Shown here piece by piece: positions 1-64,000 of a stretch of 64,000 bases of DNA. The stretch is from Dehalococcoidia bacterium (GTDB lineage Bacteria; Chloroflexota; Dehalococcoidia; Lucifugimonadales; UBA3495), in assembly GCA_965205185.1 (NCBI GenBank), contig OZ242043.1:967682-1031681 (forward strand), read 5' to 3'. The notes beneath the pieces were generated by a model. That model saw only the letters and a program-made list of their open reading frames with translations. It did no database searches and was not told where the DNA came from. Position numbers and translations under genes: made by a program. Every line of letters begins with the position of its first letter. Position 1 is the first letter of the stretch.

Positions 1-174
1 TATCGCTGGATTATGGGAAACAGTTTGTCAATCATCGTGGTCATCGCCAACCTTGCTTTAAGGATAAGTATCAATCGCCCGGGGCGCCGGAAAAACGCCA
101 ACGCCCTATAGTTTAACGCATACGGGCGGCGATCTACAGTCCAAAATCCGCCAATGCGGGCGCCGGCGCAACGC

Positions 175-894
175 TTATCCCCCCGGCTTGTCGCCCCAGT
201 GCAGGCAAACCGTGCCGAACCCCAAGCGGCGGTAGCCGACCCCGGCCAGCCCGGCATCGCGCAAGATGCCGGCCAACTCCCCGGCGTCGTAAAAGCGGTC
301 TACCGATTGCGGAAGGTAGGTATAGGCGGCGCGGTCGCCGGCGATCAGCTTGCCGATCAGCGGCACCAGCCCGTGGAAATACACCCGGAACAGCCGCGCC
401 TTGATCCCGGTTTCCATCGGCGAAAGCTCCAGCAATGCCACCCGGCCGCCGGGGCGCACCACCCGCGCCATTTCCCCGATGGCCTGCCGCGCATCGGGCA
501 TATTACGCAGGCTGAAACCGGCAGTGGCGCAGGCGAAAGTTCCCGCCGGAAAGGGCAGCGATAACGCATCGCCTACCATCAAGCTGATATTGCCCGCCCG
601 GCGCCCGGGCGCTTTGCTTCGCGCCCGGGCGATCATTTCCGGCAGCAGGTCAAGCCCCACCGTAAGCCCGGCCCCGGGGCGGCGGGCCAGGCGAAAGGCC
701 AAATCGCCGGTGCCGGTGGAAACGTCCAGCGCCGGGCCGGGTAGCGCCTCAGTTGCCAGCGCTGCCGTCCGCGCTTTCCATCCCCGGTGCATCCCCAGCG
801 TCATAACATCGTTCATCAAGTCATAATGGCCGGCGATGCGGGAAAAGAGTTCGGCGACATAACGCTGCCGGGCCGCGCCGGTCAGCGTCGCCAC
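175..894 (-). CDS. ubiE: Demethylmenaquinone/ubiquinone C-methyltransferase (UbiE/MenG family)
   Basis: 239-aa ORF. 'VAELFSRIAGHYDLMNDVMTLGMHRGWK' and the SAM-binding 'LDVSTGTGDLA' are UbiE/MenG signatures. Last gene of the ubiD-ubiA-ubiX operon. Confidence 0.9.
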   Translation of the reverse strand: MATLTGAARQRYVAELFSRIAGHYDLMNDVMTLGMHRGWKARTAALATEALPGPALDVSTGTGDLAFRLARRPGAGLTVGLDLLPEMIARARSKAPGRRAGNISLMVGDALSLPFPAGTFACATAGFSLRNMPDARQAIGEMARVVRPGGRVALLELSPMETGIKARLFRVYFHGLVPLIGKLIAGDRAAYTYLPQSVDRFYDAGELAGILRDAGLAGVGYRRLGFGTVCLHWGDKPGG

Positions 895-1241
895 GGCAGC
901 CGCAGGGGATGCAGGGTGCGGCTGAACGGGTTTAGCAGCAGCCCCATAGTTTCCAGCGTAACCGCGCCTAGCAGCGGTTGGTCATCGCCCGGTTCGCCGA
1001 GGATTACCGGCGTGTAGCCATGCGCCTGCGGCAGGGCCAAATGGCAATAAGACACTTGGCGGTTTACCGACGTGCCATCCGCCAGCACGAACCGCTCCTC
1101 GCGGTATGGCTCCAGCCCTAGAGATCGCCAAGTTTCCGACGGCAGCAGGGAATACGCGACGCCGCTGTCCACCAGAAACTCAAGGGTTTCCTCTTGCCCC
1201 TCATCCCCCTTGACTTGGCCTTGAATATAAGTCAGACCCAT
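882..1241 (-). CDS. Retropepsin-like (clan AA) aspartic protease, about 119 aa
   Basis: 'LEFLVDSGVAYSLLP' (D-S/T-G active-site loop) and C-terminal 'LLGAVTLETMGL', typical of small bacterial retropepsin-like proteins. Its ATG overlaps the ubiX stop (ATGA) and its 3' end overlaps the ubiE start by 13 nt. Confidence 0.7.
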   Translation of the reverse strand: MGLTYIQGQVKGDEGQEETLEFLVDSGVAYSLLPSETWRSLGLEPYREERFVLADGTSVNRQVSYCHLALPQAHGYTPVILGEPGDDQPLLGAVTLETMGLLLNPFSRTLHPLRLPWRR

Positions 1242-1831
1242 CAGATGCTCCCTCCGGTATACTGCATATCCTCCGGCAGCTCCCGGTCAATGCCCAGGGC
1301 CACCAATACTTTGCCCACTATATACTTTACTACATCGTCCAACGTAGCGGGCTTCAGGTAAAAGGCCGGATCCGGGGGCAGGATCACGGCGCCCATACGG
1401 CTCAAGGTGAGCATATTTTCCAGATGGATGCTATGCAGCGGCGTTTCCCGCGGCACTAGCGCCAGCGGGCGGCGTTCTTTCAGACAGACGTCGGCGGCCC
1501 GCAGCAACAGGTTGCCGGAGATCCCCGCCGCCAGCGATGCGATGCTGTTCATGCTGGCCGGCACCAGCGCCATCCCCGCCGCCGGATAGGAGCCGCTGGC
1601 GATGGGCGCCCGCAAATCATTGACTGCGTAATGCGTAAACGCCGGGTGTTCCTGCCACTCCACTAGCGTTTCGTTGAACGAACCGCCCAATTCCTCCAGC
1701 CACACCATCCGGGCGGCGTTGGAGCAGATCACGGCGGTCGGCAAATCCCGCCGCAGCAGTTCGTCCACCATCGCCCGCGCCAGCATCGCCCCGCTGGCCC
1801 CGGTGATGCCCACGATTACCGGCCCCGCCAT
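1241..1831 (-). CDS. ubiX: Flavin prenyltransferase UbiX
   Basis: 196 aa. N-terminal 'VIVGITGASGAMLA', 'LVPASMNSIASLAAGISGNLL' and 'ERRPLALVPRETPL' match the UbiX/Pad1 family. Confidence 0.9.
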   Translation of the reverse strand: MAGPVIVGITGASGAMLARAMVDELLRRDLPTAVICSNAARMVWLEELGGSFNETLVEWQEHPAFTHYAVNDLRAPIASGSYPAAGMALVPASMNSIASLAAGISGNLLLRAADVCLKERRPLALVPRETPLHSIHLENMLTLSRMGAVILPPDPAFYLKPATLDDVVKYIVGKVLVALGIDRELPEDMQYTGGSI

Positions 1832-2724
1832 TACAGCGCCACCGCCAAGATGGTGAAACCCAACAGCGACACCGATATAACGCTGTTGTACTGGAATAGC
1901 GGCGAGCGCAGCTTGGACAAATCATCCGCCTTTACCAGACTATTCTCCAGTGCCAGCAACAGCGTGGCGATGCCCCATCCCGCCAGATAGAACGCCCCCA
2001 GATCCATCCATAGCCCCACTGCCAGCAGCGCGGCGGCGGCTAGCAAGTGCATCCCCCGCGCCGTCCATAACGCCGCCCCGATGCCGAACCGCTTGGCTAG
2101 AGAGTTCGTGCCATATTCCCGGTCAAAGTCATAATCGGCGCACCCGTAGATTACATCGAACCCGCCGGCCCACATCGCCACGGCGAAAGACAGTAGCATC
2201 GGCTCCGGGTCCAGCCGCCCGGTGACGGCGATCCAGGCGGCCGACGGCGATATCGCCAGGGCCCAACCCAAGAAAAAGTGGCAGCCCCAAGTGACGTACT
2301 TGGTGAAAGAGTAAAACACGACATAAAGCGCGGCAACCGGCGCCAGCATCAGCGCCAGCGGGTTCAACTGCGACGCCGCGTAGAAAAACACCCCCGCCCC
2401 AAACACGGCAAGGCCAACGACTTCCGCCGGGCGCAACAACCCCGCGGGCAGATGACGCCCCCGGGTGCGCGGGTTGGCGGCATCCTCCTTGCGATGGATC
2501 AAGCGGTTGGCGGACATCCCCAAAGTCCGCACGCCGGTCAGCGCTACAGTGATCCAGATGAACACCCCCCAGCCCGGCCAGCCGCTACCCCCCGATGCCG
2601 CCGACGCCAGGATCATCCCGATATAGCAGAAAGGCAGGGCGTACAGCGATTCCCAAATACGCACCGCCCCCAGATAGCGGGGCAGCTTTACCAGCGGGGC
2701 GCGAATGGCGTTTGCGGCCTGCAT
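1831..2724 (-). CDS. UbiA-family aromatic prenyltransferase (polyprenyltransferase)
   Basis: 297-aa polytopic membrane protein. Asp-rich 'CADYDFDREYG' motif plus operon context with ubiD/ubiX. Its TAA stop overlaps the ubiX ATG (TAATG). Confidence 0.85.
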   Translation of the reverse strand: MQAANAIRAPLVKLPRYLGAVRIWESLYALPFCYIGMILASAASGGSGWPGWGVFIWITVALTGVRTLGMSANRLIHRKEDAANPRTRGRHLPAGLLRPAEVVGLAVFGAGVFFYAASQLNPLALMLAPVAALYVVFYSFTKYVTWGCHFFLGWALAISPSAAWIAVTGRLDPEPMLLSFAVAMWAGGFDVIYGCADYDFDREYGTNSLAKRFGIGAALWTARGMHLLAAAALLAVGLWMDLGAFYLAGWGIATLLLALENSLVKADDLSKLRSPLFQYNSVISVSLLGFTILAVAL

Positions 2725-2766
2725 TGCGTTTCCGGCGCTATGGAATTATGGCAAGATTGCGGGATT

Positions 2767-4227
2767 TCAGGAAATGCCGTAGCCGGCCCATTTGCGATCA
2801 ACCAGATCCTTGATTTCGGGGCTCATCACCACATCCGGCGGCCATTCCCGGGTGCGCCCCCCTTCCAGCGGCAGCTTGATCGTGGCGTCAATCCCCACCT
2901 TGCTGCCGAACTTGGGCGTCGGCGATGCATGATCCAAATCGTCGATCGGGCCGGTAGTAAACACGAAATCCTGCGCCGGATCCATATTATTCGTCACCCG
3001 CCAAGCCACTTCCGATAGGTTCTGCACATCAACGAAATGGTCAACCGCGATGATGCCCTTGACCAGACTCATCAGCCCCATACCCCAAAGCCCGTGCATC
3101 ACCTTGCGGGCTTGCCCCGGATATTCCTTTTTCAGCGAAACGATAACCAGATTATGAAACACCCCCTCCGCCGGCATATTCATATCGGTCACTTCGGGCA
3201 GGATGGTCTTAATCATCGGCAGGAACATCCTTTCCGTGACCTTTCCCATCCAGTAATCCTCCATCGGGGGGCGCCCGACGATGGTCGCCGGGTAGATCGG
3301 CCGCCGGCGGTGCGTAATGCAGGTTATATGAAACACCGGGTAGTTATCCGGCATCGAATAATACCCGGTATGGTCGCCGAAAGGCCCCTCGGAGCGTTGT
3401 TCGTCCAGGCGGACATACCCCTCCAGCACGATTTCCGCCTCCGCCGGAACCATCAAATCGCTGGTGCGGGCTTTGGCTAGAGCCACCCCCTCCTCCCGCA
3501 GGAAACCGGCGACCACCATTTCGTCCATATCCGGCGGCAGCGGCGCGGAACCCGTCCAGATCGTAGCCGGGTCGCCCCCCAAAGCCACCGCTACATCCAT
3601 ACGGTCCAGCCCCAGCTCCCGCCCGATGCGCTCGTGATGGGCGCCGACCTTATGCGTTTGCCAGTGCATCCCGGTAGTGCGGCGGTCATAAACCTGCATC
3701 CGGTAAGTGCCATAGTTCTGCACCCCGGTTTCCGGGTCGCGGGTAATCACCAGCGGCAGGGTAATATACCGCCCGCCGTCCATCGGCCAGCATTGCAGGA
3801 TAGGAAACCGGAACAAGTCAACATCATCCCCCTGCATTACAACATCTTGGCAGGGCGGATTAGTCACCGTCCGGGGGCGATAAGACGCCAAACTAACCAA
3901 CTGCCCCAAAGTTCGCAGCTTGTTGGCGATACCCTCCGGCGGCCCCTGCGCCAAGTTCAGAACATCCTGCACCCGGCCGGCCACGGCGTCCAAATCCTCC
4001 AGCCCCAGGGCCCAAGCCATACGCCGCGCCGCGCCGAACATATTGATGAACACCGGAATGTCGTAGCCTTGCGGATTCTCAAACAGCAACGCCGGCCCGC
4101 CCGACTTGATCACCCGGTCGGCGATTTCCGTAATCTCCAGCCGCGGGTCGACCGGCGCCGAAATACGGCGCAGATCCCCTTGCCGCTCCAGGAAAGCGAT
4201 ATATTCCCGCAAGTCGCGAAACTTCAT
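2767..4227 (-). CDS. ubiD: UbiD-family (prenylated-FMN dependent) decarboxylase
   Basis: Long ORF 2767..4254. I start it at the ATG at 4227 ('MKFRDLREYIAFLERQGDL', the typical UbiD N-terminus). 'GPFGDHTGYY' is conserved. Confidence 0.9.
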   Translation of the reverse strand: MKFRDLREYIAFLERQGDLRRISAPVDPRLEITEIADRVIKSGGPALLFENPQGYDIPVFINMFGAARRMAWALGLEDLDAVAGRVQDVLNLAQGPPEGIANKLRTLGQLVSLASYRPRTVTNPPCQDVVMQGDDVDLFRFPILQCWPMDGGRYITLPLVITRDPETGVQNYGTYRMQVYDRRTTGMHWQTHKVGAHHERIGRELGLDRMDVAVALGGDPATIWTGSAPLPPDMDEMVVAGFLREEGVALAKARTSDLMVPAEAEIVLEGYVRLDEQRSEGPFGDHTGYYSMPDNYPVFHITCITHRRRPIYPATIVGRPPMEDYWMGKVTERMFLPMIKTILPEVTDMNMPAEGVFHNLVIVSLKKEYPGQARKVMHGLWGMGLMSLVKGIIAVDHFVDVQNLSEVAWRVTNNMDPAQDFVFTTGPIDDLDHASPTPKFGSKVGIDATIKLPLEGGRTREWPPDVVMSPEIKDLVDRKWAGYGIS

Positions 4228-4464
4228 GGCAGGGGCAATCCGGCCTTGCGTCAAGAATGGCGGCCGAAACCGACCGCGGCGATTCTAGCCGGAAAAGGCG
4301 GGAAGTTCAATAATTAGACGCCCAATAGACGCCCCGGCCGCGCATCCGGGGCAAGGGGCGTCAAATCGCGCAACGAGTCCGCCCCTGCCGGACCGGGGGC
4401 TGAAAATAGCCTCTCGCGCCAATCCGGGGGCCGGAGCCGACGGCCCCCGGCAATCCGGCAACGC

Positions 4465-4785
4465 TTAGAAACCCTGAGCCGACGACTCAGCCCGCATACG
4501 GCTGAAGCAGTCGCTGCAATACACCGGCCGGTCGCCCCGGGGGCGGAAAGGCACCGTGGCCTCATTGCCGCACTCGGCGCAAACGATGGGATACATTTCC
4601 CGCGGGCCGTCCTGGTACATCCCGCCGCCGCCCCGCTGTTCCGTCCGGCGCACCGCCCGGCAGCTCCGGCAACGCTTGGGTTCGTTCCCGAACCCCCGAG
4701 CCTGGAAAAATTCCTGTTCCCCGACGGTGAATATGAACTCCGCCCCGCATTCCACGCAAACCAGGGTCCTGTCCGACAACGCCAC
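4465..4785 (-). CDS. Small double zinc-ribbon protein
   Basis: 106 aa with two CxxC...CxxC modules ('CVECGAEF...CRSCR' and 'CAECGNEA...CSDCF'). GGAGG Shine-Dalgarno sits 7 nt upstream. Confidence 0.6.
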   Translation of the reverse strand: MALSDRTLVCVECGAEFIFTVGEQEFFQARGFGNEPKRCRSCRAVRRTEQRGGGGMYQDGPREMYPIVCAECGNEATVPFRPRGDRPVYCSDCFSRMRAESSAQGF

Positions 4786-4855
4786 TGGGGTACCTCCTTA
4801 GCGCCTCCACCAAGCGCATACGCCATCTGCGGCCTATTCCTGCGCTTAAATCATC

Positions 4856-4883
4856 ATTATAACTACAAATATGGGATATGCAA
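4856..4883 (-). promoter_or_regulatory. Sigma70-type promoter for the zinc-ribbon gene
   Basis: On the minus strand: TTGCAT (4883-4878), 16-nt spacer, TATAAT (4861-4856), about 70 nt upstream of the start codon. Confidence 0.5.
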
Positions 4884-5002
4884 CCTAAATTCGGAAAATC
4901 CCTGCAATTTCGCACGATTCCGCAATTTCATCGCCCCAAACTGCCGAAACTGCCGAAATCCGCCCGCATCCGGCAACTTTCCGAAATCCGCCGCCCGCCC
5001 GG

Positions 5003-6163
5003 TCATGCCGGATTTTCCCCATCCCCCCGCACCAGAAAGCAGGATGACGCCTTGAACACCGCCCATAGCGGCTGCCCGGCGCGGATCCCCATTTCCTCCA
5101 GAGACGCCCCGGTCACTTGGCAGCGCAGCATTACCCCGCAATCCAAATCCACCATATACCCCGGCGGACGCGGCGCAACCCCCGCTACCGTCCCGGCGAT
5201 CCGGTTGCGAGCTGACGACCCCGCCGGTTCCTCCAGCGCCAGGATAATATCCGATGCGCGAATCCCCACCGTAACCCATTCCTCCCGGGCGGAGCCGCTT
5301 TCCCCGCCGTCCAGAGGCGCCTCCAGCCGGAACCCGCGGTCCGCCCCCCCGCCCGACAGCCGCATCGTGCCGTCCCGGGGATGGCGCGAATCCACCCGCA
5401 TCCGGAACAGGTTTTCCACCCCCACCAGCCGCGCCACCGCCGCCTGCCCCGGCTGCCCCAGCACATCCACCGGCGCCCCCCGGGCGATGGCGCGCCCCCC
5501 GTCGATCACCTGCGCCTCATCCCCCAGCGACAGCGCTTCCTCCCGGTCATGAGTGACCAGAATCACCGGCGCCGGGCTGTAGCCGGGGCCGGCCCGGGAA
5601 ATATACTGCCGCAGTTCCTGCCGCACCGTGCGCCGCAGCCCAACGTCCAGCGCCGCGAAAGGCTCATCCAGCAGCAGCAGCCGCGGCCGGGTAGCCAGCG
5701 CCCGCGCCAATGCCACCCGTTGCTGCTGCCCCCCCGAAAGCTCCCACGGATACCGCCGCTCCAGCCCCGAAAGCTGGAAACTTTCCAGCAATTCCCCAAT
5801 CCGCCGCCGCGGATCATCCCCGTCCGCTGCCGCCGGGCCGTAGCCCACGTTCTGCGCTACATTCAGATGCGGAAACAGATGATACTGCTGGGTAAGATAC
5901 CCCACCCGCCGCCGGTGCGCCGGCAGCCAGACATTGGCCGCGCTGTCATACACCGCCCGCCCGTCGATTTCCACCCGCCCGGCCGCCGGACGCAGCAATC
6001 CCGCCATCGCCCGCAGCGCCGTAGTTTTCCCCGCCCCCGACGGCCCGAAAAGCACCAGCGCCCGCCCCGGCGCCACCGCCCAATCCAGCCGCAGCTCAAA
6101 CCCGCCGATGCGGCAATGCAGCCATCCCCGGCAGCCGCCAAAATCATCGCCGCCGCCGTTCAC
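5003..6163 (-). CDS. modC: Molybdate ABC transporter ATP-binding protein with C-terminal TOBE domain
   Basis: Walker A 'GPSGAGKT', signature 'LSGGQQQR', Walker B 'LLLLDEPF'. The roughly 130-aa C-terminal extension is typical of ModC. The GTG start overlaps the modB stop (GTGA). Confidence 0.85.
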   Translation of the reverse strand: MNGGGDDFGGCRGWLHCRIGGFELRLDWAVAPGRALVLFGPSGAGKTTALRAMAGLLRPAAGRVEIDGRAVYDSAANVWLPAHRRRVGYLTQQYHLFPHLNVAQNVGYGPAAADGDDPRRRIGELLESFQLSGLERRYPWELSGGQQQRVALARALATRPRLLLLDEPFAALDVGLRRTVRQELRQYISRAGPGYSPAPVILVTHDREEALSLGDEAQVIDGGRAIARGAPVDVLGQPGQAAVARLVGVENLFRMRVDSRHPRDGTMRLSGGGADRGFRLEAPLDGGESGSAREEWVTVGIRASDIILALEEPAGSSARNRIAGTVAGVAPRPPGYMVDLDCGVMLRCQVTGASLEEMGIRAGQPLWAVFKASSCFLVRGDGENPA

Positions 6164-7026
6164 AGCCGCCCGCTCCAGCGCCGCCGCGAGGCGATGGTAA
6201 GCGCGGCCAAAGCCAGCGCCGAAACCGCGAGCAGTAACGCCGACAACGCCAAGGCGCTGTCGATGCTGGTTTCCATCGCCGTCATAATCGCCAAAGGCAT
6301 AGTCTGCGTTTCGCCCATCAAATTCCCGGCGAACATCATCGTCGCCCCGAACTCCGAAAGCGCCCGCGCCCAGGCCAGCCCCAGCCCGGTGATAATCGCC
6401 GGCGCCGCCAGCGGTAGCGTCACCCGCCGGAAAGTCGCCGCCGGCGACATCCCCAAAGTCTGCGAAACCTCCTCGTAATCCCGCCCCACCGATTGGAACC
6501 CCAGCTTGGCCGACCGCACATAAAAGGGCGCGGCGACAAATATCTGCGCGAACACCACCGCCGTAGTGGTAAAGGAAAGATCAATGCCGGCGTCGCGCAA
6601 CAACCCCCCGACGACCCCGCCCCGCCCGAAAGCCATCAGCATCGCCACGCCCGCCACCACCGGCGGCAGCACAATCGGCAGCTCCACCAGCCCATCCACC
6701 ACCCGCGCCAGCCAATGCCCGCTCCGCGCCAGAAAGTAGGCGATCGCCGTGCCGCCGGCCACCACCACCGCCATACTGATCCCGCTGGTAGCCAGCGACA
6801 ACCGCAGCGCCGACAATGCCAAATCGCCGGTAACGGCCCCCCACAAGTCATCCTGCTGCGCCGCCCGCGCCAGCAGCGCAATGATGGGCAAGCCGATAAA
6901 AACCACATAAACCGCCCCCGCCGCCCCGCCCAACACGCCCCCCGGCCCGCCAAACCGGCGCCGCCCCGGCCCCCGGCCAGGACTACCATCCCCGTCCCCA
7001 TTCCCTTGCCGGGAGCTACGGCGCAT
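6160..7026 (-). CDS. modB: Molybdate ABC transporter permease
   Basis: ORF 6160..7113. I chose the ATG at 7026. Multi-TM protein with the EAA-type loop 'ARALSEFGATMMFAGN'. Lies between modA and modC. Confidence 0.8.
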   Translation of the reverse strand: MRRSSRQGNGDGDGSPGRGPGRRRFGGPGGVLGGAAGAVYVVFIGLPIIALLARAAQQDDLWGAVTGDLALSALRLSLATSGISMAVVVAGGTAIAYFLARSGHWLARVVDGLVELPIVLPPVVAGVAMLMAFGRGGVVGGLLRDAGIDLSFTTTAVVFAQIFVAAPFYVRSAKLGFQSVGRDYEEVSQTLGMSPAATFRRVTLPLAAPAIITGLGLAWARALSEFGATMMFAGNLMGETQTMPLAIMTAMETSIDSALALSALLLAVSALALAALTIASRRRWSGRL

Positions 7027-7789
7027 CGAACCCGTAACCGGCCAGGATCGCCTGCGCCGCCGGGGAAAGCGCGAAATCCACGAACCGCCCCGCCAATTCC
7101 GGGTTGGCCGCATCTTTCAACGCGGCAATCGGATAGACCGCCCGCACTTCATCCGCCATCGCCGGAAGCGGCAGCTCCCGCGCCGCGCCTCCGGCCTCAG
7201 CGGTCACCGCGCCGGGGCGGTAAACGATGCCCGCATCGGCCTGCCCCAAAACCACTTTCTGCTCCACGAACTTCACGCTGGTTTCCTCCGACACCGTATT
7301 TGCCAGCACCCGCGCCGCAAAATCCCCCCCAAAACCGGCATCCCCCTGCGAAAGCCGCTCCAGCAGCCGCCGCGCATACTGCCCCGCCGGCACGCTTTCG
7401 TGCGCCAGCACCAGCTTAACCCCCGGCGCCGCCAGCCCTCCGATGCCGTCAATCCCCGCATCGGCGTTGACGATTACCGCCATCGCCGCCGATGCCAAAG
7501 GCAACCCCTTTCCCGCAATCAGCCCCGCATCCTGCGCCAAACCCATCTGCACCGTATCCGCCGAGGCGAACACATCCGCCGCCGCGCCGAACTCCAACTG
7601 CGCCCGGAGCCGCTGGCTGCCCGCGAAATTCAGTTTCACCTCCACCCCCGGATTCCGCAACTCAAACGCCCGCGCCACCTCCCCAAAAGCATCCCCCAAA
7701 GACGCCGCCGCAAACACCGTAACCGCCGCGGCCCCCCCGCCGCCGCTACCCCCGCATCCCGCCGCGCCGCACAGGATGATTGCGGCCAA
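7016..7789 (-). CDS. modA: Molybdate-binding periplasmic protein (lipoprotein)
   Basis: Lipobox 'LCGAAGCGG', then 'VFAAASL...F', 'KLNFAGS' and 'DVFASAD', typical of ModA. The true start may lie a few codons upstream, because the in-frame upstream sequence reads 'KRGIFSIL'. Confidence 0.8.
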   Translation of the reverse strand: MAAIILCGAAGCGGSGGGGAAAVTVFAAASLGDAFGEVARAFELRNPGVEVKLNFAGSQRLRAQLEFGAAADVFASADTVQMGLAQDAGLIAGKGLPLASAAMAVIVNADAGIDGIGGLAAPGVKLVLAHESVPAGQYARRLLERLSQGDAGFGGDFAARVLANTVSEETSVKFVEQKVVLGQADAGIVYRPGAVTAEAGGAARELPLPAMADEVRAVYPIAALKDAANPELAGRFVDFALSPAAQAILAGYGFDAP

Positions 7790-7963
7790 AATCGAAAATA
7801 TGCCCCGCTTGATATTGCCCCGAAACCTTGATTCAGTCAGACCGTTCCCCTTATTTCCTTGATTTCCATACCGGCCTGACGACCGGCGCGTTGCAGAGTA
7901 TACTAGCTTGCTTGACGGATATGCTATGCTTGACCAGAAAACTTGGGTTTTGGAGTATGCGGT

Positions 7964-8842
7964 ATGCCAAATTTTGACCCATTTGAGCGGCTGGTAAGGT
8001 ACGCGATGGTATCACGGAAAGATGAATTGGGCAAATTCAAGCCGCAATTTGCCGCTATCAATTCAGAGAATCGTCCTCAAAATTTCAAGAATATGAGTGA
8101 CAGTCAATTTCTTAGCTGGCTGGATTTTGCGCACCAGTACCTGCGAAATCAGTATGGCAATAATGTCAATTTCGTCACTTCAGACGCGAACAAATTTGGC
8201 TCGGATATTGAAATACCTGCCACAGGTATCCAAATCGAACTGAAAACAGGGTTAGTTACTAACGCCAATCTTGGCGTTGGCACGATTGCTTGGGCTATGG
8301 GAGACGAAAAAAGTAACGAGTTGAAAGAAATTGTAAATGGGAAAGAAATGACGAAGCGACATCAGCTATATGTTGCTGGCAAATTCGACGATATAAAAGA
8401 ATCTCAAGAGAGAGCTATGTCTGATCTATTAGCATATTTTCGCTCAAGAGTCACAGAAAAAGCTGACGCTCCACATAAATTGGAACATTTATCCAAATGC
8501 GTTGCCCGCGGAATTACAACGTTAAGTGAGTTCAAAAAACTGCTTAACATCAAAGAAAGCGATTGGAATTCCCCAGTCATTTTGCATACCAGTTTGGAAA
8601 GAGGTTGGGATATTGTATCTCGCGTTTTTCAGACGGATGAAAACCTGTTTATAGATAGGATTTTTCGTTCAGACCAATCCCAGGCAATCCCCCGCGCTCA
8701 AGTCCAGATCAAAGGTAAAAAGTCAAACATAACAGCAAGGATTTATCCTAATTACAAAAATTCACACTCACGCAACGGCATAAGAATTCCCGCAGAAAAT
8801 TGGGTTAAGAACCCATGTTTCCACGTCTGGATTTACGATTAG
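7964..8842 (+). CDS. Putative type II restriction endonuclease (PD-(D/E)xK-like)
   Basis: Low-GC ORF convergent with the adjacent N6-methyltransferase and overlapping it by 4 nt. Candidate catalytic motif 'GSDIEIPATGIQIELK' (D...E-x-K). No family recognised by eye. Confidence 0.5.
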   Translation: MPNFDPFERLVRYAMVSRKDELGKFKPQFAAINSENRPQNFKNMSDSQFLSWLDFAHQYLRNQYGNNVNFVTSDANKFGSDIEIPATGIQIELKTGLVTNANLGVGTIAWAMGDEKSNELKEIVNGKEMTKRHQLYVAGKFDDIKESQERAMSDLLAYFRSRVTEKADAPHKLEHLSKCVARGITTLSEFKKLLNIKESDWNSPVILHTSLERGWDIVSRVFQTDENLFIDRIFRSDQSQAIPRAQVQIKGKKSNITARIYPNYKNSHSRNGIRIPAENWVKNPCFHVWIYD

Positions 8843-9708
8843 GTTTTTATCGGAAGCGATAACACCCCGTAACGTCGGATATACTCCTCGACCAAATCCC
8901 CTTTGCGAAAACCGGGAGTGCTGGTAGTGTTTTGGATAGCGAGGGCCGCGTAATCAATTTCGTCGCGCAATCGTTTGAGAACAGTTTTGTTCCTGGCTTT
9001 AAGCAGCATCCACTGCTTATGCTTTTCGCAGTTATTCGCGTCGGTTTCCCTACGGGTATAGTTTTGCCATCCTTGACAAGGTACGGCGAAGTCAAACTCA
9101 TTATCAAAAACTTTGAGCGCTTCTTTCGTGTTGTTGTACTGCCACAGATCGAAGTCATAATGCCTGATCGACGGCGGGGTAAACAGCCGATTATTGGCGT
9201 GTCCGCTGTCTTTTTTGGTCCAGACCTGGAACTCCGTATTTACTGAATACAGCTTTCCATTAGGGGTTTGGAACGAATCGCGAGGCAGGGGCAATGCGTA
9301 TATTAACTTGAAATCCGCCGGCAGTTGTTTGTGAATAAAATACTTCCTGAAAATTATCGGCAATATGAAAGCGATAGTATCCGCAAATCCTGCGGCTTTG
9401 ATAAAGAAATTCACTGCCATTTTCCCCCGCTTGCCAAAAGGGGGATTGCCTACTATTACAGTCGTCTCCGCCGGGTTGGGGCAGTCGTAATCGCCGCATA
9501 GAAAATCGAAATTCGCTACTTCGCAATGCCGCGGCTCTATATCGAAACCGGCTCGCCGGCCTTGGGGCAGCAAGTCATAAAAAGCCCCATCCCCGGCGGA
9601 CGGTTCGATAAAGAATGTATCATCCCCCAGTCCCAAATCCCGCATCACGGGAACGAGGCTGTCCCAGCATTGAGCCGCTACCGGCCGCTGTGTATAGAAC
9701 TCATCCAT
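8839..9708 (-). CDS. Gamma-class N6-adenine DNA methyltransferase (type II R-M M subunit)
   Basis: Motif I 'FIEPSAGDGAF' precedes motif IV 'VIVGNPPFG' (NPPF). Low GC like its partner gene. The ATG at 9708 is preferred over the TTG at 9768. Confidence 0.8.
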   Translation of the reverse strand: MDEFYTQRPVAAQCWDSLVPVMRDLGLGDDTFFIEPSAGDGAFYDLLPQGRRAGFDIEPRHCEVANFDFLCGDYDCPNPAETTVIVGNPPFGKRGKMAVNFFIKAAGFADTIAFILPIIFRKYFIHKQLPADFKLIYALPLPRDSFQTPNGKLYSVNTEFQVWTKKDSGHANNRLFTPPSIRHYDFDLWQYNNTKEALKVFDNEFDFAVPCQGWQNYTRRETDANNCEKHKQWMLLKARNKTVLKRLRDEIDYAALAIQNTTSTPGFRKGDLVEEYIRRYGVLSLPIKT

Positions 9709-9821
9709 TGGAAATTGCCTTGACCTCGAGATGCCACGTATTATGCAGGATTGCCAAAAAACCTTCAAAGGCCAAGTGTCACCAAATTCGGCGGATTCGC
9801 AAGAATCTTGAACTGCCGCCC

Positions 9822-9850
9822 TTGACGCACCGCCCCGGCTGGGTTGTAAT
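9822..9850 (+). promoter_or_regulatory. Sigma70-type promoter upstream of the Lin0512-family gene
   Basis: TTGACG (9822-9827), 17-nt spacer, TGTAAT (9845-9850). It is followed by a GC hairpin and an AGGAGG RBS before the ATG at 9900. Confidence 0.4.
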
Positions 9851-9899
9851 AGCCGGAGTCGCCCCGCCGGGGCGCATACCGCCAGCAGGAGGCTACGAT

Positions 9900-10244
9900 A
9901 TGGCGCTAGTGCGTTGCGTTACCGAAATGGGTATGGGCGTTGATGTCCACGGGCGGGATTACACCACCGCCGCTCAGCGGGCCGTTTTTGACGCCATCCA
10001 CCACAGTAGCCTGGGTTTTCAACGGATGATCGGCAAAACCGCCGACGATATGCGCGTGGACGTCACCATCGGTATCCCCAATCCCGCCGCCGTAGATCAG
10101 GCCGCCGTGCTGTCCGTCCTGCCCCACGGCACCGGCTACTGCGAAGCTGTCCCCGGCGGCTTGGAAGTCCCCAACGAGCGCGGCGACGACGCCCTGGTAA
10201 TTGCCAACGCCGTAGTGATAGTCAGCTTCGACGACGGTAGCTAA
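9900..10244 (+). CDS. Lin0512-family conserved hypothetical protein
   Basis: 114 aa from the ATG at 9900. 'EMGMGVDVHGRDYTTAAQRAVFDAIHHSSL' resembles the Lin0512_fam N-terminus. The upstream part of ORF 9615..10244 is non-coding. Confidence 0.6.
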   Translation: MALVRCVTEMGMGVDVHGRDYTTAAQRAVFDAIHHSSLGFQRMIGKTADDMRVDVTIGIPNPAAVDQAAVLSVLPHGTGYCEAVPGGLEVPNERGDDALVIANAVVIVSFDDGS

Positions 10245-10278
10245 CTCCAAAGTTTCCTTGACCGCGGCTAGCGCCCAA

Positions 10279-10318
10279 TTTTCCCTCTCCCTCTGGGAGA
10301 GGGTTATGGTGAGGGCAT
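10279..10318. repeat. Palindromic intergenic element (CCCTCTCCCTCTGGGAGAGGG + GTTATGGTGAGGG)
   Basis: Same architecture as the elements at 21788-21884 and 32158-32236. Lies between convergent genes. Confidence 0.7.
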
Positions 10319-10334
10319 ATAAGGCCGCACCAAC

Positions 10335-10838
10335 CTAACCATCCGCCAGCTTGCCCCGCGCCACCGCCACCAATTCCCGTAGCAGCCGGTGGCGGTCAGG
10401 GCCGGCGACGGTGAGCCGCCCCAAACCACGGTTTTCGATGAAAAACAGGCTGGCGGCATCCGCATCGCCCAGCCGGTGCTCAAACACGCCGCTGGCCCCC
10501 GGCTCCCCTGGCCCCGCCTCGCCGCGGCTGACCAAATCGGCGCGGATGCCATCCAACGCCGCCAACGCCTGCTCCCGGCTGCCGAACAGCACCACGCTTT
10601 GCAGCGCCCGGAACCCGGGGCCCTCCAGTTCCACCTGCGCCGACGGCCCATCCAGCGATTCCTGCTCCGACAACGATACAACGCTAACCGCGCCGCGCGG
10701 AAAATCCCCCGGCGACAGCAGCAATTCCCCCGGGTTCGCCGGCCGGTCCGCGCCGCAGGCGGACATCGCAATCGCCGCCAGCATAGCCGCCGCGAAAACC
10801 GCCGCGCCCCAGCCGCCGATGACGCCGCGGGCGTTCAA
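10335..10838 (-). CDS. Hypothetical lipoprotein
   Basis: The TTG at 10838 gives 'MNARGVIGGWGAAVFAAAMLAAIAMSAC', a classic lipoprotein signal. This TTG overlaps the hyuB TGA (TTGA). Confidence 0.5.
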   Translation of the reverse strand: MNARGVIGGWGAAVFAAAMLAAIAMSACGADRPANPGELLLSPGDFPRGAVSVVSLSEQESLDGPSAQVELEGPGFRALQSVVLFGSREQALAALDGIRADLVSRGEAGPGEPGASGVFEHRLGDADAASLFFIENRGLGRLTVAGPDRHRLLRELVAVARGKLADG

Positions 10839-12439
10839 TGCGAGTGACCGTGCAGGCGTTCCGGGGCGCCCCACCCCCCGGCGCCCGGCGTGCGGACGCT
10901 CAACACATCCCCCGCCTCTACATCGATCAATTCCTTGCCCGCCAACTGCACCTCCTCAAACCCGCCCCGCAGCAGCACATTTTCTCCCGGCGCCCCGTGA
11001 TGCCCGCCGTGGTAGCCGGGGGGCGGGCGGCGGCGTCGTTCCGACATCAGCGTCACCCGCGCCGGGGCCAGAAACTCCACTTCCCGCACCACGCCGTCGC
11101 CCCCCCGATACTGCCCGTCGCCCCCGGAGCCGCGGCGCAGCGCATACCGGCGCAGGCGCAACGGAAACGCGAATTCCATCGCCTCAATGGGCGTGTTCAT
11201 CGTATTGGTCATGTGCGTCTGAATCCCCGATATGCCATCCTTATCCGGCCGCGCCCCCATCCCGCCGGCGATGGTTTCGTAGTAAACATAAGGCTTGTCG
11301 CGCACCGGGTCGTGGCCCCCGATAATCATATTGTTCATCGTGCCTTGACTGGCCGCCGGAATCACTTGCGGCAAAGCCTGCGCCAGCGCCCCGAACAGCA
11401 CATCGGTAATCCGCTGCGACGTTTCTACATTCCCCCCGGCCACCCCCCGTTGCGGGCGCGGATTAACCAGCGTTCCCTCCGGCGCATGGATCCGCAACGG
11501 ACGCAGGCAACCCTGGTTCGCCGGCGCCTGCTCCCGCAACAGACAGCGCACCACGTAGAGACACGCCGACACCGTGACCGCTTCCGGCGCATTGATACAA
11601 CCGGGCCGCTGCGCCGCAGTGCCGGTAAAGTCGATTTCCATTTCATCGCCCGACACCGTGATGGTCACCGCGATCGGCACCGGCTCTTGAGTAAGCCCGT
11701 CATCGTCCATATAATCCACGACGCGGTACACGCCATCGGGAATATCCTGGATCGTCCGGCGGGTCACCCGTTCCGAGTAATCCAGCAACGCCGCCATGTG
11801 TTCCGCGGTTTCGGCTACCCCGTAACGCTCAAACAACTCCCGCATTCGTTGCTCGCCCACGCGGATGGACGCCGTTTGCGCCGCCAAATCCCCCTTGCGC
11901 TCATCGGGCGTGCGGGAATTGCGGCAGATTAGTTGGATCACATCGTGGTTCAGCCGCCCGCCCCGGGCCAGCTTGATCGGTGGGATAATAGTCCCTTCCT
12001 GGTAAAGTTCCGTGGACAAAGGCAGCGACCCCGGGGTCATCCCCCCCACATCGGCGTGATGCCCGCGGGCCGACACAAATCCCGCCAGCCCCCGCGCCCC
12101 CTTTTCGCCGGCATACACCGGGGCCACCATCGTAATATCCGGCAAGTGAGTGCCGCCCAGATACGGGTCGTTCAGAATAACAATATCCCCCGCCCGCAGC
12201 GCGTTGGGAAACACCTCCAGCGCCGCCCGCACTGACGCCGGCATCGCCCCCAGATGCACCGGCACGTGCGCCGCCTGCGCCACCATATTCCCCTCGGTAT
12301 CGAACACCGCGCAGGAAAAATCCCGCCGTTCCTTGATGTTCGGCGAGTAGGCCGTCCGTTGCAAGGCGACCCCCATTTCCTCGGCCACCGACTCGAACAT
12401 ATTCTTGAACACTTCCAGGCTAACCGGGTCAACGGGCAT
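10835..12439 (-). CDS. hyuB: Hydantoinase B / oxoprolinase family protein
   Basis: The real start is the ATG at 12439 ('MPVDPVSLEVFKNMFESVAEEMG'). 'ERRDFSCAVFD' and 'ILNDPYLGGTHLPD' are HyuB hallmarks. The 179 upstream residues of the listed ORF overlap the PIG-L gene. Confidence 0.9.
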   Translation of the reverse strand: MPVDPVSLEVFKNMFESVAEEMGVALQRTAYSPNIKERRDFSCAVFDTEGNMVAQAAHVPVHLGAMPASVRAALEVFPNALRAGDIVILNDPYLGGTHLPDITMVAPVYAGEKGARGLAGFVSARGHHADVGGMTPGSLPLSTELYQEGTIIPPIKLARGGRLNHDVIQLICRNSRTPDERKGDLAAQTASIRVGEQRMRELFERYGVAETAEHMAALLDYSERVTRRTIQDIPDGVYRVVDYMDDDGLTQEPVPIAVTITVSGDEMEIDFTGTAAQRPGCINAPEAVTVSACLYVVRCLLREQAPANQGCLRPLRIHAPEGTLVNPRPQRGVAGGNVETSQRITDVLFGALAQALPQVIPAASQGTMNNMIIGGHDPVRDKPYVYYETIAGGMGARPDKDGISGIQTHMTNTMNTPIEAMEFAFPLRLRRYALRRGSGGDGQYRGGDGVVREVEFLAPARVTLMSERRRRPPPGYHGGHHGAPGENVLLRGGFEEVQLAGKELIDVEAGDVLSVRTPGAGGWGAPERLHGHSH

Positions 12440-12465
12440 AGCGCCACCCCTGCCTGCCGGCGCGT

Positions 12466-13281
12466 TTAATCCGCCGGCAGTTCGGCCAAAAGATCGCGGG
12501 TTTCCCCGCCGGATCCCACCAGTTGGAAATACTCCGTGGACATTATTTCGTCCACAAATTCCGGCGACAATTGGGCGAACGGCCCGCCGGGGTCCATCTG
12601 CGTCCGGTGCCGCTCCAGGGACTCTTTCTTGACCGCCAGAAACCGCCCCACATTCCGCACGGTAGTCACCGCATCGTCCGCCGTGCCTAACGCCGAGGTA
12701 TCGTCGGCGGAAAAGGGCGGGCGGATCCCCGCCGCCGTCATTTCCTGCCACATCCGTTGAAAGACGCTGCGGGGGAAGCAGAGATAATACAACAGCGGCC
12801 CGCCCCCGTCGCGACAGCTTTCCGCCGCCGCCGCGGTATGGCGGCAGATCGCCACATGGTCGGGATGCCCGTACCCCCCGGTAGGGTCGTGGGTAATGAC
12901 CAAATCCGGGCGCAGTTCCCGGATCACCGCCGCCACCTGCCCCGACACCCGTTCCGGCGCCGCTTGAAACAGGCAAGCCGGATGGCCGTTATCCTCGGTT
13001 CCCGCCATCCCCGAATCGCGGTAATTCAGAAACCGCACATCCCGGATCCCGGTGACATCCATCGCCGCCCGCAGCTCGCCCTGCCGCACTGCCCCCAGCG
13101 TTGCCGGCGTCGCCAGCCCCGGATCGCTGATTTCCCCCACATCCCCGTTAGTGGCGCAAACCAGGGTCACCCGATGCCCCCCGGTCGCCAGCGCCGCCAG
13201 CGTACCCCCGCACCCAAACCCCTCATCATCGGGATGGGCGAACACCGCCAAAACGGTCAACCGGCGTTGCGGCCTAGTCAT
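12466..13281 (-). CDS. PIG-L/LmbE-family N-acetylglucosaminyl deacetylase
   Basis: 'VLAVFAHPDDEGFGCGGTLA' and 'HPDH' zinc-binding motifs. Confidence 0.85.
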   Translation of the reverse strand: MTRPQRRLTVLAVFAHPDDEGFGCGGTLAALATGGHRVTLVCATNGDVGEISDPGLATPATLGAVRQGELRAAMDVTGIRDVRFLNYRDSGMAGTEDNGHPACLFQAAPERVSGQVAAVIRELRPDLVITHDPTGGYGHPDHVAICRHTAAAAESCRDGGGPLLYYLCFPRSVFQRMWQEMTAAGIRPPFSADDTSALGTADDAVTTVRNVGRFLAVKKESLERHRTQMDPGGPFAQLSPEFVDEIMSTEYFQLVGSGGETRDLLAELPAD

Positions 13282-13391
13282 TGTCGCAATCCCGCCCCAT
13301 AGAAAAGGTTTCCATAACCTCTATCCCCGTCCAGCATTTACTATATGATACCCCAATTATTCCCGATATTCCCCCGTTCCCCCGCCGTTCC

Positions 13392-15407
13392 CTACCCCAT
13401 AGCCAGCAGCAGATTGCCGTAGGCGTCAACCTCCCCCTGCCAGCTGGGCGGAATGACCGTTGTGGTATCCAACTGCACCACCAGCGCCGGCCCCGCCAGC
13501 CGGTTGCCGGACGATAGCAGTTCGCGCCGGTACAGCGGCGTTGCCAATTCCCCCTCCCGGAACACCACGCCCACCGTGGCGATTTGCGCCCCCGACGGAT
13601 CCGCCCCCTGCGCCGCTTGGGGCGGCAGATCCGGCTTTCCCACCGCCAAATCCAGCTTCAGCCGCAGATTCACGATTTCCACCGGCTCCGCCCGATCCGC
13701 ATAACCGAAACGTTGCAGATGGGCGCGATAAAAGCTGTCCGATATCGCCCGCGCCAGCCCGCCCGAAACCCGCGAACCCCGCGATTCGGGGTAATCAATG
13801 GTCAACTCAAAGGACTGCCCGACATAACGCACATCCAAAAACCGGCGCGTAGTCATCCGGTCGGCAGGCAGCCCCTCCCGCTCCAGTTCGGCGCGGGCCA
13901 GCCCCTCCATCCCGTGAAACTCCTCCTCCAGCCGCGTCCGCGCCAAATCGCCGCCCCGCAGCATCACTGTCCGGGAATAATCCTTGACTACATCGGCGAT
14001 CGCCACCCCCAGCGCTGACAAGATCCCCGGCCGCGCCGGGATCAGCGCCCGCGGAATCCCCAATTCCTGCGCCAGTTCGCACCCATGCACCGGCCCCGCC
14101 CCCCCGAAAGGCACCAGCGTAAAGTTGCGCGGATCATAACCCCGCTCCAGGGAGATCGCCCGGATCGCCCGTTCCATATTCGCGTTCACCACCCGGTTAA
14201 TCCCCAGCGCCGCCTCATGCACGCCCAGCCCCAGTTGCGCCGCCAGCGACCGCATCAGCCCCTCCGCCCGCGGCAAATCCAGCGCCATCCGCCCGCCCAA
14301 AAAATGATCCGGCCGCAGCCGCCCCAGCAACAGATTAGCGTCCGAAACCGTCAGCTGATCCCCCGTCCCGTAGCAGGCCGGCCCCGGATTGGCCCCCGCC
14401 GACTGCGGCCCCACCGTCAACGCGCCCCCGGCATCCACCCGCGCGATCGACCCCCCGCCCGCCCCGACCGTATGGATCTCAATCATCGGCACGCTTACCG
14501 GATGCCCCCCCACGGTAGAGCTGCCGGTTTCCTTGATCCGTCCCGGGCAAAGCGACACATCGGTGGAAGTGCCGCCCATATCCAGCGTAATAATATCGGG
14601 ATACCCCGCCTGCGCCGCCGTATGAAACGCCCCCACCACGCCCCCCGCCGGGCCGCTGAGGATTGTCCGCACCGGCTGCTCCGCCGCCAGCCGCGCCGTA
14701 ATGCTCCCCCCCGACGACTGCATCACCCGCAGCCCCTCGCCCAACGACCGCTCCAGTTCCCCCAAGTAGCGGCTCATGACCTGCCCCACATAGGCGTTGA
14801 CCACCACCGTGCTGGCCCGCTCATACTCCCGGAACTCCGGCAATACCCGCGACGAGAGGGATATAAACGGCGCCGGACGCAGTTTCCGCAGCGCCGCATA
14901 AACCATATTTTCGTGAACCGGATTTAGAAAGGAAAACAAAAAGGACACCGCCACCGCATCGGCGCCCGACTCCGCCACCAGCGCCGCCAGCGCCTCTACC
15001 GCATCCGGCGGCAAATCCTCCAGAATCGTCCCGGTATAATCCACCCGTTCCGGCAGACCGAAGCGTAATTCCCACGGCGCCAAAGCCGGCGCCCGATCCT
15101 GCTCCAGGTTATACAACTCGGCGCGGCTTTGGCGCCCGATTTCCAGCACATCCTCAAACCCCATAGTCGTCACCAGCGCCGTGCGGGAACCCTTGCCCTC
15201 CAGCAGCGCGTTAGTCGCCACCGTAGAGCCGTGAACAAAATCGGCGGCCCCCCGGTCAACCCCGGCCTCCGCCACCCCCTGCACAATCCCCGCCGACGGA
15301 TCCTGCGGCGTCGACGGCAGCTTATGCACCATCAACTCCCCGTCCCGCAGCACGGCAATATCGGTAAAAGTGCCGCCCACATCGATTCCGACCACAACGC
15401 CCGGCAT
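13392..15407 (-). CDS. hyuA: Hydantoinase A / oxoprolinase family protein
   Basis: 671 aa. 'VGIDVGGTFTDI', 'DMGGTSTDV' and 'VGAGGGSIA' ATPase motifs. Confidence 0.9.
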   Translation of the reverse strand: MPGVVVGIDVGGTFTDIAVLRDGELMVHKLPSTPQDPSAGIVQGVAEAGVDRGAADFVHGSTVATNALLEGKGSRTALVTTMGFEDVLEIGRQSRAELYNLEQDRAPALAPWELRFGLPERVDYTGTILEDLPPDAVEALAALVAESGADAVAVSFLFSFLNPVHENMVYAALRKLRPAPFISLSSRVLPEFREYERASTVVVNAYVGQVMSRYLGELERSLGEGLRVMQSSGGSITARLAAEQPVRTILSGPAGGVVGAFHTAAQAGYPDIITLDMGGTSTDVSLCPGRIKETGSSTVGGHPVSVPMIEIHTVGAGGGSIARVDAGGALTVGPQSAGANPGPACYGTGDQLTVSDANLLLGRLRPDHFLGGRMALDLPRAEGLMRSLAAQLGLGVHEAALGINRVVNANMERAIRAISLERGYDPRNFTLVPFGGAGPVHGCELAQELGIPRALIPARPGILSALGVAIADVVKDYSRTVMLRGGDLARTRLEEEFHGMEGLARAELEREGLPADRMTTRRFLDVRYVGQSFELTIDYPESRGSRVSGGLARAISDSFYRAHLQRFGYADRAEPVEIVNLRLKLDLAVGKPDLPPQAAQGADPSGAQIATVGVVFREGELATPLYRRELLSSGNRLAGPALVVQLDTTTVIPPSWQGEVDAYGNLLLAMG

Positions 15408-15458
15408 AAAACGCCCCCATCCGGCCGAATACCCCCGCCGCCCGCCGAACCGCCCAAC

Positions 15459-16019
15459 CTATAGTATACCCCGAAAAATCCGGTCAACCGCCAAATCCAA
15501 CCCCGGCAGCACTGCCGACTCCAGCACATCGCCGCTGCCGCGGATGTAGGCCCGCCGCCACTCCCCGCCCTCCAGCCGCAGCACTTCCACGGTGCGGGCG
15601 ATCCAGCAGACCAGCCAGCACTCGCGGACGTCAATCCGGGCGTAATCGGCCAGCTTGCTCTGCAAATATCCGCCCCGGTTGCTGGGCGACAGAATTTCCA
15701 CCGCCAAATCCGGCCCGCCATAAATATGGTCGCACAAAATCCCCGCCCTTTCTTTGCTGACAAACAATATATCCGGCTGTCGCACCCGCAACGGAGATCT
15801 TTGCGCCAATACGTCCAATGGCGCGAACAACACTTCGCCCAACCCCCGCCCGCAGACGAACTGATGAACCGGACGGTAGATATTGCCCATTGCGATCTGA
15901 TGATGCCGGGTTGGCCGCGCGGACATAACCACCTCGCCGTCAATGATGTCAAACCGCTCCATAGTTTCCGGTTCGTTCAGATAATCCGCGTACGTCAACA
16001 CCCCGACTTGCGTTGTCAT
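15459..16019 (-). CDS. Uma2-family (DUF820) putative endonuclease
   Basis: 186 aa. 'YADYLNEPETMERFDIIDGEVVM...PTRHHQ' and 'PDILFV...PDLAVEILSPSN' (PD-(D/E)xK). Confidence 0.8.
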   Translation of the reverse strand: MTTQVGVLTYADYLNEPETMERFDIIDGEVVMSARPTRHHQIAMGNIYRPVHQFVCGRGLGEVLFAPLDVLAQRSPLRVRQPDILFVSKERAGILCDHIYGGPDLAVEILSPSNRGGYLQSKLADYARIDVRECWLVCWIARTVEVLRLEGGEWRRAYIRGSGDVLESAVLPGLDLAVDRIFRGIL

Positions 16020-16070
16020 AACCCGCCATCCTTTTCCCGTGTAGCAATCGGAATCGCGCTATATCGCCGG

Positions 16071-16637
16071 TCAGTCGATATCCTGGAAAATATCCGCAAT
16101 GTCCAAATCCAGCCCCGGCAGCACGGCCGACTCCAGCACATCGCCGCTGCCGCGGATGTAGGCCCGCCGCCATTCCCCGCCCTCCAGCCGCAGCACTTCT
16201 ACGGTGCGGGCGATCCAGCAGACCAGCCAGCATTCGCGGACGTCAATCCGGGCGTAATCGGCCAGTTTGCTCTCAAGATAACCGCCCCGGTTGCTGGGCG
16301 ACAGAATTTCAACCACCAAATCCGGCCCGCCATAAATATGGTCACACAAAATCCCCGGCCTTTCGTTGCTCACAAACAACAGATCGGGTTGCCGCACCCG
16401 TAGCGGATCCCGTTGCACAATTATGTCCATTGGCGCGAACACCACTAGGCCCAGATTGCCATCCCTGACAAATTTCCGTATCGGCCTATATAGGTTTCCC
16501 GAGGTAGTCTGGTGGTGCAGGGTTGGTCTTGCGGCCATAATCACCTCGCCGTCAATAATGTCAAACCGCTCCATCGTTTCCGGTTCGTTCAGATAATCCG
16601 CGTGGGTTAGCAACTTGGGTTTGGCCTCGGTTATCAT
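16071..16637 (-). CDS. Uma2-family (DUF820) putative endonuclease, tandem paralog
   Basis: Start at the ATG at 16637 ('MITEAKPKLLTHADYLNEPETMERFDIIDGEVIM'). The C-terminal ~55 residues are almost identical (one substitution) to the neighbouring paralog. Confidence 0.8.
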   Translation of the reverse strand: MITEAKPKLLTHADYLNEPETMERFDIIDGEVIMAARPTLHHQTTSGNLYRPIRKFVRDGNLGLVVFAPMDIIVQRDPLRVRQPDLLFVSNERPGILCDHIYGGPDLVVEILSPSNRGGYLESKLADYARIDVRECWLVCWIARTVEVLRLEGGEWRRAYIRGSGDVLESAVLPGLDLDIADIFQDID

Positions 16638-16687
16638 AATTCCGACTCCTTTCCGGCCCCGGGACAGGTTTATTATAGCCGCGAGCG

Positions 16688-19444
16688 TCATGCCGGCCGT
16701 AGACCGGCGTAGCGTCTCCCGGTCACCGACGGCTCCGCCGCCAAATTCCGGCGGATGGTATCCACCCGCTCCCCATCCAACCCCAGCGCCTCGCAAACCG
16801 CCGCATCCAGCCCCTGCCGCACCGCGCAATCATCCATCCGCGGCAATGGCAGCAGCGCCTGATCCGCCAGCGCATCGAAAGCCCCCGCCAACCTTTCCGC
16901 CGCATCGTTCCCGATAGCGGCGAAGTTGGGGACGATTAGCTTTCGCAAATCGTCCAACGAAAATTGCGGGTAGGACGGCGTTTTGTTAGAGCGGTTGCCC
17001 AGCAATGCCAAGATGCCGGGGGTTGAATTGAGATACACGCAAATAGCTTTCTCAAATACGGCGGCATCCATATCTGAGATGTTGCACTTGCAAGGCACCC
17101 ACGCCGACCCGATCACCGGAGCAGGAACTCTTACGCTGAGAGTTCTGACGGTGTTAAGACGAATCCTTGTCGGCAACAGCAACCTTCCGCGCTGATTCCA
17201 GAGTCTTTCAGCTTGCCTTTCTTTGCCATCTTTGGCGACTATATTAGTATCCGGTTTGGCGGCCATAGACTGCGTTACGTTGGTTTTGTGATCCCATAAC
17301 GCGGACATTCCGCCAATGCCGGGCAGCTTGGAACGGCTAAAAGTCACCCGAATGTTTATCGATCCAAACTCCGCAACTTCCTCCAGATTAACCGAGTTAA
17401 AGAACTCGCTATTCTGTAGCGCGGCAAATTCGGCGCAAAGATGAGGCGAAAGAAACTGAGTTGCGCCCCAATCGCCGGCGGCAATCTTGTGAGCCGGCCA
17501 TTCCTGAAGTGTGCCATGCTCTTGCCTGTCCGCAGTGCCGTCATTGATCGCCCAAGCGACTTGTATCGCCTCGGCGGGCGTGGCCGGGTTTCGGGCGAGA
17601 TTCACCACTGTTGTAGGCGGTTTCGGCCCTTTGTCGGGAGGCCAGCAACGGCAAACCAGCAACATCTCGCCAATGCTCGTATTTTCCGAAAAGTAAATGC
17701 GCTCAGGGTCGTGAGACGTTACAATGGTTTCAACGTGGTTGTTCCGTGATAAAAACCTCCGAATTTCCAGAGATGTTGCGTGGGTAGCAGTCGCCAAAGG
17801 CAACACGGCAGCGATCGCCCCGGTGTCGGCTTTCCTGATGTAGTCGGCAAGAACCATAAAAGCGTTTCCAATGCTTGCCAAATGTACCGGCTTGTTAGCG
17901 AAAATGCGTTTCTCTTGATCCCTGATTGCCCATTTTTCGTCGTTATCAAACTGCTGATAGCGCAAATCGTGTTGCGTAAATGGCGGGTTCATAATCACCA
18001 AGTCGGCCGGCCCGGCGTGGACGGTTTCCGTTCCGGTGTCTACTTGGCGGGCGACGGGTTCCGGGTTGGGAAAAGGAATCAGCATAGGCTGCCCGTCAAG
18101 GTAATCCAACGAACCCAAATGCGCTTTGCCGTCTTTGTCCAAGCCCAGCAATGCCCGGTTTATACCCATCTTGTTGAAATGTGTAGTCGGCGAAAGCAGT
18201 CCCAAGGTAGTAGCCGCCATGTGGGTGGCCGTAAGGTTGACGTCGTAACCGCTTAACACTTCCTCGATCAAGGCGCGGGCCAGAGTGCTGTCGGTTTCGA
18301 TTTGGGGCGCCAGTTCGCGGATCCGCTCCGCCGCGGCCATCAGCAAAGTGCCGGTGCCGCAGGCCGGGTCGGTGATGCGCAACTTGGCAATAGCTTCCGA
18401 ATCGCCCCAGTCGCACAGATTATCCCCGATAGCCAAAGCGGCCAGCAAGGTTGCCGCGGCGGTAGTGGTGTAGAAAGAGCCGTCGTATCGGGCGGTGTCC
18501 AGCACTTTGTGAAAGACACGCCCCATCAGGTCATGGCGCATTCCGGCAATGTCTTGAACCACGGTTAAGGCGGCGACGGCGGTTTGGCGAACCGCTTTGG
18601 CAAAGGCCGGGTCAAGCTGGCAAGCCAACAGCGCGGTGCGGCCGGTTACAAAGATGGGTTTGTAATCCAGTGCCAGAATCAAATCCCACGCCTTGATAAA
18701 TTCTTGGACCGGATCTTGTGAATGAGCGCACCGGGAGGCGGATACCGGGGGCCATTCCCCGGTGTAAGGCGGCGATACCGAATCAACCGGGCCCCGGCTG
18801 TCGAACTCAGGCCGCATACCGCTGATATGCGACTCCAGCCGGGAATGAAACATAACCGCGGTGGCAACCACCAACAGGGCCCGTTTGGCCGGAGCGTCCC
18901 ACGGGTTGCGGACGGGTTTTTTGTTTCGGGTTTGGCTCGGCAAATCAAGGGCTTGGGCCAGGGCCTGTTTTTGTTGCTTGCTGAGATCGCGCACTGCGGC
19001 GTCAAGGCTGGCGGATAGCGCCGCCGCGGCGAAATCCGGGTTGCCAAGCTGGGCCGGAGCTAACCGGATTACCGACGCCAGTTCGTCCAGATTGCCCCGG
19101 TTCCAGGACGCCGCGCCCTCGCCGCCGTCGCGGATGGCCCAGATCAATTCCGCCCTGGACAAGGTTTCGCCGGTAGTGCCTTCCGGGTAGCAGACCGCCA
19201 CCGCTACGTCGGCCAGATTCTGGTTTCCCGGCAGCCGCCGGTCGGCATCGCCGACGGCTTCCCGCTGCTTGGCGGGGCTTTGCCCATACTCCGGTTCAAC
19301 CGCGATGCGCGCCGGGCCGATATGCACTTCCACGTCAACCCGGCGGTTGCCGTGCATCACTTCCGGCTTGGCGTCCAGCCCCCGCGCCCGCAGTTCATCC
19401 GACAGCCGGACATTCAAGGTCTGTTCATGCTCCCTCGGCGTCAT
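16688..19444 (-). CDS. Large single-chain gamma-class N6-adenine DNA methyltransferase (possible type IIG/IIL-like R-M enzyme)
   Basis: 918 aa. Motif I 'ITDPACGTGTLLMAAAE' and motif IV 'LVIMNPPFTQ'. It has a long C-terminal TRD-like region and an N-terminal ~100-aa module 'RRVDVEVHIGPARIAVEPEYG' that could be nuclease-like. GC and skew differ from the flanks. Confidence 0.8.
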   Translation of the reverse strand: MTPREHEQTLNVRLSDELRARGLDAKPEVMHGNRRVDVEVHIGPARIAVEPEYGQSPAKQREAVGDADRRLPGNQNLADVAVAVCYPEGTTGETLSRAELIWAIRDGGEGAASWNRGNLDELASVIRLAPAQLGNPDFAAAALSASLDAAVRDLSKQQKQALAQALDLPSQTRNKKPVRNPWDAPAKRALLVVATAVMFHSRLESHISGMRPEFDSRGPVDSVSPPYTGEWPPVSASRCAHSQDPVQEFIKAWDLILALDYKPIFVTGRTALLACQLDPAFAKAVRQTAVAALTVVQDIAGMRHDLMGRVFHKVLDTARYDGSFYTTTAAATLLAALAIGDNLCDWGDSEAIAKLRITDPACGTGTLLMAAAERIRELAPQIETDSTLARALIEEVLSGYDVNLTATHMAATTLGLLSPTTHFNKMGINRALLGLDKDGKAHLGSLDYLDGQPMLIPFPNPEPVARQVDTGTETVHAGPADLVIMNPPFTQHDLRYQQFDNDEKWAIRDQEKRIFANKPVHLASIGNAFMVLADYIRKADTGAIAAVLPLATATHATSLEIRRFLSRNNHVETIVTSHDPERIYFSENTSIGEMLLVCRCWPPDKGPKPPTTVVNLARNPATPAEAIQVAWAINDGTADRQEHGTLQEWPAHKIAAGDWGATQFLSPHLCAEFAALQNSEFFNSVNLEEVAEFGSINIRVTFSRSKLPGIGGMSALWDHKTNVTQSMAAKPDTNIVAKDGKERQAERLWNQRGRLLLPTRIRLNTVRTLSVRVPAPVIGSAWVPCKCNISDMDAAVFEKAICVYLNSTPGILALLGNRSNKTPSYPQFSLDDLRKLIVPNFAAIGNDAAERLAGAFDALADQALLPLPRMDDCAVRQGLDAAVCEALGLDGERVDTIRRNLAAEPSVTGRRYAGLRPA

Positions 19445-19447
19445 CCC

Positions 19448-20170
19448 CTAATCCTCCAGCGCGATCCGCAGCCGCTTGTTGATCCGCCCCTTGCTTTCAT
19501 GCCCCACCACCCGGATCCGCCCCACCTCGGTCGTGTTCCCCACGTGCGTGCCGCCGTCCGCCTGCACATCCAGCCCTTGAATATCAATCGTCCGCACCTC
19601 CGTGATATTCTTGGGCAACAAATTGATCTTCGTCCGGATCAAATCCGGGATTTGTTCCGCCGCCTCCCGCGGCAGGTTTGCCGTCAGCACCGCCCGCGCC
19701 GCCGCCACTTCCGCATTGATCTTCGCCTCTACTTCCTCGGCGAAATCCGCCGACATCCGTTCCAGCTCGAAATCCATCCGCGCCTCGCCCGGCTGCATAT
19801 TCCCGCCGGTCACCAACGCCCCGTAATCCCGCCACACCACGCCGCAAAGGATATGGAGCGCGGTATGGGTCCGCATCAGCCGGTAGCGCCGCGCCCAGTC
19901 AATCCGCCCCGACACCCGGCTCCCCACCGCCGGCCCGGCGCCATCGCCGCCGCCCTCGAGCAGATGCCACAACTCGCCCCCGTCGCGCTTGATCCCCGAC
20001 ACCGCGAACTCCCGCCCCCCGGCCAACAGGGCCCCGACGTCCGGCGGCTGCCCCCCGCCCCCGATGTAGAACGCCGTCCGGTCCAGGGCCACCCCCGCAG
20101 CCCCCGCCGCGGTAACCGTAGCGTCAAACTCCCGCATATAGCTATGATTATGGAACAATAGTTCAGTCAT
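19448..20170 (-). CDS. alaX: Alanyl-tRNA editing protein AlaX-type
   Basis: Start at the ATG at 20170 ('MTELLFHNHSYMREFDATV'). 'HTALHIL' and 'DGGTHVGNTTEVG' zinc/editing-site motifs. Confidence 0.8.
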   Translation of the reverse strand: MTELLFHNHSYMREFDATVTAAGAAGVALDRTAFYIGGGGQPPDVGALLAGGREFAVSGIKRDGGELWHLLEGGGDGAGPAVGSRVSGRIDWARRYRLMRTHTALHILCGVVWRDYGALVTGGNMQPGEARMDFELERMSADFAEEVEAKINAEVAAARAVLTANLPREAAEQIPDLIRTKINLLPKNITEVRTIDIQGLDVQADGGTHVGNTTEVGRIRVVGHESKGRINKRLRIALED

Positions 20171-20259
20171 TTTCAACCCCCTGCCGCGCCGTTTCCGGGC
20201 ATTATAATCGAAATTGCCGGAAAACCGTAAGCCGGACGCGATCATAAATCCGTTGACTA

Positions 20260-20288
20260 TTGAACGAATTACAAAATTTTCTTAAAAT
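20260..20288 (+). promoter_or_regulatory. Candidate sigma70 promoter of dnaN
   Basis: TTGAAC (20260-20265), 17-nt spacer, TAAAAT (20283-20288), in an AT-rich intergenic region. Confidence 0.35.
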
Positions 20289-20396
20289 CTTGTAAAAATG
20301 TGCAAGGCAGACCGCCCGCTCCGGCGTCTTATAATGGCAAGCTAATTGGCGGCCCGCGGCCAGTGCCGGGGCCTGACGTTCAGGGGCTTTGACATT

Positions 20397-21557
20397 ATGA
20401 AAATTTCATGCCTGCAAGAAAACCTAAGCCGCGGTCTGGGCACCGTAGGCCGCGCCGTTGCCAGCCGCGCCACCCTGCCCGTTACCCAAAACGTCCTCTT
20501 GACCGCCGACCAGGGGATGCTGCGCCTTTCCGGCACCAACCTGGAAATCGCCATGACCACTTGGATCGGCGCCATGGTGGAGGAGGAGGGCGCGGTAACC
20601 GTCCCCGCCCGGCTGCTGACCGAATTCGTCAATTCCCTCGGCAGCGACCGCATCGATATGGACATCGAGGAGGGATCCTACCAGTTGCAGATCAAATCGG
20701 GGCGTTCCCAAGCCAACATCAACGGCACCGACGCCTCCGAATTTCCCCCCATCCCCACGGTGGACGACGCCGTAGTCGCCCGCGCCGAGGCCGCCGCCCT
20801 GCGCGCCGCCATCGGCCGCGTCGCCTTCGCCGCCGCCACCGAGGAATCCCGCCCGGTCCTGACCGGCGTAGAAATCAAGCTCAGCGAGGGCAAATTCACG
20901 ATGGCCGCCGCCGACGGTTTCCGGCTCGCCGTCCACCACGGCCACCTGACCCAATCCACCCCCGAGGAAATGAGCGTCATCATCCCCGCCCGCACCATGA
21001 ACGAACTCAACCGGCTCTTGGGCGACCACAACGAAACGGTGCAAATTATGCTTACCCCCCAAAAGGGGCAGGTAATGTTCCGGCTCCAGGGCGGCGACAC
21101 CGTCGAGCTGGTTTCCCAACTGTTGCAAGGCACTTTCCCCAACTACGACCAGCTAATCCCCCAAAGCTACACCACCCGCGCCCTGCTGGACTCCCAAGCC
21201 ACCCTCCGCGCCACTCGCACCGCCTCCATTTTCGCCCGCGACGGCTCCAACATCATCCGAATGCACGTAATGCCGCACACCAACCCAGAGGAAAACCCCA
21301 CCAGCGGCGGGCGCCTCCTGATTTCCGCCCGCTCCGAGGAAGTGGGCGACAACCAGGACGAGGTAGACGTAGCCGAGCTGGAGGGCGAGGAGGGCAAAAT
21401 AGCCTTCAACAGCCGCTACCTGCTAGACGTCCTCCAGGCCCTGGACCGCGGCCAGGTAGCCATCGAAACCACCACCTCCTCCAGCCCCGGCGTATTCAAG
21501 CCCACCGACACCGACGACTACGTCCACGTAGTGATGCCAATGTTCGTCCAATGGTAG
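20397..21557 (+). CDS. dnaN: DNA polymerase III beta sliding clamp
   Basis: Start at the ATG at 20397 ('MKISCLQENLSRGLGTVGRAV'). 'LTADQGMLRLSGTNLEIAM', 'GRSQANINGTDASEFP' and C-terminal 'YVHVVMPMFV'. Confidence 0.9.
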   Translation: MKISCLQENLSRGLGTVGRAVASRATLPVTQNVLLTADQGMLRLSGTNLEIAMTTWIGAMVEEEGAVTVPARLLTEFVNSLGSDRIDMDIEEGSYQLQIKSGRSQANINGTDASEFPPIPTVDDAVVARAEAAALRAAIGRVAFAAATEESRPVLTGVEIKLSEGKFTMAAADGFRLAVHHGHLTQSTPEEMSVIIPARTMNELNRLLGDHNETVQIMLTPQKGQVMFRLQGGDTVELVSQLLQGTFPNYDQLIPQSYTTRALLDSQATLRATRTASIFARDGSNIIRMHVMPHTNPEENPTSGGRLLISARSEEVGDNQDEVDVAELEGEEGKIAFNSRYLLDVLQALDRGQVAIETTTSSSPGVFKPTDTDDYVHVVMPMFVQW

Positions 21558-21585
21558 CCCCAAAACCAACGGCAGCCCCAAAGCT

Positions 21586-21635
21586 AATTCATCCTGATCT
21601 TGTCGGATCATCCTGAGCTTGTCGAAGGATGATCC
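21586..21635. repeat. REP-like hairpin element (CATCCTGAGCTTGTCGAAGGATG family)
   Basis: Inverted-repeat arms CATCCT/AGGATG. Related copies lie at 32111-32143 and, in tandem, at 59445-59618. Confidence 0.75.
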
Positions 21636-21787
21636 CCGCCCCCGCCAACGCCCCTGATGCCAATCAGGGGCGTAACCACGCTTAAAATACCCCCCAATGG
21701 CCTGCCCATCCCTATCTAATGACACTTCCCCCTTGCCAACCCCCGAAACCCATTCCTACAATAGATGCATTATCCCCTCCCCGCGCC

Positions 21788-21884
21788 AAAATCCCCTCCC
21801 CCTAAGGGGGAGGGTTAGGGTGGGGGTGAACCCCCGCGCCAGCCCGATGAAAACCCCCCAAAACCCCCCAAAAACCCCCAAATC
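21788..21884. repeat. Palindromic element (CCCTCCCCCTAAGGGGGAGGG + GTTAGGGTGGGGGTGAA) with C-run flank
   Basis: Its reverse complement matches 32158-32236: a 42-nt core with 1 mismatch, plus a shared 11-nt GATTTGGGGGT end. Confidence 0.75.
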
Positions 21885-22073
21885 GGCGCCAAATGGGGGG
21901 AAAATTTAACAAAATCCCCCCCATTCCCCCCCCATATTTCGGCAGCCCCCAAAGCTGAAGCCCGGAAAAATGGTAGGAAATGGGGGGTTTTGGGGGGAAA
22001 TAAAAAAATTCCCGCCCCGGCAACCCTAACAGATGCGACCCAACACCCCCAACCCCCGCCAACGGAGCGTGAA

Positions 22074-24341
22074 ATGGCCCAGATGCAACTCCCCTCCGGC
22101 AACCCGGTAGAAATTGACGACCTGCTATTCGACTTCGTCCAAAACGAAGTAACCCCCGGCACCCCCTGGAGCGCCGAAACCGTGTTCCGGCACTTGGGCG
22201 AACTGGTAGAGGAATTTGACCCGCCCAACCGCGCCCTGCTACAACGGCGCGAAAGCGTACAGCGCCAAATTGACGCTTGGTATCAAGGCAAGCGCGAAGC
22301 CGGCTGGCGCCCCGCCCCCCAATCCCGCGAACAAGACGCCGCCGACCTCGAGGCCTTTCTGATTAACATCGGCTACCTGCAACCCGATGCCCCGCCGGAC
22401 TTCGAGATGACCACCCCCCCGCTGGACCCCGAAATGGCCCAGAACGGCCCCGAACTGGTCACCCCCGTATCCAACGCCAGCATGGCCGTCGGCGGCGCCA
22501 ACGCCCGTTGGGGCAGTCTCTACGACGCCTGGTTCCTCAGCGACATCCGCCCCGAAATCGACCGCCAAGCCCAGCGCCCCGCCCGCCTGCGTATGGTGGT
22601 CGAGCAAACCAACGCCTTCCTCGACCAAAATGTCGCCCAATGGCACAACGCCGCCGGCATCGGCGAAATCCAATCCTTTGCCGTCCAGCAAACCCCCGCC
22701 GGCCAATACGAACTCATCGGCCGCGCCCCCAACGGCGAAGCCCGCCTGCAATCCCCCGAAAAATTCTACGGCTTCAACCTCAACCCGCAAGGCGACCTGG
22801 ACGAGTTTTACCTCGAAAACAACGGGCTCCGCATACTGTTTCAACTCTACGACGGCGGCAAAGTCGACCCCGGCAACGGCCAATTCCGCGACTTGATCGT
22901 CGAATCCGCCATTACCAACATCGTTGACTTTGAGGACGCCGTCGCCGTAGTCGACGCCCCGGATCTGGTGGCATCCCTCCGCAACTACCTCGGCCTGATC
23001 CGCGGCGACTTGGCCGGCTACGGCTCCCGCGGCAACCGCAAAACCCTCAACTCCGACCGCGCCTGCACCGGCCCCGACGGGCAGCCCCGCGCCCTGAAAG
23101 GCACCAGCCTGATGTCCGTCCGCAACGTATCCCTTCATATATATACCGGCATCGTCCGCGTCGGCGGCCAAGAAATCCCCGAGCGCATTCTCGGTCTGCT
23201 GCTAACCACCCTCATCGCCGCCGCCCACGACCGGGGATCCCACGGCGAACCCCGTCCCGACGGCTCCGGCGATCTGCCCGCCCGCGCCCCCAACAGCCGC
23301 CGCGGTTTCATCTACCAAGTCACCCCCAAGCTCCAGACCGCCGACGAAGTAGCCGAACAAGTCCGGCTGTTTGAAGCCATCGAATCCCGTCTCGCCCTAT
23401 CCCCCGGCGTCATCCTCATCGGCATTATGAACGAGGAACTCGGCATGACCCTGCAACTCCCGCAGGCCCTCCGCGCCGCCCAAAGCCGCGTTTTCTTTAC
23501 CAACACTGGATTCCTTGACCGCACCGGCTCCCAAATCCGCGCCCAAATGCACGCCGGCCCGGTAGACCCCCGCGACGATCTGACCCAAGAAACCTTTAAC
23601 CTGAGCTACGAGCGCCACAACGTAGACATCAGCCTCCGCGCCGGCGTTCACCGCCACGGCAAAATCGGCAAGGGTATGCAAGTCCGCAACCGCGCGATGG
23701 CCGAAATGCTGGAGCGCAAAATCGACCACCCCCGCACCGGCGGCAACACCGCCTGGGTACCCGCCCCCTACCCCAGCGACCTCCACGCTACCCACTACCA
23801 CGCGATCGACGTCGACCAGGTCCAGCGGGTAATGCTGGACTCCCCCGCGCTCAACATCCGCCGCGCCGCCCTGTTGTCCTTCCCCTTGCTCAACCCCGAA
23901 AAAGTCGCCGACCCCGATACCAAAGCCGCCCTCGCCCTCCGCTACGCCCACAGCATGGTCGCCTACGTCGAACCCTGGGTGCAACGCGGCATTGGCTGCA
24001 CCGGCGTCCCCAACTTCGACCAGATCGAGGAAATGAAAGACCGCGCCACTGAAAGAATCGACGGCGCTATCCTCGCCAACTGGCGGCTCCACGGCATCAT
24101 ATCCCAAGCCGACATCGAACAAGCCATCACCCGGGCCGCCGAAGTCGTCGACCGCCAAAGCGCCCAATCCCCCGGCTACCAGCCCCTGGCCGACACCCCC
24201 GAAAAGCGGGCTGCCCTGCTGCAAAACCCCGCCATCGTCGCCGTCCTCGAAATCATCGACGACGCCCTATCCTCCCCCAGCGCCTACGTAGAACCCGCCC
24301 TGTTCCGCAACCGCCAGGCGGTAAAAGCCGCCGCCCCATAA
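22074..24341 (+). CDS. glcB: Malate synthase G
   Basis: Start at the ATG at 22074. 'NARWGSLYDA', 'FTNTGFLDRTGSQI', 'GKGMQV', 'NTAWVPAP' and 'EDRAT' match GlcB throughout. Confidence 0.9.
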   Translation: MAQMQLPSGNPVEIDDLLFDFVQNEVTPGTPWSAETVFRHLGELVEEFDPPNRALLQRRESVQRQIDAWYQGKREAGWRPAPQSREQDAADLEAFLINIGYLQPDAPPDFEMTTPPLDPEMAQNGPELVTPVSNASMAVGGANARWGSLYDAWFLSDIRPEIDRQAQRPARLRMVVEQTNAFLDQNVAQWHNAAGIGEIQSFAVQQTPAGQYELIGRAPNGEARLQSPEKFYGFNLNPQGDLDEFYLENNGLRILFQLYDGGKVDPGNGQFRDLIVESAITNIVDFEDAVAVVDAPDLVASLRNYLGLIRGDLAGYGSRGNRKTLNSDRACTGPDGQPRALKGTSLMSVRNVSLHIYTGIVRVGGQEIPERILGLLLTTLIAAAHDRGSHGEPRPDGSGDLPARAPNSRRGFIYQVTPKLQTADEVAEQVRLFEAIESRLALSPGVILIGIMNEELGMTLQLPQALRAAQSRVFFTNTGFLDRTGSQIRAQMHAGPVDPRDDLTQETFNLSYERHNVDISLRAGVHRHGKIGKGMQVRNRAMAEMLERKIDHPRTGGNTAWVPAPYPSDLHATHYHAIDVDQVQRVMLDSPALNIRRAALLSFPLLNPEKVADPDTKAALALRYAHSMVAYVEPWVQRGIGCTGVPNFDQIEEMKDRATERIDGAILANWRLHGIISQADIEQAITRAAEVVDRQSAQSPGYQPLADTPEKRAALLQNPAIVAVLEIIDDALSSPSAYVEPALFRNRQAVKAAAP

Positions 24342-24595
24342 CAAAAAACGCCCCACCGGAGGGGCCGTCTGCGGGAGGAGTGCGCGACGCCCGCCCCGGT
24401 GGAGCGCGGTAAGCCCCGGCAAGCCGCCGGCCATCCCGTACCTGGAGGGAGGCCGGAATGGTATAGCCCGGCGGCCCTAGCGCCGGGGCGCCCCCGGGCG
24501 CCGGTTCCGGGCGGGATGGGCCAGGCGTGCCGCCCGTGGCAGGCGGCCCCCACCCCGTCCGGGGCGCCCCGAATTGGGGCCGGAATTGTCAAATG

Positions 24596-25180
24596 CTAAT
24601 CGCCCGCCCCGAACCAGCGAGTGAAACCCGACGCCGGCGACCGGCGCGATGCAGGATGTTCCCCCGGATGCCCGATCAGCAGCATAGTCGCCATTTCCCA
24701 AGAATCCTCCGCCCCCAACAGCGCCTTCAGCCCCGGATGCCGCGTCGCCCCGCCGGTTTCCCAAGTCACCGCCAGCCCCTCCGCCGCCCCGGCCAGCGCG
24801 ATGTTATGCGCCGCGATGCACACCGACGCATAATTTTCTTTGGTCGTGGCCTCATCCGGCCCTGGCACGGCGTAGACGTAAATCACCACCGGCGGCGCCA
24901 GCACCTTCTGCCGCGCCGTCTCCGCCCGCCGCTGGTCGCCCGTGCGCTCCATCTGGAACTGCCCGGCCAATTCCGCCGCCGCCGCCCGCGCCGCGCTGCC
25001 CTGATCCAGAACGAAAAACCGCCACGGCTCCGTCAGCCGGTGATTCGGCGCCCACACCGCCGCGTCCAACATCCGCTCAATCGCCATCCGGTCCACCGGC
25101 TGCCCGCTGAACTTCCAGGCGCTCCGCCGCCCGTAAATCGCATGGTACACACTCAAGGGTTGCCGGCTTTTCGCAGTCAT
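24596..25180 (-). CDS. Nitroreductase-family protein
   Basis: 194 aa. 'RRSAWKFSGQPVD...ERMLDAAVWAPNHRLTEPWRFFVL' is a typical nitroreductase N-terminus. Confidence 0.8.
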   Translation of the reverse strand: MTAKSRQPLSVYHAIYGRRSAWKFSGQPVDRMAIERMLDAAVWAPNHRLTEPWRFFVLDQGSAARAAAAELAGQFQMERTGDQRRAETARQKVLAPPVVIYVYAVPGPDEATTKENYASVCIAAHNIALAGAAEGLAVTWETGGATRHPGLKALLGAEDSWEMATMLLIGHPGEHPASRRSPASGFTRWFGAGD

Positions 25181-25246
25181 TCCCCCACATCCTTTATCAG
25201 CTATCCGCCAATCGGCTTGGCCGACGCCTTATCCGCCGGCCAACGG

Positions 25247-25816
25247 CTACAATTCGGCATCATCCGCCGCCGGATGGTCCGGCAGATCCGTGCCTTCCGG
25301 CAATTTCAGCCCCTCGATAACCTCCTGAAACGCCTGCGGTATCGGGGTAGGCTCCCGCCGCGATTCGATATACTCCGGCACGGCCCGGTCCTCCGCCCCA
25401 TCCTCGCGCCCCCGCGCCTCCGTATCCGGTTCCGCCGGCGAAAACTCCCCGTCCATAAACACCGGCAGCCCCAGGTGAATCGCTATCGCCAAAGCCGCCG
25501 CCGCATCTACTTGGGCGCTATGCATCCCCGTGGCCGACACCATCCGCATCACCCCCGCCACCTCATCCGACGCCCCAACGCGCTGGATCACGATATGGCT
25601 GATCCTGGCCTTCAGCGACTCCGCCACCCGCACCGTCATGTGATGCAACGGGCAATGATCCGAAGCCAGCCCCCGCAGCTCCACCGCCAGGATCCGCGCC
25701 TGCTCCAGCGACAGATGAACCACATAAGCCGACTTGCCGTTGCGCAGCCGCAGCAGCAACTCCCCCCGCCAACCATCCCGGCTGCGCCGTATCAAATATG
25801 GAAACACCGGAGTCAT
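25247..25816 (-). CDS. Bifunctional nuclease (BFN/DUF151) family protein
   Basis: Start at the ATG at 25816. The 'LSLEQARILAVELRGL...' and 'DAAAALAIAIHLGLPVFM' pattern matches the DNase/RNase BFN domain. Confidence 0.75.
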   Translation of the reverse strand: MTPVFPYLIRRSRDGWRGELLLRLRNGKSAYVVHLSLEQARILAVELRGLASDHCPLHHMTVRVAESLKARISHIVIQRVGASDEVAGVMRMVSATGMHSAQVDAAAALAIAIHLGLPVFMDGEFSPAEPDTEARGREDGAEDRAVPEYIESRREPTPIPQAFQEVIEGLKLPEGTDLPDHPAADDAEL

Positions 25817-25897
25817 ACGTTCCCTCCCCAATCTGATTTCCCCGCCGTCCATCCCCGGCCGCCGGAAATGAACGGCGGGCGTTGGCGTTACCGGATG

Positions 25898-27256
25898 CTA
25901 GGGCAGCACCCCGGTTTCCTGTAGCAGCTTCTGTGTCCCGGCCAAATCCGCCAAATCCTTCAAGGGTATGTTCGGATGATTGATTTCCGCCAAAGGCGTC
26001 AGCTCATGCTGAACCTTGACCCCGGCCACCAGCGGGTACTCAAAGGTCTGCCCGGCGAAATACTGCTGCCCCACCACCGACAGCATAAACTCCAGGAACT
26101 TCTCGGCCGCCTCTTGATTATCCGACGACTCCAAGATCCCGGCCCCCGCCACCATCACCGTAGCCCCGGGGCCGCCCGCCCGCGGATGATAATTCCGCGC
26201 CGGAAAATCCTCCCCTTCCTCCGCCAAGAAACGGAACAGGTAATAATGATTGACCAGCCCCACGTCTATTTCCCCGGCGGCCACGGCGGCCACCTGCGGC
26301 GTGTTTTTCGGATAGATCACCGGATTGTTAGCCTGCACGCCTTCCAGCCATTCGGTAGCCCTTTCCTCGCCCCAAAGGGCGCGCATCGCCGTCACCATCG
26401 TCTGGAACGATGCATTGGTCGGAGCCCAGCCGATGCGCCCGTCCCACTCCGGGTTGACGAAATCCCAAACATCGTCCGGCAGCTGATCCTCGCTGATCCT
26501 TTCCGGGTTATACACCACCGTGCGCGCCCGGCCCGACAGCCCCACCCACTTGCCTTCCGGGGAACGCGCCCAATCCGGCACCCGCTCCAGCACCTCCGCC
26601 GGCAACGGCATCAGCATACCCTCCACCGCCCCCAGTCCGCCGGGATCCTGGGCAAAGAATATATCCGCCGGCGTATTCCCCCCTTCCTCCAGCAGCGTAG
26701 CGGCAAGCTGCGAAGTCCCGGCATACTTGACCTCAATCTCAATTCCGGTAGCCTGGCTGAACTGCTGGATAATGGCATCCACCAGCGACTCGCTCCGCCC
26801 GGAATAAATCACCAGCGGCTCCGTCGTACCTGTTTCGGCGGACATCCCGGCGGCGATAGTGGCGGCGGCTTCGCCCATCGCCTCCGATACCGCCGCGGCC
26901 ACGGCCGCCTCAACCTCCGCCTGGCTAACCCCCGGCGTCACCGCCGATGCCACCGCCGCTTGCACCAGCCCCTCCACATCCTCCGCGGTCAACCCCTCCG
27001 GGATAGCCGGCATCGAATCGGCCACCGCCCGCTCCACCAGAGCCTGCAACTGCGCCTCGGTCAAAGCCGGTTCCCCCGACGACGCCGGCATAGAACCGGC
27101 CACTGCCTCTTGCACCAGAGAGCGCAGCTCCTCCATATTCAGCGGCGTAGGCGTGGGCTGCGGCGTGGCCGTCGCCCCCCCGCCGCAAGCCGCCAGCACC
27201 ACCGGCAGCGCCGCCAAAAGCGCGGCAAACAAAGAAATGCGCCAGTATTTCACCAT
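25898..27256 (-). CDS. Fe(3+)-type ABC transporter substrate-binding lipoprotein
   Basis: Lipobox 'VVLAACGG' and a long Ala/Glu-rich linker, then 'LVIYSGRSESLVDAIIQQF...IEVKYAGT...ADIFFAQDPG' (FbpA/AfuA-like). No permease or ATPase gene is adjacent. Confidence 0.75.
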   Translation of the reverse strand: MVKYWRISLFAALLAALPVVLAACGGGATATPQPTPTPLNMEELRSLVQEAVAGSMPASSGEPALTEAQLQALVERAVADSMPAIPEGLTAEDVEGLVQAAVASAVTPGVSQAEVEAAVAAAVSEAMGEAAATIAAGMSAETGTTEPLVIYSGRSESLVDAIIQQFSQATGIEIEVKYAGTSQLAATLLEEGGNTPADIFFAQDPGGLGAVEGMLMPLPAEVLERVPDWARSPEGKWVGLSGRARTVVYNPERISEDQLPDDVWDFVNPEWDGRIGWAPTNASFQTMVTAMRALWGEERATEWLEGVQANNPVIYPKNTPQVAAVAAGEIDVGLVNHYYLFRFLAEEGEDFPARNYHPRAGGPGATVMVAGAGILESSDNQEAAEKFLEFMLSVVGQQYFAGQTFEYPLVAGVKVQHELTPLAEINHPNIPLKDLADLAGTQKLLQETGVLP

Positions 27257-27474
27257 CGAACCATCCCTCCTAAAATCCGCCGATTTCCCCGTGCCGCGCC
27301 CCGCCTAACCCCCAACGCCCGTCCAGACGCCAACCCGCGCATCACAGGCACAACCACGATAAAGTAGTATACACGAATTTTTAACAGTGTCAATAGATAA
27401 ATGAAAATTGCCATAAACGAATCAAAAGTTTCGTTGGCACGATAAAACCGGACGCCCCCAACCGCAAAAGACGC

Positions 27475-27500
27475 CCCTTGCCCGGCGTCTTTGAGTTGCG
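27475..27500 (-). terminator. Rho-independent terminator after the MFS gene
   Basis: Stem AGACGCC/GGCGTCT (27479-27485 / 27494-27500), followed on the minus strand by TTTT. Confidence 0.5.
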
Positions 27501-27516
27501 GGAAAAGCGGCGGAGC

Positions 27517-28770
27517 CTACTCGGCCGGCGGGGCTATTGGGCGGCGGGCGAGAGGGGAAAAGATGATCAGCGGAATCAGCAAGGTCAGACCCAAGCCGGT
27601 GCTAAGGGCCACCGCGGCGCGGGCGGTCAACTGGTCGGCGATTAAGCCCACGATCACCCCCCCGACCGCCGCCACGCCGATGCATTGCCCCAGCACGCCC
27701 AAAGCCGCGCCGCGGATTTCGGGGGGCGACGACAGCATTATGATCGTGCTTTGCATCGTGCTGAACCCGGCCGCGCCCAACCCCGACAGCAGCAGCAACG
27801 CAAAGGATAGCGCATACCACGGCGACAGCGCGAAAGCGATCAGGCTCGCCAGTTGTATCGCCATCCCGAAACAGAAAACCCGCCCGTGGTAACGCAGGTT
27901 GGGCAACATCCCAATCGCCAGCGCCGCCCCCAAAGTGCCAAAGGATTGGGCGGAGATCAGTATCCCGGTGCGCTCCGGCCCGACTTTCAAGTGTTCCTGC
28001 GCCACCACCGGAAACAGGGATTCGACGCTGAAAGCCAGCGCGTTGAATATGATCGTCCCCGCCAGCACCGCCCGCACGATGGGGTTGCGGAAAGCGTAGC
28101 CGAACCCGGTGCTGACCGTTCCCCAGAAATGAAACGGCCCCGCCGCCCGCGCCGGCAGCCGGGTCCGAACCAAGATGGTGAACGCGAAGGCCATAGAATA
28201 GAGCGCCAGCAGAGTGGCGAAAGCCACCGTGAACCCGGCTTGCCCCACCAGAAACCCCGCCGCCAAAGGGCCAACCAGCCGCCCGATGGTGGTCGTGATG
28301 GTTTCCAACGACATCGCCCCCACCACTTGACCGCCGCCCACCAGTTCGTAAATGAAAGAGCGGCGGGAGGGAAACTCCAGAACATATAGCCAGCCCAGCA
28401 ACAGGGAGCCGATAAACAAGTGTTCGGGGCGGGTCTGGCCGCCGGCCACCAGCGTCAGCAGGATGGCGGTCACGGCTACCGCTACCCCGCGGGCGGTGAT
28501 CATCACCAGCCGGCGGTTAGTCCGGTCGGCCACCATCCCCGAGATCAGGGCGAACAGCAGCATCGGCGTCCAGCGGAAAGCGAAAAGCAGGGCGACCTGT
28601 AGGGCGCTGCCGCCGATGTCCAGCATCAGCAGGGCCATCACCACCGACTCCATCCAGCGGCCGGAGTTGTCCATTCCGCCGGCGAACCATAAAAGGCGGA
28701 AGTCGCGGTGGCGAAGCACGGCGCGGATGGAGCCGGAGCGCGTCGGGGGAAGTGCGGCGGGCGTTGTCAT
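27517..28770 (-). CDS. MFS transporter
   Basis: 417 aa with about 12 predicted TM segments. N-terminal 'FRLLWFAGGMDNSGRWM' is typical of the MFS_3/enterobactin-exporter-like group. Confidence 0.8.
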   Translation of the reverse strand: MTTPAALPPTRSGSIRAVLRHRDFRLLWFAGGMDNSGRWMESVVMALLMLDIGGSALQVALLFAFRWTPMLLFALISGMVADRTNRRLVMITARGVAVAVTAILLTLVAGGQTRPEHLFIGSLLLGWLYVLEFPSRRSFIYELVGGGQVVGAMSLETITTTIGRLVGPLAAGFLVGQAGFTVAFATLLALYSMAFAFTILVRTRLPARAAGPFHFWGTVSTGFGYAFRNPIVRAVLAGTIIFNALAFSVESLFPVVAQEHLKVGPERTGILISAQSFGTLGAALAIGMLPNLRYHGRVFCFGMAIQLASLIAFALSPWYALSFALLLLSGLGAAGFSTMQSTIIMLSSPPEIRGAALGVLGQCIGVAAVGGVIVGLIADQLTARAAVALSTGLGLTLLIPLIIFSPLARRPIAPPAE

Positions 28771-28874
28771 ATCCGCCTATATTAACCTACCCGGCCTGGC
28801 GGCGGCGGGGCGGCGGAGGCCAATGTGACCCGGTTTGCCGCCGGGGATTGTAGCGGCGCAGGCGTGATTGCCGC

Positions 28875-28905
28875 ATAAAACAGGCCCCGCGGGCGGCGGG
28901 GCCTG
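28875..28905 (-). terminator. Rho-independent terminator after the xanthine-dehydrogenase-family gene
   Basis: 10-bp stem CAGGCCCCGC/GCGGGGCCTG (28881-28890 / 28896-28905), followed on the minus strand by TTTTAT. Confidence 0.55.
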
Positions 28906-28932
28906 TCCGGTAGGCCGGGGGATTGGCGGGAT

Positions 28933-31239
28933 TTACCCGGTTTGGGATTCCAGAGCTTCCAAGATATGGGCCGGGGTAATGGGCAGCGTGTTGATGCGGG
29001 TGCCGATGGCGTTGGACACCGCGTTGGCAATGGCCGGCAACGGGGGGATGATGGGCGCCTCGCCCACGCCGCGGAGCCCAAAGGGATGGCGCGGGTTGGG
29101 AACTTCCACCATCACGGTCTCGATCATCGGCACATCCAGGCTGGTGGGCATCCGGTAGTCGAGGAAGCTGGAGTTCAGCATCGCCCCGTCGCCGTTGTAG
29201 CAGTATTCCTCGTTCAGCGCCCAGCCGATGCCCTGCACCGTGCCGCCCTGAATCTGGCCTTCGACATAGCTGGGATGCACCGCGGTGCCGACATCCATAA
29301 AGGCGGTGCAACGGACAATGTCCACCTTGCCGGTTTCGGTGTCCACTTCGACGTCGACGATGTTGCCCGCGATGATCGGCCCTACGCCCGTGGATACGGC
29401 GGACACCGAGGTAGTGATCGGGCCGCCGGTGCGCATCATCCGGCCGGCCAGTTCCTTGAAAGTGAACTTGTCTTCGGGATTGCGGGCGCAGGCGAAAACC
29501 CCGTCGGCGAAAGACACATCCTCCTCCTGCACTTCCCAGATAGCGGCGGCGCGGGCGGCCATTTGGCGCTTGACATCCTCGGCGGCCTGGATCGCGGCGA
29601 GGCCGGTGTCAAAGGCGGTGCGGCTGCCCCCGGTGACCGCCGTGTAGCCGATGGTGTCGGTGTCTACCACCGTAGGAACTACATCCTCGGCGGCGATGCC
29701 CAAAACCTCGGCGGCCTGCATCGCCACCGCGGTGCGAGTGCCGCCAATGTCCACCGAGCCGGTGACCAGCCCGATGGTGCCGTTGCTGTTGACGATGATG
29801 GTAGCCGCGGACATCTGGCCCGCCTGCCAGCGGTAGCCCACCGCCACGCCGCGGCCCCGCTTGGCCGCCGGATTGCTCGGCTTCCCCAGCGGCTCGCCAT
29901 AATGGGGATGGGCCTGCATCGCCTGTTCCATTTCGCGGACGCCGAAGCGGGGATGCGCCACGCCGTTGGGCATCCGGTCGCCCTCTTTGGCAACATTCTT
30001 AAGGCGCAGCTCCAGGGGATCAATGCCCAGGATCTCCGCCAATTCGTCAATGACCGGTTCGACCGCGAAAGCCCCTTGCGGCTGGCCGGGGGCGCGGTAG
30101 GCTTGGACTTTCTGCTTGTTGACCACTACATCGTAGCCGTCCACCAGCAGGTTCTCGATGTTGTAAGGGCCGGTGGCGCAAAGGGTGCCGCCGCCCACCG
30201 GGGAGCCGGGGAAAGCGCCGGACTCGAAAGCCATCCAAACTTCGGCGGCGGTGATCTTGCCGTCTTTGGTGGCGCCGATCTTGGTCCGCAGGGTAGTGGC
30301 GGAGGTGGGGCCGGTGCCTTCAAACACATCTTTGCGGCTCATCACCAGCTTGACTGGGCGGCCGGTTTTGCGGGATAGAATGGCGGCCAAAGGCTCCAGG
30401 TAGGTAGTGATTTTGGCGCCGAAGCCGCCGCCGATTTCGGTCGGAATCACGCGCACAAGATCCTCGGGCACGCCGCAAATGGCGGCGGTGGAGCTGCGGA
30501 TGGCGAAAGACCCTTGGGTGCAAGTCCAGACGGTAAGCCGCCCATCGCCGCTCCAGGTAGCGGTGGAGGCGTGCGGTTCGATGTACCCCTGATGCACGGT
30601 GCCGGTATGAAACTCGCGCTCCAGCACCACATCGGCGGCGCGGAAGCCCTTTTCGGTATCGCCCAGCTTGTGCTGGATATGGCTGGCGATGTTGCCCCGG
30701 GCGCCGGTATCCTCGCCGCGGGCGAACCGTTCCCGCTTGAAATGCGTACTCAGGGTTTCGTGGATTACCGGGGCGTCGGGCCGCATGGCGTGATCCAAAG
30801 ACAGCACCGGCTCCAAGACTTCGTAATCCACATCAATCAGCGCCAGAGCCTGCTCCGCGATGTGGGGGCTGGTAGCGGCGACCGCGGCCACGGCGTGGCC
30901 CTGATAAAGGGCTTTCTGATGCGCCATAACGTGTTCGGCCATCAGCCGGACATTGCCCTGGGTTTCGGCCAAGTCAATGACCTGATCCTGGATGATCGGA
31001 AAATCCTTAGCGGTCAGCACGGCCAAGACGCCGGGCAAGGCTTCGGCGCGGCCGGTGTCGATCGACCGGATGCGGGCATGAGCATAGGGGCTGCGCAGCA
31101 CCTTGCCATGAAGCATACCCGCCAACTGGATATCGGCGCCGTATTTGGCCGCGCCCGTAACCTTGTCAATCCCGTCGTGCCGGATCGGCCTGGTGCCGAC
31201 AACCTTGTAGTCGGCGGCGCGTAGTTCGGTAGTGGTCAT
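28933..31239 (-). CDS. Xanthine dehydrogenase / aldehyde oxidase family molybdopterin-binding large subunit
   Basis: Start at the ATG at 31239 ('MTTTELRAADYKVVG'). 'GKVLRSPYAHARI', 'GGGFGAK' and 'RGVGEAPIIPP' are conserved. No FeS or FAD subunit gene is adjacent. Confidence 0.85.
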   Translation of the reverse strand: MTTTELRAADYKVVGTRPIRHDGIDKVTGAAKYGADIQLAGMLHGKVLRSPYAHARIRSIDTGRAEALPGVLAVLTAKDFPIIQDQVIDLAETQGNVRLMAEHVMAHQKALYQGHAVAAVAATSPHIAEQALALIDVDYEVLEPVLSLDHAMRPDAPVIHETLSTHFKRERFARGEDTGARGNIASHIQHKLGDTEKGFRAADVVLEREFHTGTVHQGYIEPHASTATWSGDGRLTVWTCTQGSFAIRSSTAAICGVPEDLVRVIPTEIGGGFGAKITTYLEPLAAILSRKTGRPVKLVMSRKDVFEGTGPTSATTLRTKIGATKDGKITAAEVWMAFESGAFPGSPVGGGTLCATGPYNIENLLVDGYDVVVNKQKVQAYRAPGQPQGAFAVEPVIDELAEILGIDPLELRLKNVAKEGDRMPNGVAHPRFGVREMEQAMQAHPHYGEPLGKPSNPAAKRGRGVAVGYRWQAGQMSAATIIVNSNGTIGLVTGSVDIGGTRTAVAMQAAEVLGIAAEDVVPTVVDTDTIGYTAVTGGSRTAFDTGLAAIQAAEDVKRQMAARAAAIWEVQEEDVSFADGVFACARNPEDKFTFKELAGRMMRTGGPITTSVSAVSTGVGPIIAGNIVDVEVDTETGKVDIVRCTAFMDVGTAVHPSYVEGQIQGGTVQGIGWALNEEYCYNGDGAMLNSSFLDYRMPTSLDVPMIETVMVEVPNPRHPFGLRGVGEAPIIPPLPAIANAVSNAIGTRINTLPITPAHILEALESQTG

Positions 31240-31898
31240 CGTCGCTCCTCCTGGGGGTATCAAGGAAACCGCAATTCACTGCGGCAGGTTTCACTATAGC
31301 GGCTGAGGCGGGATTGTCAAACGGGGGGCGGGATTTGGCTCGGTTAAATTGGCTCTGTTGCATTCTGCTGGGTAATATAACATAGGGGGATGGGGCATTT
31401 ATGCGGGTCAACCGGCAAGCGGAAAACCGGAATCGCCCGCCAAACCTGCCGGACATCCGGCGGGGCGCGGGTTGTCCAGCTTGACGCCCACGGCAAGCCC
31501 GTCAAGCCGCCCGGCCCTCACGCCCATGCCACGCCCCACGAAAAAGGCGCCGCGGTGGATATGTATTTTGACGGGCTATCCCACCGGAGCACCGTGGAAA
31601 ATATCGGGCAATACTTTGACCGGGAAACGAACACCGCCACCGTCTACCGCTAGGTTAGGGATCTATCGAAAAGGGCGGATTCGGTGTTGCGCCCGATGAA
31701 GGTTGCCACCGGCGGCGTTCTGTTAAAGTTGCTTGGTAGCACATAACGCCAATGGAGGGCGATTATGCGGGGAAAGGTAGTTTTCGGCGTCATTTTGGCG
31801 TACCAGCAGTAGGTTTTTTTATGGCGCGGTGGCTTATTTCCTGTTTTGGGTCATGCGCTTCCCTGTTTAGCTACCCAGCAACATTAACAGAACACCCC

Positions 31899-31960
31899 CC
31901 ACAACCACACCCTCCACATACACACAACACCCCCCACATACACGTGTCCACACAACCACA
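31899..31960 (+). other. CA-rich tract with six same-strand CCACA cores (candidate DnaA-box-like cluster)
   Basis: CCACA at 31899, 31905, 31914, 31934, 31948 and 31956. Sits in a gene-poor stretch exactly where strand skew flips. Confidence 0.3.
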
Positions 31961-32110
31961 CAACTGCCTGTCTTTGTCCCGGGACTTTACCCCGTAGCTT
32001 CCCCCATTCAGCGCTGTTTGGGGGGATGAGGTTTTGGCATTGGGGTTATTGTAGAACATAAGTTTGATAGTTGTCAAGGGGTTGGGGTGGGGGATTTTGG
32101 GGTTGGGGGC

Positions 32111-32143
32111 CAATTCATCCTTCGACAAGCTCAGGATGAATTG
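32111..32143. repeat. REP-like hairpin element (CAATTCATCCT-11 nt-AGGATGAATTG)
   Basis: Perfect 11-bp inverted arms. It is the reverse complement of the 21586-21635 unit. Confidence 0.8.
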
Positions 32144-32157
32144 GGGGGTGGGGCGGG

Positions 32158-32236
32158 GATTTGGGGGTGGGGGGGTTGGTTTTTGGGGGGGGGCTCACCC
32201 CCACCCTAACCCTCCCCCTTAGGGGGAGGGGATTTA
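32158..32236. repeat. Palindromic element, inverted copy of 21788-21884
   Basis: 'CTCACCCCCACCCTAACCCTCCCCCTTAGGGGGAGGGGATTT' matches the reverse complement of 21790-21831 with 1 mismatch. Two further half-copies lie at 32241-32290. Confidence 0.75.
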
Positions 32237-32350
32237 TGGAACCCTCCCGCATAAGGGGGGATTTATGACCCTCCCGCATAGGGGGAGGGGATTATTGTTG
32301 ATGGGTTGGGGATTTGGGGGTTATTGGGGTTGTTGGGGGATTGGGGGGGC

Positions 32351-33136
32351 TTATTCGTCTAGTAGGAGTTGGAGGGTTTGGGATAGTTCTTGGGGGGATT
32401 CTAGTTGGTGTAGGGCTTGGGTGTTTTGGCGGGGGGGGCCGATGAATACGGCTATGCCGTTGATGGCTTGGGCGGCGCGGAAGGCGTCCTCGTCGGTTTG
32501 GTCGTCGCCGAAGTAGATGGTTAGGGGTTGATCGGGGCAGGAGTGGCGGATTTTTTCTAGGGCTTTGCCTTTGTGCCAGGGGATTTGGGGGCGGATTTCG
32601 ATTACCATTTTGCCGCGAGTGAGGCGGAGTTGGCCGGTTTGGAGGTAGGGGGCGGCGGCGGCGGTTGTAATGGCGTCGACTTGGGGGGTTAGGTGGGGGG
32701 GGACGGCGCGGTAGTGTACGGTTAGGGTTAGGGTTTTGTCCTCGATGATTATGCCGGGGATTGGGGCTAGGTTGGCGGTTAGGGTGGCGCGGATTTGGGT
32801 TAGGGCAGGGCGGGCGGCTAGGGCTTCGGGGTGGGTGAATTGGAGGTTGGGGCCGCTGATTTCCATGCCGTGGTTGCCGGCGCGGATCAGGGCGGGGATT
32901 TGGGGGGTTAGGGCGGTGATGTCGGGGAGGCTGCGGCCGGTGATTATGCCGACGGTGTATTGGGGATGGGCGGTTAGGGCGGTTAGTTGCTGGCGGGTTG
33001 GTTCGGGGAGGATGGCGTCTTGGGGGCGGGGGGCGATGGGGGTCAGGGTGCCGTCGTAGTCGAAGAGGGCGAGGATTCGCCCGGAGCGGCGGAGGCGGGC
33101 GGTGATGGAGGGCCATACGTTTAATAGGTGGGGCAT
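32351..33136 (-). CDS. otsB: Trehalose-6-phosphate phosphatase
   Basis: Start at the ATG at 33136. HAD motif I 'LFDYDGTLTPI' and C-terminal 'YFGDDQTDEDAF'. Lies downstream of otsA. Confidence 0.85.
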   Translation of the reverse strand: MPHLLNVWPSITARLRRSGRILALFDYDGTLTPIAPRPQDAILPEPTRQQLTALTAHPQYTVGIITGRSLPDITALTPQIPALIRAGNHGMEISGPNLQFTHPEALAARPALTQIRATLTANLAPIPGIIIEDKTLTLTVHYRAVPPHLTPQVDAITTAAAAPYLQTGQLRLTRGKMVIEIRPQIPWHKGKALEKIRHSCPDQPLTIYFGDDQTDEDAFRAAQAINGIAVFIGPPRQNTQALHQLESPQELSQTLQLLLDE

Positions 33137-33169
33137 TTTGGGGTACGCTCGCGATGGTTTTTTTGGGGG

Positions 33170-33440
33170 GATTGTGGGGTTGGCGGGGGCGGGACTGCGT
33201 TGGGGCATAGTTGGGATGGGCGGGTCATTTCGGCGTTGTCGGGATTGGCGGGGGTGGGACTGCGCCGGGTCGTGATTGGGCAGGGCGGGTTTTTTGGGCG
33301 GGGTTGGGATTGGCGGGGGCGGGGCCTCGCCGGGTCATGATTGGATAGGGCGGGTTTTTTTGGCGGGGGCGGGATTGCGCCGGGCGTGATTGGGTAGGGC
33401 GGGAGTGCGTTGGGTCGTGTTGGGATGGGCGGGTTATTTG
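33170..33440. repeat. Degenerate G/T-rich tandem repeat (~60-65 nt unit, 4-5 copies) between otsA and otsB
   Basis: Units resemble TTGGCGGGGGCGGGACTGCGCCGGGTCRTGATTGGGNAGGGCGGGTTTTTT. Confidence 0.65.
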
Positions 33441-34972
33441 GGGGGGTTGGGGGTTGGGGGGGGGTAGGGGCTGCGGATGGGGCGGCGGGCGCGGCGGCCT
33501 ACTTGCATCATATCGACTAGGGAGCGGGCGGCCCATTTGTAGATGTTGTTTTCTTGGACGACGCTGCGCATATTGGCCATGCGGACTTGGCGCTCGTTGC
33601 GGGGCATTTCGACGGCTTGGCGGATGGCGGAGGCGAAGCGTTCGATGTCGTAGGGGTTGACGATTAGGGCGTCGGTTAGTTCCATGGCGGCGCCGGTGAA
33701 GGGGCTGAGGATTAGGACGCCGTCGTGGTCGTAGCGGCTGGCGACGTATTCTTTGGCGACTAGGTTCATGCCGTCGTGGAGGGAGCTTACGACGCAGAAC
33801 CTTGCGAGGCGGCGGAGGGCCATTAGGGTTAGGTTGGGGAGGTCGGTGGGCATATATCGGATGGGCTGCCAGTTATCGGTGGCGAAGCGGCTGTTTACGT
33901 CGTCGAGGAGGCGGTCGATTTGGTCGGAGAGTTCTTGGTAGGCGATGATGTTGGTGCGGCTCATGACGCCGGCTTGGATGAATGTGATGTTGCCGATGTA
34001 TTGGGGGTTGAGTTCGAGGAAGCGGTTGATGGCGCGGATGCGGTGGGGGATGCCTTTGGTGTAGTCGATGCGGTCGATGCCGAGGCCGATGATTTGGTCG
34101 TGGAGGCGCCATTGGTCGGCGATGCGTTCCATTTCGGCGGCGACTTGGGGGGATTGGGCGTCTTGCTGGAGTTGGTCGAAGTCGACGCTGATGGGTACGG
34201 GGCGGACGAGGGTGGCGTCGTCGCGGTGGTAGACGAGGCTGAATTCGGAGTTGACGCGGGCGCCGAGGGTGCGGGAGGCGGCTTCCATGAAATTGTCGCA
34301 GTGGTCGCCGATGTGGAAGCCGAGCATATCGTTGCCGAGGAGGCCGTCGAGGAGGGCGTCTTGCCAGGGGCAGATGCGGAAGATTTCGTAGTTGGGCCAG
34401 GGGATGTGCCAGAATTGGCCGGTGATGATGTCGGGGTCGGCTTCGCGTAGGAAGCGGGGTAGGAGGGCGAGGTGGTAGTCTTGGATGAATACGGCGGCGG
34501 GGCCGCCGTTGATTTCGTCGAGGACTTGCTGGGCGAAGGCTTGGTTTACGGCGGTGTAGGTGAGCCAGTCGGATTGCTGGAAGACGGGTTCGATGAAGGC
34601 GTTGTGGCAGAGGGGCCAGAGGCCCTCGTTGGATAGGCCGTAGTAGTAGCCTTGTTGTTGTTCGGGGGTGAGCCAGAGGAGGCGGAGGGTGTAGGAGGGG
34701 TCGTCGGGGGGGACCATAATGCGGTTTTTGTCGTCGACGGCGAGGTAGTCGCCGGGGGCGGCGCCGTGGGCGATCCAGGTGCCGGCGCATTCTTGCATTA
34801 GGGGGTCAATGGCGGTGGTGACGCCGCCGGCGGGGGTGGTGACGCGGAGTTGTCCGTCGAGGAGTTCGTAGGCGTAGGGCTGGCGGTTGGAGACGACGAT
34901 GATGCGGTAGTCGCCGATTTCGCGGTGGACTAGGCGGCGGAGGCGGTCTCTGCTCCATACGGGTTCTCTCAC
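33434..34972 (-). CDS. otsA: Alpha,alpha-trehalose-phosphate synthase (GT20)
   Basis: 512 aa. 'VVSNRQPY', 'FIQDYHLALLP', 'FWHIPWP' and 'GMNLVAKEYVA' are conserved. The Pro-rich tail is encoded by homopolymer runs. Confidence 0.9.
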   Translation of the reverse strand: MREPVWSRDRLRRLVHREIGDYRIIVVSNRQPYAYELLDGQLRVTTPAGGVTTAIDPLMQECAGTWIAHGAAPGDYLAVDDKNRIMVPPDDPSYTLRLLWLTPEQQQGYYYGLSNEGLWPLCHNAFIEPVFQQSDWLTYTAVNQAFAQQVLDEINGGPAAVFIQDYHLALLPRFLREADPDIITGQFWHIPWPNYEIFRICPWQDALLDGLLGNDMLGFHIGDHCDNFMEAASRTLGARVNSEFSLVYHRDDATLVRPVPISVDFDQLQQDAQSPQVAAEMERIADQWRLHDQIIGLGIDRIDYTKGIPHRIRAINRFLELNPQYIGNITFIQAGVMSRTNIIAYQELSDQIDRLLDDVNSRFATDNWQPIRYMPTDLPNLTLMALRRLARFCVVSSLHDGMNLVAKEYVASRYDHDGVLILSPFTGAAMELTDALIVNPYDIERFASAIRQAVEMPRNERQVRMANMRSVVQENNIYKWAARSLVDMMQVGRRARRPIRSPYPPPTPNPPK

Positions 34973-35292
34973 TGTTGGCCCTCTGCGGCGGGTTGAGTTT
35001 TGGCGGGTGCGGGGTTGGCGTTGGTGGGATTATGGCGTATGGGGCGGGCGGCGTCAAATTTGGGGGGGGGCGGGCAGGTTTTGGCGGGGATTTTTTGTTT
35101 TGCCTGCTATGAAAATCGTGTTCGCCGGCGGCGGTTTGGTCAATTTTGCAGGGTAGCGGATATTTTCCATTGACAGGCCGTCCAAAAGGGACAAGAATGC
35201 TGATAGGGATGGCGCGAAAACCTTAGGCAAGGTTTCCGGGGCGACGAAATTGAAGCGTGGGCAACCTACGGGTGGGCCAGTTTTACGATTCC

Positions 35293-35695
35293 ATAACCGC
35301 CCCGGGATGGGGCGGCGCGATTGAAGCCCGACGAAGAGGTCAATCTTGGTATCCCCCACGGCAGATAACCGCCCCGGGATAGGGGCGGCACGATTGAAGC
35401 ATGAAGCTCCACGAAAGCCCTGAGTCCGCCCGCTATATGTAACCGCCCCGGGATAGGGGCGGCACGATTGAAGTGCCCAGCCGTCAATCGCGGTAACAAC
35501 CGCCTCTAGCATAACCGCCCCGGGATAGGGGCGGCACGATTGAAGCCATCCTAAGGTCAATCCGGTTGACGGGATGATAATCCGATAACCGCCCCGGAAT
35601 AGGGGCGGCGCGATTGAAGCCCGGCGCCCATATCGCCGGAAAGCAGATACAGGCCAGATAACCGCCCCGGGATAGGGGCGGCACGAGCGGAAAGC
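35293..35695 (+). CRISPR. Orphan CRISPR array, 6 repeats / 5 spacers
   Basis: Repeat consensus ATAACCGCCCCGGGATAGGGGCGGCACGATTGAAGC (35-38 nt). Copies start at 35293, 35365, 35439, 35511, 35585 and 35658; the last is degenerate. Spacers are unique and 36-38 nt long. Internal stem CCGCCCC/GGGGCGG and a 3' ATTGAAGC handle. The AT-richer leader side is to the left. Confidence 0.8.
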
Positions 35696-36009
35696 CTCGG
35701 CGTTGCGGCGCCGGGGCTTTGTTATGGTGAATTGCCCGGCAGGATTGAGTAGATTCCTTATTGCTGTTCTCACTGCCTTTGTTCCTGTCGGCGTTGTTGC
35801 TTTTCGGCGCGTTCCCATTTCGCCGGCGCCGGGTCTGCCGCTCCTGGGGTGACGTTGGCCGGTTGCCGGGGCAGTTGGCGGCGGGCTGCGTTTGCTGGAT
35901 GTTATGGGATGTCTTGGGGGGTTGGGGGTGCGGCGGGGGTGGCGGCGTGTTATTATGGGGGGGATGGGGCTTATTCGCGATGCTGCGGCGTTGCTTGTTT
36001 GGGGGAGTT

Positions 36010-36810
36010 ATGGCTTTGTTTGTTCGGCGGGATCTTACGGATCGGGTGCCTACTTCGGAGGGGGAGATGCATTTTGTGCGGGCTGGGGCGGGGTATCCGG
36101 TGGTGCTTTTGCATCCGCTGGGGACTTCGGTTTGGACTTGGGAGTATGTGATGGAGGGGCTGAGCCGGGATTTCACGGTGTATGCGTTCGATATGCTGGG
36201 GCATGGGGGTTCGGATCAGCCGGGGCGGCATTTTAATTTGCCGGATTATGCGCGGGCGTTGGATGAGGCTTGCCAGGTGCTGAATATTCACCGGGCGCAT
36301 CTTGTGGGGAATTCAGTGGGGGCGGTGCTGGCGGCGGAGACGGCGGCGAGTTTTCCGGATCGGGTGGATAAGCTGGCGCTGGTGGGGGCGCCGGTTTGGA
36401 GTGCGTTTACGGCGCGGGAGCGGCTGGCGGAGGCGATGGGGCAGTATGATGCCGATGGGTTGCCGAAGCCGCGGAGTTTGCAGGAGTTGCGGGATGCGAC
36501 TACGTTTGTGAATCCGACGCAGGAGTGGCTGGAGCGGAATAATGAGAGTCGGGCGAGGGCGGGGGTTTGGGTGCGGAATTTGATGGAGTCGCTGGTTTGG
36601 TACGATTTGATGTCGCGGTTGCCGCGGATTCGGGCGTCGGCGACGTTGGTGTTGTATGGGGAGGCGGATCGGCTGCGGGAGGGGGAGGAGTTGTTGCATA
36701 ACAATATTGTGAATGCGCGGAAGGTGGTTTTGCCAGGGATTGGGCATATTCCGCAGGTGGAGGGGCCGGAGGCGTTTTTGGGCGCGTTGTTGCCGTTTTT
36801 GGGGGAGTAG
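36010..36810 (+). CDS. Alpha/beta-fold hydrolase
   Basis: Start at the ATG at 36010. 'VVLLHPLGTS' and the nucleophile elbow 'LVGNSVGA'. C-terminal 'GHIPQVEGPEAF'. Confidence 0.8.
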   Translation: MALFVRRDLTDRVPTSEGEMHFVRAGAGYPVVLLHPLGTSVWTWEYVMEGLSRDFTVYAFDMLGHGGSDQPGRHFNLPDYARALDEACQVLNIHRAHLVGNSVGAVLAAETAASFPDRVDKLALVGAPVWSAFTARERLAEAMGQYDADGLPKPRSLQELRDATTFVNPTQEWLERNNESRARAGVWVRNLMESLVWYDLMSRLPRIRASATLVLYGEADRLREGEELLHNNIVNARKVVLPGIGHIPQVEGPEAFLGALLPFLGE

Positions 36811-36972
36811 GGGGTGGGGTGGTGGGGTGTTGGGGCGCGCGTGGTGGTGCGCCCCGGCCGCCCCGATGATATGCAATTTCCAATCCCCGGCAATGCATCA
36901 GCCCGGTTGCCTATCGGCTATGGTATGATGCCTGCAACCGCCTACGGGCAGGATTAGGATTAAGAGAATCGT

Positions 36973-39237
36973 ATGATAACCATAGCCCGGTTGCCCGCCG
37001 CCATAGCCATCGCCATAATCATCACTGCCGCCCTAGCCATCGGCCTGTCACTGTCATTGGGCAAAGCCCAGTCCAGTCCCGGCGCCGCCCCGCCCACCCA
37101 GGATTCCACCCCCCAGCCGCCGCCCCCGGCGACGTTCCCGCCCAGAGCCGCAGGCAACGCCGCCCAGACCGGCCAGGCAGGCGAACTGCTCTGGAGCTAC
37201 AAAACCGAGGACTATCAGCCCATTTCAGTGACCAACGGCGTGCTGTATGGGTATGGATATGTAGACCTCAAGCATTATCTGTACGCCGTAAACCCGGCCA
37301 CCGGCGAACTGATTTGGCGCTTTCAGACCGGCGGCAGAGTATCCGCGCCCGCAGTGGCTAACGGATTAGTGTATGTCCGGTCTGAGGACAGCTTCGTATA
37401 TGCCTTGTACGAGCAAAACGGCGAACAGCTCTGGCGCTACCGGGCGGTGGGGGGAAATATTTCCTTGTCTCCCTTAGTATACGGCGGCACCGTGTTCGTA
37501 GCGGCAGGCAGTTTTATTTATGCACTGTCTGCTGATACTGGAGATGAAATCTGGCGTTATAACGCCGATGAAACCGGCTCGCAGTCAGATTTCCAATTCA
37601 CGGCACAAGCGGCATCCGATGGTTTTCTGTATGCCGCCGTTAATCGCTATCTGATCGCATTGGATGCGGTTACTGGCTCGCTGCACTGGCAGTACTCAGG
37701 ATATGCTGGTGGATCCCTCTTGGTGTATGATGGCGTAGTGTACGCGAGTCCGTATGCCGTTGACGGATCTACCGGCAAACATCTATGGGATATGGGTTAC
37801 GTAAATTATTACGGCCCTGTGTCGAATGGGGTAGTTTATGGCATTAGTGGGGCTGTATATGCGATAGACGCAGTTACCGGAAGCTTATTATGGACATACC
37901 CATCGGCGGATGGGTATTTCTTTCTGCCTGTGGTATCAAAGGGCATAATCTACACTGCTTCATCGAATTCAGTGTATGCGCTGGACGCAGACACCAGTGC
38001 CCTGCAATGGCGTTGGGTAGCCGATGAGAATGAGTACCTACATGGGTTTGGGATGGCAGACGGTGTGGTATATGTTTGGTCAGAATACGTCGTGTCTGGG
38101 ACAGTGGGATACCATGTATATGCCATATCCACCGTCGAAACGCCCCCGCCCTCGCCAACACCTACCTCGACTCCCCGCCCCGCGCCGACGAACGTTCCCG
38201 CCCGGCCGCCAACGCCAACCATCGCGCCCACCCGCACCCCAGATGTCACTCCTACCCCCCGCCCAACGCCTATGCCCGACGAACCGATAATAAATTTCCA
38301 TGCATCCCAAACGGAAGTAATAACCGGCGAACCGGTAACGCTCACCCTGTCGGTAGCGAACTCGATCCGAAAACCGGATATGACCCTGCAACTGGTATTG
38401 CAACTGCCCGCCAACTGGTCCGCCAGCGGCGAGGGCATTGGCGAATCTTGCTTTTCCCAATGCAATGCCACCTATAAAGTGCCTACCGGCGAAAGCCGGG
38501 ATTTCCAGTTGACCGCGATTTCCAGGCAGCCCGGAACGGCCCGCATCGACAGCCGGATGGAATGGTACTTCGGCGCCGACCTAGATAACTACGGCGCTAA
38601 ATCGGAATCGCTGACGCTGAATGTAGTCGACCGGGATCCGCCTAATGTGAACCTGCACGCCACCCAAACCGAGGTAACTTTGGGCGAGCCAATCGTGCTG
38701 AACCTGACCGCCGCCAACCCCATCACCAACCCGGAAGCAACCTTGCAACTGGTGTTGAAAGCCCCTTCCGGGTGGTCGGTTAGCGGCGCAGGTTTCGTTC
38801 AGTCATGCACCGGGCAGTGCATCGCAACCTATCCAATAGCCCCCGGCGAGCAACAATCGATCAACATAAATATGCTGCCCAACCAGCCCGGATTATTTTT
38901 TGTCACCGGCGATCTAACCTGGTATTTCGGGAACGACCGGGAAATCGCCGGCAACAAATCCGTATCCTTGGATCTGAACGTCGCTCCGCCCGCCCCCACT
39001 GCGACACCCATACCCCCGCCCTCGCCGACTCCCACGCCCACACCCACGCCCGTAACCCAAGCCGCCGCGCCCGACAGCGGCGGGAGCAATGGCGGTTGCG
39101 GCGCCCCTGCCAACGGTGGTGGCGGCGATTTGGGGATGTTGGGCTTGATGGTTTTGCCTCTGCTGGGGCTGGTTGGGTTGGGGGCGCGGCGGCGGCGCTG
39201 GATGCGTCTTGGCTCTGCTGGTGGTTCATCGATCTGA
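36973..39237 (+). CDS. Secreted PQQ-like beta-propeller repeat protein with two tandem ~115-aa Ig/CARDB-like domains and a C-terminal TM/Arg sorting-signal-like tail
   Basis: N-terminal TM, then repeated 'LYAxxxxTGxxxWRY' blades and Pro/Thr linkers. Two paralogous domains ('HASQTEVITGEPVTLTL...' and 'HATQTEVTLGEPIVLNL...'). The tail reads 'GGGGDLGMLGLMVLPLLGLVGLGARRRRW'. Confidence 0.8.
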   Translation: MITIARLPAAIAIAIIITAALAIGLSLSLGKAQSSPGAAPPTQDSTPQPPPPATFPPRAAGNAAQTGQAGELLWSYKTEDYQPISVTNGVLYGYGYVDLKHYLYAVNPATGELIWRFQTGGRVSAPAVANGLVYVRSEDSFVYALYEQNGEQLWRYRAVGGNISLSPLVYGGTVFVAAGSFIYALSADTGDEIWRYNADETGSQSDFQFTAQAASDGFLYAAVNRYLIALDAVTGSLHWQYSGYAGGSLLVYDGVVYASPYAVDGSTGKHLWDMGYVNYYGPVSNGVVYGISGAVYAIDAVTGSLLWTYPSADGYFFLPVVSKGIIYTASSNSVYALDADTSALQWRWVADENEYLHGFGMADGVVYVWSEYVVSGTVGYHVYAISTVETPPPSPTPTSTPRPAPTNVPARPPTPTIAPTRTPDVTPTPRPTPMPDEPIINFHASQTEVITGEPVTLTLSVANSIRKPDMTLQLVLQLPANWSASGEGIGESCFSQCNATYKVPTGESRDFQLTAISRQPGTARIDSRMEWYFGADLDNYGAKSESLTLNVVDRDPPNVNLHATQTEVTLGEPIVLNLTAANPITNPEATLQLVLKAPSGWSVSGAGFVQSCTGQCIATYPIAPGEQQSININMLPNQPGLFFVTGDLTWYFGNDREIAGNKSVSLDLNVAPPAPTATPIPPPSPTPTPTPTPVTQAAAPDSGGSNGGCGAPANGGGGDLGMLGLMVLPLLGLVGLGARRRRWMRLGSAGGSSI

Positions 39238-39438
39238 GAATCCTGCCCCGTTTCCCTTTACTCCCCCGACAATTTGTGCTATTATGCCCGGGACGAGGGT
39301 TCCGGTTGCGCCCGATACGCCTCCGCTAGTACGCCCTTGCGCCAAAAAGGCAAGCCCAAGCCACACCGCCACACCACCCAGGCGATGTAAATCTACGGTC
39401 AAGCATACGCCTGAAAAAAAACCAACGGGAGTGTAAAT

Positions 39439-40134
39439 ATGAAATGCGGTAACTGCCAACAAGGCATTGCTGTGATGTGGAACTCCGTTAAGGAACCTTT
39501 GCGCTTCACTTCTGAAGGAAATGAAAGGCAAGGATGGCAGATGTACACAGTAGTTTGCCCTGAATGCGATTATCCACATTGCAAGTTTGTTCAAGGATCC
39601 TACGATTTTTATGAGAGGGTATTGATTTTGAGCCGCGAAGGACGAACAATCTATTCTCACTTTGCAGATGCCTCGTCTCCTGAAGTTGAAAATGAATTGC
39701 CGAGCGAAATGGCAGACATCTCAAAAGATTCCAAAGAAGCTCGTGCTGTATTGCCGCATAGCGCCAATGCATCTGCGGTGTTATCTCGGCGAGCGTTGGA
39801 AACCATTTTGATAAAACAAGGGTATAAAGGTAAAAGTTTGGGCGATCTGATCAAAGAGGCACATAAAGAAGAAGATAAAGACAGGATTTTGCCCCTCAGT
39901 ATCAGGAAAAGTTTGCATATAATCCGGGAGTGGGGGAATTTTGCGGCTCACGGGATCCGAAATACGGAGACGGAAGAAAGCGTGAATGTGGAAGAATGGC
40001 AAGCCGAGTGGTGTCTGAGGGTCGTTGAAAAACTGCTTGAGCATTACTATATTGGCCCAGCCAAAGATGCTGAACAGTTGGAAGCAATCAACGAGAAACT
40101 ATCTGAAGCAGGGAAACCTCCAATAGAATGGTAG
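39439..40134 (+). CDS. Zinc-ribbon + DUF4145 domain protein
   Basis: Low-GC ORF with N-terminal 'CGNC...CPEC'. The C-terminal 'AVLSRRALETILIKQGY...IREWGNFAAHG' matches the DUF4145 pattern, a domain often attached to restriction or abortive-infection proteins. Confidence 0.65.
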   Translation: MKCGNCQQGIAVMWNSVKEPLRFTSEGNERQGWQMYTVVCPECDYPHCKFVQGSYDFYERVLILSREGRTIYSHFADASSPEVENELPSEMADISKDSKEARAVLPHSANASAVLSRRALETILIKQGYKGKSLGDLIKEAHKEEDKDRILPLSIRKSLHIIREWGNFAAHGIRNTETEESVNVEEWQAEWCLRVVEKLLEHYYIGPAKDAEQLEAINEKLSEAGKPPIEW

Positions 40135-40144
40135 GTGAATTTTA

Positions 40145-40255
40145 ATGGCGCAATTTACCGAAATACGGACAATCACCGTCAATTGCCCGCGTTGTGCGGA
40201 TGGTAAGGCAGTCAAAAATCGAATAATGCGGGGCGGTCAACGCTGGCTGCCATAA
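40145..40255 (+). pseudogene. 36-codon relic resembling the N-terminal zinc ribbon of an IS transposase
   Basis: 'MAQFTEIRTITVNCPRCADGKAVKNRIMRGGQRWLP*' follows the CPxC...G.QR pattern of IS1/IS1595-type Zn-ribbon N-termini and is truncated by a stop. Confidence 0.3.
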
Positions 40256-40352
40256 CTACCCCGCTCTGTGCTATCCTAATTTCCCAGGCAATTTACGGGG
40301 GGATAGTTATGCTTGGCGGCGCGTTGGCGCGGTCGGTTTTTAGGGGGTTGGT

Positions 40353-40697
40353 ATGGCTATTTGGGGTTTGATTTTGGGGTTGTATGCTTTGGTGGTTGGG
40401 TTTTGTTCCGGGGGGGTTGCGGGGTTGTCCGGGGGTGGGGTGGTTGGGAGGGAGGTTTTGGAGTTTTCGGTGGGGCCGGAACGGGTGGCTTGCGTGGGGG
40501 CGGCGCCTATGGAGTGTCTGGTGGTGGATGGGGAGCTTTTTTATGAGGAGATCGAGGGGTTTGAGTTTGAGTCGGGGTATCGTTACCGGGTGGAGGTGGA
40601 GCGGTATGAGCGATGGCCGGGGCGGGAGCCGCCGCAGGATGCGGGGCGGTATGGCTACCGGCTGGTGCGGGTTTTGGAGAGGGTTCCAGTGCCTTAG
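40353..40697 (+). CDS. DUF4377-like small lipoprotein
   Basis: Lipobox 'VVGFCSG', then 'CVGAAPMECLVVDGELFYEEIEGFEFESGYRYRVEVERY' (C...C...IEGF..E.GY.Y pattern). Confidence 0.55.
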   Translation: MAIWGLILGLYALVVGFCSGGVAGLSGGGVVGREVLEFSVGPERVACVGAAPMECLVVDGELFYEEIEGFEFESGYRYRVEVERYERWPGREPPQDAGRYGYRLVRVLERVPVP

Positions 40698-40842
40698 TTT
40701 TCCGGGGAGCATTGGGGGACGCGGTTGGGGGGATGGAGTGGGTTGGGTTGAATGGATGGGCGTCGGGCGGGAATGATTGGGTTCCCGATTTCGGTAGAAT
40801 GGGGATAGACGGGATGGGATGGGGTGGGGCGGAGGATTTTTG

Positions 40843-41790
40843 ATGGTTGAGGTGTGGGTTATGAGTTCTGGGGGGCGGTATTTTTTGCGGGTGATGGAGA
40901 CTTGGCGGTCGGTTTTTTATGCGCCGGTTTATGTTGCGGTGGCCGGGGGGTTTTGGGCGGGGGAGGGGCTGGATGTGGAGTTCGGGACTTGTCTGGCGGG
41001 GTTTTCGCATCCGTTGAGCGCTTTGCGTCAGGGGGCGGCGGATGTGGTGCAGAGCGGGATTATGCGGTCGATTATCGCGTTGGATTGGGGGGCGGAGACG
41101 GCGCCGTTGCATTTCGCCAAGATCAATGATCGGGACGGGTTTTTTATTGTGGGGCGGCGGCGGCAGGAGGTTTTTGATTGGGGGTCGCTGCGGGGCGGGC
41201 GGGTGATTCCGGTGGGGTTTTCGCCGATGCCTTGGGCGTCTTTGCAGTTTGCGCTGCGGCGGCATGGGGTGGATCCGGGGGAGCTGGATTTGGTTGCGGG
41301 GCTGGGGCCGGAGGAGGCGGTGGCGGCTTTCCGGGAGGGGCGGGGGGAGTATGTGCATTTGGCGGAGCCGGCGGTGGAGCAGTTGTTGGCGGAGGGGTCG
41401 GGGTATTTGCTGGCGGCTTTGGGGCCGGAGAATGGGCCTTTGGCGTATAGCTCTTTTGCGGCGACGCATCGGTTTTTGGAGGGGCGGGGGGATGCGGCGG
41501 GGCGGTTTACGCTGGGGTTCGGGCGGGCGCTGCGGTGGCTGGCGGCGGCGGATGATTGGGAGGTGGCGGCGGGGGTGGGGGAGTTTTTTCCGGGGGGTTC
41601 GGTGGAGGCGCTGGCGGGGTCTATCGGGCGGTATAGGGCGCAGGGGCAGTGGCCGGATAGTCCGGCGTTGGGTCGGGCGGAGTATGACAATCTGCACGAT
41701 ATTTTGCTGGCGGGGGGGTTGTGCCGGGAACGGCAGGGTTATGAGAGGGTGGTGCGGGCGGATGTTGCGGCGGGGGTGTTGGGGGGGTAG
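40843..41790 (+). CDS. NMT1/THI5-SsuA-like substrate-binding-fold protein
   Basis: 'SVFYAPVYVAVAGGFWAGEGLDVEF', with the periplasmic-binding-protein fold pattern throughout. Start is ambiguous (ATG at 40843 or 40861). No obvious signal peptide. Confidence 0.6.
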   Translation: MVEVWVMSSGGRYFLRVMETWRSVFYAPVYVAVAGGFWAGEGLDVEFGTCLAGFSHPLSALRQGAADVVQSGIMRSIIALDWGAETAPLHFAKINDRDGFFIVGRRRQEVFDWGSLRGGRVIPVGFSPMPWASLQFALRRHGVDPGELDLVAGLGPEEAVAAFREGRGEYVHLAEPAVEQLLAEGSGYLLAALGPENGPLAYSSFAATHRFLEGRGDAAGRFTLGFGRALRWLAAADDWEVAAGVGEFFPGGSVEALAGSIGRYRAQGQWPDSPALGRAEYDNLHDILLAGGLCRERQGYERVVRADVAAGVLGG

Positions 41791-42200
41791 GGGTGATGGT
41801 TTTGGGGTGTTGCGGGTTGATGTTGCGGGGGCGGCGGCGGGGGTTAGGTTGGTGGGTGGGGGATTTTGATGGTTTTGGGGTGAGGCGGGGTTGTGCGCGG
41901 TGATATTGTGGGGTTGGCGGCGTTTGAGGGTAGGTTGGCGGTGGGGGGATGTTGATGGTTTTGGAGTGGGGCGGGTTGTGCGGGCGGATGTTGCGGTGTT
42001 GGTGGTGTTGGGGGGGTAGGCTGGCGGGTGGGGATTTTGGTGGGTTTGGGGTGGGGCGGGGTTGTGCGGGCGGATATTGCGACGGCGGCTGGGGGGTAGA
42101 TTGGCGGGTGGGGGATTAGACTGGCAGGGCGGGGGATTTTGATGGGTTTGGGGTTTTGCGGGGTGATGTTGCGGGGTTGGCGGGTGGGGGGGGGTGGGTT
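41790..42200 (+). repeat. Five degenerate ~85-92-nt tandem copies of the 3' end and downstream flank of the preceding gene; almost pure G/T
   Basis: Each unit repeats ...TTGTGCGGGCGGATGTTGCGG...GGGGGGTAG...TTGGCGGGTGGGGATTTTGATGG.... The first copy encodes the real C-terminus 'VVRADVAAGVLGG*'. Confidence 0.7.
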
Positions 42201-42409
42201 TGGGGTACTGTTCTATTTGCTGGGTAGATCATCTCTACGAAAGGCGAAGTCCGCGGCTACTGATTCCGCCTAAATTAAGGTTATCCTGATTCCGTAAGCT
42301 GGTCAGCCGCTTTTAGAATTGCAGACAGTCCAGCAATATACTCGGACGGCGGATCCCCGAAAGGGCTGCTATCCTGGTACATCGGATCTGTTTTCATCGC
42401 TTCCGCATC

Positions 42410-42933
42410 CTAGCCGAGCGATTTCAGATAGCGCCATTGCTCCTTATCGGAAAAATAGAGGGCATCTGGCGGAACGACAAACTGAAGCGGGCTCTTGCCC
42501 GGAAGGGGCGGCCCGTTGCGCCGGTAAATCGGATAATAATCGCGCACAACTTTGCAGGTTTGGACTTGCCCTATCCGATTCGCCTGAGCTTCCTCCCGCG
42601 GATAGAATTGCTTGCAGTTGTATCCGCGTATAGGATATGTAGCTATGCCTTTCTTGATTGTGCTGCGGGATTGCTTTCCCGCCGAGACAACCTTAACCTG
42701 AACCACGTTGAAATCCAGGTTGGGGATTAGGGCAAGCCCCAACTTCGACGAATGGGATAAACTCCGGTTGGGTGACAATGGGATAAGCCAGGTACATCTG
42801 GGCAGAGAATCGTGCGGCTCCATAGGTATGTGTGCGCCATTCTTTGCAAAATCGGCTTTTCTGTGCTATTCGGCATCACCACATCGAATATCGGGTTGTC
42901 CGGGTTGAATGTCCATCCGCGTTGAGTAATCAT
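42410..42933 (-). pseudogene. Frameshifted fragment resembling the zinc-ribbon middle region of a COG1743/DUF1156-type adenine methylase
   Basis: Two overlapping ORFs read '...AHTYLWSRTILCPDV' then 'CTWLIPLS...FNVVQV...TIKKGIATYPIRGYN...'. Compare the family pattern YxWARTvxCPxCgxxiPL ... GtaxCPxCG, here with Cys replaced by Tyr and Arg. Low-GC segment with no skew. Confidence 0.35.
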
Positions 42934-43075
42934 CGTTAGCCTTATTGCGAAATCTTGACAATGCGCTTACGGAATCCCGCTATTTCTTATGTTGCCCATT
43001 CTGCCGGATTCCGCAACCGCATTTGTTGCCTTCCGTGAGGCTGAACTACCCAGCAAATGGAGCGCATAACGAAAG

Positions 43076-43638
43076 TTGGTTTGTTCGGATTTTTGGCTGT
43101 GGTATTTGCTGGCGGTCGTCGCTTGTGCCGCGCCCACTCCTACGCCCGCGCCGGTTGCCACGGCAACCCTGACGGCCACGCCCTCGGCGTCAACGCCGTA
43201 TCTCACGGCGACTGAGGCGGCGACTGCGCTCCGCCCACGCCCGCGGCGGCAGCGACGACAATCTTGCCCGCCGCGACCGCGACGCTCATTCCGCAGGCGG
43301 GGTAGATTATAGGAATTTTGCCAACAATGACTCCGCTGCCGACAGCGACGCCACGCCCGACAGCGACGCCGTTTCCAATGGCGCGGGCTGAATCCACCGC
43401 GGCGGATAAAGATATATGCCGCCGGACGCCGGCGGTGCCGGAAGTCATCCTGAGGCAACTGGCAGTCAAACTTTGCGCGGCGGTGTCGCCGCGGGAATTG
43501 TTTAGGATTGACCAAATTTCCTTTTTGCCTGATCTGGTGGACTTGGAGGTAACAGCCGAGGGCGCCGCGGCTTGCCAGCTATTCGACCGGGCTACGCTGG
43601 GGCGGCTATTCGAGCCGCTGGGGGGGGCGGCTGGATGA
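43076..43638 (+). pseudogene. Fragmented secreted Thr/Pro-rich protein with an LRR-N-cap-like segment
   Basis: Lipoprotein-type signal 'LLAVVACAAPTPTP'. The T/P/A-rich tract continues only after a frame change near 43230 and a stop near 43300. It resumes as 'MPTMTPLPTATPRPTATP...ICRRTPAVPEVILRQL'. Confidence 0.3.
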
Positions 43639-43639
43639 T

Positions 43640-43906
43640 ATGGACATTTACTTTCGGATCAGGATTCCGCCGGCCATAACCGACGACCGGGATTGGGCGG
43701 CGGCGGCGTTGGGCGATGCGTTGGGGCTTGACCCGGACAAACTAGCAGACCGGCAAGGGGCTGAACCGGTGGGGCGTGAGCGGTGGGACGCCATAACTGT
43801 TGCGGAAAAGGCTAACACTTTGGGGCGGTTTGCCGATAACGCCAACATTTTCCCAACGGTGTTTTCAATCGAAATCAGCGAGTACTATGGATGCGGGACG
43901 AACTAG
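43640..43906 (+). CDS. Hypothetical protein
   Basis: 88-aa ORF whose ATG lies 1 nt after the preceding stop. No recognisable motif. Confidence 0.3.
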   Translation: MDIYFRIRIPPAITDDRDWAAAALGDALGLDPDKLADRQGAEPVGRERWDAITVAEKANTLGRFADNANIFPTVFSIEISEYYGCGTN

Positions 43907-44041
43907 CGGCAGGCAACCCAGCAAGGGCAACAGAATCGGATTGATGGCTTTGGGGTAGGGCGGGGTGTTGCGGGATGTTGTAGAATGGTGGTTTAACGCT
44001 GTCGGCGGGGTTTGGCCGTTGGGGTCAGTTAGGAGGCCGGT

Positions 44042-45058
44042 TTGGCTAAGATAGGGATTGTTGGCACGGGGTTGATTGGGACTTCGCTGGCTTTGGCGCT
44101 GCGGGAGTCGGATTTGCGCGATTTGGAGCTGTCGGGGACGGATTATGACAGCCGCGCCCGGAATGGGGCGCAGAAGCGGGGGGCGTTTCATCGGGTAGAG
44201 GGGCGGTTGCAGCTGACGGTGGAGGGCGCGGATGTGGTGGTTTTGGCGACGCCGGTGATGGCGATGCGGGATTTGATGGCGACGATTGCGCCGCAGTTGA
44301 AGGGGGATGCGGTGGTGACCGATGTGGGGAGTTCCAAGCGGGTGGTGGCGCAGTGGGCGGCGGAGTTGCTGGGGGGGCGGGGGCAGTATGTGGGGGGGCA
44401 TCCGATGGCGGGGCGGGAGACGGCGGGGCCGGAGTATGCGGATGCCAAGTTGTTTGCGGGGAAGGCGTATTGCGTGGTGCCGGGGGCGGATACGGCGCAG
44501 CAGGCGGTTTCGGCGGTGGCGACGATGGCGGAGGCGGTGGGGGCGAAGCCGTTTTTTATCAGCGCGGAGGAGCATGACAGTTTTGTGGCGGCGGCGAGTC
44601 ATTTGCCGTTTATGATGTCGGTGGCGCTGATGCAGACGGTTTCCAAGAGCGCGAATTGGGAGGATATCGCGCAGTTGGCGTCATCGGGGTTTCGGGATTT
44701 GTCGCGGCTGGCGTCGGGGGATGTGGTGATGCATCGGGATATTTCGATTACGAACCGGGAGCATATCGTTAGCTGGATTGATACTTTCATCCGGGAGCTT
44801 TACGAGATTCGGAATGTGCTGAAGGATGAGTCGGGGCCGGATCCGGAGGCGGTGGGGGAGTTGTTTCTGCGGGCTTCGGAGGAGCGGGAGCGGTGGCTGT
44901 CGGGGGCGATTACGCCGGGGGGTAGGGCGCAGCGGGCGGGGCCGGAGATTCCGACTTTTTCGGAGTCGATGGGGGAGATGCTGCTGGGGCATAAGGGGCT
45001 GGAGGCGCAGCGGCGGTTTTTCGGTAGCAAGAAGGATGGGGAACGGCGGCGGCGGTAG
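44042..45058 (+). CDS. tyrA: Prephenate dehydrogenase
   Basis: TTG start. 'IGIVGTGLIGTSLALAL' Rossmann motif, 'VTDVGSSK' and 'GGHPMAG'. Confidence 0.85.
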   Translation: MAKIGIVGTGLIGTSLALALRESDLRDLELSGTDYDSRARNGAQKRGAFHRVEGRLQLTVEGADVVVLATPVMAMRDLMATIAPQLKGDAVVTDVGSSKRVVAQWAAELLGGRGQYVGGHPMAGRETAGPEYADAKLFAGKAYCVVPGADTAQQAVSAVATMAEAVGAKPFFISAEEHDSFVAAASHLPFMMSVALMQTVSKSANWEDIAQLASSGFRDLSRLASGDVVMHRDISITNREHIVSWIDTFIRELYEIRNVLKDESGPDPEAVGELFLRASEERERWLSGAITPGGRAQRAGPEIPTFSESMGEMLLGHKGLEAQRRFFGSKKDGERRRR

Positions 45059-45144
45059 GGTTGGGGTTGCGGCGGGGTTGAATGGGGGGGTGATGGGGGT
45101 TAAGATAAGGTTTCTGATTTGGGGGCGGGTAAGGAGTTGCGGTT

Positions 45145-45429
45145 ATGGCGGGGACTGAGCCGGCGTCCGGGGCTGCGTCAAGCGGGGACAAGCATTTGGT
45201 TCGGCGGGTTGTTTTTGTGTGCTTATCAATGGCATTGATCATGGGGATTACGGGGGTGGTGTTTTTTTTGATTCCGGCGGTTAATGATGCGGTCAAAGAG
45301 GCGCTGGCGGAAGGGGGGGCGGTTTTTGTGGGGGTGGTGATTGTTCCTGCGGGGATTTTGGCGGCGGTAACTACCGTATGGGCGATAAGGGCTTTGTGGC
45401 GGGTTAGCGACCCGGACTATGACGGATAG
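45145..45429 (+). CDS. Hypothetical small membrane protein (2 TM)
   Basis: 94-aa ORF with two hydrophobic helices. No family recognised. Confidence 0.4.
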   Translation: MAGTEPASGAASSGDKHLVRRVVFVCLSMALIMGITGVVFFLIPAVNDAVKEALAEGGAVFVGVVIVPAGILAAVTTVWAIRALWRVSDPDYDG

Positions 45430-45438
45430 GGGATCGAG

Positions 45439-45831
45439 TTGGATCGCAACGACTGGGTAGTATTTGCGTGGGTCTGGATGGTTGGGATGACCTGCCTTGG
45501 GATAGGGCTGTTGGTTGTTCCGGCAGTATCTCCGCTGGTAAGTAGCTGGACCAGAGAGGGTTTAGGGACGGCTTTGCTACTGGTGGCAGCCAGCATCTTG
45601 TTTGTGGCAGTCTTTGAGGGATTGCCTAGGGTTGGCAAAAATGCGATTGTTGTTGTTGCCAGCAGTTTGGCTGCCATATTCGGATATGCCGGAACTATAG
45701 CTGTATTGGAGGGGGAAACCCCTTTCTTGATGGTCGTATTTCTTGTTTTTAACATCTATCTTGCCATGGCAGGAGTAGCAGTCGTCTGGGTGGGCAGGTT
45801 ATACCGCGCAATCTTTAACGGACGGCCTTGA
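45439..45831 (+). CDS. Hypothetical membrane protein (4 TM)
   Basis: 130-aa ORF. Local composition lacks the G/T skew of the flanking tyrA and aroA. Confidence 0.45.
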   Translation: MDRNDWVVFAWVWMVGMTCLGIGLLVVPAVSPLVSSWTREGLGTALLLVAASILFVAVFEGLPRVGKNAIVVVASSLAAIFGYAGTIAVLEGETPFLMVVFLVFNIYLAMAGVAVVWVGRLYRAIFNGRP

Positions 45832-45863
45832 TTCTGGGGTTGGCTTGATATATAGGGAGGGTT

Positions 45864-47189
45864 ATGGGGGTTGATTTGTTGGATGGGGATGGGGTTCGGG
45901 TTGTTTGCCGGCCGGGTCGGTTGGGGGGGGAGTTGCGGGTGCCGGGGGATAAGTCGGTGTCGCATCGGGCGCTGATTCTGAATGCTATGGCTTTGGGGGC
46001 GGCGCGGGTTTCGGGGCTTTCGGATGGGGCGGATGTGGGGTCTACGATGGCTTGTTTGCGGGGGATGGGGGCGGAAATCGCGGCGGGGGATGCGGCGGGG
46101 GAGTGGGTAGTCGTGGGGCGGGGGCCGGAGCTGGTTGAGCCGGGGGATGTGCTGGATGCGGGGAATAGCGGGACGTCGATGCGGCTTTTGGCGGGGCTTT
46201 TGGCGGGGCAGCGGTTTTTGGCGGTGATTACGGGGGACGGGTCGTTGCGCTCGCGGCCGATGGGGCGGATTGTGGAGCCTTTGCGGCGGATGGGGGCGGA
46301 GGTGACGGGACGGCGGGACGGGACGCTGGCGCCGCTGGTGATACGGGGGGGCGGGCTGCGGGGGATGGAGTATGATTTGCCGGTGGCGAGCGCTCAGGTT
46401 AAGTCGTGTATTTTGCTGGCGGGGTTGTCGGCGGAGGGGGATACGGTGATTCGCCAGCCGGCGTTGTCGCGGGATCATACGGAGCGGATGATGGCGGCGA
46501 TGGGGGCGGGGGTGGAGGTGGACGGGCTGGATTTGCGGTTGCGGCCGGGGGCGCTGAGGGCGGTGGATGTGTCGGTGCCGGGGGATATTAGCTCGGCGGC
46601 GTTTTGGATGGTGGCGGGGTTGTGCCATCCCGATGCGCGGGTGCTGGCGCGGGGGGTGGGATTGAATCCGAGCCGGACGGGGATTATTGATGTTTTGCGG
46701 GCGATGGGGGCGGGGGATAGTTTGCGGTTGCTGGATGAGCGGGTCGAGGGGGGGGAGCCGGTGGCGGATGTGCTGGTGACTTCGGGGCGGTTGCGGGGGA
46801 CGGAAATCGGGGGGGAGATGATACCGCGGATTTTGGATGAGGCGCCGGTTTTGGCGGCGGCGGCTTGCTTCGCGGAGGGGAAGACGGTGATCCGGGATGC
46901 GGCGGAGTTGCGGGTTAAGGAGTCGGATCGGATTGCGACTACGGTGGCGGAACTTTCACGGCTGGGGGCGGATATTGAGGCGCGGGAGGACGGGATGGTG
47001 ATACGGGGAGGGCGGGGGCTGAGGGGGGCGGATTGCGAGTCGCATGGGGATCATCGGCTGGCGATGTCGCTGGCGGTGTGCGGGCTGTTGGCGGAGGGGG
47101 AGACGCGGGTGCATGGGGCGGGGGATGCGGCGGTGTCGTATCCGGGGTTTTGGGATGATTTGGCTGTTTTGGCGAATCAAGGGGGTTAG
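45864..47189 (+). CDS. aroA: 3-phosphoshikimate 1-carboxyvinyltransferase (EPSP synthase)
   Basis: 'VPGDKSVSHRALIL', 'LDAGNSGTSMRLLAG' and 'RVKESDRI'. Confidence 0.9.
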   Translation: MGVDLLDGDGVRVVCRPGRLGGELRVPGDKSVSHRALILNAMALGAARVSGLSDGADVGSTMACLRGMGAEIAAGDAAGEWVVVGRGPELVEPGDVLDAGNSGTSMRLLAGLLAGQRFLAVITGDGSLRSRPMGRIVEPLRRMGAEVTGRRDGTLAPLVIRGGGLRGMEYDLPVASAQVKSCILLAGLSAEGDTVIRQPALSRDHTERMMAAMGAGVEVDGLDLRLRPGALRAVDVSVPGDISSAAFWMVAGLCHPDARVLARGVGLNPSRTGIIDVLRAMGAGDSLRLLDERVEGGEPVADVLVTSGRLRGTEIGGEMIPRILDEAPVLAAAACFAEGKTVIRDAAELRVKESDRIATTVAELSRLGADIEAREDGMVIRGGRGLRGADCESHGDHRLAMSLAVCGLLAEGETRVHGAGDAAVSYPGFWDDLAVLANQGG

Positions 47190-47192
47190 GGC

Positions 47193-47816
47193 GTGATTTC
47201 GCGATTGCCGGAATCGAGTTTGCCGCCGCCGTTGCTGGTGGTGATTTCGGGGCCGTCGGGGGTGGGGAAGGATGCGGCGCTGAGGGAGTTGCGGAAGCTG
47301 GGGCGTCCGTGGCATTTTGCGGTGACGGCGACGACGCGTCCGATGCGGGCGGGGGAGCGGGATGGGGCGGATTATATTTTTTTGGATGCCGAAACTTTCG
47401 GGCGGATGCGGGAGCGGGATGAGTTTCTGGAGTGCGCGGAGGTTTACGGGCGCTGGTATGGGGTGCCGCGGGGCCAGGTGCGGGATGCGCTGCGGGAGGG
47501 GCGGGATGTTATCTTGAAGATGGATGTGCAGGGGGCGGCGGCGATCCGGCGGCTGGCGCCGGAGGCGTTGCTGATCTTTTTGATTCCGCCGTCGATGGCG
47601 GATTTGCGGCAAAGGTTGCAGGGGCGGATGACGGAAACGGCGCCGGAGCTGACGCGGCGTCTGCGGACGGCGGAGGATGAGCTTTCGCGGATCCGGGAGT
47701 ATGATTACCGGGTGGTGAATGAAAACGGGGGGCTGGAGCGGGCGGCGGCGGAGATCGATGCGATTATCACGGCGGAGAAGTGCCGGGTTACGCCGCGGCT
47801 GGCGCAGTTGCTTTGA
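47193..47816 (+). CDS. gmk: Guanylate kinase
   Basis: GTG start. 'VISGPSGVGKD' P-loop and 'TTRPMRAGERDGADYIF'. Confidence 0.9.
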   Translation: MISRLPESSLPPPLLVVISGPSGVGKDAALRELRKLGRPWHFAVTATTRPMRAGERDGADYIFLDAETFGRMRERDEFLECAEVYGRWYGVPRGQVRDALREGRDVILKMDVQGAAAIRRLAPEALLIFLIPPSMADLRQRLQGRMTETAPELTRRLRTAEDELSRIREYDYRVVNENGGLERAAAEIDAIITAEKCRVTPRLAQLL

Positions 47817-48439
47817 TGGGGGGTACGGTTCTGCTTGCTGGGTAGCCGGCCATTAAACCGCTAAAAGGGTCGCAGGATGCCGCTCTCAATTATGATGATT
47901 ATTACAGGGGGCGCATTCGCGGTGACCACCCGCCGGCCGGCGCCGGCTAAGTCTGCGACTAGGGCGTCAACGATGTTCGGGGCGGCGATTTGTTGGATGG
48001 CACTTTAATGCTTAAACGCGATAGTCGGCCGCAACCGGCGCGACCAGATTCAGGGTGCAGCGTCAAAGAACAACTGATCGGGTGGAGTGTGTTACGGGGC
48101 ATTCGGCGCAATAGCGTCGGGAGTGTATTTTGGGGGATAACCAAAGCCTTTAGGGGAATTGGTTGGGCTGTATTATTGCGTGGGCCCGAACAGGCTGGAG
48201 GAAATGTCTTGCTGGGGCTTTCCGCCGGGTTTGGCGGGTTTGGGGCGATGGCCGGTCGGGGCGGGAGGTTGACGGGGGCGGCGGCGGCGGGTAGGATGTT
48301 GCGGTAGTCATAGGATGTTCCGGTAGTCAGTGGTGTTGGCGGCTGGTTTTCGGTTTGCCGGTAAGGGGATGGGTGGGGCGGGCGCCGATAGGTCGGCGTT
48401 GCCTTTATTTTTGGGCGCTGAAGGCTTTGGGGGGATTGG

Positions 48440-49351
48440 ATGGCTCAAGCTAATAATAGGGCGGAATTGCGGCCGCGGCTTCCTGATTGGCTTAAGGTGC
48501 AGATGCCGGGGAGTCCGCGGTATATGCAGCTGAAGGAGCTGATGCGGGGGCAGGAGCTGCATACGGTTTGCGAGGAGGCGCGTTGTCCGAATATCGGGGA
48601 GTGCTGGGGGCGGGGGACGGCTACTTTTATGATTTTGGGGGATGTTTGCACCCGGCGGTGTCATTATTGCGCGGTTACTACGGGGCGTCCATTGGGGTTG
48701 GATTGGCAGGAGCCGGCGCGGCTGGCGGAAACGGTGCGGGCGATGGGTTTGCGGTATTGCGTTATAACGTCGGTGAACCGGGATGATTTGCCGGATGGGG
48801 GGGCGGGGGTTTTTGCGGAATGTATCCGGCGCATTGGGGAAGTTATGCCGGAAACGCGGGTTGAGGTTCTGATCCCGGATTTCGGGGGGGATTGGGCGGC
48901 TTTGCGGCGGGTTATTGATGCGGGGCCGGCGGTGTTGAATCATAATATCGAGTCTACAGTGCGGGTTTTTCCCCGGGTGCGGCCCAAGGGGGATTATAAT
49001 CTTTCGTTGGAATTGCTGGCTAGGGTCAAAGAAATGGAACCGGGTATGGTTACGAAGTCGGGGATAATTGTGGGGATGGGGGAAACGGCGGCGGAGGTGT
49101 TGTCGACGATGGGGGATTTGCGGGGGGTTGAGTGCGATTTGCTGACGATCGGGCAATATCTGCGGCCTTCGGCGAAGCATATTGCGATTGATCGTTTTTA
49201 TACGCCGGGGGAGTTTGAGGAATTGCGGATGGCGGGGTTGGGGATGGGATTCAAGCACGTGGCGTCGGGGCCGTTGGTGCGGTCGTCGTATCATGCGGAT
49301 GAGCAGCATGATGCGGCTTTTGTTACGGTGCCGTTGCGGGGTAAGGGATAA
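48440..49351 (+). CDS. lipA: Lipoyl synthase
   Basis: 'VCEEARCPNIGECW' and the radical-SAM motif 'CTRRCHYC'. Confidence 0.9.
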   Translation: MAQANNRAELRPRLPDWLKVQMPGSPRYMQLKELMRGQELHTVCEEARCPNIGECWGRGTATFMILGDVCTRRCHYCAVTTGRPLGLDWQEPARLAETVRAMGLRYCVITSVNRDDLPDGGAGVFAECIRRIGEVMPETRVEVLIPDFGGDWAALRRVIDAGPAVLNHNIESTVRVFPRVRPKGDYNLSLELLARVKEMEPGMVTKSGIIVGMGETAAEVLSTMGDLRGVECDLLTIGQYLRPSAKHIAIDRFYTPGEFEELRMAGLGMGFKHVASGPLVRSSYHADEQHDAAFVTVPLRGKG

Positions 49352-49396
49352 GGGGTAGGGGGTTGTTGGCGTTGGCGTGTTGTTGGGGTTTTCGGT

Positions 49397-50968
49397 ATGC
49401 GGGTTAGTTTGGTTTTGTTGAACGCCAATGTTATTACGATGGATCCCGCTGGCCCGCGGGCCGAGGCGGTGGCGGTGGCCGGTGAGCGGGTGGCGGCGGT
49501 GGGGGATAACGGGGACATCCGGCGGATGGGGTCGCGGGGGGCGCGGGTGGTGGATTGCCAGGGGTTTACGTTGCTGCCGGGGTTTAATGACGCGCATTGC
49601 CATTTGCTGGGGCTGGGGCGGCGGTTGCAGGATTTGGATTGCAGCCCGGATGCTTTATTGCGTATGGGCGGGGCGTCGGTGAGGTCGCTGATGGCGCTGG
49701 TGCGGGGGCGGGCGCGGGGGTTGCGGGCCGGGGCTTGGGTGCGGGGTTACGGGTATGATGATGCGGGGATGGCGGAGGGGCGGCATCCGGTGCGGGGGGA
49801 GTTGGATTGGGCGGTGCCGGATAATCCGGTGTGGCTGGAGCATCGGAGCGGTCATGCGGCGGCGCTTAACAGTAGGGCTCTGGCGCTGGCGGGGGTGGGG
49901 CGGGAGACGGAGGAGCCACCTGGTGGGGTGATTGAGCGGGACGGGGAAAGCGGGGAGCCTACGGGCGTTTTGCTGGAGATGCGGGATTTTTTGCGGCGGC
50001 GGTTGGGGAATATTCGCAGTCGGGACGATTTCGATGCGGGGATGCGGGCGGCGGGGGAGTTGCTGGGGAGTTATGGGATAATATCGGCGCAGGATGCGGG
50101 GGCGGATAACGGGTTGGAGCGGTGGGATGTTTTCCGGCGGCTGCTGAGGGAGGGGGTTCTGGGATGTCGGGTTACGATGTTTGCCGGGGCGGGGCGGTTG
50201 GATGAGTTCGCGGCGGCGGGGATGGCTTTCGGGTCGGGGGACGGGCGGTTGCGGTTGGGACACGCCAAGGTGATGCTTACGATGACGGGGGGGGAGTTGT
50301 ATCCGCCGGCGGGGGAGTTGGCGGGGTTGGTGGCGGGGGCGCATCGGCGGGGGTTTCCGGCAGCGGCGCATTGCGTTGAGGGGGAGGCGATTGGCGCGGC
50401 GGCGGGGGTTTTGGGAGATGGGGGGGTTGGGGTTGGGGTTGCGGATCGGATTGAGCATTGCGCGGAGGCGCCGCCGTTGCTGGTGGATGCGGTGCGGCGG
50501 TCGGGGGTGGTTGTGGTTACGCAGCCGGGGTTTCTGTATCACAATGGGGCGGCTTATCGGGGTAGGGTTGCGGGGTGGTTGCTGCCACATTTGTATCCGG
50601 TGGGGGGGTTGCATCGGGCCGGGGTTTTGGTGGCTTTCGGTTCGGATGCGCCGGTGATCGATCCTAATCCTTGGCCGGCGATTTATAGCGCGGTTACGGG
50701 TTGCGCGGGGGATGGGGAATGGTTGGGCGGGGGTGATGTTGGGGGCGGGCGGGCGGTGGGTTTGGGGGCGGCGCTGCGGATGTATACGGCGGCGGGGGCT
50801 TTGGCGGAGGGGATGGGGGGGGATAAGGGGGTTATTGCGCGGGGTATGCTGGCGGATATGGTTTTGGTGGATGGGGATCCGTTTGTTTTGGGGGCGGGGG
50901 GGTTGGCAGGGGTGCGGGCGGTGATGACGGTTGTTGGGGGGGCGGTGGTTTGGGGGGGCGGGTTGTAA
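49397..50968 (+). CDS. Amidohydrolase-family (Amidohydro_3) metal-dependent hydrolase
   Basis: 'LLPGFNDAHCHL' metal-binding motif. 523 aa. Confidence 0.8.
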   Translation: MRVSLVLLNANVITMDPAGPRAEAVAVAGERVAAVGDNGDIRRMGSRGARVVDCQGFTLLPGFNDAHCHLLGLGRRLQDLDCSPDALLRMGGASVRSLMALVRGRARGLRAGAWVRGYGYDDAGMAEGRHPVRGELDWAVPDNPVWLEHRSGHAAALNSRALALAGVGRETEEPPGGVIERDGESGEPTGVLLEMRDFLRRRLGNIRSRDDFDAGMRAAGELLGSYGIISAQDAGADNGLERWDVFRRLLREGVLGCRVTMFAGAGRLDEFAAAGMAFGSGDGRLRLGHAKVMLTMTGGELYPPAGELAGLVAGAHRRGFPAAAHCVEGEAIGAAAGVLGDGGVGVGVADRIEHCAEAPPLLVDAVRRSGVVVVTQPGFLYHNGAAYRGRVAGWLLPHLYPVGGLHRAGVLVAFGSDAPVIDPNPWPAIYSAVTGCAGDGEWLGGGDVGGGRAVGLGAALRMYTAAGALAEGMGGDKGVIARGMLADMVLVDGDPFVLGAGGLAGVRAVMTVVGGAVVWGGGL

Positions 50969-51379
50969 GCGGGTTGTAAGGTGCTTGCAGTGTCTGGGTA
51001 TTGGCTGGGATTGTGGGGGGGGTGTTGCGATGGGAGGGCGTATGGGTTTGCGTTCCGGCGGACGTGGTTGGATGTTAATGTCTGCGTGGGTTGGGAATGG
51101 GGGATTTCTGTATCATCAATGCCTGTATTGCTAATGCCTGCCGATTATTTCTGTTAATGCGGGATTTATACGGTAGGGAAAACTAGCTTTTGTTGTTGGT
51201 AATGTCTGCCTAAGATTCCCGCATTCTCGGTAATGATGGGTACTTTGATATGGCGATTGGAGTGACCAGGTATTCGCAAGAATGATTTGTGAGTGAGGGA
51301 TGATAGGGTTGCCGATGTTTGGCAAGGGGCGGGTTTGGGGGCCTGCCCCTTGCGTTTTGCAATGTGGTTGGGGTGGGGG

Positions 51380-52819
51380 TTATGGGGTGGTTAGTTGTTG
51401 TAGGCGGTGGTATTCGGGGGTGTTGGTGTCGGCTTGGGGCCAGGTTTTTTGGGCTTGGGTTAGGTTGGTTTGGGCTTGGGGGTGGTGGCCCTGGCCTAGT
51501 TGGGCGCGGGCTAACCAGAAGCGCTCGCGGGGGGAGTCGCGGCGGGCTAGGCGCTCGTGGAGCATTTGGATGGCTTGGTCGAATTGTTCGGCGCGGAGGT
51601 AGGCTTCGAGGAGGGTGTCCTCGAATACGAGGCGCTGGGCGTGGCTGCCGCCGACGCGGGTTAGCTGGGGGTAGACGGGTTCTAGCAGGCGGACGGCTTC
51701 TTGGTATTCGCCGCGGCCGAAGGCGCCTATGCCTTGGATCAGGGGGAGGGTGGCTTCTTTGGCGCAGGGGTCGCCGGCGTCGGCCATTTGCTGGAGGCCG
51801 TCTACCAGTTGGTTGAAGGATTCGCTGTCGCCGGCGGCGGTGAAGGCGAGGGCGGCGTGGGCGTCGCGGAAGGAGGGGCCGGGGCGGGCGGCGGCGGGGG
51901 CGGCGAGTTCGACCAGTTCGGTCCAGGGGGATTGGGGGGCGGTGTCGCCGTAGATCCGCATTCGCCAGATTAGGGATGCGCTGTCGGCGAGGGCGGCGTA
52001 TTGTTTGCCGCGGACGGCGGGGCGGATGTCGTTTTCGTACCAGTTGAGGGCTTGGTTGTAGCGTCCGAGGGCCAGCTCGAATAGGGCTTGGTGCCAGGAG
52101 AGGTGGACGCGGTAGCTGGCGCGGCGGTCGTAGTCGTCGAGCCAGCTGCCGAGGAAGGCGGCGCCGTCGTCGTTTTGGCTGAGTTCGTAGAATACGTGGG
52201 CTACGGAGTGGGCGGCGACGGCGTTGGCGGGGTTGAGGTCGAGGGAACGTTGGGCGAGGCTTAGGCCCTCGTCCATTTTGCCGATTTCGTGGTGGGCCCA
52301 GGCGTATTGGCCCATAAAGGCCCAGTCGTCGCCGTAGGCGGGGGCGGCGTCGGTCATCAGTTGGTAGAACTTGGGGGGGTAGTCGGGGATGCCGGCGCCG
52401 ACGCAGCCCTGGATGTAGAGGCGCTGGGCGAGGCGCAGGAGGAGGGAGTCGAGGGGAAATTCTTTTAGGTGTTCTTGGACGGCGGCGGTGGCGGGGTGGT
52501 TGTGTCCGTTGACGAATTGGGAAATGGCGTTGATGTGGCCGCGTTCGCGGCGGGTTAGGGCGGGGGCGAGTTTTTGGGCGGTTTGGGCGCTGGCGCGGGC
52601 TTCGGGGACGGCGATGCGAATGAATTGCATGAAGGCGAGGCCGGCGTGGGCGAGGGCGAAGGCGTCGTCGGCTTCGACGGCGAGGGCGAAGGCTTCCTCG
52701 GCGCCGAAATTTTGGGATAGGGCGAGGTCGAGGCCCTGGGCGTAGTGGGCTAGGGCGGTTTGGGAGTTGGTGGTGAGGGGGAGTCCGTAGCGGTCGGAGT
52801 AGGGGGTTTGGGTGGTCAT
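51380..52819 (-). CDS. Tetratricopeptide-repeat protein
   Basis: 479 aa with repeated A/L/Y-rich TPR-like helices throughout. Clean C/A-ending codon dialect. Confidence 0.7.
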   Translation of the reverse strand: MTTQTPYSDRYGLPLTTNSQTALAHYAQGLDLALSQNFGAEEAFALAVEADDAFALAHAGLAFMQFIRIAVPEARASAQTAQKLAPALTRRERGHINAISQFVNGHNHPATAAVQEHLKEFPLDSLLLRLAQRLYIQGCVGAGIPDYPPKFYQLMTDAAPAYGDDWAFMGQYAWAHHEIGKMDEGLSLAQRSLDLNPANAVAAHSVAHVFYELSQNDDGAAFLGSWLDDYDRRASYRVHLSWHQALFELALGRYNQALNWYENDIRPAVRGKQYAALADSASLIWRMRIYGDTAPQSPWTELVELAAPAAARPGPSFRDAHAALAFTAAGDSESFNQLVDGLQQMADAGDPCAKEATLPLIQGIGAFGRGEYQEAVRLLEPVYPQLTRVGGSHAQRLVFEDTLLEAYLRAEQFDQAIQMLHERLARRDSPRERFWLARAQLGQGHHPQAQTNLTQAQKTWPQADTNTPEYHRLQQLTTP

Positions 52820-52957
52820 GGCGGCGCTCCTGTTGGCGGGTTAGTCGGCGGATGGGTGGAGTTTAATATAGGATGGGGGCTGGGCGCAACCGGGGGGGCG
52901 GCGATGTATCCGGTGGCGGGGCGTTTGGTGGCGGGGCGTTGGCGGTGTATGCCGTGG

Positions 52958-52986
52958 TTGACACTGTTTTAGCCGGGCAACATAAT
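52958..52986 (+). promoter_or_regulatory. Sigma70-type promoter of pncB
   Basis: TTGACA (52958-52963), 17-nt spacer, CATAAT (52981-52986). Confidence 0.4.
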
Positions 52987-53038
52987 ACGGGCATCTTGGG
53001 AAGGGCTTAATTTGGGGGATTTGGGTTTATGCGGGGTT

Positions 53039-54481
53039 ATGAGCAGACCTAATTTGGCGTATGGGGACGGGCAACTGGGGTTGTTTACGGACCTGTATGA
53101 GTTGACGATGGCGCAGGCGTATTTCCGGCAGGGGATGGTGGCGCCGGCGACTTTCAGTTTGACGGTGCGGGGTTATCCGCCGGATCGGGGGTATTTGGTG
53201 TCGGCGGGGCTGGAGGATGCGCTGGATTATCTGTCGGGGCTGCGGTTTGACGGGGAGGCGGTGGGGTATTTGCGGTCGTTGGGGATCTTCGGGGCGGATT
53301 TTTTGGAGTTTTTGCGGGGGCTGCGGTTTACGGGGGGCGTGCGGGCGATACCGGAGGGGCGGCTGTTTTTTGCGGATGAGCCGGTGCTGGAGGTTACGGC
53401 GCCGATTGTTGAGGCGCAGTTGGCGGAGACTTATGTGATCAATCAGTTGAATTTGCAGACGACGCTGGCGACGAAGGCGGCGCGTTGCGTGTGGGCGGCG
53501 CGGGGGCGGGGGATCGCGGATTTTGCGTCGCGGCGGACGCAGGGTTCGGATGCGGCGATGAAGATGGCGCGGGCGAGTTATATTGCGGGGTTTGGGTCGA
53601 CCAGTAATGTGCTGGCGGCGAGGCAGTACGGGATACCGCCGGCGGGGACGATGGCGCATTCGTTTATATCGAGTTTTCCGTCGGAGTTGGATGCTTTTCG
53701 GGCTTATGCCGATTGCTTTCCCGACCGGACGGTGCTGTTGTTGGATACTTATGACACTTTGGCGGGGGCTTGGAATGCGGTGGCGGTGGGGAAGGAGCTG
53801 GAGGCGGCGTATCCTGATGATGCGGGGCGGCGGCTGGTTGCGGTGCGGCTGGATTCGGGGGATTTCGGGGAGTTGAGCCGTAGGGTTAGGCGGGTGCTGG
53901 ATGATGCGGGGCTGGGGTATGTGAAGGTGCTGGTTAGCGGGGGGTTGGATGAGTATGCGATGGAGGGGCTGGCGGAGGGGGGGGCGCCTATTGATTTGTT
54001 CGGGGTGGGGACTAAGGCGGGGGTGTCGGCGGATGCGCCGTGGTTGGATATGGTGTATAAGCTGGTGGGTTTTGACGGGCGGCCGGTGATGAAGTTGAGC
54101 GAGGGGAAGGTTTCGTTGCCGGGGGCGAAGCAGGTTTTCCGGCGGCGGGGGGGTATGCCGGAATTGGATTCGGATTCGGGGGAGGGGTTGTCGGGGGATG
54201 TTATCGGGCTGGAGGGGGAAGTTGGGCCGGCGGGGGCGGAGGCGCTGCTGCGGGAGGTGATGGTCGGCGGGGAGCGGACGGAGGGGCCGGCGACGGCGGG
54301 GGAGTTGCGGGAGCGGTTTAGGGAGGAGTTTGCGGCGTTGCCGGAACGGTTTAAGGTTTTGCGGCGGCCGCCGCGGTTTCCGGTGTCGGTCAGCTCGCGG
54401 TTGCAGCGTTTGACGGCGGAGACGCGGGCGGCGGCGGAGTTGGCTAATGTTTCGGGCGAGTCGGGTCGGGGTGGGAGGTAG
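53039..54481 (+). CDS. pncB: Nicotinate phosphoribosyltransferase
   Basis: Start at the ATG at 53039. 'LFTDLYELTMAQAYF', 'DFASRRTQG' and 'GTMAHSFI'. Confidence 0.85.
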   Translation: MSRPNLAYGDGQLGLFTDLYELTMAQAYFRQGMVAPATFSLTVRGYPPDRGYLVSAGLEDALDYLSGLRFDGEAVGYLRSLGIFGADFLEFLRGLRFTGGVRAIPEGRLFFADEPVLEVTAPIVEAQLAETYVINQLNLQTTLATKAARCVWAARGRGIADFASRRTQGSDAAMKMARASYIAGFGSTSNVLAARQYGIPPAGTMAHSFISSFPSELDAFRAYADCFPDRTVLLLDTYDTLAGAWNAVAVGKELEAAYPDDAGRRLVAVRLDSGDFGELSRRVRRVLDDAGLGYVKVLVSGGLDEYAMEGLAEGGAPIDLFGVGTKAGVSADAPWLDMVYKLVGFDGRPVMKLSEGKVSLPGAKQVFRRRGGMPELDSDSGEGLSGDVIGLEGEVGPAGAEALLREVMVGGERTEGPATAGELRERFREEFAALPERFKVLRRPPRFPVSVSSRLQRLTAETRAAAELANVSGESGRGGR

Positions 54482-54488
54482 GGGGATT

Positions 54489-55796
54489 ATGGGGACGCCT
54501 AATTTTGCGAACCGGACTTTGTATTACGGGGATAATCTGCCGGCTTTGCGGCGGATGAATAGCGAGACGGTGCATTTGATTGCGACGGATCCGCCTTTCA
54601 AGAAGCAGCGGGGGTTTTTCAGCGATGCCGGGGGGTATGATGATCGTTGGACTTGGCAGAGGGATATTCTGGGGCTGGATCGTAAAGGAAATGCGGTAGC
54701 GGAAAATCATGATGATTGGGTTGACCAGATTCAGGATGATTGGCCGGGGGCTTGGATGGTTATTGCGGCGGCGCGTAGCACTTATGGCGATGATATGGGG
54801 GCTTTTCTGTGCTGGCTTGGGGTGCGGTTGATGGAGCTGCGGCGGATCTTGCGGAATGACGGCAGTATTTATATTCATATAGACGAAACGGCGGTTCACG
54901 ATGATGCGGGGTTGGTGTATTGGCCGAAACGGGGTTCGGTGCCTCAACAAAAGCGGTATGTTGATGAAAATCCGGGTACGCCGGTAACGGATGTTATTGA
55001 TGATCTAGGGCCGTTGGGGGCTCATGCGCGGGAACGGACGCGGTATCCGACGCAGAAGCCTTTGGCGTTGTATGAGCGGATTATACGGGCGTCGAGTAAT
55101 CGGGGGGATGTGGTGCTGGATCCGTTTTGCGGGTGCGCTACTACGCCGGTGGCGGCGGAGCGTTTGGGGCGGCAGTGGGTGGGGATGGATCTTTGGGAAC
55201 AGGCATACGATAAAGTTGCCAGCCGTTTGCGGGAGTATGGGATCTTGGTTGACAACCCGGAGTTGGATGGGGCGGTTAATGAAAACGGGATGATGCGGTT
55301 TAACGAGTACCGGCTTACTTTGATTGATAATAAGGATAAGGGGGAGGAGTTTCCGGCGCGGACGGATGATAATGAAGTGGCGGCGCCGGCGCTGAATTTG
55401 CGGCGTCCGCGGCCTACGGAGCCTTGGCAGCAGTTGAGTAATGCGTTGATCCGGCGTATTTTGGTGGCGGCGCAAGGGCGGAATGGGTTGGTGGGGTGCG
55501 CTGGTTGCGGGCGGGCGCTGGAGGCGGATTTCTTTCATTTGGATCAGATCAGTCCTAAGTCGCAGGGGGGCGAAAACTATATTACTAACCGGATATTGAT
55601 TTGCGCTCCTTGCAATAGCCGGAAGTCGGATACCAAGACGCTGAAGGGGTTGCAGAATGATAACCGGCGGGAGAGGTGGATGAAGGATCGGAAGTTGGCG
55701 GAGGAGATGCAGTCGCTGGCGCGGATGCGGGCGGAGTGGGTGCGGGATCATTGGGATACGGAGCAGTGCCGGGAGTTTATTGCGCGGTTGCAGTAG
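54489..55796 (+). CDS. Beta-class (N6_N4_Mtase) DNA methyltransferase fused to a C-terminal HNH nuclease domain; methyltransferase core unusually short
   Basis: Motif IV 'IATDPPF', 'YPTQKPLALYERII' and motif I 'VVLDPFCGCATT'. C-terminal 'CAGCG...HLDQISPKSQGG...CAPCNSRK' (HNH). Confidence 0.8.
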   Translation: MGTPNFANRTLYYGDNLPALRRMNSETVHLIATDPPFKKQRGFFSDAGGYDDRWTWQRDILGLDRKGNAVAENHDDWVDQIQDDWPGAWMVIAAARSTYGDDMGAFLCWLGVRLMELRRILRNDGSIYIHIDETAVHDDAGLVYWPKRGSVPQQKRYVDENPGTPVTDVIDDLGPLGAHARERTRYPTQKPLALYERIIRASSNRGDVVLDPFCGCATTPVAAERLGRQWVGMDLWEQAYDKVASRLREYGILVDNPELDGAVNENGMMRFNEYRLTLIDNKDKGEEFPARTDDNEVAAPALNLRRPRPTEPWQQLSNALIRRILVAAQGRNGLVGCAGCGRALEADFFHLDQISPKSQGGENYITNRILICAPCNSRKSDTKTLKGLQNDNRRERWMKDRKLAEEMQSLARMRAEWVRDHWDTEQCREFIARLQ

Positions 55797-55938
55797 CGGG
55801 GATTGCAGGGTTCTTGGTTTGGCTGGAATGGTGGCATAGGCGGGGCGGGTGGGTGCGGGGGATTGTGGGTTGGGTGGGAATGATGGCAGCGGGGGATTGC
55901 GGGGGGGGGATGGCGAGTTTGCTTGAAAGGGGTTGATT

Positions 55939-57861
55939 GTGAAGACGGTTGTTTGTATGAAGTATGTTCCGGTGATTGCGCGGATGCGGTTTGATTATGA
56001 GGCGCGGACGATTGTGCGGGAGGGTGTGCCTTCGGAGGTGAACGGGTTTGATTTGCTGGGGGTGGTTCGGGCGGTGGAGTTGAAGTCAGGGGATGATGAT
56101 GAGGTGGTGGTGTTGACGATGGGGCCGCCAGGGGCGCGGGAGGGGTTGGTGCATTGTTTGGCGTTGGGGGCGGATCGGGGGGTGCTGGTTACGGATCGGG
56201 CGTTGGCAGGGAGCGATACTTTGGCGACAGCGCGGGCGCTGGCGTTGGCGTTGGGGCGGGAAGGGGCGGATTTGATTATCTGCGGGCGCAACAGCACGGA
56301 CGGGGAGACGGGGCAGGTGGGGCCGGAGTTGGCGGAGTTGATGGGGCTGCCTCATGTGGGTCATGTGCGGCGTTTGGAGTTGCGGGAGGATCGGCGGGCG
56401 GCGGTGGTGGAGCGGATAACGGATGAGGGGTATCAGACGCTGGAGTGCGATTTGCCGGCGGTGATTTGCGTTACGGAGGGGGTGGCGCCGGAGTTGTTTC
56501 CGAACCGGCAGCAGATGGAGGAGGGGGCGGGCAAGCCGGTGGAGGAGGTGTCGTGCGCTGAGTTGTCGGGGGATCCGCTGTTGTTCGGGGCGGCGGGTTC
56601 GCCTACTTGGGTGAATGAGATCCGGCTGGTGGAGCCTAACCGGCTGGGGGTTATGTTGCAGGATACGGCGCCGGGGGAGGCGGCGCGGCAGATCGCGGAG
56701 TCGGTGCGGGGGCGGCTGGCGGAGCTGGCGGCGGCGGGGCCGTCGGCGGGGGGGGATGATCGGCGGGTGTTGCCGCGGTATCCGGGGGTTAGGGAGCGGA
56801 GCGTTTGGGTGGTGGCGGAAAATGCGCGGGACGGGCTGGCGCACGTTACTTTCGAGATGCTGGGGAAGGCGCGGGAGCTGGCGGGGGTTACGCGGAGCGA
56901 GGTTGCGGCGGTGGTGATCCGTCCGGGGGCGGGTTACGGGGGGGATAGGGACGGGGGGTTGGGCGGCGGTTTGGGTTGGGGGGAGTCTAGTCTGGCGGTG
57001 GGGAACGCTTATGCCGGGGCGTTGGCGGCGGCGGGGGCGGATCGGGTGCTGGCGTTGGATAGCGGGCCTTTGGGGCCGGTGTTCGGGCGGGGGGTGGGGG
57101 CGTGTTTGGCGGAGGCGGTGTTGCGGGAACGGCCTTACGCGCTGCTGTTTGCGTCTACGGCGGATGGGCGGGATTTGGCGGCGCGGCTGGCGGCGCGGCT
57201 GGGATTGGGGCTGACGGGGGATGCGATTGATTTGGAGATTGACGATGATGGGCGGCTGGTGCAGCTGAAGCCGGCGCTGGGGGGGAATGTGGTGGCGCCG
57301 ATTTTGTCGCGGACTTTGCCTAATCTGGTTACTTTGCGGACGGGGCTGCTGTCGCCGGCGGCGCCGGATGGGGGGGCGACGGCGGCGGTGGAGGTATTGG
57401 CGGGGGGCGATGGGGTTGGGGGGGGGCGGGAGGTTCGTTTGGTTGGGGAAGTGTTGGCGGAGGATCGGGAGGGTTTGGCGTTGGCGCGGGCGCGGGTGGT
57501 GTTGGGGCTGGGGATGGGCGCGGGGGAGGGGAATGTGGGGATGTTGCGGGATATGGCGCGGTCGGTGGGGGCGTCGGTGGCTACAACGCGGGATGTGGTT
57601 CATGCGGGATGGCTGCCGCAACAGTTGCAGGTGGGGATCAGTGGGCGGACGATTGCGCCTACAGTGTATATTGCGGTGGGGATACGGGGGGCGTTTAATC
57701 ATACGGTCGGGTTGCAGCGGGCGGGGGTTATTGTGGCGGTGAATCAGAATCGGCGGGCTACGATATTTCGGTCGGCGGATTTCGGGGTGGTGGGGAGTTG
57801 GGAGGAGTATTTGCCGCCGTTGCTGGAGGCTTTGGGTCCGGTGTTGGCGGGGTTGGGGTAG
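55939..57861 (+). CDS. etfBA: Fused electron-transfer flavoprotein beta+alpha subunits (EtfB-EtfA single polypeptide)
   Basis: The GTG at 55939 gives 'MKTVVCMKYVP' (EtfB N-terminus). 'LIICGRNSTDGETGQVGPELAEL' is EtfB. The C-terminal half 'YIAVGIRGAFNHTVGLQRAGVIVAVNQN' is EtfA FAD-binding. The junction is Gly-rich. Confidence 0.8.
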   Translation: MKTVVCMKYVPVIARMRFDYEARTIVREGVPSEVNGFDLLGVVRAVELKSGDDDEVVVLTMGPPGAREGLVHCLALGADRGVLVTDRALAGSDTLATARALALALGREGADLIICGRNSTDGETGQVGPELAELMGLPHVGHVRRLELREDRRAAVVERITDEGYQTLECDLPAVICVTEGVAPELFPNRQQMEEGAGKPVEEVSCAELSGDPLLFGAAGSPTWVNEIRLVEPNRLGVMLQDTAPGEAARQIAESVRGRLAELAAAGPSAGGDDRRVLPRYPGVRERSVWVVAENARDGLAHVTFEMLGKARELAGVTRSEVAAVVIRPGAGYGGDRDGGLGGGLGWGESSLAVGNAYAGALAAAGADRVLALDSGPLGPVFGRGVGACLAEAVLRERPYALLFASTADGRDLAARLAARLGLGLTGDAIDLEIDDDGRLVQLKPALGGNVVAPILSRTLPNLVTLRTGLLSPAAPDGGATAAVEVLAGGDGVGGGREVRLVGEVLAEDREGLALARARVVLGLGMGAGEGNVGMLRDMARSVGASVATTRDVVHAGWLPQQLQVGISGRTIAPTVYIAVGIRGAFNHTVGLQRAGVIVAVNQNRRATIFRSADFGVVGSWEEYLPPLLEALGPVLAGLG

Positions 57862-57980
57862 GGGTCGGGACGTTATTGTTGGGGGTTTTGGGCGGGGTTA
57901 GGGCGAGTTGGCGGGGGCGGGCGTTTTTATTACGGGGGCAATTTGGGGGTAATTCGGACGATGGCAGGGGGCAGGTTGCT

Positions 57981-59489
57981 ATGGGCGGGCATTTCTATTA
58001 TGGGGACTGCTTGGGGGTGATGCGGGATTATGTTGCTGATGGTTCGGTGGATCTGATTTATTTGGATCCGCCTTTTAAGTCGGATGCGGATTATAATATG
58101 TTGTTTGCCGGGCCGGATGGGGCGGTTGCGGCGGGGGCGGAAGTGCGGGCGTTTGGGGATACTTGGCGGTGGGGGGCGGAGGCGCGGGGGGAGTTTGATC
58201 AGGTTTGTCGGGATGTTCCCGATGTGGGGGTTAAGCTGGAGGCGATGCGTAGTATTGTGGGGGAGTGCGGGATGATGGCTTATCTTTCGCGGATGACGGT
58301 TCGGTTGGTTGAGATGCGGCGGGTGTTGAAGCCTGGCGGTAGTATTTATTTGCATTGCGATCCGACGGCTAGTCATTATCTTAAGGTGATGATGGATGCG
58401 GTGTTTCATCCGGTTGGGGGGCGTTTGCGGAGTGAAATTATTTGGCGGATTGGGTGGGTGTCGGGTTATAAGACGCGGCGGCGGGGGTGGATTCGGAATC
58501 ATGATACTATTTTGTATTATGCTTTGGGGGACAAGTTCACTTTTAATAAGGAATATATTGCATATCCTGACGGCTACCGGCGGCGGGATGGTAGTTTGCC
58601 TACGGGTTTGGGGATACCGATTGAGGATACTTGGAATTGCAATCGGGCGGATGTGCTGGATTCGATAATGATCAAGAGTTTTTCGCGGGAAAAGTTGGGG
58701 TATCCGACGCAGAAGCCGTTGGATTTGTTGCGGCGGATTGTGCGGGCTTCGAGCAATGCGGGGGATGTGGTTTTGGATCCGTTTTGTGGGTGCGGGACGG
58801 CTTGTCATGCGGCGGCGGAGTTGGGGCGGGGTTGGATTGGGATTGATGTTACGGCGTTGGCGCTGCCGGTGTTGCGGGCGCGGTTTGATGCGTCGGGGAT
58901 GGGGGCGGATTTCGGGGTTACGGGGATGCCGGCGTCGGCGGAGGATTGGCGGGTTTTGGCGGGGAGTAATCCGATGGAGTTTGAGCGGGCGGCGATGGGT
59001 TTGATTGACGGGTGCCGTCCGTATTCGCAGCGGCGGGGCGGGGGGGATGGGGGGATTGACGGGCTGATTCCGGTGGCGGTGGGGCGGGATCGGTGGGGGT
59101 ATGTGGCGGTGTCGGTGAAGGGGGGCCGGCAACTTAATCCGGCGATGGCGCGGGATTTGCGGGGGACGGTGGAGCGGGAAAGCCGGAATGGGGTGGTGGC
59201 GGGGGCGCTGGTTACGGCGTATCCGGTGACGGCGGGGATGCGGCGGGAGTTGGACGGGGCGGGGGATGTCGATATTTTGGGGCGTTCTTGGCCTAAGTTG
59301 CAGGCGGTTACGGTGGAGGAGGTTTTGGAGCGGAAGGGGCGGGGGCTGCCGGAGTTGTCGCTGCCGTTGCAGGCGGCGGCGCCGTTGGCGCGGGTGGGGC
59401 TGGCGCGGGGGGAGGTTGGGGGGCAGTACCGGCTGGAGGGGGGTGTCCTTCGACAGGCTCAGGATGATCCTTCGACAGGCTCAGGATGA
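57981..59489 (+). CDS. Beta-class DNA methyltransferase fused to a C-terminal Mrr-like PD-(D/E)xK nuclease domain
   Basis: 'IYLDPPF', 'SEIIW', 'YPTQKPLDLLRRIV' and 'VVLDPFCGCGT'. C-terminal 'GGDGGIDGLI...YVAVSVKGG' (Mrr_cat pattern). The last codons and the stop lie inside the REP array. Confidence 0.8.
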   Translation: MGGHFYYGDCLGVMRDYVADGSVDLIYLDPPFKSDADYNMLFAGPDGAVAAGAEVRAFGDTWRWGAEARGEFDQVCRDVPDVGVKLEAMRSIVGECGMMAYLSRMTVRLVEMRRVLKPGGSIYLHCDPTASHYLKVMMDAVFHPVGGRLRSEIIWRIGWVSGYKTRRRGWIRNHDTILYYALGDKFTFNKEYIAYPDGYRRRDGSLPTGLGIPIEDTWNCNRADVLDSIMIKSFSREKLGYPTQKPLDLLRRIVRASSNAGDVVLDPFCGCGTACHAAAELGRGWIGIDVTALALPVLRARFDASGMGADFGVTGMPASAEDWRVLAGSNPMEFERAAMGLIDGCRPYSQRRGGGDGGIDGLIPVAVGRDRWGYVAVSVKGGRQLNPAMARDLRGTVERESRNGVVAGALVTAYPVTAGMRRELDGAGDVDILGRSWPKLQAVTVEEVLERKGRGLPELSLPLQAAAPLARVGLARGEVGGQYRLEGGVLRQAQDDPSTGSG

Positions 59490-59618
59490 ATGATAAGGCC
59501 GGGATGTTCGACAAGTTCAGGATGATCCTTTACAGGCTCAGGATGAGTGATAAGGCCGGGATGTTCGATAAGCTCAGGATGATCCTTCGACAAGCTCAGG
59601 ATGAGTGATCTGGCGGGG
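59445..59618. repeat. Tandem array (about 5 units) of REP-like hairpins TCCTTCGACAGGCTCAGGATGA
   Basis: Lies at the convergent junction of two methyltransferase genes. Same family as 21586-21635 and 32111-32143. Confidence 0.8.
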
Positions 59619-59669
59619 TTGGGGTTTGTTAAGGTGCGTTGGGGCGCGGGTGTTGTCCGGTTTTGTGGG

Positions 59670-61400
59670 TTATAGGCCCATTGGGTTTTGGCGGGCGTAG
59701 GCTTGGCCGTAGATTTGCATGGCTTGGGCTTGCGCCCAGTCGAGATTGATTAGGTCGTTGATGGTGTCGACCATTAGTTCGCCGGCGTGGGCGATTTCTT
59801 GGCGGTATTCGGCCAGCGCAACGCGGCGGTTGTTTTTGCGGAGGTTGTGGTAGGGGCACATTGGGGCGCGGTTTTGGATGTCGTTGCTGGCGCCGGTGTT
59901 TTGTTTGCTTTTGGGGGCGATGTGGTCTAGGTGGAAGTTGCGGGTGGTTTGGATGATGCGGCCGTCGGGGCGGCGGTTGGCGAAGCCGCAGCACCAGGCT
60001 TGGTAGTTGGATAGTTTTAGCAGTTCCTCGAGCATTTGGGGTTCGGGGATGATGCTGGCGGGGACTTTGAAGGTGCGTTCCGGCAGGCGGAAAACGGGGG
60101 GCGGGGTTTCGGTTTCGGGGGATGTGCGTTTGGGTAGTTGGTTGGGGCCGTAGATGGTTACGGTGGGGTTGTCGGGGGTTACTTGCTGGCCGGGGGCGGC
60201 GTGGTCGGCGCAGGTTAGCAGGGCTAGATTGGGTTTGTTGAATTGGCGCTTGAATACGGTCCAGGCGCGGGGTTGGATGTCGCAGGCGATCCATTGGCGC
60301 TGGAGGCGCTCGGCGGCTACGGCGACATAAGCGCAACCGGCGAAACAGTCTAGTACGACGTCGCCGGGGTTGGTGGCGGCGGCGATTATGCGCTCGGCGA
60401 GGGCTACGGGTTTTTGGGTGGGGTAGCCGGTTTTTTCTTTGCCGCGGGCCGCGGGGATGTCGTTCCAGATGTCTTGTAACTTGACGCCTTTGGCGTTATC
60501 CAGATATTTTTTGTAGCGGAAGGGGGAGCCGGGTTTTGTTTGCACTAATAGGCCGGCTTGGTACATTTGCTCCATACGTTTCGGCTCGAATCGCCAGGCG
60601 CGGGTTAGGCCGCGAAATTCGTAGGGCTTGTTGCCGCCGGATTCGTTGGTGCAGGGGAAGGTTTGATAGCGGCCGCGGGCATCCTGTTGGTCGTAGCCTT
60701 TTTCGATATACTCCGGGTCATAGGGCTGATATTGGATGTTGTATTTCGCTTTTTCGGATTTGGCGTGCCAAAAGATGGTGTCGTGGATGTTGCCTAGTCG
60801 CTGCCGGGCCAAGTTGTGCTTTTCTTGACGGCGCAGGAAGGATATTTCGTTGCGGAAGTTTTTTTGGCCGAAAATGGCGTCCAGCAGTTGGCGGAGGTAT
60901 CCGTTGGCGGTGTGGTCGCAGTGCAGGAAAAGGCTGCCGGTGGGTTTGAGTATGCGGCGGATTTCCAGTAATCGGATTGCCATATAGCAGAGGTAAGCCG
61001 CCGTGCTGTCGGAGTGGGTATGACGGGTTACTTCGATGAGGGCGGCGATTTGTGAGTAATTTTGTTGGAGTTCCAGTAGCCAGGACTCGTGGACGTCTTT
61101 GCCCCAGTTCCAGAAGTCTTTGTAGGCGGTTTCGGGCCAGTCGATGCCGGCTTTTTCGGCGTCGGTCTTATTTTGTATTCCCCAATGGGCGAGCAGGCGG
61201 AACTCGTTGGCGCGTTCCGCGTCGGTCAAGGGCGGCTTGAGGGGGTCTTTATCGCGCTGGTTTTTGCGGCCGAAGGTTTCGTTTTTGGCGAAGGGCGGGT
61301 CGATGCATACGAGGTCGATGCATTCGTTGTTGAGGGATTGGAGGAAGTCTAGGTTGTCGGCGATGTATACGCCGCGGTTGATGGCGTTGAAGTCGGGCAT
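59670..61400 (-). CDS. Beta-class DNA methyltransferase fused to a C-terminal HNH nuclease domain (copy A)
   Basis: 576 aa. 'VCIDPPF', 'FRNEISF', 'GYPTQKPVALAERII' and 'VVLDCFAGCAY'. C-terminal 'WCCGF...HLDHIAPKS...CPYHNLRK'. Confidence 0.85.
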   Translation of the reverse strand: MPDFNAINRGVYIADNLDFLQSLNNECIDLVCIDPPFAKNETFGRKNQRDKDPLKPPLTDAERANEFRLLAHWGIQNKTDAEKAGIDWPETAYKDFWNWGKDVHESWLLELQQNYSQIAALIEVTRHTHSDSTAAYLCYMAIRLLEIRRILKPTGSLFLHCDHTANGYLRQLLDAIFGQKNFRNEISFLRRQEKHNLARQRLGNIHDTIFWHAKSEKAKYNIQYQPYDPEYIEKGYDQQDARGRYQTFPCTNESGGNKPYEFRGLTRAWRFEPKRMEQMYQAGLLVQTKPGSPFRYKKYLDNAKGVKLQDIWNDIPAARGKEKTGYPTQKPVALAERIIAAATNPGDVVLDCFAGCAYVAVAAERLQRQWIACDIQPRAWTVFKRQFNKPNLALLTCADHAAPGQQVTPDNPTVTIYGPNQLPKRTSPETETPPPVFRLPERTFKVPASIIPEPQMLEELLKLSNYQAWCCGFANRRPDGRIIQTTRNFHLDHIAPKSKQNTGASNDIQNRAPMCPYHNLRKNNRRVALAEYRQEIAHAGELMVDTINDLINLDWAQAQAMQIYGQAYARQNPMGL

Positions 61401-61455
61401 TTTTGCTCCAGTCGCGGGCGGGTTTGGCGTTTATTATAGCATAGGCGTTTGCCGG

Positions 61456-62721
61456 TTAAGGTGTTTTGGGGCGATTGGAATCCTTTCCGGGGATGGCGCT
61501 GGCGGGGACTTTGAATTGGCGTTTCGGCAGGCGGAAATTTCGGGGCGGGGGTTGGGGTTGGGGGGTTGTGCGGGTGGGTAGTTGGTTGGGGCCGTGGATG
61601 GTTACGGTGGGGTTGTCGGGGGTTGCTTGCTGGCCGGGGGCGGCGTCGTCGCAATGCAGGGGCGGGTTTAGTAATTCGGTTTTGGTGAATTGACGCTTGA
61701 ATACGGTCCAGGCGCGGAGGTTTAGATCGCAAGCGGTCCATTGGCGGTTCAGGCGTTCTGCGGCGATGGCGGAGTAGGCGCAGCCGGCGAAGCAGTCTAC
61801 TACAACGTCGCCGGGGTTAGTGGTAGCGGCGATTATGCGCTCGGCGAGGGCGATGGGTTTTTGGGTGGGGTAGCCGGTGCGCTCGGTTGGCAGGCGGCCG
61901 ACCGGGGGGAAATCGGCCCACCATGATTCCGGGATTTTGCCGCGGTCGCGGGAATGGTCGATGTTATCCTCGTTCAGTTGTCCGCCTATTTTGGCGGAAC
62001 TTTTGGCTTGCTGGGTATTCAATTGTTGGTAGGGGATGCGTACCGCATCTCGGTTGAAAGTCCATTGTTCGGATTTGGAGTACCAGAATATAGTGTCGTG
62101 TTTGCGGGGGAACCATCGGCGGGTGTTGCTGGGGCCGGTGTAACACCAGGCGATTTCGTTGCGGAAACCGGGGGAGCCGTTTTCGCCATTGCCGAAAATG
62201 GCGTCCAGCAGTTGGCGGAGGTATCCGCCGGCGGTGTGGTCGCAATGGAGGAAAAGGCTGGCGGCGGGTTTGAGGATGCGGCGGATTTCGATCAGGCGGA
62301 TGGCCATATAGCATAGATAGGCCGCCGTGCTTTCGGAGTGGATGTAGCGGGTGGTTTCGATTAGTTGGTTGACGGCGGGGAAGTGGCGCGCGATGCTATT
62401 GAGCCAATCCTCGTGGATGTCGTTTTCCCAGGACCAGGCGTCATGGTAGCCTCCGCTGGTCCTGGTGCCGTAGGGCCAGGCGATTTCGTTGTTGGCGGCG
62501 TCTTTGGGGACGTGGATGCCCCATTCGTCGAGGAGGCGTTTTTCGTTGTTGATTTCTTGGTGGGATAGGGGGGGCTTTATTTTGTCGGCGGTGAAGGTTT
62601 CGTATTTGGCGAAGGGGGGGTTGATGGTTACGAGGTCGACGGTGGCGTTGTTGATGGCGCGGAGGAAGGCGAGGTTGTCGGCGATGTAGACGCCGCGGTT
62701 GATGGCGTTGAATTTGGGCAT
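61456..62721 (-). CDS. Beta-class DNA methyltransferase, paralog lacking the HNH domain (copy B)
   Basis: Start at the ATG at 62721 ('MPKFNAINRGVYIADN'). 'VTINPPF', 'FRNEIAW' and 'GYPTQKPIALAERII'. It ends just after the conserved linker '...FKVPASAIPG'. The upstream 229 residues of listed ORF 61456..63408 are an out-of-frame read through copy C. Confidence 0.8.
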   Translation of the reverse strand: MPKFNAINRGVYIADNLAFLRAINNATVDLVTINPPFAKYETFTADKIKPPLSHQEINNEKRLLDEWGIHVPKDAANNEIAWPYGTRTSGGYHDAWSWENDIHEDWLNSIARHFPAVNQLIETTRYIHSESTAAYLCYMAIRLIEIRRILKPAASLFLHCDHTAGGYLRQLLDAIFGNGENGSPGFRNEIAWCYTGPSNTRRWFPRKHDTIFWYSKSEQWTFNRDAVRIPYQQLNTQQAKSSAKIGGQLNEDNIDHSRDRGKIPESWWADFPPVGRLPTERTGYPTQKPIALAERIIAATTNPGDVVVDCFAGCAYSAIAAERLNRQWTACDLNLRAWTVFKRQFTKTELLNPPLHCDDAAPGQQATPDNPTVTIHGPNQLPTRTTPQPQPPPRNFRLPKRQFKVPASAIPGKDSNRPKTP

Positions 62722-62741
62722 TATTTCGCTCCGGTCGTTTT

Positions 62742-64000
62742 TTATAGGCCCATTGGGTTTTGGCGGGCGTAGGCTTGGCCGTAGATTTGCATGGCCTGGG
62801 CTTGGGCCCAGTCGAGGTTGATTAGGTCGTTGATGGTGTCGACCATTAGTTCGCCGGCGTGGGCGATTTCTTGGCGGTATTCGGCTAGGGGGATGCGGCG
62901 GTTGTTTTTGCGGAGGTTGTGGTAGGGGCACATTGGGGCGCGGTTTTGGATGTCGTTGCTGGCGCCGGTGTTTTGTTTGCTTTTGGGGGCGATGTGGTCT
63001 AGATGGAAGTTGCGGGTGGTTGGGATTATCCGGCCGTCGGGGCGGCGGTTGGCGAAGCCGCAGCACCAGGCTTGGTAGTTGGATAGTTTTAGCAGTTCCT
63101 CGAGCATTTGGGGTTCGGGGATGATGCTGGCGGGGACTTTGAAAGTGCGTTCCGGCAGGCGGAAAACGGGGGGCGGGGTTTCGGTTTCGGGGGATGTGCG
63201 GGTGGGCAATTGGTTGGGGCCGTGGATGGTTACAATGGGGTTGTCGGGCGTGACTTGCTGACCGGGGGCGGCTCGGTCGGTGCAGGTTAGCAGGGCTAGA
63301 TTGGGTTTGTTGAATTGGCGCTTGAATACGGTCCAGGCGCGGGGCTGGATGTCGCAGGCGATCCATTGGCGTTGGAGGCGCTCGGCGGCTACGGCGACAT
63401 AAGCGCAACCGGCGAAACAGTCCAGGACAACATCGCCGGGGTTGGTGCTGGCTTTGATTATGCGCTCGGCGAGGGCTACGGGCTTTTGGGTGGGGTAGCC
63501 GGTGCGTTCATTGGACGATGGCGATAGTAGTTTGATGTCGGTCCAGATGTCATTGACTTTTACGCCTATGTCGGCTTCCGGGGGTCTGAGTATTGACGGG
63601 GTGTTTCCGGTAGACCAATGAATCAGTCCGGCTTCGGCGAGGGCGTCCAGCCGCTCCTTGATGCTTTCGATTTCTTTGAATCCGGGGATTGCGTTGTTAT
63701 GGATCCAGTCGGCTAACTCGCCGGTTCTAGGGACGCCCCAATGGCGGCCTATTTCGGTGGGGTTGTAACCCCGCCAAGGTTGCCCGGATTCTCCGGTTCG
63801 TGTTATTCCTGCCGCAGTTAGGGGGACTCGGGTGGGTTTGGTGTTGGCGGCGGCGCTGTGTATCGGGCGCCAGGTGGGGGCGTCGGTTTTAGCGTATTGG
63901 AGGATTGAGTCGTGGGTGTTTCCCCATTTGTTCCCGGTGTTTCTGCCGGGGGAGCGGCCCCATATTATTTCGGCCTTGAAATTGTCGGGGGCGAAGACGG
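62742..64000 (-). CDS. Beta-class DNA methyltransferase fused to a C-terminal HNH nuclease domain (copy C), 5' end beyond the window
   Basis: My own translation continues in frame upstream of listed ORF 62742..63209 ('...FKAEIIWGR...ERTGYPTQKPVALAERIIKASTNPGDVVLDCFAGCAY...') to the window edge. The HNH module is nearly identical to copy A. Confidence 0.8.
   Translation of the reverse strand, partial: VFAPDNFKAEIIWGRSPGRNTGNKWGNTHDSILQYAKTDAPTWRPIHSAAANTKPTRVPLTAAGITRTGESGQPWRGYNPTEIGRHWGVPRTGELADWIHNNAIPGFKEIESIKERLDALAEAGLIHWSTGNTPSILRPPEADIGVKVNDIWTDIKLLSPSSNERTGYPTQKPVALAERIIKASTNPGDVVLDCFAGCAYVAVAAERLQRQWIACDIQPRAWTVFKRQFNKPNLALLTCTDRAAPGQQVTPDNPIVTIHGPNQLPTRTSPETETPPPVFRLPERTFKVPASIIPEPQMLEELLKLSNYQAWCCGFANRRPDGRIIPTTRNFHLDHIAPKSKQNTGASNDIQNRAPMCPYHNLRKNNRRIPLAEYRQEIAHAGELMVDTINDLINLDWAQAQAMQIYGQAYARQNPMGL

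Follow-up and report, generated by a model that had tools for sequence, protein, structure and literature searches.

A 64-kb stretch of chromosome from a Dehalococcoidia bacterium (hereafter, the window) contains genes that use opposite sets of synonymous codons according to their orientation relative to a single point near 32.0 kb. The pattern is restricted to one lineage and is accompanied by an ongoing substitution asymmetry that is mirrored on the two sides of that point. We consider it likely, at a probability of roughly 0.7, that a lineage-specific and very strong replication-linked mutational asymmetry underlies these observations, with a preference of the clade for G- or C-ending codons strengthening the effect at synonymous sites.

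Our gene set comprises 42 genes defined from open reading frames (ORFs), with Pfam support for 37. In 40 of the 42, orientation relative to the switch agrees in sign with the G-C skew of the coding strand at four-fold degenerate sites; the two exceptions, encoding a Mo-hydroxylase (28933-31263) and a PQQ-propeller protein (36973-39237), lie within skew-free segments. Genes of both strands share the same + strand composition within each arm, and thus position, rather than gene orientation, sets the sign. Most genes (33 of 42) point away from the switch, placing the majority on the G-rich strand. The skew is strongest at synonymous sites and lower at codon positions 1 and 2, and ORFs are intact. 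When computed in 2-kb windows, GC skew runs from -0.1 to -0.27 on the left, is near 0 at 27.5-32.0 kb and reaches +0.3 to +0.5 on the right.

The separation is most complete in the right arm. Eleven + strand genes there end 90% of their 4616 codons in G or T, while five - strand genes end 85% of 2497 codons in C or A, and the preferred synonymous codons are opposite between strands for all amino acids but Cys. Four-fold sites are 72-89% G and 7-21% T in the + strand genes and 56-91% C and 9-20% A in the - strand genes; in + strand terms, G is ~.85-.9 for both. The aroA orthologues of ordinary relatives have four-fold G of.44-.47 and C of.38. Overall right-arm skew is held to 0.4-0.5 by the constraint on codon positions 1 and 2. 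Intergenic DNA has roughly half the skew of four-fold sites (+0.45 versus +0.9), so the four-fold values are not set by mutation alone.

Polarity in the left arm is mirrored but weaker. Among co-oriented genes, four-fold usage is G.47 and C.38 in ubiE and G.72 and C.18 in hyuA, and a sister contig (L085) repeats the left-arm per-gene values. The claim of the sequence-only reading that codons end almost only in G/T or in C/A by orientation therefore describes the right arm well and is overstated for the left, where the absolute four-fold GC skew is 0.1-0.74; likewise, the per-gene separation of third bases that it anticipated is found for G-C, but the T-A component is inconsistent in the left arm. 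An inequality of this kind (~0.9 right versus 0.1-0.74 left) is not predicted by a simple symmetric fork model and may reflect replication forks that are unequal or recently relocated.

Table 1. Coordinates and composition of features in the 64-kb window
Feature	Position	Strand	Description
Left arm	1..27256		+ strand C/A-enriched; 18/22 genes on -; four-fold GC skew (+ strand terms) -0.10 to -0.74
ORF pair without Pfam match	7943..9768		GC 0.47, skew-free
Large N6 DNA methyltransferase gene	16688..19444	-	Skew -0.07; position conserved in relatives
dnaN and glcB, left-arm head-on genes	20346..24341	+	Four-fold C.69 (dnaN),.75 (glcB)
MFS transporter and Mo-hydroxylase genes	27517..31263	-	Almost skewless; plateau of cumulative skew curve
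Last left-polarity stretch	31861..31995		Non-coding; C/A-rich on +, GC skew -0.64; CCACA-type motifs abundant
First right-polarity stretch	31996..32350		Non-coding; G/T-rich on +, GC skew +0.46; G-tract repeats
Right arm	32351..64000		+ strand G/T-rich; 13/18 genes on +; four-fold GC skew +0.81 to +1.00 (native genes)
otsA, most extreme head-on gene	33434..34972	-	Pfam Glyco_transf_20; 259 four-fold sites: C.91, A.09, G 0, T 0
PQQ beta-propeller and DUF4145 protein island	36973..40134	+	Skew-free, lower GC
Composition-balanced island in right arm	42300..43600		Gauge of ongoing asymmetry
aroA, typical co-oriented gene	45864..47189	+	Pfam EPSP_synthase; four-fold G.86, T.10, C.02, A.02

Other features noted from the letters alone also held when counted. 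Stop codons follow the dialect, with TAA in 7 of 8 head-on genes and 5 of 27 co-oriented genes (Fisher p = 8e-4). Spurious Pro/Arg-rich ORFs (at least 150 amino acids, at least 35% P+R+H) change strand at the switch, numbering nine on + and none on - in the left arm and none on + and 15 on - in the right. No tRNA genes occur in the 64-kb window. A standard bacterial tRNA set (GNN plus CNN/UNN anticodons) reads C- and G-ending codons alike, and the suggested need for a translation apparatus that serves both dialects is probably a trivial point.

Comparison with other assemblies shows that the trait recurs within one lineage and is confined to it. The DNA examined comprises the 64 kb and, in an 86% relative, a further ~10 kb. 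The same pattern is present in three independent assemblies from this lineage, at 96-97% nucleotide identity; skew is reproduced in L001 (long-read, ENA), which matches the right arm, in L085 (a short-read scaffold), in L083 (Logan) and in L090. The L083 relative, with 88% AroA identity, has the same pattern in slightly weaker form. It is absent from the syntenic relatives L002, L084 and L087 (80-84% protein identity) and from 80 further loci around aroA from other species, all of which have an absolute GC skew of at most 0.14. The strand component at four-fold sites is 0.04-0.22 in syntenic relatives and ~0.9 here, bearing out the impression that the degree is exceptional; the coding-strand component is ~-0.1 in relatives and ~0 here.

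Substitutions relative to sister strains form mirror images on either side of the switch, with an approximately two- to three-fold transition asymmetry. Differences from L085 at 27517..31263 comprise 63 {A,G} and 21 {C,T} in + strand terms, and third-position transitions per site in the skew-free genes of the left arm are.065 for + strand purines versus.034 for pyrimidines (p =.017); the N6 methyltransferase gene gives.051 and.025. The direction is reversed to the right. Differences from L001 at 42300..43600 comprise 29 {C,T} and 10 {A,G}, and third-position transitions favor pyrimidines in the right-arm island (.044 versus.016; p =.005) and in the skewed right-arm genes (.047 versus.019; p = 3e-5). 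Comparing the two arms in a raw 2x2 test yields p = 3.6e-7, and control comparisons of ordinary relatives are symmetric (563 {C,T} versus 560 {A,G}). Polarized changes in the left arm amount, in small counts, to a net G of -62 and a net C of -21 on the + strand; this greater loss of G indicates that negative skew is growing rather than decaying. Both A and C are depleted in composition and Ile/Val shifts are opposite by strand, which would fit elevated C to T and A to G changes on the same strand; the other polarized counts, also small, are 18 C>T versus 5 T>C but 4 A>G versus 5 T>C.

Protein sequences are drifting with the same base changes. Scored at sites where two ordinary relatives agree and compared with the window, + strand genes show net changes of G+58, R+23, V+21, I-27 and T-19, and - strand genes show I+16, Q+15, P+10, V-23 and G-16. 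Between the two gene sets, Gly content differs from 13% to 5% of residues. The proposal of the sequence-only reading that a mutational asymmetry lies behind the dialects is thus supported by a bias that tracks chromosomal position, falls mainly at synonymous sites and is mirrored in ongoing substitution on either side of the switch.

We propose that cytosine, and less clearly adenine, would be removed by mutation far more often on one of the two DNA strands, namely the + strand to the right of ~32.0 kb and the - strand to the left. The change in polarity would correspond to two replication forks diverging from this point, with the lagging-strand template staying single-stranded and subject to deamination (C to U, read as T). 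The clade strongly favors G or C at synonymous sites, and C lost to T would therefore in the long term be replaced by G, which is not attacked on that strand. Silent sites would then ratchet toward G on the leading-strand sequence and C on its complement, giving genes of the two strands opposite codon sets, stop choices and amino acid drift (Gly/Val/Arg versus Pro/Gln/Ile/Asn). The cause may be specific to the lineage, such as an altered replisome or the loss of a repair function; candidates include failure to repair uracil or hypoxanthine, a newly gained deaminase acting on single-stranded DNA, or a replisome in which the lagging-strand template is long exposed.

The switch itself, at ~31,965-32,010, is sharp (within ~50 nt) and lies inside a 1.1-kb non-coding region with an AT-rich stretch; the 40-mer with the highest local AT content (32033-32078) is in the first right-polarity stretch, as is a tandem repeat of 27 nt (32228-32285). 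The dnaN gene is 10 kb away. The 64-kb window contains no copy of dnaA and no enrichment of DnaA boxes (6 matches versus 7.35 expected), which would fit a rival reading of the switch as only a rearrangement junction. In this reading an inversion or translocation joined segments that had gained opposite skews elsewhere, the weak left arm being a relic under erosion by the present mutational regime. The arms are not adjacent in relatives, being ~1 Mb apart in OZ252223.1 and ~275 kb apart with opposite relative orientation in OZ242027.1. The closest complete relative carries the left block in inverted orientation with respect to the right block, and the left arm here is both weaker and heterogeneous. 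However, the balanced genes of that arm show the mirror-image transition asymmetry and not the right-arm type, its negative skew is still growing, and gene orientation diverges from the switch. We therefore regard this explanation as unlikely, although the junction could well have arisen by rearrangement; the left arm does not behave like a relic. A sequencing or assembly artefact (strand-specific base damage, miscalled bases or a chimera joined at 32.0 kb) has only a slender chance of accounting for the data. No independent contig crosses the switch, as L085 stops at window position 31327 and L001 begins at 41224, leaving 31.3-41.2 kb without a second assembly, and the region is low in complexity and G-rich, where assemblers break (as at the end of L085). 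Against this, the skew recurs in assemblies of separate samples, built from long reads and from short reads, it is mainly synonymous with ORFs intact, beyond what damage or miscalls could produce, and a chimera would account for the juxtaposition only and not for the dialects.

Selection on strand-specific DNA features (G-tracts, G-quadruplexes or polar motifs) or on translation, in place of mutation, could explain why skew is higher at four-fold sites than in intergenic DNA and why G-quadruplex-type motifs in the right arm number 69 on one strand and 3 on the other. This motif bias is an expected by-product of composition, however, and genes that arrived or were inverted recently lack skew but are intact, with substitutions that are already strand-asymmetric. 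Moreover, amino acid replacements track the same base changes, and because one cell translates both dialects, translational selection cannot favor opposite codons by strand; we judge selection highly improbable as the main cause. Next to no weight falls on a transcription-coupled asymmetry, in which the non-transcribed strand is damaged or the transcribed strand repaired. In its favor, most genes of each arm share one orientation, but in + strand composition the head-on otsA, otsB and TPR genes match aroA, and dnaN and glcB match hyuA, and the coding-strand component that relatives have is ~0 here.

Replication-linked mutation, the reading we favor, has precedents in other systems. Compositional asymmetry between replication strands, with strand-specific codon usage, is described for Ehrlichia, Lawsonia intracellularis, and Borrelia burgdorferi and its relatives (McInerney 1998 and Lafay 1999, cited in PMC6042203; PMC2671203). 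The window resembles these in its G/T-rich leading-strand sequence, in codon usage and amino acid composition split by strand, in a sign set by position relative to the switch and in the conspicuousness of horizontally acquired genes; it differs in a four-fold GC skew of ~0.9-1.0, nearly exclusive codon sets and unequal arms. A survey of 7,738 bacterial genomes found low-GC Borreliaceae to be extreme outliers and high-GC genomes to be much more constrained (PMC6042203). The known bacterial extremes are low-GC, host-associated, reduced genomes, whereas the organism studied here is a soil- or water-type Chloroflexota with 62% GC and a broad metabolic gene set, and has ordinary syntenic relatives at 80-84% protein identity. 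No published bacterial case of this magnitude emerged from our literature search.

At silent sites, the magnitude is comparable to that of animal mtDNA and of the Galdieria sulphuraria mitogenome, whose GC skew of 0.74 has been called the highest of any genome (PMC4316638), and these likewise have G+T-rich and A+C-rich strands and reshaped proteins. The proposed chemistry would also be shared, since the G+T-rich strand of animal mitochondria is explained by C and A being deaminated while the DNA stays single-stranded for long (PMC3269012). Unlike the mitochondrial cases, this is a region of a bacterial chromosome with two mirrored polarities meeting at a point. Strand displacement of the mitochondrial type, with its single polarity and gradient, does not fit: there are two polarities, and native genes show no gradient of four-fold skew along the 32-kb right arm (range 0.81-1.00). 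A cytosine-deaminase mutator in E. coli builds replication-oriented GC skew (PMC6263442), supporting the proposed chemistry; that was a short laboratory experiment, whereas here a natural lineage has one arm at or near compositional equilibrium.

Tentatively, we suggest that the chromosome of this free-living, high-GC lineage of Chloroflexota is the most strand-asymmetric yet described in a cellular organism and became so very recently, with silent sites ~90% G on one strand; if so, a discrete change in replication or repair would be likely. The strength of strand bias has been debated since the 1990s in terms of single-strand deamination, polymerase errors, repair and selection, mostly from weak signals, and this lineage offers a natural experiment on its cause. 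As the signal is about ten times that of close relatives with conserved gene order, differences in gene content are a direct lead, and if the interpretation is true, comparison with syntenic sister lineages that lack the trait could point directly to the determinant of GC-skew size. The lineage also shows the reach of mutation bias, in a free-living bacterium, over both codon choice and the composition of proteins, and advises caution for gene callers, codon-based detectors of horizontal transfer and phylogenetics on such genomes. The sequence-only reading had overlooked the lineage specificity, the reshaping of proteins and the use of skew-free segments as clocks.

Such segments would be recently arrived or inverted DNA that is still unconverted, and could be used as an internal clock to date when genes arrived or were inverted. 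The PQQ beta-propeller island combines atypical composition with absence from relatives, being missing by synteny between the abhydrolase and NMT1 genes in L002 and L084. The N6 methyltransferase gene, conserved in position, and the Mo-hydroxylase gene do not share this combination; the latter, a clade-native gene, has 82% identity to a gene near glcB in a relative, in reversed orientation, and has probably been inverted. The ORF pair in the left arm is probably a recent acquisition.

Codon choice in the window follows gene orientation relative to a polarity flip at ~32.0 kb (the switch). We defined 42 genes from the full ORF listing with composition per codon position, 37 of which have a Pfam match; 33 of the 42 are transcribed away from the switch. 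The sequence-only reading had claimed that co-oriented genes (transcribed away from the switch) end codons in G or T and head-on genes (transcribed toward it) in C or A. Per-gene coding-strand skew does separate in this way, with the expected sign in 40 of 42 genes and both misfits in skew-free segments. That the two dialects nearly exclude each other holds in full on the right arm (switch to 64 kb), but is no more than a weaker trend on the left arm (1 to switch). At four-fold sites, right-arm native + genes, those outside skew-free segments, carry G.72-.89, T.07-.21, C.02-.08 and A 0-.03, and right-arm - genes C.56-.91, A.09-.20, G 0-.15 and T 0-.09; otsA has zero G and zero T among 259 such sites. 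In pooled codon tables, G/T-ending codons account for 90% in right-arm + genes and C/A-ending codons for 85% in right-arm - genes, and the favored codons are opposite for all amino acids but Cys, for which both dialects prefer TGC. Left-arm polarity is the mirror of this but weaker, with G.46-.78 and C.12-.38 in co-oriented (- strand) genes and four-fold C of.69 in dnaN and.75 in glcB. Stop codons and spurious ORFs follow orientation and arm as had been proposed: TAA ends 7/8 head-on versus 5/27 co-oriented genes (p = 8e-4), and long Pro/Arg/His-rich ORFs are confined to the + strand in the left arm (9) and to the - strand in the right (15).

The window has a G+C content of 62%, and tRNA genes and Rfam families, searched across its 64 kb, were not found. 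In 2-kb windows, GC skew on the + strand ranges from -0.1 to -0.27 over 1-27 kb, is ~0 over 27.5-32.0 kb and lies at +0.3 to +0.5 over 32-64 kb, with brief drops to zero at 37-40 kb and 42-44 kb; AT skew mirrors GC skew across the window. Amino-acid drift was counted at sites where the window departs from a residue shared by two ordinary relatives. Net gains in + genes are G+58, R+23 and V+21, against net losses of I-27, T-19, S-18 and P-14; - genes gain I+16, Q+15 and P+10 and lose V-23, G-16 and E-15. Gly content is 13.1% in the + gene set versus 5.1% in the - set, and Pro content 4.7% versus 9.1%.

The extreme strand bias is real and lineage-specific. AroA, GlcB and UbiE homolog searches, together with contig look-ups, yielded sister sequences that derive from different samples and platforms than the window. 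In L001, a long-read ENA contig with 96% nucleotide identity, the right-arm extremes are the same; a short-read scaffold, L085, matches the left-arm values gene by gene, skew-free genes included; and a Logan assembly with 88% AroA identity, L083, is slightly milder (G.69-.78). Base damage and base-calling artifacts are excluded, since the bias falls on synonymous positions in ORFs that stay intact. The degree of bias had seemed exceptional from the sequence alone, and comparison with relatives upholds this: L002, L084 and L087 (80-84% protein identity) have the same gene order and an overall GC skew of ~0.02-0.05. When four-fold skew is decomposed into a strand component R and a coding-strand component T, relatives give R = 0.04-0.22 and T ~ -0.1, and the right arm of the window R ~0.9. 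All 80 aroA-flanking loci from species-representative genomes, the nearest being Dehalococcoidia MAGs at 57-79% identity, have |GC skew| <= 0.14 over ~21 kb. A scan of metagenome contigs for an RpoB motif in the G/T dialect picked up 49 loci, every one from an ordinary organism of low GC content. In L086 (88% GlcB identity), dnaN and glcB are nearly unskewed; its lineage may differ from that of the strongly skewed L083, so it is unusable for dating the onset of skew.

The asymmetry is still operating and is mirrored on the two sides of the switch. Segments of balanced composition, compared with sister strains, provide a clean test of it. In the MFS and Mo-hydroxylase genes, left of the switch, {A,G} differences on the + strand outnumber {C,T} differences 63 to 21 (.065 versus.034 per third-position site, p =.017), and the N6 methyltransferase gives.051 versus.025. 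The right-arm island at 42.3-43.6 kb shows the reverse, with {C,T} 29 versus {A,G} 10 (.044 versus.016 per site, p =.005), as do skewed right-arm genes (.047 versus.019, p = 3e-5); ordinary relatives are symmetric ({C,T} 563 versus {A,G} 560). Outgroup-polarized changes, small in number, leave net skew unchanged in the right arm (C>T 18 versus T>C 5; G>T 11 versus T>G 4). The left-arm counts, also small, give a net + strand loss of 62 G versus 21 C, so negative skew is still growing there. Present-day asymmetry is similar in size in both arms, yet the left arm is weaker and heterogeneous, and apparently not at equilibrium. An unusual C<->G transversion signature was considered and rejected, such changes making up 10-21% of differences here but 18-29% in ordinary relatives. 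Fading of left-arm skew to zero leftward, as at a termination zone or second origin, was likewise unsupported; moderate skew (GC4 ~0.4-0.65) picks up again past ubiE and prfA in an 86% relative.

Whether the switch is an origin or a rearrangement junction was weighed against its structure. Cumulative skew forms a plateau over 27.5-32.0 kb with a local minimum at ~31,965-32,010; the stretch 31861-31995 is C/A-rich (GC skew -0.64), and the + strand is G/T-rich from 31996 onward. The change falls within a 1.1-kb non-coding region. Against an origin, dnaA is absent from the 64-kb window, DnaA-box consensus matches within it are at chance level, and no independent contig spans the junction. In the circular OZ252223.1, the glcB block lies ~1 Mb from the aroA block, and in OZ242027.1, the closest complete relative, the ubi block lies ~275 kb from aroA in opposite relative orientation. 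The two arms are not neighbors in relatives, and rearrangement therefore contributed to the junction. Nevertheless, because present-day asymmetry is mirrored and left-arm skew is growing, real divergence at the switch is argued for, whether of forks or of some other source of the asymmetry.

The simplest explanation would be the classical account of strand asymmetry at far greater strength, in which C, and probably A too, would be lost preferentially from the strand exposed as lagging-strand template (PMC3269012; PMC6263442). Intergenic spacers hold 10-18% C on their G-rich strand versus 2-5% at four-fold sites, so skew in non-coding DNA is only about half that at silent codon positions. From this, and from a four-fold total G+C (~.88) equal to that of relatives, we infer that clade pressure for G/C-ending codons would make C loss ratchet silent sites toward G. 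What set this lineage apart may have been loss of a repair function, gain of a deaminase or a change in the replisome. Skew in the neighboring bases confounds trinucleotide context ratios, and the sole context signal to survive this is modest: in right-arm + genes, third-position C is more often kept after G (C fraction 0.43 versus 0.14-0.20 after other bases). C is also more often kept before G in these genes. These patterns, along with the preference for Cys TGC in both dialects, could reflect context-dependent mutation or methylation protection.

Strand-specific codon usage is already known from Borrelia, Ehrlichia and Lawsonia (PMC6042203; PMC2671203). A survey of 7,738 bacterial genomes singles out Borreliaceae as the extreme outliers and describes those of high GC as much more constrained (PMC6042203), and the GC skew of the Galdieria mitogenome, 0.74, has been described as higher than in any other genome (PMC4316638). 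Our literature search for a comparable bacterial case found no description of one this size, and we regard the window as an extreme and new form of a phenomenon already on record. It is of high interest since the hyper-skewed lineage has ordinary sister lineages to compare it with.

The skew-free segments are a mixture. Relatives lack the one at 37-40 kb, a probable acquisition, and the N6 methyltransferase is skew-free yet conserved in position. A gene on the opposite strand near glcB in OZ252223.1 (L088 20748-22265) shares 82% identity with the Mo-hydroxylase, where GlcB identity is just 71%; the Mo-hydroxylase is a native gene, probably inverted, and the pattern points to local inversion in recent time or to exchange with a relative. 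The ORFs of the low-GC convergent pair had no match in a Pfam search.

Features of the window and their coordinates
Feature	Coordinates	Remarks
Left-arm genes		ubiE/X/A/D, ABC transporter, hyuA/B, PIG-L deacetylase, two Uma2 genes, AlaX-like, dnaN, glcB, nitroreductase
Convergent ORF pair	7943-9768	299 and 309 aa; skew-free; GC 0.47; between ABC transporter and Lin0512-family gene
Large N6 methyltransferase (N6_Mtase)	16688-19444	918 aa; skew-free
AT-rich 40-mer upstream of dnaN	20256-20300	82% AT, most AT-rich in window; within 20246-20345
Solute-binding protein (SBP)	25898-27256
MFS transporter and Mo-hydroxylase	27517-31263	Skew-free; Mo-hydroxylase 28933-31263
AT-rich 40-mer	32033-32078	Inside 1.1-kb non-coding switch region
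G-tract repeats and 27-nt tandem repeat		Inside 1.1-kb non-coding switch region
Right-arm genes		otsB/A, alpha/beta hydrolase, tyrA, aroA, gmk, lipA, amidohydrolase, TPR protein, NAPRTase
G-rich tandem repeat	33176-33377	Unit 65 nt, 3.1 copies
CRISPR-like array	35293-35703	Six ~36-nt repeats (TAACCGCCCCGGGATAGGGGCGGCACGATTGAAG), period 73 nt
Skew-free segment	36973-40134
G-rich tandem repeat	41830-42113	Unit 86 nt, 3.4 copies
Skew-free island	42300-43600
Four N6_N4_Mtase genes	54447-63408	Two fused to HNH nuclease domains
ETF ORF	55933-57861	642 aa; looks like a fused electron-transfer flavoprotein, with ETF beta-type and ETF alpha FAD-binding domains
G-rich tandem repeat	59449-59609	Unit 57 nt, 2.8 copies
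Intergenic spacers (examples)	33209-33433, 52820-53011, 55797-55932	G-rich strand holds 10-18% C

Several further features were recorded. dnaN has no adjacent dnaA, and skew is unchanged at the AT-rich 40-mer upstream of it. The CRISPR-like array has no cas gene in its vicinity, and its position is occupied in L002 and L084 by a Uma2 or DnaJ gene. In L001 the fused ETF ORF has 633 aa. DNA methyltransferase genes form a dense set, the four N6_N4_Mtase genes toward the right end plus the single N6_Mtase gene of the left arm, and skew in the final two N6_N4 genes (+0.76, +0.58) is weaker than in the genes around them. The three G-rich tandem arrays lie within or beside right-arm intergenic spacers. 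Over 32000-64000 the + strand carries 69 G-quadruplex-type motifs (four G3+ tracts) versus 3 on the - strand (2.2 per kb); the left arm has 2 on + and 9 on -.

Follow-up and report, generated by a model that had tools for sequence, protein, structure and literature searches.

Solitary beta-class DNA methylases fused to HNH and Mrr-like nuclease domains in a sponge-associated Dehalococcoidia bacterium, most likely one-protein restriction-modification enzymes

Introduction

Modification and restriction are combined in one protein in the Type IIC/IIG enzymes, most of which join an N-terminal PD-D/EXK nuclease to a gamma-class methylase, the one named exception being BtgZI, with an N-terminal alpha-class methylase and a C-terminal PD-(D/Q)XK nuclease (PMC4081073). 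The specificities of restriction and modification change together in the Type IIG enzymes, and the same review mentions no fusion involving a beta-class methylase or an HNH nuclease (PMC4081073). An initial sequence-only reading of the locus described here had described the known single-chain enzymes as gamma-class with an N-terminal PD-(D/E)xK domain, which the review (PMC4081073) bears out for most of them, BtgZI being the exception. No characterised precedent for a beta-class methylase carrying an HNH or Mrr domain at its C-terminus was found in this one 2014 review (PMC4081073), and none is otherwise known.

The locus, from a sponge-associated Dehalococcoidia bacterium, spans 9.5 kb and contains five clustered methylase genes, of which four also encode a nuclease domain. 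It was analysed within a stretch of 64,000 nucleotides (contig OZ242043.1), referred to below as the window. The cluster most likely represents uncharacterised one-protein restriction-modification enzymes that have been duplicated, have swapped specificities and have decayed to differing extents, and its architecture is most likely a variant on the known theme of Type IIC/IIG logic rather than a new kind of system.

Gene content and domain composition

All five genes (M1–M5, Table 1) matched the Pfam family PF01555 (N6_N4_Mtase) at 87–132 bits against a gathering score of 26.7, which supports their initial placement. Pfam scans and the domains of homologs also agreed with the assignment of HNH domains to three of the genes, an Mrr-like domain to one and no nuclease to M4; M1, M2, M3 and M5 thus combine methylase and nuclease in one polypeptide at the domain level, with M1 being degenerate. 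As had been noted from the translations, the alignment placed DPPF or NPPF near the N-terminus of every copy, followed by a variable region and then by YPTQKP and D.F.G.G, which is the circularly permuted order of the beta class. Matches of the methylases to PDB sequences include RsrI, CcrM, MboIIA, DpnA and PvuII. The description of the genes as five paralogs was overstated, as they fall into three families with approximately 30% identity between families, and recent tandem duplication accounts only for M3, M4 and M5.

Table 1. Features of the methylase cluster, with positions numbered along the window.
Feature	Position	Strand	Description
M1	54489-55796	+	PF01555 with C-terminal HNH
M2	57981-59489	+	PF01555 with C-terminal Mrr-like domain
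Tandem repeat	59449-59621	.	57-58-nt unit based on the dispersed 19-nt repeat TTCGACAGGCTCAGGATGA, present three times in tandem
M3	59670-61400	-	PF01555 with C-terminal HNH
M3 HNH module	59673-60065	-	aa 446-576; FHLDHIAPKS ... NRAPMCPYHNLRK
M3 recognition (TRD) cassette	60431-60865	-	From blastn block boundaries and family conservation profile
M3-unit leader	61401-61455	-	Candidate extended -10-like TGCTATAAT at 61433-61441
M4	61456-62721	-	PF01555 without nuclease domain
M4 recognition cassette	~61879-62190	-	Own cassette
M5	62742 to beyond 64000	-	PF01555 with C-terminal HNH; frame open at window edge
M5 HNH	62745-63137	-	
M5 recognition cassette	~63503-63988	-	Central block

No further copies of the M1–M5 families, no remnant of a PrpD-like gene and no Uma2 gene were detected elsewhere in the 64-kb window, and an Rfam scan of the window returned no RNA family. 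PADLOC assigned the generic labels MTase_II, MTase_III and orphan methylase, with no match to a model specific to a defence system. It should also be noted that methyltransferase genes of other classes are present in the window (8839-9768 and 16688-19444).

Recognition cassettes and gene conversion

In M3, M4 and M5, conserved blocks that are 82–98% identical at the DNA level flank unrelated central cassettes, with blastn detecting no DNA similarity between the TRD cassette of M3 and those of M4 and M5. Between M3 and M5, the 3′ 761 nt are 97.6% and the 5′ 535 nt 92.5% identical, and an unrelated cassette of 435–486 nt lies between them. The 3′ blocks of these two paralogs (97.6%) are closer to each other than M3 orthologs are overall (94.5%), and dS is higher in the conserved blocks (0.24–0.30) than in the TRD (0.11). 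These comparisons indicate that the conserved 5′ and 3′ blocks are kept alike by gene conversion and that the central cassettes are exchanged. The wider family gives a corresponding picture: homolog P0003 shares 90–98% identity with M3 in the backbone blocks and 15% in the TRD, while P0046, P0047, P0063 and P0065 share 74–76% in the TRD and only 34–45% in the HNH. Judged from these identities, recognition cassettes move between divergent backbones of the M3 family.

The claim that the recognition region is unrelated among the copies holds for M3, M4 and M5, where the mosaic boundaries are sharp, but not for M1, in which the region is deleted rather than divergent. No simple-sequence repeats of the kind that form phase-variation tracts were found inside the genes. 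A switch of the shufflon inversion type was considered and rejected because inverted repeats are absent from the region.

M3 and M5

M3 is an intact gene of 576 aa in which an N-terminal catalytic block, the central recognition cassette, an AdoMet block, a linker and the HNH module follow one another. The best Foldseek matches to its AF2 model (mean pLDDT 86.8) were the EcoP15I Mod subunit (4zcf, E = 7.6e-18), an H. pylori Mod, RsrI, MboIIA and CcrM, with 6k0w and 7dsu also matched. The HNH of M3 and M5 is borderline by profile, the whole proteins scoring 21.0 and 21.3 bits against PF01844, just under the cutoff of 21.4, and the M3 domain alone scoring 23.4. A beta-beta-alpha fold was predicted for it in M3 with pLDDT above 90 (AF2), and its Foldseek matches, although weak (best E = 0.01, TM 0.3–0.44), were all HNH nucleases, with Cas9 HNH, EcoKMcrA, Cap5 and PacI at the top and ScoMcrA also a fold neighbour.

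Across 50 diverse members of the M3 family, C470/C471, D492-H493, N510, C515 and N519 are invariant. The catalytic His and Asn residues are present in M3 and M5, whose module is an HNN-type variant. The family profile shows the HNH to be conserved as highly as the methylase motifs, and its dN/dS of 0.07 denotes strong purifying selection. Taken together, the invariant catalytic and metal-ligand residues, the motif-level conservation and the low dN/dS suggest that the nuclease of the M3 family is functional and not vestigial. The module is a narrow one: of 1.84 billion representatives searched, those matching it fall into only 110 clusters at 50% identity. An exact-sequence look-up with the window M3 and with homolog P0134 returned no record.

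The first ~175 aa of M5 lie beyond the window edge. Its ortholog in the sister genome L003 is intact at 593 aa, and the window M5 is 97.5% identical to it at the DNA level. Approximately 45 nt of the M3-unit leader recur in the leader that precedes M5 in L003. A promoter and terminator scan gave counts no better than those of shuffled sequence.

M2 and the adjoining repeat

M2 belongs to a cross-phylum methylase-Mrr family in which the recognition region is conserved. Its C-terminus carries a putative Mrr-like PD-(Q/S)xK domain (GDGGIDG ... VSVK), which in the window copy scored below threshold against both Mrr_cat (14.3 bits, cutoff 21) and NA-iREase1 (18.4 bits, cutoff 27), while full-length homologs with approximately 50% identity and more than 90% coverage carry PF04471 and PF22722. 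No match was found when the domain was compared by sequence with the PDB. Within the family D356, D360 and K380 are conserved to near-invariance, and position 378 is Q in 67 and S in 46 sequences, so that the Ser of the window M2 is shared with approximately 40% of the family. M2 has a dN/dS of 0.18, and its homolog in Sphingomonas is a solitary gene amid housekeeping genes.

The 3′ end of M2 extends into a dispersed repeat, and the tandem copies built from it occupy the convergent spacer between M2 and M3. At the position of this spacer the sister genome has an extra gene encoding a 251-aa HNH-only protein (L003 11734-12489).

Nuclease loss in M4 and degeneration of M1

Two of the five genes, M4 and M1, are no longer intact. 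M4 encodes a 421-aa beta-class methylase with NPPF, and its homology to M3 and M5 ends at ...FKVPASAIP|G, after which the frame enters the leader of the next unit, the final codons (KDSNRPKTP*) being read into the M3-unit leader. From this alignment M4 is an HNH-deletion derivative of an M3/M5-type gene. The same tail as that of M4 terminates HNH-less M3 alleles of 438 aa in other samples, and among the M2 homologs P0150–P0152 and the copy in L014 lack the Mrr domain. Independent losses of the nuclease with retention of the methylase in M4, the 438-aa M3 alleles and the M2 homologs suggest that the nuclease is costly, and M4 itself would be an orphan methylase left by such a loss.

M1, located between the NaPRT and ETF genes, is a 435-aa allele of a 551-aa beta-methylase-HNH family whose intact members carry PF01555, PF01844 and PF14279. 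When it was aligned with the intact homologs in L004, L005 and L014 and with a pseudogene in L036, an internal deletion of approximately 115 aa was seen to have removed the motif VII/VIII block and the recognition domain. In addition, DHTA is changed to DETA, and in the HNH the catalytic His is replaced by Gln (FHLDQISP); the domain scores 31.9 bits with PF01844 (cutoff 21.4) and 26.9 bits with PF14279. The M1-type HNH also matches IscB and Cas9d HNH regions in NCBIfam. Other 435-aa alleles have DQ (P0400 and P0401) or DH (P0398); the TRD of M1 was lost while an allele, P0398, retained the His.

The dN/dS of M1 against its L003 ortholog is 0.19, equal to that of the housekeeping neighbours, and a reading of M1 as merely a neutrally decaying pseudogene was rejected as the full story on this value. 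M1 appears to be a copy disabled for both recognition and catalysis yet still under constraint, and this purifying selection suggests that at least one member has been retained for something besides restriction-modification.

Genomic context and insertion history

The genes are shared with the sister genome L003, which is 94–98% identical. In a synteny survey of 34 related species, NaPRT directly adjoins ETF in 28 of the 33 further species, none of the 33 has M3–M5 and M2 is present in only one other; the window lacks the PrpD-like gene. The adjacency of NaPRT and ETF in relatives and the near-absence of M2–M5 from them show that the genes are not ancestral residents but entered an otherwise conserved NaPRT-ETF-PrpD-ACAD operon of this marine-invertebrate-associated lineage and were then duplicated locally in tandem. 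M1 was inserted in a sub-clade, at the junction of NaPRT and ETF, and M2 after ETF; an M3-type unit, consisting of leader/promoter and methylase-HNH, replaced the PrpD-like gene and gave rise to the M5-M4-M3 array by tandem duplication.

The suggestion that the genes are long-term residents is only partly upheld: M1–M5 share the extreme strand skew of the host, are older than the unskewed islands of the window and are present in L003, but by synteny they are lineage-specific. Comparison of filled and empty sites and of family flanks revealed no target duplications or conserved ends at the junctions, the sole shared element being the ~45-nt leader of M3 and M5. No Res, helicase or separate REase gene was found beside the fusions in the window, L003, L001 or Sphingomonas, nor was any Res or helicase ORF found in the 52-64 kb part of the window or the 21.7-kb L003 locus.

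The possibility, raised at the outset, that the homologs are phage methylases was not borne out by the viral, phage and plasmid records searched. Only the methylase part found matches among IMG/VR viral contigs (35–48% identity), none of 50,697 phage records covers at least 80% of the query, and the one of 72,556 plasmid records that does so (26% identity) ends before the HNH. Three homolog searches each returned at least 120 matches; those listed are mostly full-length and all derive from metagenome, MAG or draft-genome assemblies. The listed homologs are annotated generically as DNA methyltransferases and in one case, an M1-family member, as methylase/McrA (JGI). The architecture is uncharacterised, as had been supposed, but with such numbers it is not rare in sequence databases.

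Proposed function and alternative readings

The cluster is a lineage-specific pile-up of solitary methylase-nuclease fusions of three families. The interpretation that is somewhat favoured, at a little better than even confidence, is that the intact members (M3, M5 and probably M2) are single-chain restriction-modification enzymes. It is envisaged that the methylase, which is beta-class, resembles Type III Mod and probably acts on N6-adenine in view of its DPPF or NPPF, reads a specific DNA sequence through its central TRD. This TRD would also direct the nuclease at the C-terminus (an HNH in M3 and M5, a Mrr-like PD-(Q/S)xK domain in M2) to unmethylated sites. With one TRD serving both activities, a single cassette swap would change the specificity of methylation and cleavage together, as in Type IIG/MmeI-like enzymes. 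A Mod-like dimer would provide two single-strand-cutting HNH sites, which may be enough for a double-strand break. Several observations weigh against this interpretation: PADLOC gives the proteins generic methylase labels, the HNN-type HNH of M3 and M5 scores at the Pfam threshold, the isolated HNH has weak Foldseek matches, approximately 40% of the M2 family, the window M2 among them, have Ser in place of Gln, and M1, whose TRD was lost while an allele (P0398) retained the catalytic His, is still under purifying selection.

A broader proposal is put forward tentatively, at rather less than even confidence. The M3/M5 type and the intact M1 type may form a previously uncharacterised single-chain class, in which a Mod-like beta methylase has an exchangeable TRD that directs both adenine methylation and HNH cleavage, probably as a dimer with two nicking sites. 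This class would have expanded in Chloroflexota, with arrays and gene conversion generating specificities, and the M2 type would be a parallel beta-class/Mrr version.

It is also conceivable, although unlikely, that the genes are orphan, epigenetic or housekeeping methylases whose HNH and Mrr-fold domains do not cut but bind or clamp DNA, as with the C-terminal domain of CcrM, or mediate protein interaction. The solitary genes are embedded in housekeeping operons, CcrM is among the structural neighbours, M1 remains under purifying selection with Gln for His and no TRD, and the M2 C-terminus is closer to the inactive-REase model NA-iREase1 than to Mrr_cat, with Ser at the acidic/Q position. However, D492-H493, N510 and N519, which are catalytic rather than folding residues, are invariant across the diverse M3 family, and D356, D360 and K380 are near-invariant in that of M2. 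The repeated clean loss of the nuclease module alone is also easier to reconcile with a nuclease that carries a cost than with a domain required for DNA binding, and the persistence of methylase-only derivatives suggests that the methylase does without its C-terminal domain.

An improbable reading is that of selfish homing-type genes, in which the HNH would cut empty intergenic sites, repair would copy the gene in and the methylase would protect occupied genomes, with defence being incidental; free-standing homing endonuclease genes spread in this manner. Presence and absence are indeed polymorphic at precise intergenic operon positions without integrase or transposase, several copies lie dispersed between housekeeping genes in related genomes, and the N-terminal 135 aa of M1 are 85–91% identical between species compared with 75–83% for the flanking genes. 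The carriers of M1 are, however, the closest relatives of the window by flanking-gene identity, which fits one old, vertically inherited insertion, and the array grew by local tandem duplication. The bare junctions described above and the lack of copies in the viral, phage and plasmid records also stand against homing, for which a variable TRD is not needed.

A modification-dependent nuclease of Type IV-like, McrA/Mrr-style action on foreign modified DNA, with an unrelated role for the fused methylase, is very improbable. The methylase/McrA annotation, the fold neighbours EcoKMcrA and ScoMcrA and the Mrr superfamily membership of the M2 domain speak for it, but the McrA and Mrr labels reflect the catalytic fold alone. 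No SRA, N-terminal McrA-type or winged-helix Mrr-N reader was detected, the methylase TRD being the only recognition module, and the co-variation of TRD cassettes with an unchanging nuclease speaks for targeting by the TRD.

If cleavage is set by the TRD as in the favoured restriction-modification reading, a beta-class/HNH branch would be added to the Type IIC/IIG-like enzymes, which have so far been described as combining gamma-class and rarely alpha-class methylases with PD-D/EXK nucleases, and it would become clearer in part why symbionts of sponges and marine invertebrates carry so many restriction-modification systems. The clean natural TRD swaps on near-identical backbones would then also make these proteins attractive starting points for obtaining or engineering new specificities, and possibly nicking enzymes. 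Should the nuclease domains be non-catalytic, the cluster would simply be a set of orphan methylases. Whatever the function, the locus presents a compact restriction-modification life cycle that runs from insertion and tandem duplication through swaps of specificity and gene conversion to loss of the nuclease and decay.

Comparison with known systems

The fusions resemble the Type IIC/IIG enzymes (MmeI family, Eco57I, BpuSI) in having methylase and nuclease in one polypeptide, often encoded by solitary genes, and in the use of one recognition module for both activities, the alteration or swapping of which diversifies specificity (PMC4081073); the same logic is suggested here by TRD exchange on constant backbones. 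They differ in that in those enzymes a PD-D/EXK nuclease at the N-terminus precedes a gamma-class methylase (NPPY/F/W) and a C-terminal specificity domain, whereas an N-terminal beta-class PF01555 methylase, a central TRD and a predicted C-terminal HNH or Mrr-like nuclease are found here. M1–M3 and M5 thus depart from the typical build, which BtgZI shows not to be strictly required. BtgZI likewise has its methylase at the N-terminus and its nuclease at the C-terminus, and its Gln-for-Glu variant of PD-D/EXK, as described (PMC4081073), resembles the M2-family consensus D...QVK; its methylase is alpha-class in contrast to the beta-class M2, and the window M2 has Ser and not Gln.

The HNH modules share the beta-beta-alpha-metal fold and the D-H ... 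N ... N/H motif with HNH nucleases such as the Type II REases KpnI, MnlI, Hpy99I and PacI, with EcoKMcrA and with the HNH of Cas9/IscB. None of these is fused to a methylase, however, and the M3-type module forms a narrow clade in which CC ... CxxH takes the place of CxxC ... CxxC.

The Type III Mod subunits (EcoP15I, Mbo45V, H. pylori), to which the M3 model is closest among the structural matches, are likewise beta-class methylases whose central TRD varies while the blocks on its N- and C-terminal sides are conserved. Allelic TRD exchange in Type III mod genes is established. Here, in contrast, there is no gene for the Res helicase-nuclease, the nuclease is fused and of the HNH type, and phase-variation tracts are absent; a Type III system comprises Mod and Res, and the present genes share a Mod-like fold only.

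CcrM-type methylases are also solitary, chromosomal and beta-class with a C-terminal extension, and CcrM (6pbd) is a structural neighbour. The genes of the cluster nevertheless score 45–77 bits against the CcrM equivalog NF050803, whose cutoff is 830, their C-terminal domains have nuclease folds, and in the M3 family the TRD is variable.

Gene content and domain composition

Five methylase genes (M1-M5) were found at 54.4-64.0 kb from the ORF list and translations, with the frame of M5 running open to the window edge. All five matched PF01555 in Pfam at 87-132 bits, and alignment gave the beta-class motif order of (D/N)PPF, variable region, YPTQKP and D.F.G.G, which agrees with the five methylases, four of them with HNH or Mrr-like domains, reported at these coordinates from the sequence-only reading. 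The HNH domain of M1 was clear (31.9 bits, Pfam), while the whole proteins of M3 and M5 lay at threshold (21.0 and 21.3 against a cutoff of 21.4 bits), the M3 domain scanned alone reaching 23.4 bits. The C-terminus of M2 fell below threshold for both Mrr_cat (14.3 bits) and NA-iREase1 (18.4 bits). Labels from NCBIfam and PADLOC were those of generic methylases and nothing further.

Coordinates of features within the 64-kb window
Feature	Position	Strand	Remarks
M1	54489-55796	+	PF01555 methylase
M2	57981-59489	+	PF01555 methylase
M3	59670-61400	-	PF01555 methylase
M4	61456-62721	-	PF01555 methylase
M5	62742->64000	-	PF01555 methylase
NaPRT	53012-54481		interleaved with methylase genes
Fused ETF beta/alpha gene	55933-57861		interleaved with methylase genes
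TTCGACAGGCTCAGGATGA repeat	59449-59621, 21589-21626, 32121-32139		dispersed
Low-GC (0.47) unskewed island	7943-9768
309-aa Type II methylase	8839-9768	-	PADLOC PDLC03274, E = 2e-46
299-aa ORF, convergent	7943-8842	+	no family match
918-aa protein, gamma-class N6_Mtase	16688-19444	-	PF02384, 39 bits; weak MmeI_Mtase and PADLOC REase_MTase_IIG
DUF4145 protein	39439-40134	+	PADLOC candidate defence gene PD-T7-4, E = 2e-9

An AF2 model of M3 from a 50-sequence alignment had a mean pLDDT of 86.8. In a Foldseek search of the PDB, the best match to this model was EcoP15I Mod (E = 7.6e-18), ahead of an H. pylori Mod, RsrI, MboIIA, CcrM and M.BceJIV; this top match indicates that the M3 methylase, as modelled, is Type III Mod-like. 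The C-terminal module of M3 modelled in isolation (pLDDT 87.3) has a predicted beta-beta-alpha core with H493, N510 and N519, and its top 50 PDB neighbours were HNH nucleases in 50 of 50 cases at weak E-values (>=0.01), among them Cas9 HNH, EcoKMcrA, Cap5, PacI, ScoMcrA and IscB.

Family structure and exchange of recognition cassettes

The genes had been read as an array of five paralogs. However, M1, M2 and the M3-M5 group share only ~27-38% identity, confined to the methylase blocks, and by this comparison they fall into three families rather than five equivalent paralogs, with only M3, M4 and M5 being recent tandem duplicates, of sharply mosaic structure. The DNA of M3 and M5 is 92.5% identical at nt 1-535 and 97.6% identical over the last 761 nt, with no detectable similarity between their central 435-486 nt; the cassettes themselves span 60431-60865 in M3 and about 63503-63988 in M5. 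The proposal of unrelated recognition regions among the copies stands for the central cassettes of M3, M4 and M5 but not for M1, in which this region (TRD) is mostly deleted. M4 carries the M3/M5 blocks at 69-84% identity. An extended -10-like sequence, TGCTATAAT (61433-61441), lies in a leader that belongs to the duplicated unit.

M3 and M5 appear intact from their sequences. The best 120 M3-type clusters at the 90% identity level were 51-95% identical and all but one full length; most of those listed are unnamed metagenome or MAG proteins, with one named "site-specific DNA-methyltransferase [Chloroflexota]". Conservation was 0.7-0.9 in the N-terminal catalytic block, AdoMet block and HNH, compared with 0.3-0.5 at residues ~190-315, and W469, C471, G472, D492, H493, N510, C515 and N519 were invariant in 50 diverse members. 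With the linker-plus-HNH module of M3 as query, just 110 clusters were recovered among 1.84 billion representatives, both as C-terminal modules in ~490-640-aa proteins and as many shorter proteins or fragments, so that the module forms a narrow clade.

Discordant identities between blocks argue that TRD cassettes transfer between backbones. The homologous protein P0003 is 90-98% identical to M3 in the backbone and 15% in the TRD, and homologs P0046, P0047, P0063 and P0065 are 74-76% identical to it in the TRD but only 34-45% in the HNH. Orthologs of M3 have a dS of 0.24-0.30 in conserved blocks compared with 0.11 in the TRD, and the paralogous 3' blocks of M3 and M5 are closer to each other than M3 orthologs are; together these point to gene conversion that is still ongoing. 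Selection on the nuclease was also evident, as dN/dS between the M3 orthologs was 0.07 in the HNH domain and 0.08 in the TRD.

Two stretches of a related Dehalococcoidia chromosome (L001, OY282565.1; 3520-6055 and 16216-20119) contain six Uma2-family genes (PF05685, putative endonuclease) as two sets of three, with two methylase-HNH genes of the M3 type interspersed and housekeeping genes around them.

Altered copies and loss of the nuclease module

Intact M1 homologs, of a family abundant among Chloroflexota metagenomes and with one member annotated by JGI as "DNA modification methylase/...McrA", have 551 aa with PF01555, PF01844 and PF14279. The window M1 has 435 aa and is short of ~115 residues, the deletion taking out the HAWTK...NFKSEIVWR...HDxILFY block together with most of the TRD. 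In addition, DHTA reads DETA and FHLDH reads FHLDQ, so that the HNH catalytic His is lost. As a 435-aa allele (P0398) still has this His, the deletion preceded the His loss. The copy of locus L036 is a frameshifted pseudogene. The dN/dS of M1 against its ortholog in the sister genome (L003) was 0.19, on a par with 0.22-0.26 for NaPRT, ETF and TPR, which contradicts neutral drift; this constraint was unexpected.

The homology of M4 to M3 and M5 stops exactly at ...FKVPASAIP|G, the expected start of the HNH module, and from there its frame continues into the following unit's leader (KDSNRPKTP*). M3 alleles of 438 aa from other samples, without HNH, end in the same M4-type tail.

M2 is full length by comparison with its family (~470-500 aa, PF01555 and PF04471, some with PF22722), which spans phyla (Sphingomonas, Limnochorda, Zixibacteria, Saccharibacteria, Clostridiales). 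In its (Q/S)xK motif it carries Ser, a variant seen in 46 of 114 family members. Since the recognition region is conserved within this family, its specificity appears fixed. The Sphingomonas homolog is a solitary gene flanked by housekeeping genes.

A dispersed 19-nt repeat, TTCGACAGGCTCAGGATGA, was observed nine times against 0.02 expected by chance. A 57-58-nt tandem array of it lies in the M2/M3 spacer, where the M2 frame terminates inside it, at the position of an HNH-only gene in L003.

Insertion history and strand asymmetry

Synteny was compared across 34 recovered loci with the fused ETF gene, nearly all from Dehalococcoidia MAGs, many being complete 3-5 Mb chromosomes; one is from a bin that we presume to be sponge-derived. 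The related assemblies look like products of long-read metagenome sequencing, possibly PacBio HiFi. The typical order in other species is TPR, NaPRT, ETF, PrpD/MmgE-like, ACAD, ACAD; in most of these relatives a conserved PrpD/MmgE-like gene of 453 aa thus separates ETF from the acyl-CoA dehydrogenase genes. The same methylase array was present in L003 (ENA ERZ25068369 contig_1, 3.97 Mb) at 94-98% DNA identity; L003 has, in addition, an HNH-only gene of 251 aa that separates its M3 from its M2 (L003:11734-12489). In both, the PrpD/MmgE-like gene is missing and M2-M5 occupy its position (57861-64000, compared with ~11830-13400 in L004-L037). Between NaPRT and ETF, an M1 homolog was confined to the window, L003, L004, L005, L014 and L036, a set that includes the window's nearest relatives by flanking-gene identity. 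M2 was restricted to the window, L003 and L014, with the Mrr part missing from the L014 copy, and M3-M5 to the window and L003. This patchy occurrence argues that M1-M5 are lineage-specific insertions, followed by local duplication, and not ancestral residents.

Further insertions at the same junctions in L005 and L006 mark these intergenic sites as hot spots across species. L005 carries, between NaPRT and M1 (7337-8331), a gene of ~1 kb that contains a tandem CAGTTCAACGCCGAGCAAA(A/G) repeat, and in L006 a 296-aa ORF resembling an IS transposase (putative) comes after the PrpD-like gene (13287-14177).

The whole window (1-64000) shows extreme strand asymmetry regardless of gene orientation, common to genes on both strands and shifting amino-acid composition, with a change of sign at ~28-32 kb. 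From ~32 to 64 kb, unskewed islands excepted, GC skew on the + strand is largely within +0.3 to +0.5, with AT skew at ~-0.1 to -0.35; over 1-28 kb GC skew falls largely between -0.08 and -0.27, except for an unskewed island at 8-10 kb. No dnaA was found at the switch, where the genes code for an MFS transporter, a MoCoBD enzyme and trehalose-phosphate enzymes. The skew is shared by L003. In 33 other Dehalococcoidia species the syntenic loci are near zero, L014 coming nearest at 0.12. The pattern resembles a replication-linked mutational bias that is recent, lineage-specific and unusually large. M1-M5 (GC skew 0.32-0.48) match their neighbours, several unskewed lower-GC islands lying elsewhere, and are old compared with those islands. 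Their description as long-term residents therefore holds relative to the islands but not against synteny.

The window has at least seven DNA methylase genes. The island at 8-10 kb looks like a recently gained classical Type II restriction-modification pair, and the 918-aa gene, in a lower-GC, low-skew stretch, is a candidate conventional Type IIG/IIL-like enzyme. The DUF4145 gene adjoins a PQQ beta-propeller gene (36973-39237); as the latter is unskewed, this stretch is probably another recent island.

Probable function and comparison with known systems

We infer that the intact members act as single-chain restriction-modification enzymes encoded by solitary genes, since the catalytic residues of the nuclease are invariant, its dN/dS is low and any partner gene is absent. 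In addition, the nuclease module alone was lost repeatedly and the methylase kept, which is how restriction-modification systems classically decay. A constant nuclease is also paired with swappable TRDs, following the logic of Type IIG (PMC4081073). In such an enzyme, a Mod-like TRD would target methylation, probably N6-adenine as judged from DPPF/NPPF, and the fused nuclease alike, and a Mod-like dimer would pair two HNH sites and so allow both strands to be cut. The locus would then be a tidy natural example of the restriction-modification enzyme life cycle.

This reading is weakened by the constraint on M1 and the Ser variant of M2. That the HNH and Mrr domains are instead non-catalytic, with DNA-binding roles, is considered unlikely given the same invariant residues, though it fares best of the alternatives. 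Homing-type selfish spread seems more doubtful still: searches of IMG/VR viral contigs, phage genomes and plasmids gave matches to the methylase part only, with no fused methylase-nuclease form among them. A modification-dependent, Type IV-like nuclease is very improbable. These explanations are not fully exclusive, as restriction-modification genes are selfish elements themselves.

Type IIC/IIG enzymes are described as an N-terminal PD-D/EXK with a gamma-class methylase, as the sequence-only reading held, the single named exception being BtgZI, with an N-terminal alpha-class methylase and a C-terminal Q-variant PD-D/EXK (PMC4081073). The term "beta-class" is absent from that review, and a paper on adenine methylases mentions HNH only with RAMA-domain fusions. 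The architecture, which had been proposed as under-described, is uncharacterised within a limited literature search but can easily be recognised from domain databases and has many members in metagenomes. Despite the Mod-like fold of M3, the M-genes are not Type III, as there is no Res gene. If the restriction-modification reading holds, they resemble Type IIC/IIG in working logic but lack the typical build of that group, and the beta-class/HNH and beta-class/Mrr fusions probably form a new branch among one-protein restriction-modification enzymes rather than a new kind of system.
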